A stretch of 21,445 bases of DNA from a virus (Duplodnaviria > Heunggongvirae > Uroviricota > Caudoviricetes). The position numbers and the translations under genes are program-made. The notes under the pieces are model-generated. The model worked only from the letters and a program-made list of their open reading frames with translations, searched no databases and was not told where the DNA came from. Of this stretch, positions 1 through 21,445 are shown in pieces. Numbering within the stretch: position 1 is the first letter of the stretch; the number at the start of each line of letters is the position of its first letter. The DNA lies in IMG/VR virus record IMGVR_UViG_2778261069_000007; one strand, written 5' to 3'.

Positions 1-496
1 TCATAAGGCTGAAAGTCAGTCTTTCTTTGTATTTTTTATTTATTGCAGTTACTTCTTTTTGTTTTGGTTTATCACCAAGTTTTTTTATTTCTTCTTTATT
101 TTGATTTCTGATAAATTCATTACTTATTGTTTCTAAATGAGAAAAGAGAGTGTTCAGACTGCATGAACCGTGGTGATACATATAGAGACCAGAAAGATTA
201 GATTTTTTAATTAAGAAAAAGTTGAAATTAGCAAGTTTGTCACTTCCTTTAAGATCTTCAATTTTAAGCTGGAATTTACCATCAACAAATTGCGACTTAC
301 AGTTCTTTTTTTGGTTTCTGAATGTGACAACTAATCCATAATAGAAATCATTCACATCCGAAATGAGAATTTTACGAGTATAGTCTGTGCGACTGTGTTC
401 TCTGTTTGATGCGTTGATAAAAGCATTCATTACGTCAACGGTATTAATGTTTTTGTTATTGTTATTTATTGTAAATCCTATGCTTCTAACTTTCAT
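1..496 (-). CDS. Hypothetical protein, partial (3' end beyond window start); AT-rich accessory (moron) gene
   Basis: Minus-strand frame open from ATG (complement of 494-496) to position 2, then continues off the window; translation begins MKVRSIGFTINNNNKNINTVDVMNAF. First 60 nt are about 27% GC, against roughly 55% in the structural genes. A perfect TATAAT on the minus strand (complement of 575-580) lies about 80 nt upstream. No recognisable family. Confidence 0.45.
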   Translation of the reverse strand, partial: MKVRSIGFTINNNNKNINTVDVMNAFINASNREHSRTDYTRKILISDVNDFYYGLVVTFRNQKKNCKSQFVDGKFQLKIEDLKGSDKLANFNFFLIKKSNLSGLYMYHHGSCSLNTLFSHLETISNEFIRNQNKEEIKKLGDKPKQKEVTAINKKYKERLTFSLM

Positions 497-620
497 GTGT
501 ATTCCAGGACCGACTAAAGATAGCGAGAATGGGGACGCATAGTTTATAAAAATCCTAACGCGTACGCAAAAAGTATTATATCGTGTTAAGAGTGGTTACT
601 TCGCCACACAACTTAAATCC

Positions 621-638
621 GCCGCTGAGCGGTTTTTT
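621..638 (+). terminator. Putative intrinsic terminator (short GC hairpin CCGC-TGA-GCGG followed by T6)
   Basis: Hairpin 622-632 followed by TTTTTT 633-638. No + strand gene lies upstream, so it may end a short leader or small RNA. Confidence 0.35.
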
Positions 639-769
639 GTACCTGTAAACCTGGTGCAGTACAGTAAACACGCTGGTGGTCGTGAATACTGACTTTTTAT
701 CTTGCTGGCTTTTTAGACAAGAGTTATTGGTATGTCATGTTAACCAGAAGGGAAAAAGACATGCTAAAA

Positions 770-964
770 CAGCAAGATATGACAGAAACCGCCGCTGCAG
801 TCCTTCATTTCTTACCTGCTGACAAGTGGGTAACGCCACGCATGATGACGAGAACTACCGGAGTAAGCGAAGCCCGGTGCCAGTTAATACTGACTCAGTT
901 AGTTATGGCGGGTCTGGCGAAGGATAACGGCGGGTACGGGAATAAATTCAGACGCTGCCAGTAA
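770..964 (+). CDS. Small hypothetical protein, possibly a winged-helix DNA-binding regulator
   Basis: ORF 737..964; the internal ATG at 770 follows a purine-rich stretch (GAAGGGAAAAAGAC). The segment VTPRMMTRTTGVSEARCQLILTQLVMAGLAKDNGG looks like a wHTH recognition helix plus wing. Sits directly upstream of the methyltransferase. Confidence 0.4.
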   Translation, partial: QQDMTETAAAVLHFLPADKWVTPRMMTRTTGVSEARCQLILTQLVMAGLAKDNGGYGNKFRRCQ

Positions 965-1055
965 TGGCGGTTTCCTGCTGTGAAAATGGGCGGCTGGTGG
1001 GTGTTGGTAGCACCTGCCAGCCATTCGCTCATGCTTACTGGTCACAAGCGAACCT

Positions 1056-1092
1056 CGGCCCACTGCGGCCCACTGCTTTAGCGCAAAAGCAG
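1056..1092 (+). repeat. Perfect 10-bp tandem repeat (CGGCCCACTG x2, 1056-1075) abutting a 7-bp-stem hairpin (CTGCTTT-AGCGCA-AAAGCAG, 1073-1092)
   Basis: Read directly from the sequence, in the leader about 35 nt upstream of the methyltransferase start. No T-run follows, so it is not a classic terminator. Confidence 0.5.
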
Positions 1093-1124
1093 AGTGAGCC
1101 TACCAGAGTTACGCTTACTGATCC

Positions 1125-2177
1125 ATGAAAAATACTGTAAAAATAAACAGTGTTGATTTAATCAACGCTGATTGCCTGCATTTTATTCAGTCCCTGCCTG
1201 ATGATTCCATTGACCTGATTGTTACCGATCCGCCGTACTTCAAGGTGAAACCCAACGGCTGGGACAATCAGTGGAAAGGGGACGAAGATTACCTGAAGTG
1301 GCTGGACCACTGTCTGGCTCAGTTCTGGCGGGTGCTGAAACCTGCCGGAAGCCTTTACCTGTTCTGTGGACATCGCCTCGCATCTGATATCGAGATCATG
1401 ATGCGTGAACGTTTCAACGTTCTTAACCATATTATCTGGGCGAAGCCGTCCGGACGATGGAACGGGTGTAATAAAGAAAGTCTGCGCGCATATTTTCCCG
1501 CAACAGAACGCGTTCTGTTTGCTGAACATTACCAGGGGCCATATCGCGGCAAAAGTGACGGCTATGCGGCAAAAGAAAGTCAACTCAAACAGCACATAAT
1601 GGCACCGCTGATTTCGTATTTCAGGGATGCTCGTGCCGAACTGGGTATAACGGCAAAACAGATTGCCGAAGCCACTGGTAAGAAAAACATGGTTTCCCAC
1701 TGGTTTGGTGCCAGTCAGTGGCAGTTGCCGAATGAGGCTGACTACCGGAAGTTGCAGGCACTGTTTTCCCGTATAGCGGCAGAGAAGTTTCAGGAACAAC
1801 AACTGGAACAACCACACCACCAGCTGGTGGCATCTTATGATTCACTGAATCGCAAATATTCTGAATTGCTGGATGAGTTTAAAACTCTCCGGCGCTATTT
1901 CTCCGTATCAGTTTCCGTGCCTTATACCGACGTCTGGACGCATAAACCCGTTCAGTTCTACCCGGGTAAACATCCGTGTGAGAAGCCTGCGGATATGCTC
2001 CGGCAAATAATCAATGCCAGTAGTCGACCAGGCGATCTGGTTGCTGATTTCTTTATGGGATCCGGTTCCACAATAAAAGCAGCAATGGCGATGGGGCGTC
2101 GGGCGTTAGGTGTTGAGCTTGAGTCAGATCGGTTTAACCAGACGGTGAAAGAGGTAAGTGAACTGGTGGGGAAATAA
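1125..2177 (+). CDS. DNA methyltransferase, beta-class amino-methyltransferase (N6-adenine or N4-cytosine); apparently orphan
   Basis: 350 aa. Catalytic DPPY motif (IVTDPPYF) near the N-terminus and AdoMet-binding FxGxG motif (DFFMGSGST) near the C-terminus, the motif order of beta-class MTases. No obvious restriction partner. Confidence 0.9.
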   Translation: MKNTVKINSVDLINADCLHFIQSLPDDSIDLIVTDPPYFKVKPNGWDNQWKGDEDYLKWLDHCLAQFWRVLKPAGSLYLFCGHRLASDIEIMMRERFNVLNHIIWAKPSGRWNGCNKESLRAYFPATERVLFAEHYQGPYRGKSDGYAAKESQLKQHIMAPLISYFRDARAELGITAKQIAEATGKKNMVSHWFGASQWQLPNEADYRKLQALFSRIAAEKFQEQQLEQPHHQLVASYDSLNRKYSELLDEFKTLRRYFSVSVSVPYTDVWTHKPVQFYPGKHPCEKPADMLRQIINASSRPGDLVADFFMGSGSTIKAAMAMGRRALGVELESDRFNQTVKEVSELVGK

Positions 2178-2227
2178 TTCTGGTGTCAGAGCTTTTATTC
2201 GCTAATTTTTTCACTGGGAGGCTATTT

Positions 2228-2485
2228 ATGCATTCACACCATCATCAAATATCTATGATCCCACTTACCATGAGTTCACCCATTAAAGGTTTTTCACTGT
2301 ATGTAGAAAGCGAAGACATGGCTGTCGCTATAGCTGAGCTTGAAAATGCCTTATCACAGCTCAAGAACGGAGATAAGGCATTCAAAGAAAGTGGCACGCT
2401 GGTTGGTAACGTCAGAGCAAGTTATTGCTATCCTTACCGTCCTCATTGTGCCGCGAAAGGTCTTTATTGGGATGAAGGGGATTAA
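2228..2485 (+). CDS. Hypothetical small protein, about 85 aa
   Basis: ORF 2183..2485; ATG at 2228 is preceded by GGGAGG at 2215-2220. Its stop codon overlaps the stop of the convergent minus-strand gene (TTAA at 2482-2485). No recognisable family. Confidence 0.4.
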   Translation: MHSHHHQISMIPLTMSSPIKGFSLYVESEDMAVAIAELENALSQLKNGDKAFKESGTLVGNVRASYCYPYRPHCAAKGLYWDEGD

Positions 2486-2994
2486 GCAAGGACTTGTTCA
2501 CCGATAGTTACTGGTAACGGACAAATGTATTCCCAGACTGGATCAGGGTTAAAAGTTTTTCCTGACCAGTAAAGCTCCATTCTGTAGGTGAATTCCAATA
2601 CCGATGTATCATTTCTTAATAATGACATATCTCCGCGATGATAACTATCTGTTTGTATTATGAAAATTTTATCTGATGGTTTTCCGTCTGTAAGTCGAAA
2701 ATGTTTAGCCTCCTCCAGGTTACCCCAGGCGAAGAGTGACGTATAGCGAGAAGGTTTTTGCGGGCAAACTCCTCTTCGGTAAAACTCAAGTCCCCAGTCG
2801 ATGAGTTCGTTTTTATTATAAATTTTTGCCGCATTATTAATGAGGTATCCTTCGCCTTGTGGAGCAAGCCCGCGCGGAAAAAGTTTGTCTACCAGAGATG
2901 ACATTTCAACAGGAGTTATATCGGAGAATTGCTTTGGTGTAACGATATCGCCTGTTGAGTATATTCCTCGGCGATCAACCATAAATAGTTTCAT
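2482..2994 (-). CDS. Hypothetical protein, about 170 aa; accessory (moron) gene of unknown function
   Basis: ORF 2482..3006 on the minus strand. The second ATG (2994) has a GGAG RBS six nt upstream on the minus strand, so it is the likelier start. About 40% GC. Transcribed against the surrounding late genes, so it must have its own promoter in 2995-3211. No known motif recognised. Confidence 0.55.
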   Translation of the reverse strand: MKLFMVDRRGIYSTGDIVTPKQFSDITPVEMSSLVDKLFPRGLAPQGEGYLINNAAKIYNKNELIDWGLEFYRRGVCPQKPSRYTSLFAWGNLEEAKHFRLTDGKPSDKIFIIQTDSYHRGDMSLLRNDTSVLEFTYRMELYWSGKTFNPDPVWEYICPLPVTIGEQVLA

Positions 2995-3023
2995 TAATTT
3001 CTCCATTGATAGTTGTTACTTTT

Positions 3024-3060
3024 GGCGATGTAACGATATCAAACGAGAATTTATATCGCC
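3024..3060. promoter_or_regulatory. Imperfect palindrome GGCGAT...GATATC...ATATCGCC in the divergent intergenic region; candidate operator
   Basis: GGCGAT (3024-3029) is the reverse complement of ATCGCC (3055-3060). The 12-mer TGTAACGATATC occurs at 3029-3040 and again at 2938-2949, inside the 5' end of the minus-strand gene. Confidence 0.3.
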
Positions 3061-3235
3061 AGATGCTTAATCTGACACTTCATCTGACCCTAGTATGTGC
3101 CGGTTTTTTTTATTTAAGGCCGCTGACAGGTCCATTTAGTGCGACGCCTTTCCCCGTTTCCGCTCCTGGAATATTCGGGGATTTTTTATTCCCTCAATTT
3201 GCACCCGCGATATGTGCGAGGTGAGAGATGACGAA

Positions 3236-3571
3236 ATGCCTCATAACCCAAATACCTGGCCGGACTGGCTGGAGTTGTTCCAGAGCTGGTGGCGTGGAGA
3301 TACGCCGCTGGGCGCAGTGATTATGTCGATTGTTATGGCTGGTTTGCGTATTGCCTATTTTGGTGGTGGTGGCGGCTGGAAACGAAAAACACTCGAAATT
3401 TTGCTCTGTGGCGCTCTGACGCTGACATTTGCATCCGCGCTTGAGTATGTCGGATGGCCTAAATCGCTTTCTGTTGCCATTGGTGGTGGGGTGGGGCTGA
3501 TCGGGGTCGATGCAATTCGTGGGGCTGCAATGAGAGTAATCGGTAACAAGTTTGGTGGCTCTAAGGAGTAA
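3236..3571 (+). CDS. S: Holin, lambda S-like (class I, three predicted TM segments)
   Basis: Pattern and length resemble lambda S (hydrophobic segments, glycine-rich turn, charged C-terminus). Directly precedes the endolysin. ORF opens at 3212; start at the in-frame ATG 3236 was chosen, but 3212 is possible (dual start?). Confidence 0.8.
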   Translation: MPHNPNTWPDWLELFQSWWRGDTPLGAVIMSIVMAGLRIAYFGGGGGWKRKTLEILLCGALTLTFASALEYVGWPKSLSVAIGGGVGLIGVDAIRGAAMRVIGNKFGGSKE

Positions 3572-3574
3572 TTT

Positions 3575-4051
3575 ATGCAGGTACTAAATTCCCAGCGTAA
3601 AGCTTTCCTCGATATGGTGGCATGGTCAGAAGGAACGGATAATGGACGGCAACCGACATGTAACCACGGTTATGACGTTATTGTTGGAGGCGAACTATTC
3701 ACTGATTACTCCGATCATCCTCGCAAACTTGTCACACTAAACCCGAAACTTAAATCAACAGCAGCTGGTCGTTATCAGATTCTTTCACGCTGGTGGGATG
3801 CTTACTGTAAACAGCTTGGCCTGAAAGACTTCTCTCCAAAAAACCAGGACGCTGTGGCACTGCAACAGATTAAAGAGCGTGGCGCTTTGCCGATGATTGA
3901 TCGCGGCGATATTCGTCAGGCAATCGACCGTTGCAGCAATATATGGGCTTCATTACCCGGTGCAGGTTACGGTCAGTATGAACATAAAATCGGTGACCTG
4001 ATTGCCCGATTTAAAGAGGCTGGTGGGGTGGTAAATGAAGTTGAGCTATAA
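3575..4051 (+). CDS. R: Endolysin, lambda R-type lytic transglycosylase
   Basis: 158 aa; near-collinear with lambda R as recalled (QRKAFLDM-AWSEGTDNGRQ, NHGYDVIVGGELFTDYSDHPRKLVTLNPKLKST, GALPMIDRGDIRQAIDRCSNIWASLPGAGYGQ). AAGGAG RBS at 3561-3566. Confidence 0.95.
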   Translation: MQVLNSQRKAFLDMVAWSEGTDNGRQPTCNHGYDVIVGGELFTDYSDHPRKLVTLNPKLKSTAAGRYQILSRWWDAYCKQLGLKDFSPKNQDAVALQQIKERGALPMIDRGDIRQAIDRCSNIWASLPGAGYGQYEHKIGDLIARFKEAGGVVNEVEL

Positions 4052-4427
4052 GCTGGTTATCGCTGCATTCCTTTTAACTGTCGTCAGTTCTTTCATCTGG
4101 TCAGCCAACCACTACTACAGCAAATATCAGCACGAAAAGAGACGTGCTGATGAGGCTGTACAAAATGCCAAATCGGCAACTGCCATTACCAATAACGTCC
4201 TGCAATCACTGCAAATCGTCAATACAGTACTGGAGGCTAACCAGCATGCAAAACAGCAGATCGCACTGGAGTCACAGAGAACCCAGGAAGATATCAAAAT
4301 GGCTGTTGCGGATGATGATTGTGCTTCACGTCCTGTGCCTGCTGCCGCTGCTGACCGGTTGCGGAAGTACGCGGACAGTTTACGTGAGCGTTCCGGTGAC
4401 ACCACTGCCACCCAGCCTGACGTCTGA
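4035..4427 (+). CDS. Rz: i-spanin Rz
   Basis: 130 aa; N-terminal TM segment (LVIAAFLLTVVSSFIW), coiled-coil-like middle, charged C-terminus. Start overlaps the end of R, as in lambda. Confidence 0.85.
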   Translation: MKLSYKLVIAAFLLTVVSSFIWSANHYYSKYQHEKRRADEAVQNAKSATAITNNVLQSLQIVNTVLEANQHAKQQIALESQRTQEDIKMAVADDDCASRPVPAAAADRLRKYADSLRERSGDTTATQPDV

Positions 4428-4581
4428 AACTCCTGTACCGCTAATACCAAAACCGCTCACATATGGCGCAAGCCTCGACCTGAGTGTTGATTTGTTGTCA
4501 GCATTAGGGCAGTGCAATCAGGACAAAAAAGAAATCCGAATAATTGAGCAGCTGCGTAATAACGCCGATCAATATAAATAG
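4312..4581 (+). CDS. Rz1: o-spanin Rz1 (outer-membrane lipoprotein), overlapping rather than embedded
   Basis: Starts in the +1 frame inside Rz at ATGATG (4312). Signal peptide with lipobox LLTGC, then a proline-rich mature region (PVTPLPPSLTSETPVPLIPKP). Extends 154 nt past the Rz stop. Confidence 0.75.
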   Translation: MMIVLHVLCLLPLLTGCGSTRTVYVSVPVTPLPPSLTSETPVPLIPKPLTYGASLDLSVDLLSALGQCNQDKKEIRIIEQLRNNADQYK

Positions 4582-4651
4582 TATTAACAATACTGTATTG
4601 ATTTTATTTTTTCGTTAGACTTTTCCATGAGTTATGGATGAGGTTAACGAT

Positions 4652-4996
4652 ATGAATATAAAAAATTCAATTTTGTTAGTGATATCACTATTAGTGAGTG
4701 GTTGTGACAACGCACCTAAATTTGATGGTACCAGCCAGGAATCGCTCCGATATTCAGCAGAAAAAGTCTTTGAGTCATTATCTGAAGAGAAGAAGGCCGA
4801 ATTGAAAACGGCGATTGTCGATACTTTGGGGTACTACGATACTCAGGCAGAGTTAAGCAACGATAAAAGTTACTCTTCGAAGAAAATGAGTCTGGTAGTG
4901 TTCAATGGAAAAACGGCTGATCAGGTTATTTCCGAAGCTGCTACTTATCGGGAGAAAAAAGAAAAACTTATTCAACAATATCTGCACAAAAAGTGA
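4652..4996 (+). CDS. Hypothetical lipoprotein (moron) downstream of the lysis cassette
   Basis: ORF 4634..4996; ATG at 4652 is preceded by GAGGT. Signal peptide with lipobox LVSGC (MNIKNSILLVISLLVSGCDNAP). About 40% GC. Followed by a strong terminator. Occupies the position that bor holds in lambda but is not Bor-like in sequence. Confidence 0.6.
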   Translation: MNIKNSILLVISLLVSGCDNAPKFDGTSQESLRYSAEKVFESLSEEKKAELKTAIVDTLGYYDTQAELSNDKSYSSKKMSLVVFNGKTADQVISEAATYREKKEKLIQQYLHKK

Positions 4997-5001
4997 TAAA
5001 T

Positions 5002-5025
5002 GGCCGCAATGAGCGGCCTTTTACT
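5002..5025 (+). terminator. Rho-independent terminator (GGCCGC-AATGA-GCGGCC + TTTT)
   Basis: Perfect 6-bp GC stem 5002-5018 followed by a T-run, immediately after the lipoprotein stop. Confidence 0.6.
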
Positions 5026-5197
5026 TGTTATTTTTAGCGGGTCCTCCTGGCGATTTGAAACACCGGGGGGCTGTGGACACGCGGAAAACGGCTGGTTTTT
5101 TGCATTTTATCGGCATCATCATCTTTTATCTAACCTGTTGATATTTCAGTTGTGAAATTATTCACGATGTCGATTCGCTTAAATATTGTTCACCATC

Positions 5198-5704
5198 ATG
5201 GATAACGAACTGAAAAATCTTCGCCTCAATATTAACCAGCTGGCGGCGCTGACTAATCTGCATCGTCAGACCGTCGCAAGTAGACTGAGCAATGTTGAGC
5301 CTGCCCCCGGAAGTAACTCCCGCCTCAAGCTGTATTCAGTTCTGGATATTCTCAGGGAATTACTGGGCAGGACTACGACGCCGGAGCTGGTTGCTGTTGA
5401 CAAAATGACACCGCCGGATCGAAAGGCGTGGTTTCAGTCTGAGCGGGAGCGCCTCAAGTTTCAGCAGGAGACCGGAGAGCTTATCCCGGCCTCAGAAGTC
5501 AGCCGGGAGTTTGCCTCAATGGCAAAAGCTGTCGTTCAGGTACTGGAAACGCTACCGGATATTCTCGAGCGTGACTGTGCAATGACACCGTCAGCCGTCG
5601 TCAGGGTGCAAAAAGTCATAGATGACCTGCGGGATCAGATTGCCATGAAGGTTGAGCTGGCAGAGTCGCCGGAACAGGAGGACAGTTTGTCACAAGAGGA
5701 GTAA
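5198..5704 (+). CDS. Terminase small subunit (Nu1-like, N-terminal HTH)
   Basis: ORF opens at TTG 5186; first ATG is 5198 (MDNELKNLRLNINQLAALTNLHRQTVASRL, HTH-like). Immediately upstream of the large terminase. Confidence 0.8.
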   Translation: MDNELKNLRLNINQLAALTNLHRQTVASRLSNVEPAPGSNSRLKLYSVLDILRELLGRTTTPELVAVDKMTPPDRKAWFQSERERLKFQQETGELIPASEVSREFASMAKAVVQVLETLPDILERDCAMTPSAVVRVQKVIDDLRDQIAMKVELAESPEQEDSLSQEE

Positions 5705-5707
5705 GCC

Positions 5708-7825
5708 ATGCGACAGGCCACGGCGGCGGAAGTCAGAAAGAATACCGCCGGGATCATAAAGGCACCGCGTCGGATGCCTGTTGCCGAGGCCGTTCATAAG
5801 TACATGCGGGTTCCCGTGGGCGTCGGAAACTCCGTCGAATGGGATCCGCAACTCGCCCCCTATGTCGTGGAGCCGATGAACTGCCTGGCATCACGTGAGT
5901 ATGATGCTGTTATTTTTGTTGGTCCGGCCCGAACAGGTAAAACAATTGGGCTGATTGACGGCTGGGTGGTGTACAACGTGGTGTGTGACCCGTCGGATAT
6001 GCTTATCGTCCAGATGACGGAAGAAAAAGCGCGTGAACACTCCAAAAAACGTCTGGCCAGAACATTTCGCGTCAGCCCGGAAGTGGCATGCAGGCTGAGT
6101 CCGTCGCGTAACGATAACAACGTTCATGACCGCACGTTTCTTGCCGGAAACTACCTCAAGATTGGCTGGCCCTCCGTCAACATCATGTCATCCTCGGATT
6201 TTAAATGCGTTGCACTGACGGATTACGACCGTTTTCCGGAGGATATCGACGGGGAAGGCGATGGTTTTTCGCTGGCCTCAAAACGAACCACCACATTTAT
6301 GTCGGCGGGCATGACCCTGGTGGAGAGCTCGCCAGGGCGGGAAATCACCAATACCAAATGGCGACGAAAATCACCCCATGAAGCGCCACCCACTACCGGT
6401 ATTCTGGCTTTATATAATCGCGGTGATCGCCGTCGATGGTACTGGCCCTGTCCGCACTGTGGTGGGTACTTTCAGCCTGCTATGGAGGCGATGACCGGTT
6501 ACCGGGATATTGCCGATCCGGTAAAAGCCAGTGAAGCGGCACATATCGTCTGCCCGCACTGTAACGGGGTGATCACAGCTGATAAAAAGCGGGAGCTTAA
6601 CGGACGTGGCGTCTGGCTCAGGGAAGGTCAGAGCATTGATAAAGCCGGGAATATATCGGGTGATGCCCGTCGTTCCCGCATCGCGTCCTTCTGGATGGAA
6701 GGTCCCGCCGCGGCTTACCAGACCTGGGCACAGCTGGTTTACAAATTACTGACGGCAGAGCAGGACTATGAAACCACAGGCAGTGAAGAAACACTGAAAA
6801 CGGTGATCAACACTGACTGGGGCTTACCTTATCTGCCACGCGCGGCGACCGAACAGCGCAGGGCTGATGTACTGATGCAGCGGGCGGAGGACTACGGTAA
6901 ACGTCTGGTACCACCGAAGGTGCGTTTTCTGCTGGCATCGGTGGATGTACAGGGCGGGAAGAAACGTCGTTTTGTGGTGCAGATTATCGGTTACGGTGAG
7001 AACGGCGAACGCTGGCTGGTGGATCGCTATAACATTCGTCAGTCCCTGCGCTGTGATGAAAACGGCGAGGCACTGACGATTCATCCGGGCTCTTACCCTG
7101 AGGACTGGCAGTTGCTGATCACGGATGTGCTGGAGAAAACATACCCTCTCCAGTCAAATCCTTCCCGCCGTATGCCCGTGCTGGCTATGGCTGTGGACAG
7201 TGGGGGTGAGGATGGTGTGACGGATAATGCGTATAAGTTCTGGCGCACATGCCGCCGTGATGGTCTGGGAAAACGGGTATACCTGATAAAAGGTGACAGT
7301 ACCCGTCGCCAGAAAGTGATCACCCGAACACACCCTGATAATACCGGACGAAGCGATCGCCGGGCTGATGCCCGCGGCGAAGTACCGGTATATCTGTTGC
7401 AGACCGATCTGCTCAAAGATCAACTCAGCAATAATCTGGAGCGTGAAACCCCGGGGGCCGGGTATATCCATTTTCCCGACTGGCTCGGTGAGTGGTTTTA
7501 TGAGGAGCTGACTTATGAGGAGCGGGGCAGCGACGGAAAATGGCGCAAGCCAGGTAAAGGGAACAACGAAGCATTCGACCTGTTCTGCTATGCCCATGCC
7601 GTCGCTATTCTGCGTGGTTACGAAAAAATCCGAGACTGGGAGCAGCCGCCTGCCTGGGCGGCATCTCAGGACACAAATCCGGACATTATTGACGGGGAAC
7701 GCCCCGGGGAGAGGGGAGTGAAAAAAGCGATATCCGCTCGTTCATCTCCGGTTGCCGTCACCGAACAGGCCAGCCCACTGTCTGGCGGCTGGCTGGGGGT
7801 CAGTGGTAACGGAGGCTGGCTATGA
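5708..7825 (+). CDS. Terminase large subunit (GpA-type ATPase/nuclease)
   Basis: 705 aa; Walker A motif VGPARTGKT; CxxC...CxxC pairs (CPHCGG, CPHCNG) as in lambda-A-type terminases. GAGGAG RBS upstream. Confidence 0.95.
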   Translation: MRQATAAEVRKNTAGIIKAPRRMPVAEAVHKYMRVPVGVGNSVEWDPQLAPYVVEPMNCLASREYDAVIFVGPARTGKTIGLIDGWVVYNVVCDPSDMLIVQMTEEKAREHSKKRLARTFRVSPEVACRLSPSRNDNNVHDRTFLAGNYLKIGWPSVNIMSSSDFKCVALTDYDRFPEDIDGEGDGFSLASKRTTTFMSAGMTLVESSPGREITNTKWRRKSPHEAPPTTGILALYNRGDRRRWYWPCPHCGGYFQPAMEAMTGYRDIADPVKASEAAHIVCPHCNGVITADKKRELNGRGVWLREGQSIDKAGNISGDARRSRIASFWMEGPAAAYQTWAQLVYKLLTAEQDYETTGSEETLKTVINTDWGLPYLPRAATEQRRADVLMQRAEDYGKRLVPPKVRFLLASVDVQGGKKRRFVVQIIGYGENGERWLVDRYNIRQSLRCDENGEALTIHPGSYPEDWQLLITDVLEKTYPLQSNPSRRMPVLAMAVDSGGEDGVTDNAYKFWRTCRRDGLGKRVYLIKGDSTRRQKVITRTHPDNTGRSDRRADARGEVPVYLLQTDLLKDQLSNNLERETPGAGYIHFPDWLGEWFYEELTYEERGSDGKWRKPGKGNNEAFDLFCYAHAVAILRGYEKIRDWEQPPAWAASQDTNPDIIDGERPGERGVKKAISARSSPVAVTEQASPLSGGWLGVSGNGGWL

Positions 7826-8037
7826 CGAAATCTGAAATCCAGCAGATGCTGGTCACGGTACGCCAGGCGTATCGTGATTCTCTGGACGGGAAAAGCGTGT
7901 CTTTTACTGGCGTGAATGGGCGCGCCATTACCAACCATGATCCCGTCGCACTTCGTAAAGAGCTTGAATACTGGGAAAAACGCTGGCAGGCCGTCAACGG
8001 TCGCGGCACCAACTTCAAACTCGCTAACTTTCTGTAA
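7822..8037 (+). CDS. Head-tail joining protein, lambda W-like
   Basis: 71 aa; start overlaps the terminase stop (ATGA); GGAGG RBS. Size and position match lambda gpW; weak pattern similarity only. Confidence 0.65.
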   Translation: MTKSEIQQMLVTVRQAYRDSLDGKSVSFTGVNGRAITNHDPVALRKELEYWEKRWQAVNGRGTNFKLANFL

Positions 8038-8045
8038 GGTCATTC

Positions 8046-9557
8046 ATGGGCATTTTTGACAGGGCACTTGGCGCGATTGCGCCAGGGTGGGCTGTTTCGC
8101 GCGCCAGAAACAGAATGCTTCTTCGCGCCTACGAGGCGGCGCACCCCTCCAGAGTGAACAAAACAAAACGTGAGAGTCGGGCGGCAGATACTGCGGTGGG
8201 TGTGGCTGGCGTATCTCTGCGTGAGCAGGCACGGGCACTGGATGAAGACCATGACATAGTGATTGGTCTGCTGGATAAGCTGGAAGAACGTGTTATTGGT
8301 GCGCAGGGGATCCAGGTGGAGCCGCAACCGCTCAGTCTGGACGGTAAGCTGCATGAAGAATTTGCAGCACAGATATCTGCACTCTGGTCGGAATGGTCGG
8401 TGCGTCCGGAGGTGACGGGGGTGTTTACCCGTCCGGAAGCCGAGCGACTGGCGCTGCGTTCAGCACTGCGTGATGGTGAGATGTTCACGCAGCTGGTGCG
8501 GGGCCCGGTTGCTGGACTGACGCACGCAACCCGAGTGCCGTTTTCACTGGAACTGCTGGAAGCTGATTTTGTCCCGTTCAGTCTTAACAGCACATCGGGG
8601 CAGCAGATCCGCCAGGGCATTATCGTTAACGACTGGGGGCGTCCTGTTGGTTACCGGGTTTACAAATATCACCCGGCCAGTATGACGCGCTTCAGCGCTG
8701 AACTGAAAACCATTGCGGCAGAGAACATGCTGCACCTTGCCCAGCGTAAACGCCTTCACCAGTTACGTGGCATAAGTCTGCTTCATGGGGTGATCCGCCG
8801 TCTGGGTGACATTAAGGACTACGAAGAGAGCGAACGTGTGGCTGCCCGCATTGCTGCCGCGCTGGGCTTCTACATCAAGCGTGGTGATGCCGCCAGCTTT
8901 CCGGCGGATGAAGACTGGAAACCCTCAGGACAAAAGTACCGCCACTTTGATATTGCGCCAGGCATGATTTTTGACGACCTTGCGCCGGGGGAAGATCTGG
9001 GCATGGTTGAGTCAAACCGTCCGAACGTCCACCTCCATGAGTTTCGTAACGGGCAACTGCGGGCGGTTGCCGCCGGGAGTCGCGGCAGCTATTCCAGTAT
9101 TGCCCGTGACTACAACGGCACCTACAGCGCACAACGTCAGGAACTGGTGGAAAGTTACGAAGGTTATAACGTCCTGCAGCAATGGTTTGTGGGGCAGTTC
9201 AGCCGTCCGGTGTACCGCGCATGGCTGGCAATGGCGCTGCTTGACATGGATATCCCGCCTGATATCGACAAAACCACGCTCTTTAACGCGACCTATCTTG
9301 GTCCGGTGATGCCGTGGATTGATCCCGTCAAAGAGGCTGCAGCATGGCGGGCCATTCTTCGTGGTGGAGCAGGAACGGAAGCCGAGTGGATCCGTGCCAG
9401 AGGGCAGTCACCGCAGGAGGTCAAACGCCAGCGAATGCGTGAAACCGAATTTAACCGACAAAACGGGCTGGTGTTCGATTCTGACGCCGCCAACGATAAA
9501 GGAGTGCTCCCTGATGCAGCAAATGATAAGCCCGCCCTGTCGCGGGATGACGATTAA
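8046..9557 (+). CDS. Portal protein (lambda B family)
   Basis: 503 aa; sits between W-like and the protease/capsid gene, where lambda-type portals lie. Confidence 0.85.
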   Translation: MGIFDRALGAIAPGWAVSRARNRMLLRAYEAAHPSRVNKTKRESRAADTAVGVAGVSLREQARALDEDHDIVIGLLDKLEERVIGAQGIQVEPQPLSLDGKLHEEFAAQISALWSEWSVRPEVTGVFTRPEAERLALRSALRDGEMFTQLVRGPVAGLTHATRVPFSLELLEADFVPFSLNSTSGQQIRQGIIVNDWGRPVGYRVYKYHPASMTRFSAELKTIAAENMLHLAQRKRLHQLRGISLLHGVIRRLGDIKDYEESERVAARIAAALGFYIKRGDAASFPADEDWKPSGQKYRHFDIAPGMIFDDLAPGEDLGMVESNRPNVHLHEFRNGQLRAVAAGSRGSYSSIARDYNGTYSAQRQELVESYEGYNVLQQWFVGQFSRPVYRAWLAMALLDMDIPPDIDKTTLFNATYLGPVMPWIDPVKEAAAWRAILRGGAGTEAEWIRARGQSPQEVKRQRMRETEFNRQNGLVFDSDAANDKGVLPDAANDKPALSRDDD

Positions 9558-11592
9558 TCCCCGCGCCAGCCTTGCAGGTGTCGATGCCGCAAACGGTCAG
9601 TGCTGGTACGAAATCCGTGCACAGGCAACCGGACGGGTGGAAATTTTCCTCTATGACGTGATTGGTGGATGGGGCATCACCGCGCAGCAGTTTATCACTG
9701 ACTGTAAAGATGCGGGGGTGTTTGAGGCCAGCGCCATTGATCTGCATATCCACAGCCCGGGCGGTGATGTGATGCAGGGCTTTGCCATCTTTAACACGCT
9801 GTCACGCCTGAAAGCGAAGGTGGATATCTGGGTGGATGGTGTCGCTGCCAGTATGGCATCGATGATCGTCTGCCTTCCCGGAGCCACAGTACATATGCCT
9901 GAAAACGCCTGGATTATGGTGCATAAGCCCTGGGGCGGGATCGCCGGTGATTCCGATGATATGCGTGATTATGCCGACTGGCTGGATCGCAACGAGGCGC
10001 TGATGCTGTCTGCCTACATGAATAAAACCGGACTGGGGCAGGAGGAGCTGGAGGCCATGCTGAAAGCGGAAACCTGGCTCAGCGGCGCTGAAGCTGTGGA
10101 AAAGGGCTTTGCAGACTCCCTCGAACCCGAATTACAGGCTGCGGCCTGTGTGAACCAAAATAAACTGAAGGATTATCAGAATATGCCAGAACAGGTTAAT
10201 GCTCTTTTTGCTCCGCGTGCGGAAACTCAGGTTACCCCACCGCAGGCCAGCCAGCCTCCGGCACCACAGGTATCTCAGGACACGCAGCAGCCAGGCGCCG
10301 TAGATATTGCCGCGCTGGCCACTCAGCTTCAGCAGCAGATGCAGGCTGCCAATGCGGAACGTGTGAACGCTGTCTCTGCCGTGTTCGACGCATTTCCGGC
10401 ATTTGCCTCGCTGAAAGCGGAATGCCTGAGCGATTTCACCTGCTCGGCTGAAAAAGCCCGTGAACGACTGCTGCAGGCGCTGGCGGCGGGTACCACGCCC
10501 TGTGCCGGGCCGGGAGCAGCACACATTTACGCAGGCAACGGCAATCTGGTGGGTGATTCCATCCGTGCAGCAGTGATGGCTCGCGCAGGGTACAGCGAAG
10601 CCGAAAAAGACAATGCCTATAACGGCTTTACGCTACGCGAACTGGCGCGTGCCTCACTGGTGGATCGCGGCATCGGAATTTCCGGACATGCCGCACCGAT
10701 GGCAATGGTGGGGCTGGCATTCACCCACAGTGGCAGTGACTTTGGCAATATCCTGATGGATGTTGCTCACAAAGCGGCACTGCAGGGCTGGGACAGCGCC
10801 AGTGAAACGTTTGACCAGTGGACCCGCAAGGGCACCCTCTCAGATTTTAAAACTGCCCACCGTGTGGGGCTGGAGGCTTTCCCGACCCTGCGACAGGTTC
10901 AGCCGGGCGCTGAATATAAGTATGTAACCCTTAAAGATCGCGGTGAGCCCATTGCGCTGGCTACGTATGGCGAACTCTTCAGCATTGATCGCCAGACCAT
11001 CATTAACGATGACCTGGATATGCTGACCCGTATTCCGATGGCAATGGGAGCAGCAGCGCGTACCACGGTGGGCGATCTTGTCTGGGCCGTACTGACCAGC
11101 AACCCGAAAATGTCTGATGGTAAACCGTTGTTCCATGCCGATCACGGCAACCTGGTGACTGCGGATCTGTCCATTGAAGGACTGGATGCGGGGCGTAAAG
11201 CCATGTTGCTGCAAAAGTCCGGTAGCCGCCGCCTGAATATTCGTCCGGCCTTTATGCTGACACCTGTTGCCATTGAATCTCGGGCAAGTCAGTTAATTAA
11301 ATCTGCCAGTGTACCGGGGGCAGATGCCAACAGCGGCATTGTTAACCCGATCCAGAACTTTGCCACCGTTCTGTCAGAAGCCCGTCTGGATGACAGCAGC
11401 CCGACCGATTATTACCTGGTGGCGGCACAGGGGCGTGACACAATTGAAGTGGCCTATCTTGACGGTATCGATACTCCGTATCTGGAACAGCAGCACGGCT
11501 TTACCGTTGACGGGGCCGCATTCAAAGTGCGCATTGATGCCGGGGTCGCACCGCTTGACTGGCGGGGCATGGTTAAAGTCAAAAAACAGTAA
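9514..11592 (+). CDS. Fused head maturation protease (ClpP/S14-like) and major capsid protein precursor
   Basis: ORF 9319..11592; start at ATG 9514 (AAGGAG at 9501-9506) overlaps the portal 3' end. N-terminal ClpP-like region (IHSPGGDVMQG, GVAASMASMI, MVHKPW), Q/P-rich linker, C-terminal capsid-like domain of about 350 aa. Terminator follows. Confidence 0.85.
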   Translation: MQQMISPPCRGMTINPRASLAGVDAANGQCWYEIRAQATGRVEIFLYDVIGGWGITAQQFITDCKDAGVFEASAIDLHIHSPGGDVMQGFAIFNTLSRLKAKVDIWVDGVAASMASMIVCLPGATVHMPENAWIMVHKPWGGIAGDSDDMRDYADWLDRNEALMLSAYMNKTGLGQEELEAMLKAETWLSGAEAVEKGFADSLEPELQAAACVNQNKLKDYQNMPEQVNALFAPRAETQVTPPQASQPPAPQVSQDTQQPGAVDIAALATQLQQQMQAANAERVNAVSAVFDAFPAFASLKAECLSDFTCSAEKARERLLQALAAGTTPCAGPGAAHIYAGNGNLVGDSIRAAVMARAGYSEAEKDNAYNGFTLRELARASLVDRGIGISGHAAPMAMVGLAFTHSGSDFGNILMDVAHKAALQGWDSASETFDQWTRKGTLSDFKTAHRVGLEAFPTLRQVQPGAEYKYVTLKDRGEPIALATYGELFSIDRQTIINDDLDMLTRIPMAMGAAARTTVGDLVWAVLTSNPKMSDGKPLFHADHGNLVTADLSIEGLDAGRKAMLLQKSGSRRLNIRPAFMLTPVAIESRASQLIKSASVPGADANSGIVNPIQNFATVLSEARLDDSSPTDYYLVAAQGRDTIEVAYLDGIDTPYLEQQHGFTVDGAAFKVRIDAGVAPLDWRGMVKVKKQ

Positions 11593-11595
11593 TAC

Positions 11596-11620
11596 ACCGC
11601 CGCGTCAGGCGGTTTTTTTT
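11596..11620 (+). terminator. Intrinsic terminator/attenuator after the capsid gene (CCGCC-GCGTCA-GGCGG + T8)
   Basis: Hairpin 11597-11612 followed by TTTTTTTT. Confidence 0.6.
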
Positions 11621-11662
11621 ACTCAGGCGGCACCGTCGGGAGCCGCTTATACGGAGGTAAAA

Positions 11663-11992
11663 ATGTCAAAAAATTACGTTCAGGACGGTACAACCGTTGA
11701 ATGGGTGAACGATAGCGGTAAAACCGTTTTATCCGGTGAACTGGTCGTTAAAGAAAATCTGATCGGGGTGGCGCATGCGGATATTCCGCAGGATGGAACA
11801 GGTGTTTTGCATACCACGGGGATTTTTGCATTACCCAAAGAAGCAGAGGAACTGACACAGGGAAAACGGGTATATCTCAGGTCTGATACTGCCACGCTGA
11901 CAGCAACAGAATCGGGCAATGCGCTGGTGGGAACCGTATGGGCAGCGGCAGAAACCAGCGATGCTACCGTGTGTGTGCGTCTCGGTTACTGA
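11663..11992 (+). CDS. Putative head decoration / capsid cement protein
   Basis: 109 aa; ATG 11663 preceded by GGAGGT; small beta-rich protein directly after the capsid gene. Assignment by position and size. Confidence 0.55.
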   Translation: MSKNYVQDGTTVEWVNDSGKTVLSGELVVKENLIGVAHADIPQDGTGVLHTTGIFALPKEAEELTQGKRVYLRSDTATLTATESGNALVGTVWAAAETSDATVCVRLGY

Positions 11993-12348
11993 TGGGCAAT
12001 TTCCATGAACGGCTGATGCGGGCAGAGGCCCGCATAACGCGACTTTTTGCGCAACCATACCCCGCAGTGTTGTACATCGGTAATGAATGTCGTCAGGTGA
12101 ATGTGATTTTTGAAACGCCGGATGCTCCGGTCAGTGTTCCGGGCGGCGGAGAAATCAGCAATCACGCCCCGGCATTCAGTGCGATGACGGCGGATATTGT
12201 CGGACTGTCCAGGCATGATGAGGTGCTGGTGAACAATATTCGCTACCGGGTAACGCATGTCGGTGCGAACGAAGCCGGGCGCACCCGTGTCACGCTGGCG
12301 TATGGCGCACCGGGAAACGTTCAGCCACCGATTGAACAATGGAGCTGA
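11992..12348 (+). CDS. Putative head completion / head-tail adaptor protein
   Basis: ATG at 11992 overlaps the upstream stop (TGATG), suggesting translational coupling; 118 aa; position between head and tail genes. Confidence 0.55.
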   Translation: MGNFHERLMRAEARITRLFAQPYPAVLYIGNECRQVNVIFETPDAPVSVPGGGEISNHAPAFSAMTADIVGLSRHDEVLVNNIRYRVTHVGANEAGRTRVTLAYGAPGNVQPPIEQWS

Positions 12349-12349
12349 T

Positions 12350-13006
12350 ATGGCGCGAGGATCCAGACTGCGACGGGATTTACCGGTCGATATTGATGTG
12401 GATGCTATCTGGCAGATTGCGGACAGTATCGGTGCCACACAAAAACAGTTTCGGGCAGCCTACTCCCGGGCGCTCAGACGAACTGCTGCCACCCTGCGCA
12501 AAAAAGCGCTGGCTGATCTGAAAGACGGGCTGGCGCCGCGCAGTATCGGGCTGGTACGCCGCCGTCTGCTCTCTTTTCGCCTCGACAGAGGCTCCCGGCT
12601 GGATAATTTCAGGCTCTGGTTTGGTCTCAACGCCATTAAGGTTAAAGACCTGAAAGGGCGAATTAACGGGCGGCTACGCCCACGCCATACCCTGCGGGAT
12701 AAATCCACGGGGCGTTTTATCAAAGCTCGTCGGCAGGTAAAAAATGCCGGGTTTACGCCTAAAGGCAGTCTGCTTTCGACACTGACCTTCGAAAATGGCG
12801 AAGTCGCCCGCTCAAAACGAGAGAACCGACGAACGGTGGTTATTCGTGATCCGCAAACCCGGCGTACCCGGGAAGCGGAGGTGGATATTTACGAACCGAT
12901 GCTCAATTACATTGAAGATAACGCCTTTGCCGAAGCAATGGACATTTTCATGCACCATTTTGAAACAGATATCCGTGGGCGGGTGAAAGCCAGGATATCT
13001 GTATGA
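12350..13006 (+). CDS. Hypothetical virion morphogenesis protein, strongly arginine-rich
   Basis: ORF 12257..13006; ATG 12350 lies 1 nt after the upstream stop with GGAG upstream; 218 aa. Confidence 0.55.
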   Translation: MARGSRLRRDLPVDIDVDAIWQIADSIGATQKQFRAAYSRALRRTAATLRKKALADLKDGLAPRSIGLVRRRLLSFRLDRGSRLDNFRLWFGLNAIKVKDLKGRINGRLRPRHTLRDKSTGRFIKARRQVKNAGFTPKGSLLSTLTFENGEVARSKRENRRTVVIRDPQTRRTREAEVDIYEPMLNYIEDNAFAEAMDIFMHHFETDIRGRVKARISV

Positions 13007-13016
13007 GGTCATCACA

Positions 13017-13568
13017 ATGGCTGAACCTTTATCTCTGGCCCGATACCACGATGCGGTTATCAGTGCGCTAAAGCAGATAACGTGGGTAAGTGATGCCGGA
13101 GCTTATCCTGAAAAAAATATTCCCCGTTTCACCGGGCTGGTGACACCTGCCGTGTATTTCACGATTAACAGCTGGGAGCAGAGCGGCGGCAATGAGGGGC
13201 AACTCAATGTTGAACTCTCGTGCGATCTTTATGTGGTGGTTGATGCCGCGTCTGGTCTCAGTTGTCCGGAAATCTTCCTGCGAACAGCGGCAGCAGATAT
13301 TACGCAGTGGATTGACGGGCAACAGTTTGGTCTGACTCACATTTCACCCGCCGTATTCACTGCTGCAGAGCGTGACGAATTTGATCCTCGCATGGATGAC
13401 TACCTGGTGTGGCGTGTGTCGTTTACCCAGGAGGCGGCTTTTGGCGTGGATCCGTTCGCCCGCACCGCTATGCCACTGAGTCAGGTCTGGCTGGGAGTAG
13501 CACCGGATACAGGGCGGCAGCATGTGGACGACTATTACCTTATCCTGGAGGCGGGAGCTGATGAGTGA
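13017..13568 (+). CDS. Putative neck / tail completion protein
   Basis: 183 aa ORF in the neck region; no diagnostic motif recognised. Confidence 0.55.
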   Translation: MAEPLSLARYHDAVISALKQITWVSDAGAYPEKNIPRFTGLVTPAVYFTINSWEQSGGNEGQLNVELSCDLYVVVDAASGLSCPEIFLRTAAADITQWIDGQQFGLTHISPAVFTAAERDEFDPRMDDYLVWRVSFTQEAAFGVDPFARTAMPLSQVWLGVAPDTGRQHVDDYYLILEAGADE

Positions 13569-14178
13569 CATTACAGGGGATTTGCAACGCAGACTGGCAA
13601 ATCTGGTACGACGCGGTGTGATTCATTCTGTCCGGCATGATGGTATCCCCAAATGCCGGGTTGATCTGGGCGATATCATCACGACCTGGCTGCCGCTGTG
13701 TCAGGGTTTTTCTGGCGCAAACCGGGCTGATTCGAATCCTTATGCCGTCGGTGATGCGGTGACAGTGTTGTCGGAGGCCGGAGAGTTAAACAACGGGCGG
13801 GTGTTTCCTGGCTGGAACACCGGGAAATTACCCGTGCCGGAGGGCAGCGACAGCGAACATATTACCCGTTACAGCGACGGCACAGAGATCCGGTATGACC
13901 GGGCAGCTCATGCCCTGACGATCACCCTGACCGAAGGAGGCACTTACAAAATCACCGGTAAGGGTACGCTTGATGGTCCGGTTGAAATCACCGATACCCT
14001 GACTGTACAGGGGAAAACGCAGATTAACGCCGATACGACGGTGAAGGGTAATATTGGTGCCTCTGCAGAAATTACCGACAAAACCGGCAGTATGAGCGGG
14101 ATCCGCAACATCTTTAACGAGCACAACCACCCCGGCGACAGTGGCGGGAGTACGGATAAACCTAATCAGAAAATGTGA
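13561..14178 (+). CDS. gpV-like baseplate central spike protein
   Basis: ORF 13522..14178, start at ATG 13561. N-terminus (LVRRGVIHSV...CRVDLGD...TWLP) and C-terminal HxH...GDSGG apex motif (NEHNHPGDSGGST) resemble P2 gpV as recalled. Confidence 0.65.
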   Translation: MSDITGDLQRRLANLVRRGVIHSVRHDGIPKCRVDLGDIITTWLPLCQGFSGANRADSNPYAVGDAVTVLSEAGELNNGRVFPGWNTGKLPVPEGSDSEHITRYSDGTEIRYDRAAHALTITLTEGGTYKITGKGTLDGPVEITDTLTVQGKTQINADTTVKGNIGASAEITDKTGSMSGIRNIFNEHNHPGDSGGSTDKPNQKM

Positions 14179-14199
14179 CCTGCTGCGGCAGGTTTTTTT
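14179..14199 (+). terminator. Hairpin plus T-run between the spike and sheath genes (CCTGC-TGCG-GCAGG + T7)
   Basis: Read directly from the sequence; probably an attenuator within the late operon. Confidence 0.5.
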
Positions 14200-14215
14200 A
14201 TGGCTGGAGAAAGAC

Positions 14216-15685
14216 ATGTCTCAGTTACATGGTGTTGAAACAATTGAACTGACCTCGGGAACTGTGGCGGTGACCACTATCCAGACGGCTATTATCGGTC
14301 TGGTGGGCACGGCACCGGAGTCGTCTGCCGGGAGTGCGGCAGCGGTCACCACCGGGACGCCGATTCTGGATAACGTTCTGAACTTCACAGCAAAGGAGAG
14401 GGGCCGGGCTGGCAATGTTATCCAGGTGGACGCGGTGGCGGCGGTACCAGATACGGAAAGCCCGCAGGCTGTTAACACATCGGCATCCTGGGATGACGTT
14501 ACGCATAAACTGACGGTGACACTGGGCTGTGATGAGCAGGGGGTGATCACGGCGCGACCTGCTGATGTGGTCAGTGTGGTCAATGCGCTGGATGGCGTCA
14601 AAGTTCAGGCCGAAGGCAGTGGCGAGGGGCTGTTGGCAACGTTCAGTGTAAAGCTGGAAGGGGGCGAAGATGAGCCTTTTCCGTTAAATACGCCTGTGGC
14701 TGTGGCGGGCACCGCGCTCATTAATCGTCTGGGAGACAAGGGGACTCTCAAACAGGCGCTGACAGAGATTAATGATCAGCGTAATGCGCTGACAGTGGTG
14801 GTGCGGGTGGCTGATGAAACTGACGGGGCAAAAAAACGGGCAGCCATACTGAAAGGGATTGGGCTTCTGTCATCAGCAAAATCCATTACCACGTATCAGC
14901 CACGTATTGTGATTGCGCCGGGATTCAGTGAGGACGATGCGGTCGGGAAAGCCCTGGAAACGGTGGCCGGAAAATTACGTGCGGTGGCCTATGTTGACTG
15001 TGCTTCCGGAGCAACGTTGCAGGAGGTGGTACAGCGCCGTCAGTCCTATGGTGCCCGTACTGAACTGTTGCGACCGCGTGTTCAGGCTGCCGATGCGGAT
15101 GGCCAGTTAGTGTATCGCCCTTACTCTGCTTTTGCCGCCGGATTACGTGCCCGTATCGACTACGAAAAGGGCTGGTGGTGGAGCAAATCGAACCAGGACA
15201 TCAACAATATCCTCGGAGTGGAGCAGATCGACGAATTTATTCTCGGGGATGAAAACTGCGATGCGAACCTGCTCAACATGCAGAACGTATCCACCATTAT
15301 CCGTCGTGCGGGCTTTAAACACTGGGGAAACCGTCTGTGCGCAACCGATCCGCAGTGGCGTTTTGAATCCGTACGACGTACAGCAGATGTTATCGAGGAC
15401 AGCATTCAGGAAACCATGCTGGAGTATGTTGACCGTCCGCTGGATCGCGAAAATGCCGATGACATTATCGGCACCATTAATGCCTATATGCGACAACTGG
15501 TCGGACTGGGCGCCATCTTCGGCGGTCGGGCCTGGCTGGATGAAGAACTTAATACCGCAGAGAGCATGGCGGCAGGTGTCCTGTATATCAACTATGACTT
15601 TGGACCGAAATCGCCGACTGAACTTATCAGTCTGCGCGTCCGGGTGAATAATAACTATGCGCTTGAGGAGATGCTGGCAGCATGA
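14216..15685 (+). CDS. Contractile tail sheath protein
   Basis: ORF 14141..15685, start ATG 14216 (GGAGAAAGAC upstream); about 490 aa; followed by an overlapping tube gene, the canonical sheath-tube pair. Confidence 0.9.
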   Translation: MSQLHGVETIELTSGTVAVTTIQTAIIGLVGTAPESSAGSAAAVTTGTPILDNVLNFTAKERGRAGNVIQVDAVAAVPDTESPQAVNTSASWDDVTHKLTVTLGCDEQGVITARPADVVSVVNALDGVKVQAEGSGEGLLATFSVKLEGGEDEPFPLNTPVAVAGTALINRLGDKGTLKQALTEINDQRNALTVVVRVADETDGAKKRAAILKGIGLLSSAKSITTYQPRIVIAPGFSEDDAVGKALETVAGKLRAVAYVDCASGATLQEVVQRRQSYGARTELLRPRVQAADADGQLVYRPYSAFAAGLRARIDYEKGWWWSKSNQDINNILGVEQIDEFILGDENCDANLLNMQNVSTIIRRAGFKHWGNRLCATDPQWRFESVRRTADVIEDSIQETMLEYVDRPLDRENADDIIGTINAYMRQLVGLGAIFGGRAWLDEELNTAESMAAGVLYINYDFGPKSPTELISLRVRVNNNYALEEMLAA

Positions 15686-16188
15686 GCGATAAAAATACAC
15701 TACGTGCCTGGACTTTCTTCCGGCAGGGGATCCGTATTCAGGGGGCGCATGAGTTTACGCCGCCATCGCTGACAATCGTGAAAACTGACCTGCGAACTGG
15801 TGCCCAGGATGCACCCACGCCCGTGGATGACGGGATGGAAGCACTGACCTGTCAGGTGAAATTTTACGGTCTGGACACGGATATGCTGGCCAGCTTTGGA
15901 TTTGTCAGTGGCAGTCGTTCCCGCTTTACGGCCTACCAGGGGTATCTCGGCAACGGTACTGCTCGCGGTACTGTTGAGGAAATTGAAGGGTTTATTCAGG
16001 CTGTCACGCCGGATGCGCGGGGTAAGGATAATCTTTCTGAAAATGCCATCACGGTCGATATTGCGGTCAGTTATTACCGACAGACGCTGGATGGTCGTGA
16101 ACTGTTTGCCATTGATACCGAGCGCTTTTCCCGCCGGGTGAATGGTGTCGATATGTTATCGGGTCTGGCGGCAAAAGTTCGTCTCTGA
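15682..16188 (+). CDS. Tail tube protein
   Basis: 168 aa; start overlaps the sheath stop (ATGA); followed by terminator and chaperone. Confidence 0.8.
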   Translation: MSDKNTLRAWTFFRQGIRIQGAHEFTPPSLTIVKTDLRTGAQDAPTPVDDGMEALTCQVKFYGLDTDMLASFGFVSGSRSRFTAYQGYLGNGTARGTVEEIEGFIQAVTPDARGKDNLSENAITVDIAVSYYRQTLDGRELFAIDTERFSRRVNGVDMLSGLAAKVRL

Positions 16189-16213
16189 TTATTCCCGTTC
16201 TTTAACTACCTGA

Positions 16214-16233
16214 CGGCCTGCGGGCCGTTTTTT
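16214..16233 (+). terminator. Hairpin plus T-run after the tube gene (CGGCC-TGCG-GGCCG + T6)
   Basis: Read directly from the sequence. Confidence 0.5.
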
Positions 16234-16246
16234 AATGGAGGTGATT

Positions 16247-16546
16247 ATGCCTTTTCCCGGTGAAACCCGCGTTATCCGATTGTTTTCCCCTGTCACTCTG
16301 GAGGGTGGCGTGATCCTTGAGGAAGTGACGATGCGTGAACCGCTGGTGCGCGATCGTATTGCTCATGCCAAAGATCGCGGTAATGAAGAAGAAAAAGAAG
16401 CCCGGATGATTGCGCTGTTGTGCAACCTCAGTGAAAAGGACATCTGGCAACTGACGGCTGCAGACTATGCGCAACTGCTGGATGCCTTCAATGTTTTTAT
16501 GCTACCGCCCGCGAAGCGTCCGAAAGACACCTCCTCCGGGCGATAA
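16247..16546 (+). CDS. Tail assembly chaperone (P2 E-like); possible frameshift extension, see findings
   Basis: ORF 16235..16546; ATG 16247 has GGAGG five nt upstream. About 100 aa, immediately upstream of the tape measure gene. Confidence 0.7.
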   Translation: MPFPGETRVIRLFSPVTLEGGVILEEVTMREPLVRDRIAHAKDRGNEEEKEARMIALLCNLSEKDIWQLTAADYAQLLDAFNVFMLPPAKRPKDTSSGR

Positions 16547-16648
16547 AACTCCTTGGACGGCGACTGCATTTTCCTATGTCGGACTATCTGGATATGCCGT
16601 TCAGCACTTTCTCTGATTTTCTTACTGATGAACTGGAGACGATGAACC

Positions 16649-18559
16649 GTGGGCGGAATAAGCCAGAATCTTAAAGCCGTTATCACGTTTGGCGGTAACC
16701 TGGACAGTTCATGGAAGCGATCGGCTGACGGTTTACAAAAGAGCCTGAATGATGTCGGGAAACGTTCAGAACGTCTGACAAAGGAGCAGACAAAACTGGC
16801 TGCTGAAATTAAACGCGCGAAACTGGCAGGTGAAAGTCTGGGAAATTTGAAACGCCGTTATAGCGAAGTTTCCAGAGAGATCCGCAAGGCAGAGGCAGAG
16901 CAGCAGAAACTGAATGTCCAGATGCAAAAAGCACAGCGGATTGAGGCATTCAAAGGTGCCGGGAAGGGATTGTTCCGGCGTGGTCTGGGGATTGCCGGTC
17001 AGGTCGGAGGTATGTTCGGTACCGGACTGGCATTTGGTGGCGGTGGTGTGGTGGCCTCAGCGCTCGGCACGCTTATCGCCCCGGCAGCAACGAATGCTGA
17101 AACTGCCACCCGCGCCAGTGTGGCGAAAAGCTACGGTGTGGATGTCGCCACCTTCAGTGCGTGGGACTCCCTGGCCCGGCAGTACGATATGAATGCCGAA
17201 AATATTGGTGACCTTTTTGAGGAGTATCTGCACAAAGCGGGTGAGTATAAGCAAAACGGGAAACAGGGCTCTCTTCAGGATGCCTTTGAAACGCTGGGGT
17301 TTAAAGAGGGCGATTTTGCCGGGCTCAGTGATATGGCGCAGTTCGATAAAATTGTTGAGCGGGCGCTCAGTCTCCAGGATGAGGCAAAAGCATCTTTTGC
17401 GCTGGACTCTCTTTTTGGCGGGGAGGCCAGTAAGCTGCTGATGCTGATCAAACAGTCGGGCAGAAGCTACCGGGAGCTGATGGACGAGCAGCGTCGTTAT
17501 AACCTGGTGACCCGGGAGGGGGCAGAAGGTGCGATTGCCGGTAATCAGGCTATCAGTAATCTGCGCACGGTGTTCTCTTCGGCGGTGGCGGAGATTTCCG
17601 GGCAACTGGGTAATGAGCTGGCACCTGATATCCGGCGATTAACGGACGATTTGGCAGACTGGTTTAAAGGGGGCGGCGTCAGGCGTATTGTCACTTTCCT
17701 GCGTAACGATCTTTATCCCGGGGTGTTGAGCTTTGGTCAGGGCGTGGTTTTTGTTGGCAAAATTGTCTATGCGCTGGCTAAAAAACTGGCCTGGCTGTTA
17801 CCGGATGAGCGTGAAGATCAGCGTGATGTGCTGAAGGCGCTCGCCAGAAGTGGTTCCGTTGACCTTGCCAGACTGACCGCGCAGCGAAGTGGACAGGGGG
17901 AATGGTTTGAACAGCAGTTAACAGCGCATCCGGACTTACCGGAAAAGGTGAAACAGTCCTGGACATCGACACGTGGTTATTTTGGTTTTGATTCGGATGA
18001 TGAGGCATTTAACCAGTCTGTTGATCACTATCTGACCCCGGAAAGCCACGAATCCTTATTAAACTGGAATACCGCTTTACAGCGTAACCAGCGGGAGTCT
18101 GCATCGTTGCCCCCGGTAACAACGGAAAATAACACAGTTATTCATACCACTCCGACGACGACAGAAAACAACACATTTATGCATTACGTTCCGGCAATGA
18201 CGGAGAACAATACCGAAGCCTGGAATAAAGATGTGTTACCTCCCGTCTTTCCTGCTGTTCTACCGGAATTCACATTTTCTTCACGACAACAACAAGCCCC
18301 GGATCCGCGTTCTGCCAGAGAGCAGGAGGACAAAACAGGGGACTACTGGGAAAACCTGCTGCAGAAAATGGACGCACTGGATAAACAGCCGCCATCCAGG
18401 CAGGTTATCGATAACCGGAAGTTTGATTATCACTTCGAAATTAATGCAGCTCCCGGGCAGGATGAAAAAGCCATTGCCGATGAACTGACCACGGTCACCC
18501 GAAATCATCCGGCTTTTAACGGGGACAACCGTCTGACGGATGGAGGACTGGTCTGGTGA
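16649..18559 (+). CDS. Tail tape measure protein
   Basis: 636 aa; GTG start at 16649 directly follows an in-frame stop, so no upstream ATG is possible. Coiled-coil N-terminus and glycine-rich hydrophobic segment (GIAGQVGGMFGTGLAFGGGGVVASALG). Confidence 0.85.
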   Translation: MGGISQNLKAVITFGGNLDSSWKRSADGLQKSLNDVGKRSERLTKEQTKLAAEIKRAKLAGESLGNLKRRYSEVSREIRKAEAEQQKLNVQMQKAQRIEAFKGAGKGLFRRGLGIAGQVGGMFGTGLAFGGGGVVASALGTLIAPAATNAETATRASVAKSYGVDVATFSAWDSLARQYDMNAENIGDLFEEYLHKAGEYKQNGKQGSLQDAFETLGFKEGDFAGLSDMAQFDKIVERALSLQDEAKASFALDSLFGGEASKLLMLIKQSGRSYRELMDEQRRYNLVTREGAEGAIAGNQAISNLRTVFSSAVAEISGQLGNELAPDIRRLTDDLADWFKGGGVRRIVTFLRNDLYPGVLSFGQGVVFVGKIVYALAKKLAWLLPDEREDQRDVLKALARSGSVDLARLTAQRSGQGEWFEQQLTAHPDLPEKVKQSWTSTRGYFGFDSDDEAFNQSVDHYLTPESHESLLNWNTALQRNQRESASLPPVTTENNTVIHTTPTTTENNTFMHYVPAMTENNTEAWNKDVLPPVFPAVLPEFTFSSRQQQAPDPRSAREQEDKTGDYWENLLQKMDALDKQPPSRQVIDNRKFDYHFEINAAPGQDEKAIADELTTVTRNHPAFNGDNRLTDGGLVW

Positions 18560-19026
18560 GTAATTTCATGTCTTTTATTGATGAATTTGGTCAGCAACAG
18601 GCTGAAAACCTGCGTTCGGCAGTAACCACCCGCGTGATGATGATGCTGGGAGATTTTGCTTTTTCGATTGATACGACAGCCTATAACCAGCTGACCCGCG
18701 AAGCAACCTGGCGCTGGAGCGAACAGGAGCGCATTGGTAAGCAGGATCTTCTCCAGTACACCGGAAAGCCGGGGCGTACCGTCAGACTTGAAGGCGAATC
18801 CCATGCCTTTTTTCGAAAAGGTGTTGGCCCCGTCAATGACCTGTTTGCTCTTGCCGACCAGGCGAAGCCACTGCAGCTGGTCAGTGGAGAAGGGGATGTT
18901 CTGGGATGGTGGGTGGTAACTGACTTTACTGACACCACTAACCGGTTCCTGCCGGGAGGTGGTCACCGTAATAAAAACTGGACAATGACACTGAAACACT
19001 ATGCCGACGATATATCAAACCCGTGA
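18556..19026 (+). CDS. Tail protein, P2 gpU-like
   Basis: 156 aa; the motif MMMLGDFAFSIDT...TWRW...RIGK resembles P2 gpU as recalled. GTG 18556 (GGAGGA upstream) or ATG 18568 are both possible starts. Confidence 0.75.
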   Translation: MSNFMSFIDEFGQQQAENLRSAVTTRVMMMLGDFAFSIDTTAYNQLTREATWRWSEQERIGKQDLLQYTGKPGRTVRLEGESHAFFRKGVGPVNDLFALADQAKPLQLVSGEGDVLGWWVVTDFTDTTNRFLPGGGHRNKNWTMTLKHYADDISNP

Positions 19027-19216
19027 CGGTGATGTGCTGGATGCGATTTGCGCCGCGCACTATGGCAGCGAAAATCTCGCTGACACGATAATCCAGGTTC
19101 TGGAGGCAAATCCCGGGCTGGCTGATCGTGGCGCGGTATATCCCTCCGGTCTGTCTGTTATTCTGCCGGAACGGGTGATCCCGGTTGTGGAGTCTGCTTT
19201 CAGCTTATGGGATTAA
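19001..19216 (+). CDS. Tail protein, P2 gpX-like
   Basis: 71 aa; DGDVLDAICAAHYG...ANPGLA...LPE pattern resembles P2 gpX as recalled. Confidence 0.75.
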   Translation: MPTIYQTRDGDVLDAICAAHYGSENLADTIIQVLEANPGLADRGAVYPSGLSVILPERVIPVVESAFSLWD

Positions 19217-19217
19217 T

Positions 19218-20336
19218 ATGGTTTCTCAGACGATGACTCCTGAATATGCGCCAGCATTCCGCATAAAGGCAGAAGGGAAAGATATTACCCGCATACTTGA
19301 GCAATGCCTTTCTGAACTGACGCTGACAGATTACGGTGGCGCGACCGCCAGAGCCGATGAACTGAAAATTACCCTGCTTTCTGAAACGCTGACACTTCCG
19401 CCCAGAGGGGCGCGACTACAGGTTGCGCTGGGATTTAATGAGCAGCTTGTCGATAAAGGCTGGTTTGTTGTCAGCGGAGTTGCCAGCAGTGGGCCACCGA
19501 GGCGCATTGAAATTTATGCCACCGCAGCGCCCATGAATGCACGCAAGCAACCCGGTGACGTCACCAGTCAGAAAACACGAAGCTGGGATAACATTCGTCT
19601 GGAGGATGTGGTGAAAACCGTGGCCACCGATAATGGCCTGATCCCCAGAGTCGCTGCCGCGCTGAAAGATATTCACATTAACCACATCGACCAGGTGGCT
19701 GAATCTGATGCTAACCTGCTGTCCCGGCTTGCCCGCATCTACAACGCGGTGAGTAAACCTTCCGGTGGTTACTGGCTTTTTCTGCCGCAGGGGGCGACAG
19801 CGACAGTTTCCGGTAAACAGATTGACAGTATCACCATTACGCCTGCAGACGTGACAACGTGGTCATACAGTGAAGGTGAGCGGGGGAGTTCCACGGGTAA
19901 AGTCACGGAAAGCGGGGGTAAAGCAAAAGAGAAAATCGGGGTTCGCTATTACGATGAAGTGGATGGCAGGACAAAAACCGCAGCGGTCGAACATGACGGA
20001 CCGGCAATGACCAACCCGTATACCCAGTCAGAAAAGGATACGGCAGAGAAGCAGGCGAAAGCACGAAAAACACAGGCAAGACGGAATGAGCAGAAAATGA
20101 CGCTCACCGGCCCCTGCCGACCACAGCATATTCCCCTGACGGCAGAAGCAGGGGGGGCAACCTCAGGATTTGGTACCCGGGAAGACAGAGCCTGGGTGGT
20201 TGAGTCGCTGGTCTTTTCACTGACCGCTGCCGGATTCAGTTATACCTGCAATCTGGTGGTGGATATTCACAAACCACAAAAATCAGCAAAAAAATCGAAG
20301 CAACAGGATAAAACTGGTCCGGCTTACTTCGGTTAA
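19218..20336 (+). CDS. Tail/baseplate hub protein, P2 gpD-like (late control D family)
   Basis: ORF 19185..20336; ATG 19218 lies one nt after the X stop; about 372 aa. Confidence 0.8.
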   Translation: MVSQTMTPEYAPAFRIKAEGKDITRILEQCLSELTLTDYGGATARADELKITLLSETLTLPPRGARLQVALGFNEQLVDKGWFVVSGVASSGPPRRIEIYATAAPMNARKQPGDVTSQKTRSWDNIRLEDVVKTVATDNGLIPRVAAALKDIHINHIDQVAESDANLLSRLARIYNAVSKPSGGYWLFLPQGATATVSGKQIDSITITPADVTTWSYSEGERGSSTGKVTESGGKAKEKIGVRYYDEVDGRTKTAAVEHDGPAMTNPYTQSEKDTAEKQAKARKTQARRNEQKMTLTGPCRPQHIPLTAEAGGATSGFGTREDRAWVVESLVFSLTAAGFSYTCNLVVDIHKPQKSAKKSKQQDKTGPAYFG

Positions 20337-20342
20337 TCCATC

Positions 20343-20360
20343 GCGCCATCCGGCGCTTTT
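20343..20360 (+). terminator. Weak hairpin plus T4 between D-like and W-like genes (GCGCC-ATCC-GGCGC + TTTT)
   Basis: Read directly from the sequence; short T-run. Confidence 0.3.
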
Positions 20361-20376
20361 GTAACGGAAAATCATC

Positions 20377-20730
20377 ATGAACGGTGTAAACAGCCGGACA
20401 GGCAAACGTCTGTCTGGCGTGGCGCATTTGCGCCAGTCTGTCCGGGACATTCTGACCACGCCCGTCGGGAGTCGTGTGCTGATCCGTGACTATGGCAGTG
20501 AACTGTTTTCGTTGCTGGATAACCCACGGGATGACCTGACGCGTCTGCGGATAATCGCCGCTTCAGCGACTGCACTGGCTCGCTGGGAGCCGCGTTTAAA
20601 GGTGACGCGGGTGATGGTCACCTTCCCGGCGGGCGAATCCGGTTGTGTTCTGGATATCGAAGGGATCAACAAAGAAGACGGCTTACCCGTCAGAACAGGA
20701 GAAATAACGCTAAATGCCCAACAGTTATGA
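20377..20730 (+). CDS. Baseplate assembly protein W (P2 gpW / T4 gp25 family)
   Basis: 117 aa; the motif ILTTPVGSRVLIRDYGS matches the conserved core of gpW as recalled. Confidence 0.85.
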   Translation: MNGVNSRTGKRLSGVAHLRQSVRDILTTPVGSRVLIRDYGSELFSLLDNPRDDLTRLRIIAASATALARWEPRLKVTRVMVTFPAGESGCVLDIEGINKEDGLPVRTGEITLNAQQL

Positions 20731-21421
20731 TGTGATCAATCTGTCGGAACTCGCTGTTCCTGATGCGCTTGTAGTGCCGGATGCCGCAGAGATTTTCTCC
20801 CGATGGCTGGCACGTCTGCAGGAGCTGGATCCGCAGTTTGATGCGCTGGTAGAGTCCGATCCGGCGTTTAAACAGGGAGAGGTGAATGCATATCAGCTGA
20901 CGCTGGCCTTTCAGCGTGTCAATGATGCAGTGCGGGCAGTATTTCTTGCCAGCGCCAGAGGCGCAGACCTTGATCAGATTGGCGCTGCCTTCAATGTTAA
21001 ACGCCAGGTTATCAGACCGGGTGATCCGGATGCCGTTCCCCCCGTCGAAGTGGAACTGGAAGATGACGGCGCATTTCGTGAACGTATTCAGTTGTCCTGG
21101 GCACAGCTAAATACGGCGGGTGCCCGCAACGCTTACCGCTTCCATGCGAAATCGGCGGATACCGATGTGCTGGATGCTGAAGCTTATGGCCCCGAAACAC
21201 ACAGCCGCCCGGGGTGTGTTGATGTGTATGTGCTTTCCCGTACGGGAGACGGAACAGCAGCTGCAACACTGCTGGATAAAGTTAACAGCACACTGAATGC
21301 CGATGAAATCCGTCCATTTGCGTATTCCGCTCTATTCGATCACGGATTGGCATCGAAGTCCGATCAGCGATTCGCATCCATTCGATCAACCGGGAACTTA
21401 ACTTTTTCTACCGCTTTTTAA
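20714..21421 (+). CDS. Baseplate protein J-like, apparently C-terminally truncated or divergent
   Basis: 235 aa against about 300 for P2 gpJ; the first 200 aa or so follow the gpJ pattern (INLSELAVPD...NDAVRAVFLASARGADLDQIGAAFNV), then a non-J-like 30-aa tail ends 24 nt before the window edge. Confidence 0.75.
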   Translation: MPNSYDVINLSELAVPDALVVPDAAEIFSRWLARLQELDPQFDALVESDPAFKQGEVNAYQLTLAFQRVNDAVRAVFLASARGADLDQIGAAFNVKRQVIRPGDPDAVPPVEVELEDDGAFRERIQLSWAQLNTAGARNAYRFHAKSADTDVLDAEAYGPETHSRPGCVDVYVLSRTGDGTAAATLLDKVNSTLNADEIRPFAYSALFDHGLASKSDQRFASIRSTGNLTFSTAF

Positions 21422-21445
21422 CGCGTTTTTTCGCTGCTTTCCACT

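What the first reader, a model, noticed from the sequence alone, without database searches (positions are those of the whole stretch)
621..1124. Structured leader upstream of the methyltransferase: orphan terminator, small wHTH ORF, tandem repeat and hairpin
A + strand hairpin with T6 (621-638) has no + strand gene upstream, so it would terminate a short transcript starting around 560-600. In lambdoid phages a short terminated leader ahead of the late operon is the signature of antitermination control, but no Q-like gene is visible here. Downstream lie a 65-75 aa wHTH-like ORF (770-964), a perfect tandem 10-mer (CGGCCCACTG x2, 1056-1075) and a 7-bp-stem hairpin (1073-1092) just before the methyltransferase start. 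Together this suggests a dedicated regulator or RNA-structure control of the methyltransferase and late operon. An alternative reading, that the small ORF acts like a controller protein of an R-M-like unit, is speculative because such proteins are usually Xre-type and precede a restriction gene.
Basis: partly seen in the sequence, partly recalled or inferred. Interest (0 to 1): 0.5.

Follow-up and report, generated by a model that had tools for sequence, protein, structure and literature searches.

The report
Phage late-operon leader with methylase RNA
This stretch is the start of a lambda-like prophage's late operon: a short terminated leader read through only with the phage Q protein, then a small DNA-binding gene and a conserved, unannotated folded RNA ahead of a probably toxic DNA methylase; the 10-base repeat is a one-off duplication.

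Summary
All four features sit at the stated coordinates, but they are not one device. (1) The hairpin+T6 (619-638) is weak alone (-6.3 kcal/mol, z -1.3). Comparison shows it is the terminator of a ~90-bp late-promoter leader (window ~545-638). That unit recurs downstream of small Q21-family antiterminators, and its upstream repeat co-varies with Q subtype. The Q gene lies about 1.4 kb left of the window in the closest relatives, behind a variable minus-strand cassette. (2) The small ORF is real: 761-964, 67 aa, winged helix, pLDDT 88. It precedes this methylase from Escherichia to Xenorhabdus, yet at least 21 loci lack it. (3) The tandem 10-mer is a private 10-bp duplication, absent from 1185 places in 1057 E. 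coli genomes and 81 viral-contig copies. It frameshifts a non-conserved ORF onto the methylase start. (4) The 1073-1092 hairpin has only 5 conserved, invariant inner pairs. It is one helix of a ~175-nt leader (954-1124) fixed before the methylase ATG, which has no GGAGG-type ribosome site. On 51 sequences 92% of cells pair (31-49% in slid controls), and 12 pairs change on both sides. Rfam has no match. Best reading: terminators plus a folded leader silence an M.EcoGII-like methylase until Q acts.

The parts
1..497 (-). 5' part of a minus-strand accessory gene (phrog_2802, function unknown). In relatives it is the promoter-proximal gene of a two-gene cassette lying between Q and the late leader. 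It marks where Q would lie, off the window.
   Evidence: in 569R4 and strain A2 the order is Q, two minus-strand genes, then this leader.
545..638 (+). Late-promoter (pR'-like) leader plus terminator unit. It recurs alone ahead of holin genes in prophages that lack the methylase cassette.
   Evidence: hits H61-H65 cover only window 545-637. One search finds the same unit in 17 loci, including K-12 DLP12.
555..570 (+). CTAACGCGTACGCAAA: a weak -35-like CTAACG followed by the direct repeat ACGC (558-561 and 564-567). Candidate Q-binding element.
   Evidence: ACGCGTACGC occurs with 569R4/FEA3-type Q, CGCGGTCCGC with cdtI/98219/EC21Z-type Q, and TACGTACG with quuD-type Q. In phage 21 the QBE is a direct repeat between -35 and -10 (PMC6606751).
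574..584 (+). -10 region with two overlapping registers. TATTAT 574-579 gives lambda-like spacing to the pause element. TATCGT 579-584 is the only register with T-12, A-11 and T-7 invariant in all 17 leader variants. The inferred start is about 586-591.
   Evidence: My reading of the 17 leader sequences printed and the alignment. The consensus scan does not call a promoter here.
584..604 (+). Near-invariant TGTTAAGAGTGGTTACTTCGC. It holds a -10-like AAGAGT (588-593) followed by GGTTACTTCGC. Candidate sigma-dependent pause element.
   Evidence: Lambda pR' reads AACGAT-GGGTTAATTCGC at the same place. The block is (nearly) invariant across Q subtypes.
619..638 (+). Intrinsic terminator (tR'-like): stem CCGC 619-622 / GCGG 629-632, then T6 633-638. 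The window's copy is a weakened version.
   Evidence: In one search, 60 of 65 related loci have a GC hairpin plus T-run 84-135 nt (one at 220 nt) upstream of the small ORF, with differing stem sequences. SfV and Ayreon records annotate it as a terminator.
701..737 (+). Conserved bipartite box: CTTGCTG (701-707), 12 variable nt, then AGAGTTATTGGTATGTCA (720-737). It is present only where the small ORF is present. Function unexplained; the spacing is promoter-like.
   Evidence: (no consensus RNA fold).
761..964 (+). Small winged-helix protein gene, 67 aa (phrog_331). The ribosome site GAAGGG is at 747-752. An alternative upstream ATG lies at 737.
   Evidence: phrog_331, E 6.5e-27. Searches show orthologues in 57 of 77 loci with in-frame indels. 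One search gives AF2 pLDDT 87.9 with an H-b-H-H-b-b topology.
954..971 (+). Hairpin P0: GCTGCCA-GTAA-TGGCGGT. Its loop holds the small ORF's stop codon and a T-rich tract follows. It is terminator-like in many relatives and marks the 5' edge of the methylase leader.
   Evidence: -11.9 kcal/mol, z -3.2. CCTCC/GGAGG, CTGCC/GGCAG and similar variants. In L019 and L027 the tR' hairpin occupies this position.
988..1071 (+). Leader junction. P1 is GGGC 988-991 with GCCC (copies at 1058-1061 and 1068-1071). H1 is 992-1003 with 1011-1022. H2 is 1024-1029 with 1047-1052.
   Evidence: 6-7 H1 pairs and 3 H2 pairs change on both sides. One H2 pair reads C-G 23, A-U 11, U-A 8. L032 has GAGC/GCTC in P1.
1056..1075 (+). 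Private 10-bp tandem duplication (CGGCCCACTG x2) inside the leader. It frameshifts the non-conserved ORF that starts at 964, so the ORF ends in an ATGA overlap with the methylase start (964-1128, 54 aa).
   Evidence: best identity 92.4%, equal to the 10-nt gap, in 1185 places; 0 of 81. The only exact hit in IMG/VR is unrelated DNA.
1073..1092 (+). Only the inner GCTTT/AAAGC pairs are conserved, and the centre stays palindromic (GCGC or GTGCAC).
   Evidence: z -0.46.
1093..1124 (+). H4 (AGTGAGC 1093-1099 with GCTTACT 1112-1118), then invariant GATC (1120-1123) just before the ATG. No GGAGG-type ribosome site is present.
   Evidence: two pairs with double changes. In one search A, T and C of GATC are invariant and the G is nearly so.
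1125..2177 (+). Beta-class N6/N4 DNA methyltransferase, 350 aa, with DPPY near the N-terminus and FxGxG near the C-terminus. M.EcoGII-like.
   Evidence: (PF01555, E 9e-42), and PMC5778455.

Best explanation
Window 545-2177 is the 5' end of a lambdoid late operon, not a single regulatory device.

A weak constitutive late promoter (-10 at 574-584) starts an RNA of about 50 nt. That RNA carries a sigma-dependent-pause-like element (AAGAGT-GGTTACTTCGC, 588-604) and ends at the intrinsic terminator 619-638. In the lysogen transcription stops there. After induction, a small Q21-family antiterminator loads at the upstream repeat (555-570) and lets RNA polymerase read through. Its gene lies about 1.4 kb left of the window in the closest relatives, behind a two-gene minus-strand cassette.

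The first cargo is a widespread two-part cassette. Unit A is a 67-aa winged-helix gene (761-964) with its own conserved upstream box (701-737) and its own terminator-like hairpin (954-971). Unit B is a ~150-nt multi-helix leader RNA (about 975-1124) fused at fixed distance to an M.EcoGII-like adenine methyltransferase whose start has no GGAGG-type ribosome site.

Inferred mechanism: one or two terminators, plus a folded leader that holds the start region in helix H4, keep a potentially toxic methylase silent until Q-modified polymerase transcribes it late. It can then methylate progeny DNA.

The 10-mer repeat is a recent private duplication inside this leader with no conserved role.

Shown: the anatomy, the conservation, the covariation and the synteny. 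Inferred: the transcription start, the Q loading site, the pause, and what the leader does.
For: Context. Q, a minus-strand cassette, this leader, the small ORF, the methylase and then lysis genes appear in that order in 569R4, cdtI, strain A2, EC21Z and Stx2a_1447. The 569R4 Q matches PF06530 at E 1.6e-45.

Leader unit. Window 545-637 recurs alone ahead of holin in TUM9868 and FEA3, and 174 nt upstream of essD in K-12 DLP12. Its upstream repeat co-varies with Q subtype in 17 loci, while TGTTAAGAGTGG stays (nearly) invariant. The layout resembles lambda pR' and the direct-repeat QBE of phage 21 (PMC6606751).

Terminator. A GC hairpin plus T-run is present in 60 of 65 loci, with differing stem sequences. 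A Q homologue of at least four types lies upstream in most loci.

Folded leader. On 51 sequences 91.8% of cells are paired, against 31-49% in slid controls. Twelve pairs change on both sides, against 4-8 in slid controls. For four of five measures 0 of 500 shuffles reach the observed value; for further pair types it is 5 of 500. A covariance model finds the leader abutting the methylase ATG in 49 loci. The motif lies 129-131 nt from the ATG in 75 of 81 viral-contig copies.

Precedent for silence and toxicity. M.EcoGII is not expressed in the lysogen and is harmful when constitutive (PMC5778455). In Stx phages pR' is constitutive and terminated at tR' (PMC7547250).
Against: The window's own terminator is weak: a 4-5 bp stem, -6.3 kcal/mol, z -1.3.

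No convincing -35 exists. The consensus scan calls no promoter at 545-590, and two -10 registers compete.

If the invariant TAnnnT register (579-584) is the real -10, then AAGAGT overlaps the start site and cannot be the pause element.

Q is not in the window, so its presence rests on relatives.

The function of the leader RNA is untested. The single-sequence minimum-energy fold prefers an alternative long-range pairing.

Identity with M.EcoGII itself was not checked by direct alignment.
Confidence: 0.7

Rival explanations
1. The small winged-helix protein is a dedicated regulator of the methylase. It would bind the 1073-1092 palindrome (DNA or RNA) or the 701-737 box and set methylase expression, like a controller protein or like Com for mom.
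For: The two genes are tightly linked: 57 of 77 species loci and 64 of 69 viral contigs with enough upstream DNA. The fold is a winged helix. A 20-bp near-palindrome keeps its palindromic centre (GCGC or GTGCAC) across genera. The upstream box is found only together with the gene.
Against: The leader, its palindrome and the methylase are intact in 16 + 5 loci that lack the gene. There is no restriction gene, no Xre-type HTH and no overlap with the methylase start. The gene is bracketed by its own terminator-like hairpins, so it looks like an independent unit.
Confidence: 0.2
2. The hairpin at 619-638 is not tR'. It is only a mosaic junction or the terminator of whatever lies upstream. The true late promoter would sit right after Q, with late transcription running antisense through the minus-strand cassette.
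For: Homology breakpoints of many phages fall exactly at the hairpin, at window 616-629. In Ayreon and Stx2c phages it follows a + strand lipoprotein gene, and another terminator lies nearer Q. The window's promoter elements are weak.
Against: In 569R4 only 12 bp separate the Q stop from the cassette. The sequence just upstream of the hairpin co-varies with Q subtype wherever the small Q occurs. It also resembles lambda's pause module. In strain 100416 the same leader follows Q directly, within 181 bp.
Confidence: 0.12
3. The high conservation of 965-1124 reflects a DNA-level role, such as a recombination linker between modules or a protein-binding site, or recent horizontal spread. It would not reflect an RNA structure.
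For: The spacer is more conserved than the flanking coding DNA. H3 is a palindrome with no covariation. Lambdoid mosaicism is extensive here.
Against: Compensatory changes keep P1, H1, H2 and H4 paired across Escherichia, Proteus, Morganella and Rosenbergiella. Xenorhabdus and Photorhabdus keep H1 with entirely different sequences. The distance to the ATG is fixed.
Confidence: 0.1

Closest known systems
Lambdoid Q-dependent late regulatory cassette (Q gene, pR', sigma-dependent pause element, tR'), as in lambda, 21 and 82. The short terminated pR' RNA is also known as an sRNA (StxS).
   Same: A Q-family gene lies upstream in relatives. A short leader ends in an intrinsic terminator just ahead of the late genes. 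A -10-like AAnnnT followed by GGTTAnTTCGC matches lambda. A direct-repeat motif upstream tracks the Q subtype, as a QBE should.
   Different: This Q is a short (113-122 aa) divergent PF06530 member, with E 9e-5 to Q21. It is always separated from its leader by 0.9-2.8 kb of variable DNA, minus-strand genes where annotated. The leader is only about 50 nt, against 194 nt in lambda (own knowledge) and 258 nt in Stx phages. No clear -35 is present, and the repeat period is 4-7 bp rather than the two 6-bp TGAGCA subsites of phage 21.
M.EcoGII / M.EcoGI, prophage-encoded non-specific adenine methyltransferases (PMC5778455)
   Same: It is a beta-class enzyme with an N-terminal DPPY, a central target-recognition region and a C-terminal FxGxG. 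It has 350 aa against 349. It is encoded in a lambdoid prophage and is expected to be silent in the lysogen.
   Different: Direct sequence identity to M.EcoGII was not measured here, and activity is unknown. That paper describes no leader, terminator or partner gene.
Controller (C) protein of restriction-modification systems, and Com-mom of phage Mu
   Same: A small nucleic-acid-binding protein gene lies immediately upstream of a DNA-modification gene, with a palindrome or hairpin in between.
   Different: There is no restriction gene. The protein is a winged helix, not an Xre-type HTH and not a zinc finger. There is no gene overlap. The methylase and its leader exist without the protein.
Zalpha and TrmB/MarR/IscR-type winged-helix domains
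   Same: The size and topology match. Foldseek TM is 0.82-0.84 to ADAR1 Zalpha and 0.6-0.78 to TrmBL2, IscR, IclR and MarR. Orthologues weakly hit Pfam TrmB and DprA_WH.
   Different: E-values are only about 2e-3. The window's own copy hits no Pfam or NCBIfam model. By eye, helix 3 and the wing lack the Asn/Tyr and Trp residues that I recall as the Z-DNA contacts of ADAR1 Zalpha.
Structured 5' leaders and cis-regulatory RNAs (riboswitch- or attenuator-type) in Rfam
   Same: It is a multi-helix element with covariation, at a fixed distance from a start codon without a GGAGG-type ribosome site. Alternative pairings of the AAGCGAA segment are possible.
   Different: None of the 4227 Rfam 15 families matches, even at E <= 1. 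No ligand, protein partner or expression platform has been identified.

Membership tests
Lambdoid Q-dependent late cassette (pR'-tR') | A Q antiterminator gene lies upstream of the leader. | tested here: inconclusive
   Q is not in the window. It is present in every close relative examined (569R4, A2, cdtI, EC21Z, Stx2a_1447), 1.4-1.9 kb upstream of the corresponding position, and in most of the 80 species loci.
Lambdoid Q-dependent late cassette (pR'-tR') | A sigma-70 promoter with a Q-binding element between -35 and -10. | tested here: inconclusive
   A -10 of the form TAnnnT is invariant in all 17 leader variants, and the repeat motif co-varies with Q subtype. The -35 is poor, and the consensus scan finds no promoter.
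Lambdoid Q-dependent late cassette (pR'-tR') | A -10-like pause element lies in the initial transcribed region. | tested here: inconclusive
   AAGAGT-GGTTACTTCGC compares with lambda AACGAT-GGGTTAATTCGC. Its position relative to the start depends on which -10 register is real.
Lambdoid Q-dependent late cassette (pR'-tR') | An intrinsic terminator lies between the promoter and the late genes. | tested here: met
   The hairpin plus T6 is at 619-638. It is conserved as a structure, with different stem sequences, in 60 of 65 loci.
Lambdoid Q-dependent late cassette (pR'-tR') | A short terminated RNA is made in the lysogen, and Q gives read-through. | not testable with these tools
   This needs RNA mapping or in vitro transcription.
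Q21 family (Pfam PF06530) for the cognate Q | A profile match across the domain. | tested here: met
   The 569R4 Q matches PF06530 at E 1.6e-45 over profile positions 1-113 of 118. It matches the Q21 PDB chains at E 8.8e-5. This was tested on a relative, not on the window.
R-M controller (C) protein unit | An Xre-type HTH C protein with a restriction endonuclease gene in the unit. | tested here: not met
   The protein is a winged helix with no HTH_3 hit. The genes after the methylase are an unknown ORF and a holin, and in relatives the holin follows directly.
Mu Com-mom type translational activation | A zinc-finger RNA-binding activator whose gene overlaps the target, with a hairpin occluding the target start. 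| tested here: not met
   The fold is not a zinc finger. A spacer of about 150 nt replaces the overlap. The target occurs without the protein.
Winged-helix DNA-binding domain (TrmB/MarR-like clan) | An H1-b-H2-H3-b-b topology and profile matches. | tested here: met
   The topology is met at pLDDT 87.9 and the best fold matches are winged helices. Profile matches are only sub-threshold, and only in orthologues: TrmB in 13 of 28 and DprA_WH in 12 of 28.
Zalpha (Z-DNA/Z-RNA binding) domain | The conserved Asn/Tyr of helix 3 and the Trp of the wing that contact Z-form backbone (recalled from ADAR1; own knowledge). | tested here: inconclusive
   Zalpha is the best fold match, with TM 0.82-0.84 at E 1.7e-3. 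No structure-based residue mapping was done. By eye, helix 3 (RCQLILTQLVMAGL) and the wing lack these residues.
Beta-class N6/N4 DNA methyltransferase (M.EcoGII-like) | PF01555 with an N-terminal DPPY and a C-terminal FxGxG. | tested here: met
   PF01555 matches at E 9.3e-42. DPPY is at residues 35-38 and FFMGSGS lies near the C-terminus. This is the order described for M.EcoGII.
Beta-class N6/N4 DNA methyltransferase (M.EcoGII-like) | Non-specific adenine methylation and close identity to M.EcoGII. | not tested
Any Rfam 15 RNA family | A covariance-model match. | tested here: not met
   There were 0 matches at E <= 1 in window 1-3600 and 0 at gathering score in the whole window.

The most novel reading that the evidence does not exclude
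The ~175-nt element in front of M.EcoGII-type methylases (window 954-1124) is a new class of cis-regulatory RNA that acts as a genuine switch. The AAGCGAA segment can pair either with UUCGCU (H2) or with CGCUU next to the start codon. A signal such as SAM/SAH, a late phage protein or the methylase itself would decide between the two and so gate translation of a non-specific adenine methylase from its start codon, which has no GGAGG-type ribosome site. The neighbouring winged-helix gene would be an independently expressed 'moron' with its own promoter-like box and terminator.
Probability: 0.2. Interest if true: 0.75.

Novelty: new variant of a known kind. Interest (0 to 1): 0.5.

Why it matters
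The promoter and terminator part is textbook lambdoid biology and is ordinary. Two things are worth keeping.

First, a conserved, covarying leader RNA sits at a fixed distance in front of a very common prophage methylase family, and Rfam has no match for it. The cassette is found in about 1500 of 5426 complete E. coli genomes and across Enterobacterales. This is the family of M.EcoGII, an enzyme widely used for chromatin footprinting. M.EcoGII's silence in the lysogen and its toxicity when expressed have been reported, but the paper read here describes no control element. One or two terminators followed by a folded leader and a start without a GGAGG-type ribosome site give a concrete, testable account of that silence.

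Second, in some Stx2a and Stx2e phages this whole cassette lies between pR' and the stx2 genes. Its terminators and leader are therefore part of the Shiga-toxin transcript.

The analysis also shows that the small Q21-family antiterminators are always separated from their own leader by a variable insert, which looks like a defence or moron hotspot.

Tried and rejected
1. The 35/54-aa ORF at 964 as a real gene. Rejected: in EC21Z it stops after 4 codons, indels that are not multiples of 3 occur among relatives, and it is absent where the winged-helix gene is absent. The window's 54-aa form exists only because of the duplication.

2. The 10-mer as a protein-binding repeat. Rejected because it is absent from all relatives. 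The single exact IMG/VR hit (L094) is unrelated DNA.

3. The RNAalifold and single-sequence alternative fold (AUGGG:CUCAU closure plus long-range GGUCA:UGAUC and AAGCG:CGCUU). Considered. By my column-by-column reading of alignment A4, the variable H2 position (C-G, A-U, U-A) fits H2 but gives U-C mismatches in the long-range pairing for the AAGCUAA group. I kept it only as a possible alternative state.

4. A consensus RNA structure for the 5' UTR of the small ORF (696-784). None was found.

5. The box at 701-737 as a standard sigma-70 promoter. The spacing fits, but the -10 lacks T at -7 and the scan does not call it. By eye it does not fit sigma-32, sigma-E or sigma-54 consensus sequences recalled from memory. 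Left unexplained.

6. Phage 21 pR' as a direct sequence reference. The Stx2c phage I fetched turned out to carry an 82-type Q (250 aa) and no TGAGCA repeat, so this gave nothing.

7. A direct link to M.EcoGII through the paper's supplement. No supplementary file is held.

8. tRNA and Rfam scans of the whole window found nothing.

9. PADLOC on five variant cassettes. Only the FEA3 variant matches a candidate system, PDC-M53. The window's type does not.
Full report
OBSERVATION

- Hairpin + T-run: the scan reports GCCGC-TGA-GCGGT followed by TTTTTT at 621-638.
- Small ORF: a 75-aa ORF at 737-964.
- Tandem repeat: a perfect CGGCCCACTG x2 at 1056-1075.
- Hairpin: an inverted repeat at 1073-1092.

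Taken alone, the two hairpins are unremarkable. The terminator hairpin folds at -6.3 kcal/mol (z -1.33; 24 of 200 shuffles fold as well). The 1073-1092 hairpin folds at -7.7 kcal/mol (z -0.46; 62 of 200). Their meaning comes only from comparison with relatives.

WHERE THE WINDOW SITS

The window is the late region of a lambdoid prophage of E. coli. From left to right it holds:

- a minus-strand gene running off the left end (1-497);
- the stretch in question;
- a beta-class DNA methyltransferase (1125-2177; PF01555, E 9e-42);
- about 1 kb of extra DNA;
- a lambda-type holin at 3212, followed by long ORFs not examined further.

Window 400-1300 is 97-98% identical to phage vB_EcoS-569R4, mEp460_4F5 and E. 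coli strain A2. Some part of it is found in 1504 of 5426 complete E. coli genomes.

In 569R4 and A2 the gene order is DUF968, then Q (113 aa), then two minus-strand genes, then this leader, a 204-bp ORF, the methylase and the lysis genes. That Q is a full-length PF06530 protein (E 1.6e-45), the family of phage 21 Q. The "missing" Q is therefore about 1.4 kb to the left of window position 1 in the closest relatives.

THE ORPHAN TERMINATOR IS A LATE-OPERON (tR'-LIKE) TERMINATOR

Five lines of evidence support this.

First, homology with different phages begins at different points: window 545, 567, 576, 583 or exactly at the hairpin (616-629). Some prophages match only window 545-637. In those (TUM9868, FEA3) this ~90-bp unit sits between a minus-strand cassette that follows a small Q and the holin gene, with no methylase. 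K-12 DLP12 has the same unit after nmpC, 174 nt upstream of essD.

Second, across 17 leaders the block TGTTAAGAGTGG is (nearly) invariant, while the motif just upstream tracks the Q subtype:
- CTAACGCGTACGCAAAA occurs with 569R4/FEA3-type Q;
- (T/C)TA(C/A/T)CGCGGTCCGCA occurs with cdtI/98219/EC21Z-type Q;
- TTTACGTACGTAAAA occurs with quuD-type Q.

A direct repeat between -35 and -10 is what the QBE of phage 21 looks like (PMC6606751).

Third, AAGAGT-GGTTACTTCGC (588-604) mirrors lambda's pause module AACGAT-GGGTTAATTCGC, which lies just after the lambda pR' -10.

Fourth, in 60 of 65 related loci from many genera a GC-rich hairpin plus T-run lies 84-135 nt (one at 220 nt) upstream of the small ORF. 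The stems differ in sequence: CCTCGC/GCGGGG, CCCAGC/GCTGGG, CCTTGC/GCAAGG and others. A Q homologue of one of at least four types lies upstream, either directly (184-411 nt) or behind an insert.

Fifth, the SfV and Ayreon records already annotate this hairpin as a terminator.

The window's copy is a degraded version. It has a 4-5 bp stem, whereas Ayreon has CCCGC/GCGGG and strain 100416 has CCTCGC-TTCG-GCGGGG followed by T8.

Three things remain unsettled.
- There is no convincing -35, and the consensus scan calls no promoter here.
- Two -10 registers compete. TATTAT (574-579) gives lambda-like spacing to AAGAGT. TATCGT (579-584) is the only register whose T-12, A-11 and T-7 are invariant in all 17 variants, but it would put AAGAGT across the start site.
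- The start is therefore about 586-591 and the leader RNA about 47-53 nt.

THE SMALL ORF

The conserved start is ATG 761, behind GAAGGG at 747-752. The product is 67 aa and belongs to phrog_331 (E 6.5e-27).

Orthologues (consensus MLKQQDMTETA...RCQLILTQLVMAGL...) precede the methylase in 57 of 77 species-representative loci, from Escherichia, Salmonella, Klebsiella and Mixta to Proteus, Morganella, Xenorhabdus and Photorhabdus. Their in-frame indels and divergent middle part show that this is a translated gene.

AlphaFold gives pLDDT 87.9 with an H-b-H-H-b-b winged helix. The best PDB fold matches are Zalpha (TM 0.82-0.84), TrmBL2, IscR, IclR and MarR, at weak E-values of about 2e-3. Orthologues, but not the window's copy, touch Pfam TrmB and DprA_WH. 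RefSeq names some of them "TrmB family".

Upstream lies a bipartite box conserved in every locus that has the gene: CTTGCTG, 12-13 variable nt, then AGAGTTAYNTGTRTGTCA (window 701-737). It has no consensus RNA fold.

Immediately after the stop codon lies hairpin P0 (954-971; -11.9 kcal/mol, z -3.2). In many relatives P0 is followed by T5-T8.

The gene therefore looks like a self-contained unit nested between two terminators. Its function is unknown.

THE TANDEM 10-MER

569R4, cdtI, Ayreon, EC21Z, Z1323 and 100416 all carry one copy.

A 131-nt query across the repeat finds 1185 places in 1057 E. coli genomes. The best identity is 92.4%, which is exactly the 10-nt gap.

None of 81 viral-contig copies has the duplication. 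The only exact 20-mer hit in IMG/VR is unrelated DNA.

The duplication is a private slippage event. It shifts the frame of a non-conserved ORF that starts at the TAATG overlap (964). In relatives that ORF has 35 codons and ends in the loop of the 1073-1092 hairpin. In the window it has 54 codons and ends in an ATGA overlap with the methylase start. Whether this couples translation to the methylase is speculation. The covariance model still scores the window's leader at 153 bits, against 160-177 bits for most close (Enterobacteriaceae) relatives.

THE HAIRPIN IS ONE HELIX OF A LARGER CONSERVED LEADER

The spacer from the small ORF's stop to the methylase ATG is 146-154 nt in Enterobacteriaceae, 138-142 nt in Proteus and Morganella, and 79-102 nt in Xenorhabdus and Photorhabdus. 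It is more conserved than the coding DNA on either side.

A hand-built model comprises:
- P1: GGGC/GCCC;
- H1: 992-1003 with 1011-1022;
- H2: 1024-1029 with 1047-1052;
- H4: 1093-1099 with 1112-1118.

On 36 sequences, 85% of cells pair against 30-47% in slid controls, and 14 pairs change on both sides against 3-8. On 51 sequences, 91.8% pair against 31-49%, and 12 pairs against 4-8; 0 of 500 shuffles reach the observed value for four of five measures, and 5 of 500 for further pair types.

Examples of covariation:
- H1 is GACTGTAAAAGTG/CACCTTTACAGTC in Proteus.
- One H2 pair reads C-G 23, A-U 11 and U-A 8.
- P1 is GAGC/GCTC in Mixta.

H3 contributes nothing to this signal. Only its inner GCTTT/AAAGC pairs are conserved, and they never vary. 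Its centre stays palindromic (GCGC or GTGCAC), so a DNA-level role cannot be excluded.

The start region has no GGAGG. GATC just before the ATG is conserved (A, T and C invariant, G nearly so) in all 51 leaders. UGAUCC is complementary to the 16S rRNA 3' end (own knowledge).

A covariance model built from the alignment finds the element abutting the methylase ATG in 49 loci. Sixteen of these lack the small ORF. In L019 and L027 the order is Q, leader, terminator, this element, then the methylase, with the tR' hairpin occupying the P0 position. In viral contigs the core motif is followed by an intact DPPY methylase 129-131 nt downstream in 75 of 81 cases; the rest are truncated or pseudogenes.

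Rfam 15 has no match.

HOW IT MOST LIKELY WORKS

Shown: a Q-linked leader and terminator, a second terminator-like hairpin, and a structured leader without a GGAGG-type ribosome site that is welded to the methylase.

Inferred: in the lysogen the late promoter fires but transcription ends at 619-638, as pR' transcription ends at tR' in Stx phages (PMC7547250). After induction, Q-modified polymerase ignores 619-638 and P0 and transcribes the methylase. The folded leader keeps its translation low or conditional.

This fits what is reported for M.EcoGII. It is a 349-aa beta-class prophage enzyme that is silent in the lysogen and harmful when expressed constitutively (PMC5778455). Direct identity between M.EcoGII and the window's enzyme was not measured.

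I put the composite picture at about 0.7. The specific idea that the leader represses translation is at about 0.4. The remainder is split among RNA stability or processing, attenuation (H1 is followed by UUUU in Xenorhabdus) and a true switch.

COMPARISON AND NOVELTY

The promoter and terminator part is a new variant of the known Q cassette. It has a short divergent Q21-family protein, a ~50-nt leader, and an obligatory variable insert between Q and its own promoter.

The small protein is an uncharacterised winged helix. It is not a controller protein and not Com-like.

The leader RNA is the one element I could not place in any described family. It is common, covarying and attached to a biotechnologically important enzyme family.

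The tandem repeat is noise.

Overall this is a moderately interesting finding whose original emphasis was partly misplaced.

Noticed in passing
window 1-497 (-); L002:2636-4031, L003:2517-3905, L004:61-2453, L005:836-2324, L006:902-2441, L092:476-2039: Prophages with the small (113-122 aa) PF06530 Q always carry variable extra DNA between the Q stop and the late leader; where annotated it is usually a two-gene minus-strand cassette. One variant (strain FEA3) matches the PADLOC candidate defence system PDC-M53A/B. Another has an NA37/NdpA-like protein. K-12 DLP12 has nmpC at this position. It looks like a defence or moron hotspot. The window's own type (phrog_2802 plus a 182-aa partner) matches nothing known.
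   Followed up: partly
window 701-737: A bipartite box, CTTGCTG - 12 nt - AGAGTTATTGGTATGTCA, is conserved from Escherichia to Xenorhabdus between the terminator and the small ORF. It is present only where that ORF is present. It has no consensus RNA fold. Its spacing is promoter-like but the -10 lacks T at -7. Unexplained.
   Followed up: partly
window 2178-3211: About 1 kb lies between the methylase stop and the holin. It holds ORF 2183-2485 (+, no family) and ORF 2482-3006 (-, phrog_5663, unknown), followed by a terminator-like site at 3164-3180. This stretch is absent from 569R4, Ayreon and strain A2, where the holin follows the methylase after about 67 nt.
   Followed up: no
L092 (Stx2a_1447) 2284-5134; L093 (phiP27) 2290-5140: In some Stx2a and Stx2e phages the same cassette (terminator, winged-helix gene, leader, methylase) lies directly upstream of the tRNA genes and stx2AB. 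It is therefore part of the Shiga-toxin late transcript.
   Followed up: no
L053 (Erwinia tracheiphila) 3660-4004: Here the small ORF reads through the whole leader to an ATGA overlap with the methylase start. This parallels the ORF created in the window by the 10-bp duplication. It could be an independent frame fusion or gene decay.
   Followed up: no
window 1120-1127 and 1145-1173: GATC just before the methylase ATG is conserved in all 51 leaders (A, T and C invariant, G nearly so). UGAUCC is complementary to the 16S rRNA 3' end (own knowledge), and GATC is also a Dam site. A 14-nt inverted repeat (86% complementary) lies within the first 50 nt of the methylase coding sequence.
   Followed up: no
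L010 (E. coli K-12 DLP12) about 4180-4290: K-12's cryptic prophage DLP12 carries the same TGTTAAGAGTGGTTACTTCG...CCCGCCGTCGAGCGGG-T5 leader and terminator 174 nt upstream of essD. It has a quuD-specific upstream motif, TTTACGTACGTAAAA. This offers a tractable model for testing the promoter, QBE and pause assignments.
   Followed up: partly
sp_short set: L056-L088 (Xenorhabdus/Photorhabdus), 79-102 nt before the methylase ATG: These genera have a shortened leader. It keeps H1, with unrelated stem sequences and often followed by TTTT (terminator-like), and a CCAGAG-loop hairpin. It lacks H2, P1 and the palindrome.
   Followed up: partly

Follow-up and report, generated by a model that had tools for sequence, protein, structure and literature searches.

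Chi sites of one orientation are concentrated beside the predicted cos site of a lambda-like Escherichia coli phage

The Chi octamer GCTGGTGG recurs in the late region of this phage and lies almost entirely on one strand. This raises the question whether the phage makes use of the sites, or whether they follow from its coding sequence, from its residence in a chromosome or from unrelated constraints at the single sites. We analyzed the window, that is, the whole stretch of 21,445 bp, which is an entire draft contig without chromosomal flank. An exact scan of both strands gave dissimilar counts, namely nine copies of Chi on the + strand and one on the − strand. A first-pass annotation had listed eight + sites. 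All eight positions are correct but the site at 3789 had been overlooked; the single − site at 1817–1824 agrees with the scan. Likewise, the clustering described for the first 4.1 kb holds, with six + sites in place of the five that had been counted. The sites and the features discussed with them are as follows.

672–679, + strand: Chi in non-coding DNA, 32 nt downstream of a terminator-like hairpin (621–640)
982–1127, + strand: structured leader RNA with helices P1 to P5, upstream of the methyltransferase start codon
993–1000, + strand: Chi in the 5′ arm of hairpin P2 of the methyltransferase leader RNA
1817–1830, both strands: palindrome CCACCAGCTGGTGG, in which the − strand Chi (1817–1824) overlaps the + strand Chi (1823–1830)
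1823–1830, + strand: Chi in the methyltransferase gene, Leu-Val frame, right half of the palindrome
3285–3292, + strand: Chi in the holin gene, codons AGC TGG TGG (Ser-Trp-Trp)
3789–3796, + strand: Chi in the endolysin gene (3575–4051), codons CGC TGG TGG (Arg-Trp-Trp)
4019–4026, + strand: Chi in the endolysin gene, codons GCT GGT GGG (Ala-Gly-Gly)
5068–5079, + strand: predicted 12-nt cohesive end (cosN) GGGCTGTGGACA, by homology to phage LLS
7015–7022, + strand: Chi in the large terminase gene (5708–7825), codons TGG CTG GTG G
11923–11930, + strand: Chi in the head decoration (cement) gene (11663–11992), codons GCG CTG GTG G
15171–15178, + strand: Chi in the tail sheath gene (14216–15685), codons GGC TGG TGG TGG (Gly-Trp-Trp-Trp)

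The phage is a temperate, lambda-like E. coli phage of the SfV/LLS type which packages its DNA from cos, and the window covers its late region. The genes are arranged in the order antiterminator Q, methyltransferase, holin, endolysin, Rz, cos, small terminase (DUF1441) and large terminase; portal, a fused ClpP-protease/capsid protein and then a contractile tail follow to the right. The terminator-like hairpin near the first Chi comes after the late-promoter region. The large terminase has GpA_ATPase and GpA_nuclease domains and is thus of the lambda gpA type. The predicted cohesive end aligns with GGGCGGCGCGCT, which is annotated as the cohesive site in LLS, and the record of Hafnia phage yong2 begins directly after the aligned cos. 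This homology suggests the exact position of cos. The packaged genome would then run rightwards from cos and positions 1–5067 of the window would be its right end. Six of the nine + Chi fall 1.05 to 4.4 kb to the left of the predicted cos; the nearest one is the site at 4019, about 1.05 kb off.

How many Chi sites are to be expected? In 100 dinucleotide-preserving shuffles the two strands combined had 1.08 ± 1.01 Chi; the highest count was 4, and none came up to ten. Among the octamers of the window, which is part of a genome, Chi is level with CGCTGACA at the top of the ranking (nine copies apiece). As a stricter null we shuffled synonymous codons within each gene, so that every protein is preserved. 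Under this null 2.80 ± 1.45 Chi are expected within genes on the + strand and 7 are observed (P = 0.011); on the − strand 0.21 are expected and 1 is observed (P about 0.19). The count is beyond chance, as had been claimed, but the excess is smaller than a naive estimate for an 8-mer had implied. The strand bias of 9:1 also stands. It is, however, mostly explained by the location of all genes on the + strand, and it is no independent evidence because the codon-aware null already predicts about 13:1.

More informative is the position of the sites. The genes to the left of the predicted cos contain 4 Chi versus 0.92 expected by the synonymous shuffle (P = 0.005), and two further + Chi lie there in non-coding DNA. 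To the right of cos the genes contain 3 Chi versus 1.83 expected (P = 0.26). The excess is therefore limited to the roughly 5 kb adjoining cos, and the structural genes, which span 16 kb, have about as many Chi as expected. The G+C content is 44.4% left of cos versus 54.5% right of it. Measured against the mean density of E. coli K-12 of one Chi per 4.6 kb (PMC12315714), the window as a whole is enriched 2.1-fold (one per 2.1 kb, Poisson P = 0.02) and its first 5.08 kb 6.3-fold (one per 0.73 kb, P = 1.5e-4). The structural genes have one Chi per 5.5 kb, near the chromosomal average. The density of the whole window thus exceeds that of the host chromosome, whereas that of the structural genes does not.

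We consider it probable that the Chi cluster at the right end serves the use of RecBCD by a lambda-like phage which has no recombination module of its own. RecBCD recognizes Chi solely on approach from the 3′ side of 5′-GCTGGTGG-3′. We suggest that the process could proceed in the following steps. By cutting at cos, terminase would expose the right end of the DNA, be it linear or concatemeric. RecBCD would enter at this end, travel leftwards and meet six correctly oriented Chi within 4.4 kb. At each recognized Chi the enzyme would be switched from DNA degradation to RecA loading, which would protect the genome and promote recombination into concatemers that can be packaged. A recombination or anti-RecBCD module seems to be missing from phages of this type, which would use the host enzyme instead. 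If they rely on host RecBCD, selection would therefore keep and accumulate Chi near the right end. Chi would then presumably affect the growth of this phage.

This reading follows a published pattern. Zheng et al. (2025) considered 68 enterobacterial lambda-like phages that have no recombination module, and in 62 of them the top strand carried 8 or more Chi and the opposite strand no more than 6. They further reported that these Chi cluster at the right end despite a lower G+C content, that the top strand is the orientation active for RecBCD entering from the right, and that growth of LLS is improved by the presence of RecBCD (PMC12315714). The window lies within these counts (9 and 1 in only 21.4 kb), and it has the cluster left of cos in DNA of lower G+C as well. 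The first-pass annotation had offered two explanations. In the first, RecBCD comes in at one end of the linear phage DNA and is acted on by oriented Chi. The literature explains this class of phages in the same way, and the orientation fits the right cos end; the accompanying remark that wild-type lambda lacks Chi agrees with the literature (PMC12315714). Chromosomal co-orientation was the other one. Orientation alone cannot separate the two since the + strand combines three properties: it is coding, it is the active one with respect to cos, and it is the leading strand in three related prophages. The Chi finding is thus correct but ordinary, one more case of the published pattern for lambda-like phages. 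Several counterpoints to our preferred explanation should be named: overall the codon-aware null leaves a moderate excess (P about 0.01), with none in the structural genes, some sites are forced by Trp-Trp, the site at 993 is constrained by a hairpin, and the phage Stx2a_WGPS2 has few Chi.

Related genomes show a similar distribution. Our count for LLS agrees with the published one (PMC12315714): it has 20 + and 3 − Chi, and the final 22% of its genome holds 10 of the + sites. Chi in SfV, mEp460 and phiP27 were counted in this analysis; SfV has 17 + and 5 − sites (7 of the + sites in the last 5 kb) and mEp460 has 16 and 4. For phage Chris1 the analysis covered 32 kb, with 16 and 3. Stx2a_WGPS2 has only 9 and 5 in 50 kb, despite an early-left operon of the yfdP/Q/R type. 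When the window is joined to the early-right region of L003, a relative with 99.5% identity, 13 + and 3 − Chi are obtained. Along the packaged genome, 3 of the + sites then fall in the first 16.4 kb and 10 in the final 14 kb.

The single sites differ in how widely they are shared. Chi 672 is also found in SfV, mEp460, the Jnd12 prophage, Stx2c_2409 and phiP27, and Stx2a_WGPS2 reads GCTGGCGG at this place. The sites at 993 and 1823 are homologous to the previously published LLS Chi 39318 and 40138, respectively, in DNA which is just 75% identical to LLS. In a search anchored on its 3′ side, Chi 993 is present in 61 of 69 distinct contexts. Chi 3285 occurs in SfV and mEp460_4F5. The latter lacks Chi 3789, because it has GTTGGTGG there with a synonymous CGT codon, and at the position of Chi 4019 it has the synonymous GCAGGCGG. 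Chi 7015 is shared with Citrobacter phage Chris1, at an identity of about 79% over the aligned segment. It is missing from LLS, mEp460 and the Jnd12 prophage, in which the identity of the terminase gene is about 70%. Chi 15171 is present in Chris1 as well. For Chi 11923 no homologue was found among the relatives examined.

The − strand site belongs to the palindrome at 1817–1830, which is present as first described. It lies in the gene of an N6/N4 DNA methyltransferase (1125–2177) and reads CAC CAC CAG CTG GTG G (His-His-Gln-Leu-Val). Its standing as a noteworthy back-to-back unit is not borne out by the relatives, in which the two halves vary independently: LLS has the + half without the −, in phiP27 and Stx2a_WGPS2 it is the other way round, and Stx2c_2409 has neither. 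All differences are synonymous or near-synonymous within one HHQLV peptide. We therefore regard the double Chi as incidental, since relatives retain one half or the other, and reject a functional two-way Chi; a single − site is also unremarkable under the null.

The preferred explanation presupposes that the phage lacks recombination functions of its own. An early-left operon of the yfdP-yfdQ-yfdR type is found in all four complete E. coli genomes which share the early region (95–96% identity), and in L003 yfdP adjoins the repressor gene. The same type of operon is present in SfV, mEp460, LLS and Stx2a_WGPS2. Going by annotation, none of the early-left operons of these four genomes and four phages carries Red, Erf, RecT, Gam or Abc2. 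The window stops before the early-left operon, and it is hence from the relatives that this phage, too, presumably has neither a recombination module nor an anti-RecBCD gene. As the phages are mosaic, a module could be hidden in this one. We had considered Stx2a_WGPS2 as a module-bearing contrast which shares the methyltransferase cassette, and discarded it in view of its yfdP/Q/R-type operon.

Alternatively, Chi could be a by-product of coding-strand composition, arising from common codons and motifs in genes that all lie on the + strand, without any selection for Chi. The octamer is readily assembled from CTG-GTG (Leu-Val), TGG-TGG (Trp-Trp) and GCT-GGT (Ala-Gly), and the seven coding + sites are in fact three Leu-Val, three Trp-Trp and one Ala-Gly-Gly; for the three Trp-Trp sites TGGTGG is obligatory. 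The hexamer CTGGTG occurs 29 times on the + strand and 3 times on the − strand. The maximal-order Markov expectation from 7-mers is 8.2 Chi against 9 observed and leaves no excess, a null which is uninformative because most of these 7-mers are counted within the Chi copies. It also speaks for composition that the synonymous shuffle by itself yields the strand bias, that the structural genes are at expectation and that individual Chi are gained and lost between relatives by synonymous changes. Yet the excess left of cos arises in the DNA with the lowest G+C content and includes two non-coding sites. Furthermore, lambda with no Chi and LLS with 23 are nearly identical in codon and amino-acid usage (PMC12315714), and top-strand Chi are conserved at 75–80% nucleotide identity (LLS, Chris1) whereas the − half of the palindrome is not. 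In our view composition is therefore an unlikely explanation of the whole pattern.

A still less likely explanation is selection of the host type on a resident prophage, in which Chi sites co-oriented with replication aid the repair of collapsed forks by RecBCD. The integrated prophage would then acquire a Chi content and orientation like those of the chromosome, either by drift or by selection. In the three related prophages with readable flanks, the late-gene (+) strand is the leading strand. Jnd12 is flanked by yjjG, PS1Thumoskin9 by yecE-yecN-cmoA-cmoB and A2 by ypjA; the orientation of these genes relative to oriC is that of the MG1655 map. The near-chromosomal Chi density of the structural genes and the positive GC skew throughout the window would also suit such a selection, and Zheng et al. 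expect cryptic prophages to gain Chi like the chromosome (PMC12315714). The KOPS motif GGGNAGGG occurs a single time in the window and is therefore silent on a chromosome-like polarity. Against host-type selection stands the 6.3-fold density next to cos, and fork repair predicts no clustering at a packaging end. At the Jnd12 locus, 14.4 kb of chromosomal flank contain 1 Chi versus 19 (15 +, 4 −) in the prophage of about 35 kb. The same pattern is seen in the virions of the lytically propagated LLS, SfV and mEp460. Moreover, the prophage looks intact and recent, with 12 kb that are 100% identical in an independent assembly; contig BBVR01000026.1, which is 100% identical, stops 1.3 kb upstream of the window.

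That the sites are kept by unrelated local constraints (the hairpin at 993, HHQLV, the WW motifs) without any common Chi function is very unlikely: the WW peptides of holin, endolysin and sheath and the HHQLV peptide of the methyltransferase are indeed conserved among relatives, and 993 lies in a covarying hairpin, but the synonymous shuffle already covers protein constraints and the excess left of cos persists, other clades build the hairpin without Chi, and neither the clustering at cos nor the published link to missing recombination modules would be explained.

The site at 993 is held at least partly by the RNA hairpin P2. The leader of the window scores 130 bits with our covariance model R1 and contains a 10-nt duplication of GGCCCACTGC. 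Its base pairs covary across relatives in the covariance-model alignment, which supports the structure. This alignment together with per-sequence folding superseded RNAalifold on a MAFFT alignment of divergent leaders, which recovered P1 alone and had the hairpins out of register. The 20-mer around Chi 993 is invariant even in a Morganella phage with a nucleotide identity of only 64% in the methyltransferase gene. Other clades form the same P2 hairpin without Chi, and hence the P2 RNA does not require the Chi sequence. In the clade of lambda-like phages and the Morganella phage the Chi-bearing P2 appears to be fixed, with a nearly invariant 5′ arm and a 3′ arm that seems to drift in a wobble-compatible manner. 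The leader may switch from one fold to an alternative one, and the UGGGC strand is predicted to have conserved proximal and distal partners. A small open reading frame from the ATG at 986 (MGGWWVL...) was rejected as the cause of the conservation, because indels in relatives break the frame while the nucleotide blocks persist.

No Rfam family matches the leader at gathering thresholds; at E up to 10 the sole overlap (982–1032) is the C4 antisense RNA with a non-significant E = 7. ARAGORN found no tRNA, and the leader is not described in the literature searched for the hairpin sequence and for the prophage sRNAs AgvB, AsxR and Pas. Tentatively, the leader might be an undescribed RNA of a widespread phage N6/N4 DNA methyltransferase with a dual-purpose, Chi-bearing P2, a possibility to which we give less than even weight. 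The 8-mer at 993 could then have a double role: in the RNA it would form one strand of a helix, and in the DNA it would be a signal for RecBCD close to the genome end that is left exposed. The leader could represent a new class of regulatory RNA which controls the expression of the phage methylase.

Among known systems LLS is closest. It shares the lambda-like late-gene organization, the gpA-type cos terminase and the fused protease/capsid head; many Chi on the top strand, few on the other and a cluster in a right end of low G+C by cos; a methyltransferase gene of 1053 nt between Q and the lysis genes; the two positionally homologous Chi; and the yfdP/Q/R-type operon, the latter with the close relatives of the window. 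In contrast, the tail encoded in the window is contractile and P2/Mu-like, as in SfV and phiP27, whereas that of LLS is lambda-like and flexible, and the window has a lambda-type holin and a different endolysin in place of the phage-21-like pinholin cassette of LLS. The comparison covers only 21 kb of this phage. Bobay, Touchon and Rocha (2013) found that lambda-like phages and prophages without RecBCD inhibitors are enriched in Chi (PLoS Genet 9:e1003825; PMC3784561). As in their E. coli and Salmonella lambda-like elements without Gam or Abc2, Chi is above the compositional expectation here; their analysis was genome-wide and mostly of prophages, whereas the excess in the window is localized to the cos-proximal right end and was obtained with a protein-preserving null. 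In the lambda red gam chi+ mutants of classical Chi genetics Chi aids growth without Red or Gam (PMC12315714), but there it is a single mutational Chi in a phage otherwise free of Chi, as opposed to multiple natural sites. Phage P1 has 50 Chi in 94.8 kb and requires RecA and RecBCD to cyclize (PMC12315714). It is likewise temperate, with about one Chi per 2 kb and Chi as its commonest octamer, but it is unrelated and differs by headful packaging, terminal redundancy and a plasmid prophage. Finally, the 1008 Chi of the E. coli K-12 chromosome are the same octamer for the same enzyme, mostly on the leading strand and co-oriented with genes and replication; the local density in the window is up to 6 times higher and arranged around a packaging end, not around oriC/ter.

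In summary, the window confirms the published rule in another mosaic phage, here a contractile-tailed one: lambda-like phages without recombination and anti-RecBCD genes of their own load the packaging-proximal right end with oriented Chi and thereby exploit RecBCD rather than block it. Two cautions follow. A codon-aware null strips the strand bias of its evidential value, and unrelated constraints can hold a single Chi in place, the RNA hairpin at 993 being an example. The number of Chi and their position relative to cos could be used as a quick predictor of the recombination strategy of a phage and of its dependence on host RecBCD.

Exact scanning of the window for the Chi octamer GCTGGTGG, the recombination signal read by RecBCD, gives nine sites on the + strand and a single one on the - strand.

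672, 993, 1823, 3285, 3789, 4019, 7015, 11923 and 15171, + strand: Chi GCTGGTGG
1817-1824, - strand: Chi GCTGGTGG, the sole - site in the window
1817-1830, both strands: palindrome CCACCAGCTGGTGG

The eight + strand positions listed by the first-pass annotation are all correct, and its single - strand site and the palindrome are present as well; its count fell short by the site at 3789. With nine copies Chi is tied with CGCTGACA (9) as the commonest octamer of the window. All sites within genes fall in + strand genes. Three are read as x-CTG-GTG-G (Leu-Val), three as xGC-TGG-TGG (Trp-Trp, once Trp-Trp-Trp) and one as GCT-GGT-GGG; the other two lie outside long open reading frames.

The window is the complete contig PTRS01000069.1 of assembly GCA_002965725.1. 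Over its first 12.2 kb it matches a contig of GCA_001514825.1 without any difference (100% identity) and the two longer contigs L003 and L004 at 99.5%. Contig DAFSVP010000026.1 of GCA_021723215.1 (71.8 kb) has 99.5% identity to this stretch. The genes of the window make up the late region of a lambda-like temperate phage and, as in lambda and LLS (the lambda-like phage described below), the + strand is the one encoding the late genes.

1-506, - strand: accessory gene, 5' part of a 308-aa gene of unknown function, low G+C
560-660: putative late-promoter and terminator region, followed by a small open reading frame
982-1127, + strand: structured leader RNA, directly 5' of the methyltransferase start codon
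1125-2177: N6/N4 DNA methyltransferase
2482-3006, - strand: DUF2441 gene, low-G+C accessory
upstream of the endolysin: holin, containing Chi 3285
3575-4051: endolysin
4035-4427: Rz, followed by a DUF6694 gene
5198-5704: small terminase
5708-7825: large terminase with lambda gpA ATPase and nuclease domains
after the large terminase, in this order: portal, fused ClpP-protease/capsid protein, P2/Mu-like contractile tail

The late operon is interrupted by the two reverse-oriented low-G+C genes at 1-506 and 2482-3006, which may be defence or accessory cargo; in L004 a KAP-family NTPase replaces the former. Region 560-660 looks like a late-promoter and terminator region, with a conserved block GTGTTAAGAGTGGTTACTTCGCCACACA and then an intrinsic terminator GCCGCTGAGCGGTTTTTT at 621-640. 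It is common to phiP27 and Stx2a_WGPS2, and Stx2c_2409 shares the terminator and the downstream part. Chi 672 lies 32 nt past this terminator. The left 4.4 kb of the window are 93-97% identical to mEp460_4F5, SfV, cdtI and others; for the head and tail genes, identity to Citrobacter phage Chris1 is about 80%. The window is a mosaic: late regulation and lysis are of the SfV/mEp460 type, the terminase is of the lambda gpA type and goes with a Gifsy-like fused ClpP/capsid head, and the contractile tail is P2/Mu-like. The whole combination of modules occurs in no complete E. coli genome of the collection, where a single place covers at most 51% of the window.

By homology we place the cos site at 5068-5079, since these 12 bases (GGGCTGTGGACA) line up with the cohesive end annotated in LLS (GGGCGGCGCGCT), since a conserved CGCGG-AAACGGCT-GTTTTT block follows on the 3' side and since the record of Hafnia phage yong2 begins exactly at the position equivalent to 5080. 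The block CGCGGAAAACGGCTGGTTTTTTGC at 5080-5110 is common to LLS, yong2 and Chris1; the Chris1 record does not start at cos because it is a circular deposit with host genes at its ends. With cos at this predicted position, 1-5067 would form the right end, and 5080 onwards the left end, of the chromosome as packaged.

The Chi excess is real, about 2.5-fold, and localised. Dinucleotide-preserving shuffles contain 1.08 +/- 1.01 Chi on both strands combined and none out of 100 reaches ten, while scrambling of the codon order leads to an expectation of 1.41 (P=0.0003). In a codon-aware null each protein is kept and synonymous codons are shuffled inside each gene; it expects 2.80 +/- 1.45 sites on the + strand and 0.21 on the - strand, and the genes contain 7 and 1 (P=0.011 for +). 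The enrichment noted at first pass therefore stands, not window-wide, however, but left of cos. Genes there carry 4 Chi versus 0.92 expected (P=0.005), with 2 further sites in non-coding DNA, whereas genes right of cos show no significant excess (3 versus 1.83 expected, P=0.26). Compared with the K-12 average of 1 per 4.6 kb, Chi density is 2.1 times higher in the whole window (P=0.02) and 6.3 times higher in the first 5.08 kb (P=1.5e-4).

It might be argued that the Chi sites are purely a by-product of codon usage and base composition. The core hexamer CTGGTG is indeed very common on the + strand (29 copies versus 3 on the - strand), and relative to its own 7-mers Chi is not in excess (8.2 expected versus 9 observed). 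Such a by-product would account for the sites in the structural genes and for the strand bias. The latter had been taken as evidence at first pass, but the codon-aware null already predicts about 13:1 from the coding strand as against the 9:1 observed, a ratio also statistically indistinguishable from the chromosome's 75% leading-strand bias (binomial P=0.24). Thus, the strand bias is not independent evidence. A by-product fails, however, to explain the two non-coding sites and the excess in the right end, where G+C is low (44.4% left of cos versus 54.5% right of it), and we consider this explanation unlikely.

The Chi pattern has already been published. An excess of Chi in lambda-like elements without RecBCD inhibitors was reported earlier by Bobay et al. 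2013 (PMC3784561). The lambda-like phage LLS, isolated by Zheng, Casjens, Davidson, Amundsen and Smith (Genome Res 2025, PMC12315714), has neither a recombination module nor a RecBCD inhibitor and grows better with RecBCD present. LLS has 23 Chi; 20 of them are on the top strand, where they face RecBCD coming in at the right cos end in the active orientation, and its early-left operon carries yfdR, yfdQ and yfdP homologues (PMC12315714). Among 314 enterobacterial lambda-like phages 68 are without a recombination module; 62 of these carry 8 or more Chi on the top strand and no more than 6 on the opposite one, and in the module-less phages Chi cluster at the right end despite the lower G+C there (PMC12315714).

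At every testable point the window fits this LLS-type class. The contig ends before the early-left operon, and the trait that defines the class, lack of a recombination module, is predicted for this phage from relatives. On the LLS record we count 20 + and 3 - sites, with ten + sites past 33.4 kb; the window likewise has 9 and 1, and six of its + sites sit 1.05 to 4.4 kb from the predicted right end. Once the early-right region of L003 is added, the final 14 kb of the packaged genome have 10 + Chi and the first 16.4 kb have 3. Chi 993 and 1823 have aligned counterparts in LLS, Chi 39318 and 40138, in DNA that is only 75% identical, and Chi 7015 and 15171 are retained in Chris1 in segments of about 79-80% identity. 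Similar distributions are found in SfV (17 + and 5 -, 7 + in the last 5 kb), mEp460 (16 and 4), phiP27 (12 and 5) and Chris1 (16 and 3 in 32 kb). In 80 viral contigs with the same methyltransferase, which are not mutually independent, + Chi occur at 1.03/kb upstream and 0.53/kb downstream of the gene, and - Chi at 0.30/kb and 0.02/kb. In L003 yfdP adjoins the repressor gene, and yfdP-yfdQ-yfdR is present in all four complete genomes sharing the early region and also in SfV, mEp460, LLS and Stx2a_WGPS2. None of Red, RecT, Erf, Gam and Abc2 is annotated in the early-left operons of these genomes.

The methyltransferase gene carries a near-Chi at its 3' end, ACTGGTGG at 2162-2169, which differs from the octamer by a single base. 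In mEp460 and the Jnd12 prophage the homologous position is occupied by a true Chi, and the 500-bp bin covering it contains Chi in 79 of 80 related viral contigs. The lineage of the window would thus have lost or never gained one right-end Chi, and by this comparison individual sites come and go.

A selection of the chromosomal type acting on the resident prophage is a further explanation. In all three related prophages with readable flanks the late-gene strand is the leading strand, given the gene orientations of the MG1655 map; orientation is therefore unable to separate phage from chromosome explanations. The density near cos, however, is 6 times the chromosomal average, and the flanks of the Jnd12 prophage have 1 Chi in 14.4 kb versus 19 in the prophage of about 35 kb. 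We regard this explanation as quite improbable.

The first-pass annotation had singled out the double Chi. Its codons CAC-CAC-CAG-CTG-GTG-G encode His-His-Gln-Leu-Val of the methyltransferase, and the palindrome is kept in 79 of 80 close relatives (95.5-99.2% identical). LLS has the + half only (CAT CAC CAG CTG GTG GCC), phiP27 and Stx2a_WGPS2 have the - half only and Stx2c_2409 has neither. The lone - site is unremarkable under the codon-aware null (P about 0.19). The halves vary separately among distant homologues, and there is no sign of a selected two-way signal; the palindrome is thus a chance product of the codons used for a single conserved peptide.

Chi 993 belongs to the leader RNA. 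It supplies the 5' arm of hairpin P2 (13-14 bp, GGCUGGUGGGUGUU / AGCACCUGCCAGCC), whose 3' arm shows G-U, G-C and A-U exchanges that keep the pairing in the + strand RNA alone. An invariant 20-mer, ATGGGCGGCTGGTGGGTGTT, is common to the window, SfV, LLS, Stx2c_2409, phiP27, Stx2a_WGPS2 and a Morganella phage, whose methyltransferase genes are 64-96% identical in nucleotides to that of the window (the five most distant only 64-82%), and in about 100 viral contigs the element is located 128-130 nt 5' of the methyltransferase start codon. In a search anchored on the 3' side Chi is kept in 61 of 69 distinct contexts, the other eight reading GCTGGCGG, GCTGGAGG, GACTGGTGG or GCTAGTGG. Since Chi forms an arm of this conserved, pairing-preserving hairpin, an RNA constraint accounts for at least part of the deep conservation of Chi 993; the version with Chi may in addition have been favoured for its reading by RecBCD. 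That local constraints unrelated to Chi function explain the Chi sites is nevertheless very improbable.

The leader has the order (A/G)UGGGC, P2 hairpin, proximal GCYCAU, P3, distal GGCCCA, P4 with a GCGCA loop, P5 and AUG. Homologues of the methyltransferase with as little as 51% protein identity retain this architecture, and the leader occurs in lambda-like, N15-like, Morganella-phage and other clades. The P2 sequence differs wholly between clades, and where it differs it contains no Chi. P1 (UGGGC with GCCCA) is invariant and P2 to P5 all covary. UGGGC can pair with a proximal (GCUCAU or GCCCAU) or a distal partner, and the conservation of both suggests that the leader switches from one fold to another. 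With a covariance model of the lambda-like clade, 47 leader copies are detected in 59 sources, one weak reverse-strand match being left out. In the resulting alignment, which is fitted to the model itself, 84.7% of the cells pair versus 71.7% in shuffles and about 41% with partners slid; double-sided changes occur in 28 of 37 pairs, with 197 double-change cells versus 64 in shuffles, and none of 500 shuffles attains the observed values. No Rfam family matches the leader, and the literature searched holds no description of it.

Within the leader of the window, at about 1046-1067 (+), GGCCCACTGC is present twice as a 10-nt tandem duplication, which duplicates the distal partner of P1. It is shared with the identical contig L006 and few others and is absent from the other aligned relatives including the 99.5%-identical L003. 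One AT-rich branch of this methyltransferase family (viral contigs L277-L313) does not have the P1-P5 leader. A terminator-like hairpin AAAGCUGGUGGCUUAACNGUCAUCGGCUUUUUU takes its place about 35-70 nt upstream of the methyltransferase start, and the 5' arm of this hairpin again contains GCTGGTGG; in sister contigs the hairpin is present but Chi is not, and this may be coincidence or convergence.

For the right-end sites we suggest the following steps, taken from established biology as summarised in PMC12315714. After cutting cos the terminase would stay on the left end, so that the right end would be open to RecBCD. The enzyme would travel leftwards and recognise 5'-GCTGGTGG-3' from its 3' side, and several correctly oriented sites in the first few kilobases would make recognition nearly certain. 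Recognition would switch RecBCD from degradation to RecA loading, which could yield the recombinants and concatemers required for packaging. A phage without Red and Gam functions would gain from such a run of Chi; Gam-bearing phages would tend to be without Chi.

In summary, the interpretation at first pass, that oriented Chi would attenuate RecBCD degradation entering from one end, is essentially right, though the strand bias and the palindrome were over-read. The window is probably a further case of a known phenomenon, and the leader RNA of the methyltransferase gene is more novel than the Chi sites.

Follow-up and report, generated by a model that had tools for sequence, protein, structure and literature searches.

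A mobile DUF6694 lipoprotein gene in a cargo hotspot before the terminase genes of a lambdoid prophage

A small lipoprotein gene of the Pfam family DUF6694 sits between the lysis genes and the packaging genes of a lambdoid prophage of the Escherichia fergusonii/albertii type, at the end of its late (lysis) operon. The gene is a true moron, an inserted piece of cargo, and the stretch in which it sits, just 5' of the cos/terminase module, is a cargo and recombination hotspot. A moron is a self-contained unit of cargo within a phage genome (PMC3594210). The best explanation overall, mobile DUF6694 cargo that works by post-adsorption exclusion, is offered tentatively.

All positions given here are those of the window, which is the whole stretch of 21,445 nucleotides of viral DNA that was analysed. 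All features discussed are on the plus strand.

The gene, its cargo unit and the hotspot

The gene (4652..4996) encodes a protein of 114 amino acids that matches PF20404 with E=1.7e-13. The score is 51.3 bits, with a cut-off of 24.3, and the match spans residues 4-98 of the protein and positions 1-99 of the 102 in the profile. DUF6694 is the sole match in a Pfam scan. The protein is already catalogued, both in this Pfam family and as the identical RefSeq entry WP_223671977.1 (Escherichia fergusonii/albertii), which is named 'DUF6694 family lipoprotein'. An in-frame ATG at 4634 is the less likely start. It has no Shine-Dalgarno sequence, and homologues begin at the position of ATG 4652, which has a GAGG 8 nucleotides upstream.

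The GC content of the gene is 37.7%, versus 52.1% for the whole window, which puts it among the lowest 2.6% of 345-nucleotide windows. The lysis genes on one flank are at 48.9%, and the small and large terminase genes (terS and terL) on the other are at 53-56%. A preliminary description of this DNA, made from the sequence alone, spoke of a low-GC lipoprotein gene with an LVSGC lipobox and termination of its own, and all of this holds up. The termination comes from an intrinsic terminator found by a scan at 5002..5028. Its stem-loop, GGCCGC-AATGA-GCGGCC (5002-5018), is followed by a T-run, and has a folding energy of -15.9 kcal/mol (z = -2.67). Every prophage copy has a stem-loop and T-run at this same place, but the stem sequences differ: GGTCGC/GCGACC in loci L007 and L040, and CCCACC/GGTGGG in L041.

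Upstream of the gene lies an AT-rich leader (4585..4651, 27% GC) with a -10-like TAGACT and the Shine-Dalgarno sequence. Around 65 nucleotides 5' of the ATG are kept among the prophage copies and the chromosomal copies in Klebsiella. The leaders of relatives read TTGATA-16-TAGACT, as in locus L004, or GTGATA-16-TAGACT. Versus these, the window copy has a deletion of 7 nucleotides, which leaves TTGATT-12-TAGACT, with a spacer of just 12 nucleotides. A consensus scan of the window copy found no sigma-70 promoter for the lipoprotein gene. There were no matches to Rfam elements in the region, nor to tRNAs in the window.

Leader, gene and terminator together make up a mobile cargo unit of ~430 bp (~4585-5025). 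The terS/terL module is the same in Citrobacter phage Chris1, but the DUF6694 gene is missing there, and similarity to the window begins only at ~5022, directly after the terminator. Close homologues of the protein (48-96% identity) occur in over 20 prophage loci. In each case they lie immediately 5' of this terS, and the lysis cassettes that precede them fall into three or more unrelated kinds. The marks of a moron that the gene bears are its deviant base composition, its presence or absence among relatives, and its own terminator. The preliminary description's use of that label stands on these three counts; an independent promoter, which would be expected of a classical moron, is not evident in the window copy.

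What else can occupy this place was surveyed in 52 IMG/VR prophage contigs that have the packaging module's cos-like block in common, by scoring the last gene before that block. This gene is DUF6694 in 9 of the 52 and Bor (PF06291) in 6. The other cargos include GrlR-like, cytochrome b561, DUF7226 and DUF4145 genes. The lipoprotein gene had been described as lying in the bor position, and this turns out to be literally so.

The cos-like block itself (5038..5135) is conserved with loci that carry other cargo or no cargo. The left end of the linear Hafnia phage yong2 record aligns to position 5080 of the window, and near this position we infer the probable cos cleavage region. Next comes the small terminase subunit, which is of the DUF1441 type (5198..5704; Pfam PF07278, E=5e-48; phrog_141, E=2e-66). 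Its ATG at 5198 agrees with a 168-aa call in locus L003. The large subunit (5708..7825), of the lambda GpA type, is 100% identical to its homologue in that same locus, which has precomputed Pfam matches to GpA_ATPase and GpA_nuclease.

A gene at a recombination hotspot might be a hitch-hiker in decay that no longer functions. Its promoter-like spacing is, after all, broken, and compared with E. fergusonii CP042945 there are 7 differences in the 345 nucleotides of the gene, 4 of them read as non-synonymous, against only 9 across the adjoining 2.6 kb of terS and terL. These are small counts, and the holin region is equally variable, so this excess of substitutions should not be over-read. Against decay, the open reading frame is intact, and the structure model is a confident one (pLDDT 89). 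Across the 12 closest sequences neither the lipobox nor the CDN motif varies, and 31 residues are likewise invariant. Because dN/dS in DUF6694 is 0.05-0.17, the gene is, on this measure, under purifying selection and functional. The same range rules out a pseudogene, and makes decay very improbable indeed.

The spanin pair and the lysis cassette

Directly 5' of the spanin genes lie a class I (lambda S-like) holin (3212..3571; Pfam PF05106, E=3e-27; phrog_126, E=3e-40) and a lambda R-like endolysin (3575..4051; phrog_90 endolysin, E=1e-61). A Pfam scan gave no match for the endolysin. Both proteins are 96% identical to their counterparts in Shigella phage SfIV. The spanins close this holin-endolysin cassette.

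The i-spanin Rz is LysB-like (4035..4427) and matches phrog_214, Rz-like spanin, with E=3.5e-47. Its match to Pfam DUF2570, at 23.7 bits, is slightly under the cut-off of 26.6. It has an N-terminal membrane anchor, KLVIAAFLLTVVSSFIW, of which the hydrophobic segment can be read off the sequence as residues 6-22, and then a periplasmic helical domain. It is 84% identical to Rz of SfIV.

The o-spanin Rz1 is LysC-like (4312..4581). It matches Pfam LysC (PF23793, E=5e-16, 58.8 bits with a cut-off of 27) and phrog_456 (E=4e-26), and because of these family matches it is taken as a genuine gene; a chance open reading frame is excluded. With the annotated o-spanin of SfIV it shares 73% identity. Its lipobox is LTGC, with a Gly at +2 that makes it the outer-membrane type, and the mature part is proline-rich. 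The exact start is ambiguous. Candidates are ATG 4312, ATG 4315, TTG 4306, which would add one Arg to the n-region of the signal peptide, and ATG 4246, the counterpart of the start in the SfIV record.

The preliminary description noted that Rz1 begins within Rz, in the +1 frame, and runs 154 nucleotides beyond it. The coordinates bear this out: (4312-4035) mod 3 = 1, and the overlap is 116 nucleotides. Judged by gene order, anchor, lipobox and families, the two genes form a two-component spanin of the LysB/LysC type with an overlapped architecture. In this architecture the start of the o-spanin gene falls within the i-spanin gene, in a different frame, and the o-spanin gene continues past the i-spanin stop. 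It is the most frequent architecture among two-component spanins, at 228 of 528 systems (PMC6139136). The LysB/LysC pair of phage P2 is built alike, with an o-spanin gene that opens in the +1 frame within its partner and runs on past it, and the window's Rz1 shares the Pfam LysC match. In the Shigella phages SfIV, SfV and SfII the same overlapped pair is annotated, and the cassette DNA is 88-91% identical to that of the window. There is no substantive difference between the window and these overlapped spanins.

Lambda has its pair in the same place after holin and endolysin, but there Rz1 lies entirely inside Rz, and the window pair is from another sequence family. The overlap had been presented as something of note. 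Given that it is the commonest arrangement, and that SfIV, SfV and SfII are annotated identically, it is not; the spanin layout is ordinary. The last ~10 codons of Rz1 do diverge from SfIV, SfV and SfII. This is the mosaic junction with the cargo unit.

The lipoprotein gene points the same way as Rz1, its start lies 70 nucleotides 3' of it, and a scan found no terminator in between. Together with the lack of a convincing promoter of its own, this could mean that the gene is an accessory of late lysis or release. Co-transcribed with S-R-Rz-Rz1, it would work in the periplasm as the cell lyses, for instance tuning the endolysin or the spanins, or shielding progeny from abortive injection into lysing cells. 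The protein is also predicted to face the periplasm, as spanins do. Such a role is improbable, however. The gene goes with the terminase/cos module and not with any one cassette upstream, sibling phages lack it, and relatives of it are found in tail modules or chromosomes. Most relatives' leaders also hold the better-spaced promoter-like pair TTGATA-16-TAGACT. That the gene is a part of the lysis cassette proper was rejected, since the cassettes that precede it are of at least three unrelated kinds.

Predicted membrane sorting

The signal peptide, MNIKNSILLVISLLVSG, is followed by the lipobox Cys, which is Cys18 when counted from ATG 4652. The lipobox is L-V-S-G-C. A check for signal peptidase II had been proposed, and a signal of that type is present, with the cut falling between LVSG and C. 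This Cys does not vary in 19 aligned sequences.

The mature protein starts with C-D-N, so that there is an Asp at position +2. All 20 close homologues examined have this Asp: positions +2 and +3 are DN in 18 copies, DD in one and DQ in one. In enterobacteria, Asp at +2 is the Lol-avoidance signal, which retains a lipoprotein in the inner membrane; the strong form of this signal is an Asp without adjacent basic residues, and the absoluteness of the +2 rule has itself been questioned (PMC6469965). On Asn at +3, a check of the literature turned up nothing. The Rz1 of the window carries the Gly at +2 that is expected of an outer-membrane lipoprotein.

An AlphaFold2 model of the lipoprotein has helices at residues 29-41, 45-68, 76-84 and 89-113. 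The mature domain is therein predicted to be an all-helical four-helix unit. Taken together, the sequence signals suggest a lipidated protein that is retained in the inner membrane and whose small four-helix domain points into the periplasm.

Position +2 is variable when the family is taken more widely. A rough pattern count in 143 sequences gave Gly 36 times, Ser 33 times and Asp 28 times, next to others. This variation, and the fact that the +2 rule is a prediction, weigh against exclusion at the inner membrane.

The preliminary description proposed that the lipoprotein blocks an outer-membrane receptor or confers serum resistance. Bor is the obvious comparison, as lambda Bor (PF06291) is also a small lipoprotein, and its gene fills the final cargo slot ahead of cos. 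Among sibling prophages that share the cos-like block, Bor is even found in exactly the slot of DUF6694, and a small lipoprotein in a low-GC cassette with its own terminator fits a Bor-like serum resistance well enough. It would also fit masking of a phage receptor as done by Cor or Llp. Llp of T5 and Cor of phi80 and N15 are small phage lipoproteins that bring about exclusion, often encoded next to the tail or receptor-binding genes, and they target FhuA in the outer membrane.

Likeness to Bor ends with the slot. As the preliminary description held, the protein is unlike Bor: it has no match to Pfam Lambda_Bor at E<=0.01, whereas the Bor proteins of the sibling loci score 104-107 bits (E=4e-31). 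It is from a different family, with no sequence relationship, and it is predicted to be all-helical. The DUF6694 gene is in the orientation of the late operon, and bor is antisense. The mature N-terminus of the sibling Bor copies is C-A-Q, with Ala at +2. In every one of the 20 close homologues examined the Asp at +2 precedes an Asn, Asp or Gln, and this predicts that the lipoprotein stays in the inner membrane, unlike Llp and Cor, which both act on FhuA. The signal therefore argues against receptor masking or serum resistance at the outer membrane, which we consider quite improbable here.

Family distribution and possible function

DUF6694 is a large family, with 1492 clusters at 50% identity. 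There is no function or solved fold on record for it. A literature search for 'DUF6694' yielded no paper mentioning the family, and the lipoprotein had no match in PADLOC or NCBIfam. A profile search of PDB sequences gave chance-level matches only, and Foldseek of the model against PDB and BFVD returned nothing at E<=0.001. The searches by HMM and structure that had been suggested earlier thus delivered a Pfam family, and no significant fold match in PDB or BFVD.

The short form was not found with tblastn in 50,697 phage records, nor was the gene found with megablast and blastn in 5,426 complete E. coli genomes. Long members of the family (~265-290 aa) correspond to phrog_7468. In loci L043, L047 and L026 the long form has the tail chaperone gene on one side and the tape-measure gene on the other. 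It matched 4 isolated phages, where it is annotated merely as 'lipoprotein'; in PHB10 it comes after the tape-measure gene, and in PseuP_222 between tail-tip genes K and I.

There are also chromosomal homologues. Those of Arsenophonus and of 11 Xenorhabdus species representatives show 31-38% identity and lie beside sprT-metK, and those of Klebsiella, at 54% identity, have a non-phage context. Homology to a housekeeping lipoprotein had been named beforehand as an outcome that would count against the earlier reading, and to this extent it was found.

These homologues suggest a cellular role that is not necessarily phage-related. The gene could be host-fitness cargo, a captured cellular envelope protein that benefits the lysogen through stress tolerance, colonisation or envelope homeostasis. 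The size of the family and the absence of a PADLOC match fit with this, and the hotspot also holds non-defence genes such as Bor, cytochrome b561 and GrlR-like. The window copy has no evident promoter for expression in a lysogen, however, and the repeated insertion of family members in phage tail modules, next to tape-measure and tail-tip genes, is hard to square with a general housekeeping role. We regard host-fitness cargo as possible, though doubtful.

The function we put forward as most likely, itself an unlikely enough proposition and one made by analogy, is that the lipoprotein may protect the lysogen or infected cell against a superinfecting phage, by hindering it once it has adsorbed. 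No good promoter is visible in the window copy, and transcription would probably be mainly Q-antiterminated late readthrough from Rz1. Perhaps there is weak additional transcription in the lysogen from the degenerate promoter. Anchored in the inner membrane with its helical domain in the periplasm, the protein would block either the periplasmic transit of the superinfecting phage or the entry of its genome through the inner membrane. The outer-membrane receptor would not be masked. HK97 gp15, P22 SieA and the lipoprotein Ltp of phage TP-J34 would be analogues for this step.

Ltp, from a Streptococcus phage, is a small helical prophage lipoprotein on the outer face of the cytoplasmic membrane that brings about superinfection exclusion. 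It is reported to block DNA injection via the tape-measure protein. Topologically it corresponds to a lipoprotein retained in the inner membrane of a diderm.

HK97 gp15 is YebO-like, a small inner-membrane protein encoded by a moron, and Enterobacteriaceae have homologues of it on their chromosomes; it keeps phage genomes from entering and leaves outer-membrane receptors untouched (PMC3594210). In favour of exclusion, the slot of long-form DUF6694 between tail chaperone and tape-measure gene is the slot of this very moron. Exclusion was demonstrated for gp15, whereas for DUF6694 it is argued by analogy. Searches in Pfam, PADLOC, PDB and BFVD found no homology of fold or sequence between DUF6694 and HK97 gp15/YebO, P22 SieA or TP-J34 Ltp.

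Some observations weigh against exclusion. DUF6694 has no tie to any function, by homology or by experiment. Expression in the lysogen is doubtful, because there is no sigma-70 site and the 7-nucleotide deletion has destroyed the -35/-10 spacing; a prophage-protective role is weakened by this.

Exclusion might extend to the family as a whole. DUF6694 would then be a widespread family of superinfection-exclusion lipoproteins on the periplasmic face of the inner membrane, which stop incoming phage genomes or tape-measure proteins at the periplasm or inner membrane, with a short form in the bor slot ahead of cos and a long form next to the tape-measure and tail-tip genes. We rate this broader proposal as rather unlikely. 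The short form would be that of enterobacterial prophages; the long form, with an extra C-terminal domain, would be that of Pseudomonas-type siphophages.

As it stands, the region in the window is routine prophage anatomy. The survey documents a cargo hotspot 5' of cos/terminase that holds Bor, DUF6694, cytochrome b561, GrlR-like, DUF7226 and DUF4145 genes. DUF6694 comprises some 1,500 sequence clusters, and its members turn up again and again in the classic places for morons, ahead of cos and next to tape-measure and tail-tip genes. The close homologues in Enterobacteriaceae all carry an inner-membrane retention signal. What this anatomy leaves is a concrete hypothesis that is cheap to pursue. 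If post-adsorption exclusion is true, it would add a class of lipoproteins to the few known inner-membrane exclusion proteins of Gram-negatives, and would give access to a poorly understood part of genome entry, its periplasmic stage.

The late region and its spanin genes

The window is the late region of a lambdoid prophage. Running along the forward strand are a class I holin (3212-3571; PF05106, E=3e-27), a lambda R-like endolysin (3575-4051; phrog_90, E=1e-61), the i-spanin Rz (4035-4427; phrog_214, E=3.5e-47), the o-spanin Rz1 (4312-4581; Pfam LysC PF23793, E=5e-16), a DUF6694 lipoprotein of 114 aa (4652-4996; Pfam DUF6694, E=1.7e-13) followed by an intrinsic terminator (5002-5018), and the small (DUF1441 type, 5198-5704) and large (GpA type, 5708-7825) terminases. 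The same arrangement occurs on an E. fergusonii chromosome, CP042945.1, at 98% identity across the 10.5 kb that align. Immediately 5' of the holin there is a terminator-like stem-loop with a T-run (3164-3190, forward strand). This may be a tR'-type terminator, read through by Q-modified polymerase.

Rz1 is read in the +1 frame of Rz, overlaps it by 116 nt and continues for 154 nt past the Rz stop, which is the overlapping, non-embedded pair of the preliminary description. That description set the layout against the fully embedded one of lambda. The overlapped kind is in fact the commonest: Kongari et al. surveyed two-component spanins and counted 228 overlapped pairs, the prototype being P2 LysB/LysC, along with 182 embedded and 118 separated ones (PMC6139136). 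An overlapped pair is likewise annotated in the records of Shigella phages SfIV, SfV and SfII, whose lysis-cassette DNA is 88-91% identical to that of the window (in SfIV, Rz is at 38506-38898 and Rz1 at 38717-39058).

Mature Rz1 shares 73% identity with the SfIV o-spanin and has Gly at +2, as expected of an outer-membrane lipoprotein. Its start is ambiguous, with candidates at 4246, 4306, 4312 and 4315. The SfIV record places the start of its o-spanin at the counterpart of ATG 4246, for an n-region of 23 residues. Gene calls in E. fergusonii take ATG 4312, where the n-region has no basic residue, and TTG 4306 would yield MRMMIV... The spanin pair is ordinary.

A cargo slot before the probable cos

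SfIV-type lysis-cassette similarity is lost some 35-55 nt short of the Rz1 stop. The packaging module is shared, at 84% identity, with Citrobacter phage Chris1; that similarity sets in at around 5022, directly after the terminator, and Chris1 has other small genes upstream. The cargo unit of leader, lipoprotein gene and terminator therefore spans roughly 4585 to 5025.

Close homologues of the lipoprotein (48-96% identity) occur in E. fergusonii, Citrobacter youngae, Enterobacter roggenkampii and some 15 IMG/VR prophage contigs. In prophages, all lie directly 5' of the same terS/terL type. The lysis cassettes upstream of them are of at least three kinds, unrelated to each other: S/R/LysB-LysC, holin_2 with Phage_lysozyme and DUF2514, and one further variant.

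Between the slot and terS lies a strongly conserved non-coding block (5038-5135). Querying IMG/VR with CTCCTGGCGATTNNNAACACCGNGGGG from this block (5046-5072) returned 54 contigs which have it in common, 52 of them with enough upstream sequence. The last gene before the block is DUF6694 in 9 of these 52, and Bor in 6 (PF06291, E=4e-31 and 4e-30), on the opposite strand as in lambda. The remaining contigs carry other cargo, such as a GrlR-like gene, cytochrome b561, DUF7226, DUF4145 and unknown membrane proteins. The earlier placement of the lipoprotein "in the bor position" is thus literally correct, since some contigs with this block carry Bor there and others DUF6694. Between terminator and block, most relatives carry an additional stretch of some 20-25 nt, CAATTGATAATTACTATCATTTG, that is missing from the window.

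Position 5080 is where the left end of the linear Hafnia phage yong2 record aligns. This suggests a cos cleavage site nearby, about 85 nt 3' of the lipoprotein stop, in which case the lipoprotein gene would be the last on the virion chromosome. This analysis newly shows the slot before cos to be a hotspot for cargo, bor included.

The window holds further cargo. A second low-GC gene (40%; 2482-3006, reverse strand), located between the holin and a DNA methyltransferase, matches phrog_5663, a family of unknown function. For the E. fergusonii counterpart of this gene there is a precomputed DUF2441 match. In one homologous prophage locus (L004) the Q-to-holin region has KwaA with a 294-aa neighbour, which is Kiwa-like, and another (L003) has a KAP NTPase further upstream. 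The Q-to-holin region resembles a hotspot for defence genes or cargo. The N6/N4 methyltransferase (1125-2177, forward strand; PADLOC MTase_II, E=3.5e-152) recurs at 79-99% identity in several sibling prophages, 5' of different lysis cassettes; a scan of neighbouring genes identified no restriction partner. A partial ORF (2-496, reverse strand) runs off the left end, with at least 165 aa from ATG 496 and GC down to 27.5%. It has no Pfam or PADLOC match. Similarity to CP042945 begins only at 547, so that different cargo occupies 2-496 instead of the KAP NTPase gene.

The lipoprotein and its predicted location

The lipoprotein is an already catalogued protein, identical to RefSeq WP_223671977.1, "DUF6694 family lipoprotein [Escherichia fergusonii]". 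Its start is most likely ATG 4652, because GAGG lies 8 nt upstream and homologues begin at the same position; an E. albertii entry has a 120-aa version from an upstream ATG. Several features reported earlier are borne out. The protein has the lipobox LVSGC, its gene has a GC content of 37.7% compared with 52.1% for the whole window (among the lowest 2.6% of 345-nt windows), the gene's own terminator folds at -15.9 kcal/mol (z = -2.67), and a Pfam search found no similarity to Bor.

An exhaustive profile search (E<=0.001) places DUF6694 in 1492 clusters at 50% identity. The short form is about 100-115 aa. The long form, of about 260-290 aa, has an additional uncharacterised C-terminal domain (phrog_7468) with the conserved motif ...SRAYFKGT..SPGRS.PW...F.Y.IPGGLEPGE... 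No paper mentioning the family was found, and PADLOC and NCBIfam have no model for the lipoprotein.

In unsaturated pairs the gene has a dN/dS of 0.05-0.17, so selection maintains it. Its dN and dS each usually exceed those of the neighbouring terS several-fold, a pattern that fits independent allele exchange.

The terminator structure is conserved across copies, with differing stems (GGCCGC/GCGGCC, GGTCGC/GCGACC, CCCACC/GGTGGG). A leader of about 65 nt accompanies the gene, also in Klebsiella chromosomal copies, and in relatives it contains a plausible promoter, TTGATA-16-TAGACT or GTGATA-16-TAGACT. When the window leader (4585-4651) is compared with those of L004, L029 (another such locus) and others, two GTTAG/GTTAT motif copies flank the -10-like TAGACT. 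In the window and E. fergusonii leaders the putative -35/-10 spacer is 12 nt rather than 16, owing to a 7-nt deletion, so expression may differ between alleles. A consensus scan found no promoter in the window leader, and there is no terminator between Rz1 and the lipoprotein gene. The window copy is probably transcribed in large part by read-through from the Q-antiterminated late operon. That the protein is itself a late-operon accessory of lysis or release is unlikely.

After the lipidated Cys, 18 of the 20 close homologues examined have Asp-Asn, one has Asp-Asp and one Asp-Gln. In 2001, Terada et al. reportedly placed Asn at +3 among the strong combinations. From the conserved Asp at +2, which in enterobacteria is the predictive signal for inner-membrane retention (PMC6469965), the lipoprotein is predicted to be inner-membrane-anchored and to face the periplasm. 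Bor copies from this slot instead carry Ala at +2. In the wider family the residue varies, as expected of a sorting rule specific to the Enterobacterales lineage; much of the family is probably outside it. The serum resistance or receptor masking proposed earlier would both need an outer-membrane protein, and with the sorting signal predicting the other membrane, that model is improbable.

Possible functions

The leading hypothesis, a tentative one drawn from context, is superinfection exclusion after adsorption. It is favoured because of the recurrent insertion beside genome-delivery genes, the predicted inner-membrane or periplasmic location, and the moron behaviour. Ltp of Streptococcus phage TP-J34 is a precedent for a lipid-tethered helical exclusion protein, and neither homology nor fold similarity to it was detected.

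Long-form DUF6694 lipoproteins (about 265-290 aa, phrog_7468) are found in the homologous loci L043 (3917-4792), L047 (3950-4765) and L026 (3959-4756), and in the phage records OP626800.1 (33838-34644) and MK524177.1 (204-1007). They sit within tail gene clusters, beside tape-measure or tail-tip genes: just 3' of the tape-measure gene in Escherichia phage PHB10, and between tail-tip genes K and I in Pseudomonas phage PseuP_222. In the three loci the slot, between tail chaperone and tape measure, is that of HK97 gp15. This first-named moron product sits in the inner membrane and prevents genome entry, leaving outer-membrane receptors alone; its chromosomal homologues are YebO (PMC3594210).

It is just as conceivable that the lipoprotein is an envelope fitness factor unrelated to phage. 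Chromosomal orthologues adjoin sprT-metK in Xenorhabdus and Arsenophonus, and Klebsiella homologues are in a non-phage context, all of which supports this reading.

The conserved, predicted inner-membrane sorting signal is also new in this analysis, and it redirects the functional hypothesis for the lipoprotein.

Follow-up and report, generated by a model that had tools for sequence, protein, structure and literature searches.

The window, that is, the whole 21,445-nt stretch of Caudoviricetes DNA analysed here, carries a contractile tail module with the gene order sheath, tube, chaperone (PF10109), tape measure, gpU, gpX and gpD, together with head genes that are lambda-type and not P2-type. 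The genes at and around the locus are as follows.

14141–15685, + strand: tail sheath gene (PF04984 and PF17482)
15682–16188, + strand: tail tube gene (PF04985 Phage_tube, E = 5e-21)
16247–16546, + strand: tail assembly chaperone gene, short zero-frame product of 99 aa (PF10109 Phage_TAC_7, PHROG 166)
16649–18559, + strand: tape measure gene (PHROG tape measure families, E = 1e-14 to 2e-6), located between the chaperone and gpU

The chaperone ORF runs from ATG 16247, behind a GGAGG, to the stop codon TAA 16544–16546. Its product was matched by PF10109 above the Pfam gathering score (E = 2.2e-12, residues 10–85) and by PHROG 166 'tail protein' (E = 3e-25), and it bears the RefSeq name 'phage tail assembly protein'; as judged by these profile matches, it is a tail assembly chaperone of the PF10109 (P2 E / Mu gp41) type. 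The tape measure gene opens with GTG 16649, shares its phase with the chaperone gene and has an SD sequence (GGAG, 16634–16637) that is kept in relatives (mean −8.7 kcal/mol).

The open −1 frame and its conservation

A preliminary description of this DNA had proposed a candidate −1 frameshift from the chaperone gene into the start of the tape measure gene. Its coordinates for the chaperone ORF, the −1 frame, the tape measure start and a GTTTTTA run were all confirmed on the sequence. After a stop at 16432–16434, the −1 frame (coordinate mod 3 = 1) stays open from 16435 to the TAA at 16672–16674, overlapping the first 26 nt of the tape measure ORF. Judged from the window alone, such a frame is unremarkable and at most suggestive of coding; runs between stops that are 79 codons or longer account for 4.2% of the + strand runs in the window, and 6 of 21 window genes have an open −1 frame for 125 nt or more past the stop, mostly from the next gene using that frame. 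We nevertheless took the frame to be more than chance, because it is stop-free in all 83 distinct relatives and is accompanied by a switch in codon phase.

These 83 relatives have chaperone amino-acid identities of 55–100% and range from Citrobacter to Serratia rubidaea. An alignment of relatives, the check suggested in the preliminary description, indeed found the −1 frame kept, with stops beyond the chaperone stop in 0/83 and a protein identity of 72%. The other two frames over the extension contain stops in 68/83 and 69/83 relatives, with identities of 45% and 42%, and the nucleotide identity across the extension is 71%. Furthermore, the zero-frame codon position of highest variability is 3 at first, 2 (third in the −1 frame) across about 16517–16651, and 3 again once the tape measure gene is reached. 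At 16487–16516 the variability is lowered at all three codon positions, and the conservation of the −1 frame reaches upstream into the chaperone ORF (RAIRFLGRRLHF). The alignment thus defines the following two features.

16498–16546, + strand: stretch coding in two frames, zero frame MLPPAKRPKDTSSGR followed by the stop, −1 frame YATAREASERHLLRAI (from variability and alignment)
16498–16674, + strand: −1 extension (E'-like), 58 codons and the TAA stop (from frame, conservation and hhalign)

The dual-coding stretch aligns gap-free, while the zero-frame stop shifts among 16532, 16544, 16553 and 16565. By these comparative measures, purifying selection maintains the protein encoded by the −1 extension in all of the relatives.

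The preliminary description had left the direction of the shift uncertain, and the comparison settles on −1, since the +1 frame is open just to 16616 and is broken in 69/83 relatives. The position could be delimited as well. A −1 stop is present at the equivalent of 16489–91 in 66/83 relatives, and the zero-frame stop lies at 16532 in 31/83; because of these stops, the shift is confined to 16492–16531. A slip at GAA AAG (16433–38) was considered and rejected, as it lies upstream of the −1 stop carried by 66/83 relatives and would create a Cys-rich, unconserved linker.

The proposed slip site and its surroundings

Within the permitted interval, T_TTT at 16495–16498 is the sole in-frame slippery (Z_ZZN) motif common to 83/83 relatives.

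16495–16498, + strand: proposed −1 slip site U_UUU, zero frame GU[U UUU] AUG (sole all-relative in-frame Z_ZZN)

Of the 26 fourfold-degenerate codons that are conserved as far as the T-run, itself included, only the Val codon GTT (T16495) has an invariant third base, the 25 codons upstream of the run all varying at this position. The codon is GTT in all 28 of the representative relatives with Val, and the remaining two have CGT and AAT, with the T kept. The frame, its selection as protein, the permitted shift interval and the conserved U_UUU were all computed directly, and taken together the comparative data identify U_UUU at 16495–16498 as the probable slip site, with a shift of −1. The run is the one named with reservations in the preliminary description, read here as a Z_ZZN tetramer and not as a heptamer. 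GTTTTTA (16493–16499) is read GTT TTT ATG in the zero frame and, as that description had stated, is not a canonical X_XXY_YYZ heptamer; such a heptamer is missing from the window, the sequence reading T_TTT_ATG or T_GTT_TTT. A slip of two tRNAs would be disfavoured here, as the Val-tRNA (GUU to UGU) or the Met-tRNA (AUG to UAU) would re-pair badly.

A full heptamer was found in 1/83 relatives, Serratia rubidaea, which has T_TTT_TTG at the homologous codons, as does P2. Elsewhere, these codons read T_TTT_TTA (ep3), T_TTT_TTT (WO), A_AAT_TTT (Mica, Arya and Alexa) and G_GGT_TTT (Valp1), and the −1 frame is open for 125–152 nt past the stop in each of these phages as well as in S. rubidaea and P2. 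In a separate observation, the E. coli phage relative 569R10 has an A_AAG tetramer one codon downstream instead, which is likely an alternative slip site. In favour of the proposed site, U_UUU ranks third in E. coli among the 16 Z_ZZN tetramers in its tendency to shift and is used by IS1/IS3; against it, tetramers without a stimulator hardly exceeded background in E. coli reporters (0.147% versus 0.112%; PMC4066793).

We also searched for stimulators in the downstream structure and the upstream SD-like sequence, and two elements were considered.

16480–16482, + strand: weak SD-like GGA, 12 nt upstream of the slip site; possible stimulator
16506–16542, + strand: hairpin CGCCCG...CGGGCG, 7 nt past UUU; probably no stimulator

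The hairpin has a predicted energy of −15.5 kcal/mol, which does not stand out from shuffled sequences (z = −0.41). When 30 representative relatives were folded jointly with RNAalifold, practically no consensus structure emerged downstream, the pairs of the hairpin being broken and uncompensated, and the hairpin is probably not a stimulator. The GGA forms a duplex of −3.1 kcal/mol with the anti-SD in the window; about 20% of the representative relatives reach −4 kcal/mol or below at this element, and yong2, Erwinia and Rosenbergiella have GGAGG. This SD-like element is a possible stimulator. A conserved RNA stimulator was not found in either search.

The predicted fusion protein and alternative explanations

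From these data we infer that the event is ribosomal and of low efficiency, with the tRNA steps and the function of the extension outlined here. Most ribosomes would read to the stop at 16544–16546 and yield the 99-aa chaperone. A small fraction would slip backward by one nucleotide on GU-U_UUU-A, where the tRNA-Phe on UUU 16496–98 would re-pair with the identical UUU 16495–97, so that the next codon becomes UAU 16498–500, and these ribosomes would continue in the −1 frame to the TAA at 16672–74. Slippage of the A-site tetramer, or of the P site ahead of AUG decoding, would give an identical protein either way. The predicted fusion, join(16247..16498,16498..16674), has 142 aa with the junction NVF/YATARE, and would comprise the chaperone domain (residues 1–84) and the 58-aa E'-like tail (...LDAFNVF/YATAREASERHLLRAIKLLGRRLHFPMSDYLDMPFSTF...). 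The predicted tryptic peptides are DIWQLTAADYAQLLDAFNVFYATAR for the fusion junction and DIWQLTAADYAQLLDAFNVFMLPPAK for the short form. By analogy to lambda G/GT and P2 E/E+E', the N-terminal domain common to the two forms would attach each of them to the tape measure protein, and the rare extension would bring in the tube protein and let polymerisation of the tube begin on the tape measure; neither chaperone form would be expected in the virion.

We regard it as very likely that this prophage makes a second, longer chaperone form by −1 ribosomal frameshifting at U_UUU, and weighed this against four other explanations. The reading of the −1 frame as a chance ORF, with the 99-aa chaperone as the sole product, draws on the fact that open runs as long as this are not uncommon within a single window. 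However, this reading is already contradicted by the comparative data, namely the lack of stops in 83 relatives, a protein identity of 72% at a nucleotide identity of 71%, the codon phase switch and the gap-free alignment despite a moving zero-frame stop, and it is hardly credible. It is also improbable, though less extremely so, that the −1 ORF is a separate small gene encoding an independent E' peptide from its own start, with no frameshift. The −1 frame does hold an ATG at 16576–78, a 39-aa ORF is annotated here in Hafnia phage yong2, and Wolbachia phage WO is annotated with a distinct 'gpGT' ORF. Nevertheless, the frame contains no ATG, GTG or TTG from the stop at 16432 to 16576, an SD-like sequence is lacking ahead of 16576, and the Met is replaced by Leu or Phe in Enterobacteriaceae MGYG-HGUT-00110 (L006), Providencia, Izhakiella and Erwinia. 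Moreover, the −1 codon-phase signal and the protein conservation start by about 16517 and run upstream into the chaperone gene, and the frame opens just one codon ahead of the T-run in 66/83 relatives.

The same fusion could also arise by normal translation if RNA polymerase stuttered on the T5 run and added an extra U to some transcripts, since a one-base insertion in the run yields the same frame, and transcriptional slippage on homopolymer runs is documented (PMC5009743). Yet the run has no more than 5 T here and is down to 4 T in Rouxiella sp. T17, where the extension is kept. Homopolymer runs known to be prone to slippage are longer, about 7–9 or more. The mixed heptamers in relatives (A_AAT_TTT and G_GGT_TTT) fit tRNA re-pairing instead, and we give polymerase stutter as little weight as the separate gene. 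A −1 ribosomal frameshift elsewhere in 16499–16531, for example at CCG/CCC or AAA/AAG codons and possibly driven by the hairpin, deserves somewhat more consideration but is still unlikely. C_CCG is present at 16504–07 in 64/83 relatives and the window does have the −15.5 kcal/mol hairpin, whereas the window itself reads A_CCG at this position, which is not slippery, and no further motif is common to all of the relatives. In addition, C_CCG reached just 1.8- to 3.6-fold over background with a strong pseudoknot (PMC4066793), and a shift at another site would leave the invariant synonymous T16495 unexplained.

Related systems and implications

Homologues of the extension were sought at several levels. 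With HMMER against Pfam, the −1 extension did not match PF06528 (Phage_P2_GpE) at E <= 1, and none of the extensions of 16 family members matched it at E <= 10; the extension alone as a query hit no family in Pfam or PHROG. In hhalign, the whole fusion profile aligned with the single P2 E+E' sequence collinearly and weakly (E = 0.046). This comparison was replaced by an extension-only, profile–profile comparison with the E' extensions of P2, Mica, Arya, ep3, Alexa, Valp1, ZRG1 and WO, which gave a probability of 88.6% and E = 2.6e-6 over 38 columns. The fusion profile had no significant match among the sequences of solved structures. The fusion protein of this lineage was absent from a collection of 5.8 billion proteins (best query coverage 68%), and the longer product is unannotated in four close-relative records (RefSeq E. 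coli prophages, Citrobacter phage Chris1 and Hafnia phage yong2). The initial proposal of a −1 frameshift is supported by an extension selected as protein and by its profile match to E' extensions, the product itself still being a prediction.

The chaperone layout of long-tailed phages invoked in the preliminary description is borne out, by gene order and PF10109, as the P2 E/E+E' arrangement (FETUD tail operon). The two systems share the order sheath, tube, chaperone, tape measure, U and D, the PF10109 domain (P2 E+E' residues 7–85 versus 10–85 here), a 142-aa fusion and an extension that ends just inside the tape measure gene. The P2 shift takes place at TTTTTTG without a downstream structure (PMC3091744), at Phe84-Leu85, and the Phe UUU is codon 84 in both. 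They differ in that the P2 heptamer T_TTT_TTG is T_TTT_ATG in the window, leaving the U_UUU tetramer alone, and in that the window extension lacks a PF06528 match and shows kinship at the profile level only. For Burkholderia phage Mica, the annotation includes a joined −1 product of its PF10109 chaperone gene; the homologous Phe codon (AAT TTT ACC) is the slip point, and the −1 frame runs on F-Y as in the window. Unlike the window, Mica has a complete heptamer, A_AAU_UUU, and the amino-acid identity is 36%.

As in lambda G/GT, the chaperone lies just 5' of the tape measure gene, with a rare −1 shift near its end. The lambda slip site is the canonical heptamer G_GGA_AAG. Lambda is, however, a non-contractile siphovirus with no detectable sequence kinship to the window protein (a Pfam scan at E <= 1 gave PF10109 alone), and the likeness is one of function and layout, not of gpG family membership. 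In lambda GT, the extra domain of the fusion binds the tail tube protein, and the ratio of the two forms is about 30:1 (PMC5009743). The Z_ZZN sites of IS1/IS3 and of E. coli reporters (Sharma et al. 2014) resemble the window in using a bare U_UUU on which only the A-site tRNA re-pairs cognately, but their efficient use needs a pseudoknot, hairpin or SD-like stimulator, none of which is evident in the window. T7 gene 10A/10B likewise shifts by −1 at an imperfect heptamer on GUU UUY (X_XX = G_GU, PMC5009743) to extend a structural protein. Gene 10 is, however, a capsid gene, and its first base G allows partial P-site re-pairing, whereas the window lineage has U, C or A, never G.

A longer chaperone form made by a −1 shift is ordinary phage biology, and the general picture of chaperone frameshifting in long-tailed phages is unchanged; what is unusual here is the bare U_UUU and the missing annotation. 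A predicted 142-aa tail assembly protein, conserved and probably essential, is missing from the annotation of the four close-relative records, and its joined CDS can now be defined exactly. We further propose, only tentatively, that this Enterobacterales prophage lineage may keep an essential fusion on a bare U_UUU without an RNA stimulator, having lost the P2-type heptamer that is retained in Serratia rubidaea. If true, either near-background slippage, well below 1% as against the 1–4% usual for tail chaperone shifts, would suffice for tail assembly, or an unrecognised stimulator would act, for which the invariant Leu-Pro-Pro codons past the site, the nascent chaperone domain and slow AUG decoding would be candidates. 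The relatives form a natural series on one Phe codon, with heptamers that place Phe in the P site (T_TTT_TTG/A/T) or in the A site (A_AAT_TTT and G_GGT_TTT) and with the bare tetramer. This series would provide a convenient system for asking how much slippage is needed for tail assembly, and whether stimulator-free tetramers work.

Tail locus of the prophage

The element is an Enterobacterales prophage. E. coli SW0716xx has an incomplete copy with 100% identity; identity is 82% to Citrobacter phage Chris1 and likewise to a prophage of E. coli isolate SC476, and 67% to Hafnia phage yong2. Its tail gene order is that of P2 (FI-FII-E-T-U-D), with terminase and portal genes of lambda type attached. 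On the 5' side of the chaperone gene lie those for the sheath (PF04984/PF17482) and the tube (PF04985), and on its 3' side the gene for a 636-aa protein, which matches PHROG tape measure families, is followed by those for gpU, gpX, gpD and a baseplate J protein. The 99-aa product belongs to the tail assembly chaperones of PF10109 ("E, or 41 or 14"; E = 2.2e-12) and is assigned to PHROG 166. With the chaperone frame as the zero frame, the features are as follows:

16247-16546, +: chaperone ORF, ATG 16247 behind GGAGG, TAA 16544-16546, 99 aa
16432-34 to 16672-74, +: -1 frame, stop at 16432-34, thereafter open up to TAA 16672-74
to 16616, +: +1 frame, open only this far
16493-99, +: T-run GTTTTTA, read GTT TTT ATG in the zero frame
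16649 onwards, +: tape measure ORF, GTG start, in chaperone phase, GGAG 16634-37 ahead of the start

The ORF end, the open -1 frame, its overlap with the tape measure start and the position of GTTTTTA all agree with the preliminary description. Since 4.2% of all plus-strand runs between stops in the window are 79 codons or longer, the open -1 frame by itself is weak evidence. None of the records for E. coli SW0716xx, Chris1, the SC476 prophage and yong2 annotates a frameshift, and that of yong2 lists a free-standing 39-aa ORF in place of the frameshift product. In a collection of 5.8 billion proteins, the best coverage of the predicted fusion was at most 68%, with no protein above that.

Several other features were observed. 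In the E. coli SW071611 chromosome (locus L001, 2248-3230), the same prophage, with a 100% identical chaperone region, is a remnant: an IS1 element interrupts its tail tube gene, and it adjoins a disrupted GABA permease gene. At 16212-16235 of the window, 3' of the tube stop (16188) and 5' of the chaperone Shine-Dalgarno (SD) sequence and ATG, a hairpin (GACGGCC-TGCG-GGCCGT) followed by T6 resembles an intrinsic terminator. Chris1, yong2, Rouxiella, Izhakiella, Serratia rubidaea and Providencia retain it, and its stem shows compensatory changes (GCGACC/GGTCGC in Providencia). As a partial terminator or attenuator, it may keep expression of the chaperone and tape measure genes below that of the sheath and tube genes. 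A single 757-aa ORF (9319-11592) combines a ClpP-type protease domain at residues 138-267 with a major capsid domain at residues 459-754, and its real start is probably further downstream, because the listed TTG overlaps the portal gene. The early part of the window holds an N6/N4 DNA methylase gene (1125-2177; PF01555, E = 9e-42).

Coding in the -1 frame

GTDB genomes and IMG/VR supplied 103 related loci, spread over Citrobacter, Scandinavium, Enterobacter, Providencia, Pantoea, Izhakiella, Erwinia, Rouxiella, Rosenbergiella and Serratia rubidaea; together they gave 83 distinct 480-nt regions. In all 83, the -1 frame extends 107-140 nt beyond the chaperone stop and encodes a peptide whose conservation is recognisable, ..A[IL]RFLGRRLHFxMxDYLDMPFSxFxDFLxDE... 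Within the gap-free block 16546-16626 (71% nucleotide identity), stops occur in the -1 frame in 0/83 regions, in the zero frame in 68/83 and in the +1 frame in 69/83, with mean pairwise amino-acid identities of 72%, 45% and 42%, respectively. A codon-phase entropy profile from 30 non-redundant relatives places the variability peak at zero-frame position 3 up to ~16516, at position 2 (third in -1 frame codons) between ~16517 and ~16651, and back at position 3 where the tape measure gene takes over; between 16487 and 16516, variability is suppressed at all three positions. The zero-frame stop itself differs among the relatives (16532, 16544, 16553 or 16565), and the alignment is still gap-free there. 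The stop-free, conserved -1 frame, the phase switch and the gap-free alignment together thus argue, from comparative sequence data, that the -1 frame is translated, starting 5' of the chaperone stop.

The proposed slip site

Provided that the site is conserved, the shift would lie within 16492-16531, because the -1 frame of 66/83 relatives is stopped (TAA in TT TAA CGT) at the equivalent of 16489-91 and the zero frame of 31/83 is stopped at 16532. In this interval T_TTT (16495-98) is the sole in-frame Z_ZZN motif found in 83/83; C_CCG occurs in 64/83 and is absent from the window, and a full X_XXY_YYZ heptamer occurs in 1/83 sequences only. All but one of the 26 conserved fourfold-degenerate codons through the T-run vary at the third base; the exception, invariant at that base, is the Val codon at 16493 (GTT in 28/28), and the remaining two representatives have CGT and AAT, which also end in T. 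A change of T16495 would be silent in the zero frame, and this base lies 5' of every translated -1 codon, so a slip-site requirement would be the simplest explanation for its invariance. Rouxiella sp. T17 (CGT TTT ATG) has four T's only and retains U_UUU, and the homologous codons of Serratia rubidaea (55% identity), AAT TTT TTG, form P2's canonical T_TTT_TTG.

The comparative data exclude a chance ORF in the -1 frame, and they contradict independent initiation at ATG 16576, as this Met is not conserved, neither an earlier start codon nor an SD sequence is present, and conservation of the -1 frame begins upstream of it. A shift at a position other than U_UUU would have no motif common to all relatives and would leave the invariance of T16495 unexplained. 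Transcriptional slippage is unlikely, given T-runs of merely 4-5 and a poor fit to the mixed heptamers of relatives, and so is a two-tRNA slip, given the poor re-pairing of both GUU to UGU and AUG to UAU. These data are best read as a -1 ribosomal frameshift of low efficiency on the U_UUU tetramer. The preliminary description, which had proposed a -1 frameshift in the chaperone and left its direction uncertain, is thus supported computationally by the stop-free frame and the phase switch; the direction is settled as -1, with the +1 frame stopped in 69/83, and its T5 run is the site, refined to U_UUU.

In the proposed event, Phe-tRNA would re-pair cognately from UUU 16496-98 to UUU 16495-97, with UAU (Tyr) as the next codon. 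A slip in the A site, following the Z_ZZN rule, or in the P site ahead of AUG decoding would give the identical product, join(16247..16498,16498..16674), whose junction reads NVF|YATARE. Under this rule (Sharma et al. 2014, PMC4066793) only A_AAG and U_UUC rank above U_UUU, and such tetramers serve IS1/IS3 elements (PMC4066793). The main weakness is that no stimulator was found: in reporters, tetramers without one stayed at background (0.147% vs 0.112%), and tetramers reached 0.26-5.6% with a pseudoknot only (PMC4066793). A hairpin at 16506-16542 (-15.5 kcal/mol) is not better than shuffled sequence (z = -0.41), has no covariation and is gone in the RNAalifold consensus. The SD-like element upstream of the slip site is only GGA in the window (-3.1 kcal/mol); some relatives have GGAGG there, and about one-fifth of the 30 representatives reach -4 kcal/mol or lower. 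A weak site may be adequate, because P2 is reported without downstream structure (PMC3091744) and the lambda G:GT ratio is only ~30:1 (PMC5009743). The short form, 95-104 aa in the relatives examined, ends in a tail (16499-16531, MLPPxKRPK) with invariant Leu-Pro-Pro and then basic residues; the overlapping -1 frame may impose much of its conservation, and one idea is that a Pro-Pro pause directly after the slip site is a candidate stimulator.

Comparison with other PF10109 chaperones

In the phages listed below, the same Phe codon near the end of the chaperone domain, always preceded by T, stands in several contexts, and in each the -1 frame is open for 125-152 nt past the stop.

Zero-frame codons and slippery motifs of PF10109 chaperones
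P2: GGT TTT TTG, T_TTT_TTG
ep3: AGT TTT TTA, T_TTT_TTA
Wolbachia WO: GAT TTT TTT, T_TTT_TTT
Mica, Arya, Alexa: AAT TTT A.., A_AAT_TTT
Valp1: GGT TTT ACG, G_GGT_TTT
ZRG1: TCT TTT TCG, bare T_TTT

The annotated P2 shift is at Phe84-Leu85, with products of 91 and 142 aa; likewise, the slip codon in the window is Phe84 and the predicted fusion has 142 aa. The extension of the window family gave no HMMER match to PF06528. Its profile aligned with that of the extensions of these phages (probability 88.6%, E = 2.6e-6), pairing HFPMSDYLDMPFSTF with HWPPSELYPMSLTEL.

Two further chaperones differ from these. Escherichia phage vB_EcoM-569R10 (L115, 386-667) is without the T-run and has GTA AAG, an A_AAG tetramer one codon 3' of the homologous position, with the -1 frame open for 131 nt past the stop; no tetramer shifts more readily in E. 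coli than A_AAG (PMC4066793). In the PF10109 chaperone of Burkholderia phage vB_HM795 (L111, 404-706 and the sequence 3' of it), the -1 frame is closed 11 nt past the stop and an E'-like motif (..LTLEDLVWWLTD) lies in the +1 frame, which points to either a +1 shift or a chaperone ORF wrongly called or mis-sequenced.

By analogy with lambda, we infer that the extension would recruit the tube protein to the complex of tape measure protein and chaperone. The predicted fusion would be a so far unannotated product of the P2 E/E+E' type, in which a minimal tetramer slip site replaces the canonical heptamer.

Follow-up and report, generated by a model that had tools for sequence, protein, structure and literature searches.

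A reading frame for a J-like baseplate protein begins near the right-hand edge of a 21,445-nucleotide stretch of tailed-phage DNA (referred to throughout as the window), follows the J pattern for most of its length, and then ends with a short foreign tail. The question that this locus raises is whether the gene and the tail genes normally found beyond it have been lost from the prophage, or whether the apparent truncation has another origin. The original prediction, made from the letters alone, left three explanations side by side: a deletion or rearrangement junction in a defective prophage, the breakpoint of an insertion, or the boundary of a contig at a repeat. It also pointed out that the tail genes I, H and G are missing, and indeed none of them is present in the 21,445 bp of the window, which an exact-protein look-up identified as the entire contig PTRS01000069.1 of assembly GCA_002965725.1. 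The source of this assembly is probably Escherichia albertii.

The prophage is a mosaic (window 5186-20730), in which a non-P2-like head is joined to a P2/pyocin-like contractile tail. The head module comprises a DUF1441 protein upstream of a 705-aa large terminase, a portal, and a ClpP protease-major capsid fusion; the tail genes are those for sheath, tube, chaperone, gpU, X, a D/VgrG-like protein, W and J. The 636-aa ORF in the tape-measure position (16649-18559) has no Pfam match. A long part of the tail region (window 15959-21318) is 100% identical in three E. coli wastewater isolates (SW0716xx), where a J gene of 921 nt precedes those for tail protein I, a tail fibre and fibre assembly. 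The prophage of these isolates is itself a remnant: its whole head module is missing, and an IS1 has a truncated gabP on one side and the tail tube gene on the other (NZ_CM129855.1 locus 6907-7889). The prophage of the ssrA locus has thus decayed independently, via different IS events in different hosts.

At the opposite end of the contig the sequence has a different character. Window 1-500 is very AT-rich (GC 0.30, versus about 0.55 for the structural genes), and its minus-strand ORF (2-496), which continues past the contig edge, has no Pfam match. We considered whether this left end, too, lies at an IS-type repeat. The first 400 nt of the window have counterparts of ≥99% identity in 218 complete E. 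coli genomes, with a single occurrence in nearly every one; since the sequence is single-copy in almost all the genomes that have it, and is not that of an IS, this possibility was rejected.

The chimeric reading frame at the right edge

Directly upstream of J lies a gpW/gp25-type baseplate gene (20377-20730, plus strand; Pfam PF04965, GPW_gp25), which is annotated as 'GPW/gp25 family protein' in the identical locus of E. coli SW071611. J opens on the same strand at 20714, and the frame that starts there (20714-21421) encodes 235 aa and closes with a TAA at 21419-21421, leaving, as the original prediction had it, 24 nt to the end of the window. This ORF is a chimera. Its residues 1-201 are identical to those of a 306-aa J-type 'baseplate assembly protein' (WP_059258960.1); when residues 1-202 are compared with this intact protein by BLASTP, there are 201/202 identities and no match beyond, and residues 202-235 (34 aa) bear no relation to J. 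The switch from about 200 J-like residues to about 30 foreign ones, which had been noticed from the translation, can thus be given its exact proportions of 201 and 34. In nucleotide comparisons, window 20300-21318 is 100% identical to the J locus of E. coli SW071611, where the gene is intact, and a three-way alignment places the break between J and foreign sequence between positions 21318 and 21319. What the window holds of the gene is therefore its 5' 605 nt (20714-21318, plus strand), that is 201 codons and 2 nt, with 100% identity to the intact gene. The 34-aa tail is the J frame reading through the non-coding terminus of an insertion sequence (IS) to the first in-frame stop.

The effect of this break on the protein can be seen by comparison with intact J, as rebuilt below. 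The intact protein matches Pfam family PF04865 (Baseplate_J) with 94.6 bits over residues 114-260, corresponding to profile positions 111-252 of 255; in the window ORF the same match is cut at residue 202, with profile positions 111-194 of 255 covered. Intact J can also be aligned over its whole length with PA0618, the baseplate protein of R-type pyocin (Tri1a, PDB 6u5b; E 2e-58), and the isolated C-terminal domain of PA0618 (PDB 5ces) maps to J residues ~210-298, which is the part removed from the N-terminal product. The 235-aa protein was found by exact-protein look-up on one contig only, PTRS01000069.1. In a search of 5,426 complete E. coli genomes with the whole window, the junction between J and the IS was absent, and the intact J locus was found in three records. 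A megablast search of the phage collection gave no match to window 20300-21445.

The terminus of an IS21-family element

The sequence that follows the break is the right-hand terminal 127 nt of an IS21-family element (21319-21445, minus strand), which lies opposite to J and is cut by the contig end. Matches to this terminus are present in 654 of the 5,426 complete E. coli genomes, on chromosomes as well as on plasmids, with up to 33 places per genome; 712 E. coli records match it at ≥99% identity. When matches were sampled across the entire ranking, most alignments were seen to begin exactly at window 21319, with the dinucleotide TG, and for this reason 21319 is taken as the terminus of the IS. 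The element that starts at this position is annotated 'IS21-like element ISSso4 family', a name that we take from the NCBI (PGAP) annotation only; the part of it in the window is the istB-proximal end.

Three independent full copies were examined, inserted respectively in vat (E. coli VTB97074v), sbp and fimE. Each is 2,639 bp long, with ends TGCGTA...TTTTGCA, and in each the 127 nt found in the window are identical, with 0 mismatches. The TG...CA ends (TGCGTATT...CCATTTTGCA) are shared by the three copies and by both junctions of the genome studied here. The full copies carry istA (a DDE transposase) and istB (an AAA+ helper ATPase) in tandem: IstA matches NF033546 (transpos_IS21) with 285 bits (cut-off 160) and contains rve and Mu-transposase C-terminal domains, while IstB matches NF038214 (IS21_help_AAA) with 258 bits (cut-off 200) as well as Pfam PF01695 (IstB_IS21). 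All that the window holds of these two genes is the 3' end of istB (21418-21445, minus strand), namely the last 8 codons (VESSEKTR) and the stop, whose coordinates map onto the annotated istB of the vat copy (WP_001282653.1). The stop of the chimeric J (21419-21421, plus strand) and that of istB (21418-21420, opposite strand) share two bases, a coincidence of the read-through frame.

The original prediction had also drawn attention to a repetitive stretch in the foreign tail. Its repeats are present, and they are not a product of chance: two 18-nt direct repeats, CGATCACGGATTGGCATC at 21337-21354 and CGATCAGCGATTCGCATC at 21361-21378, are spaced by 24 nt, and a further pair of 19 nt is found at 21324-21342 and 21370-21388. 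The repeat units recur in inverted form at the opposite end of the full IS, where there are five of them with a spacing of 22-24 nt. The terminal inverted repeats (TIRs) of IS21-family elements are built from several direct repeats (L1/L2, R1/R2) that lie about 23 bp from one another; these are needed for IstA-mediated integration, and the ends carry a terminal CA (PMC10122671). The repetitive stretch is made of the direct repeats that form the TIRs of an IS21-family element, on which the IstA transposase acts, and the two 18-nt units are putative binding units of the IstA transposase, of the R1/R2 type.

The size of the target duplication was established from the full copies and from the second junction described below. 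Two independent copies are flanked by 6-bp duplications, CCCAGT in sbp and CCTGAA in fimE. The vat copy (E. coli VTB97074v, 3501-3504 and 6144-6147) is flanked by a 4-bp direct repeat only, CATT, and the 4 nt that precede the IS in vat are the same as the last 4 nt of the target in J; this short flank could reflect chance, an atypical insertion, or later recombination between IS copies. A duplication of 4 bp, as derived from the vat copy, with CATT perhaps being part of the IS, was considered and rejected on the basis of the spread sample of matches, the two further copies, and the reciprocal junction.

The reciprocal junction and the rest of the tail module

If the IS had simply been inserted into J, the other half of the gene should be found next to the other end of the element. 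We predicted this reciprocal junction by joining the last 127 nt of the IS to a duplication of 4-8 bp and to the rest of J, and listed the resulting ORFs. Nine of the 10 predicted proteins, built with duplications of 4 or 5 bp or from alternative start codons, are not in the protein collection; the one match came from the combination of a 6-bp duplication with the second ATG. This product of 126 aa, which begins MPNHDRFECQTAIDSDAILHPLTDYV from an ATG inside the IS end, is an exact match to WP_241957585.1, a 'baseplate J/gp47 family protein [Escherichia albertii]' that is found on a single contig of 30,892 bp. Its gene occupies positions 69-449 of PTRS01000052.1, in the same assembly, GCA_002965725.1, as the window. 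Exact-pattern scans of two contig collections that lack this assembly, genome_contigs and viral_contigs, gave no match either to the predicted reciprocal junction or to the junction present in the window.

The sequence of PTRS01000052.1 mirrors that of the window. It opens with 127 nt from the other end of the IS, with 1 mismatch to the vat copy; positions 128-133 read TCCATT, the same as window 21313-21318, which is the target site and represents the other copy of the 6-bp duplication; J then continues, with a sequence identical to that of the E. coli SW071611 locus. When window 20714-21318 is joined to PTRS01000052.1 134-449, a 921-nt ORF is restored, whose product is identical to the 306-aa WP_059258960.1. 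Throughout the first ~6 kb past the junction there are two differences only between PTRS01000052.1 and the E. coli SW071611 locus. The window, for its part, stops exactly 127 nt into the IS. De Bruijn-graph assemblers of the SPAdes type end contigs at repeats in this way when k = 127, and the 127-nt overhangs are presumably the k-mer length of the assembler.

The genes that appeared to be missing are found on the same contig. On the 3' side of J, PTRS01000052.1 encodes a Tail_P2_I protein (187 aa), a tail fibre (562 aa) and a Caudo_TAP fibre assembly protein (194 aa); W and the 5' part of J in the window and the remainder on PTRS01000052.1 together give the tail order W-J-I-fibre-fibre assembly. 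These genes are followed by a methyltransferase, a DinI-like gene, smpB, ratA, bamE and recN, and the same downstream gene order is found in E. coli SW071611, with ssrA there located between the prophage end and smpB. The methyltransferase, of the class I SAM-dependent type, is encoded on the minus strand beyond the fibre assembly gene, and a second fibre assembly (Caudo_TAP) gene, which is partial, comes after it (PTRS01000052.1 2683-4316; E. coli SW071611 locus 15569-17202); the methyltransferase may be a cargo gene inserted in a former alternative-fibre cassette.

Origin of the truncation and its consequences

An insertion of an IS21-family element in J, together with a contig break inside the IS repeat, explains the apparent truncation with a probability that we estimate at about 0.95. 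According to this explanation, the 2,639-bp istA-istB element would have entered J at codon 202 by transposition, oriented against the gene, with duplication of TCCATT. The IS, being presumably multi-copy, would have brought a short-read de Bruijn-graph assembler to a halt, leaving both flanking contigs to end 127 nt inside it; that there are several copies in this genome is suggested by the contig break itself. Since both contigs stop 127 nt in, it is the orientation of the IS ends and the target duplication that point to a single complete IS as the link between them. Of the three explanations originally offered, two are therefore found to hold jointly, as the IS begins after 21318 and the contig boundary falls 127 nt into it, while the third, a deletion or rearrangement that took away the downstream tail genes, is not supported, given the intact module on PTRS01000052.1. 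An intact downstream module, coupled with an equally short J in related phages, had been named as what would speak against the original prediction: the module is indeed intact, but the J of relatives is full-length.

The alternative that fares best is one in which the two junctions are real but separated, either by recombination between IS copies (inversion or translocation) or by a larger composite insertion bounded by two ISs. Both contigs do end inside the IS, the element can be highly multi-copy in related genomes, and the atypical 4-bp flank of the vat copy may indicate a later rearrangement at that site. A perfect 6-bp duplication and correctly opposed IS ends fit a simple insertion, which is the most economical reading, and there is no positive sign of rearrangement; we thus consider separated junctions quite improbable. 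A deletion, possibly an IS-mediated adjacent deletion, of the 3' part of J and of I, H and G would have left a truncated prophage, and it was suggested by the content of the window as well as by the decay seen in a relative, the prophage of E. coli SW071611 being cut by IS1 near the tail tube gene. This is refuted, to the extent that we give it almost no weight, by the presence on PTRS01000052.1 of the missing J segment and of intact I, fibre and fibre assembly genes, accompanied by the reciprocal IS end and the target duplication. Nothing speaks for a naturally short, conserved variant of J, or for a chimeric assembly of a gene that holds no real IS, except that the ORF stays open for 235 codons, and both can be dismissed: among the best 120 relatives the full-length proteins have 302-306 aa (the members of two clusters of shorter ones, at 276 and 287 aa, correspond to part of J only), the 235-aa form is confined to one contig, its last 34 aa are a translated non-coding IS terminus, and an assembly artefact would not be mirrored on another contig by a reciprocal junction that matches it and carries a 6-bp duplication.

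With regard to function, the splitting of J and the absence of the C-terminal domain from its N-terminal product suggest that the baseplate would be unable to assemble and that the prophage would be without functional tails. Transcription of the 2.6-kb IS in the opposite direction would probably also lower the expression of the downstream tail genes. Judging from homology to P2 gpJ and to PA0618, the prophage is probably tail-defective. The earlier suggestion of a defective prophage was thus a reasonable one, as J is physically split, but the defect would lie in the disruption of a gene and not in the loss of the tail module. It is conceivable, if very improbable, that the split J might still work, with its N-terminal 201 residues and the C-terminal product of 126 aa being expressed separately and complementing each other in the baseplate; the C-terminal piece would in that case be made from the ATG inside the IS end, as in the annotated WP_241957585.1, and the IS would leave the prophage, or a tailocin descended from it, functional.

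In practical terms, the apparently short J and the missing tail genes should be annotated neither as a prophage with a deletion nor as a novel short form of J. Contigs PTRS01000069.1 and PTRS01000052.1 can be placed in one scaffold by way of a single copy of the IS; the late region of the prophage at the ssrA locus is then complete and has no visible lesion other than the IS-disrupted baseplate gene. The value of the result lies in this correction of the annotation and in the scaffolding of the two contigs; the case is otherwise an ordinary one, a textbook example of how IS elements inactivate prophages and of how multi-copy ISs break short-read assemblies.

Every component of the locus is already known: an IS21-family element, a gene of the Baseplate_J family, and a contig break at a repeat. 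The element resembles members of the IS21 family, such as IS21 and IS5376, in its tandem istA-istB, its TG...CA ends, its TIRs composed of direct repeats 22-24 nt apart, and its short target duplication; it differs from IS5376 in that this duplication is 6 bp here as opposed to the reported 5 bp (PMC10122671). The head module is unlike that of P2 in having the DUF1441 protein and the ClpP-capsid fusion. J, on the other hand, belongs with the P2 gpJ / Baseplate_J (gp47) family, which includes PA0618, as judged by the common profile and by the gene order D/VgrG-like, W/gp25, J, I, fibre, fibre assembly. Among isolated phages, the nearest one found on the basis of J is Citrobacter phage Chris1 (ON041214.1), in which the gene is full length and uninterrupted, with 88% amino-acid identity; compared with the P2 gpJ family, the J of the prophage studied here is distinguished by being split after codon 201, with an N-terminal product that lacks the C-terminal domain.
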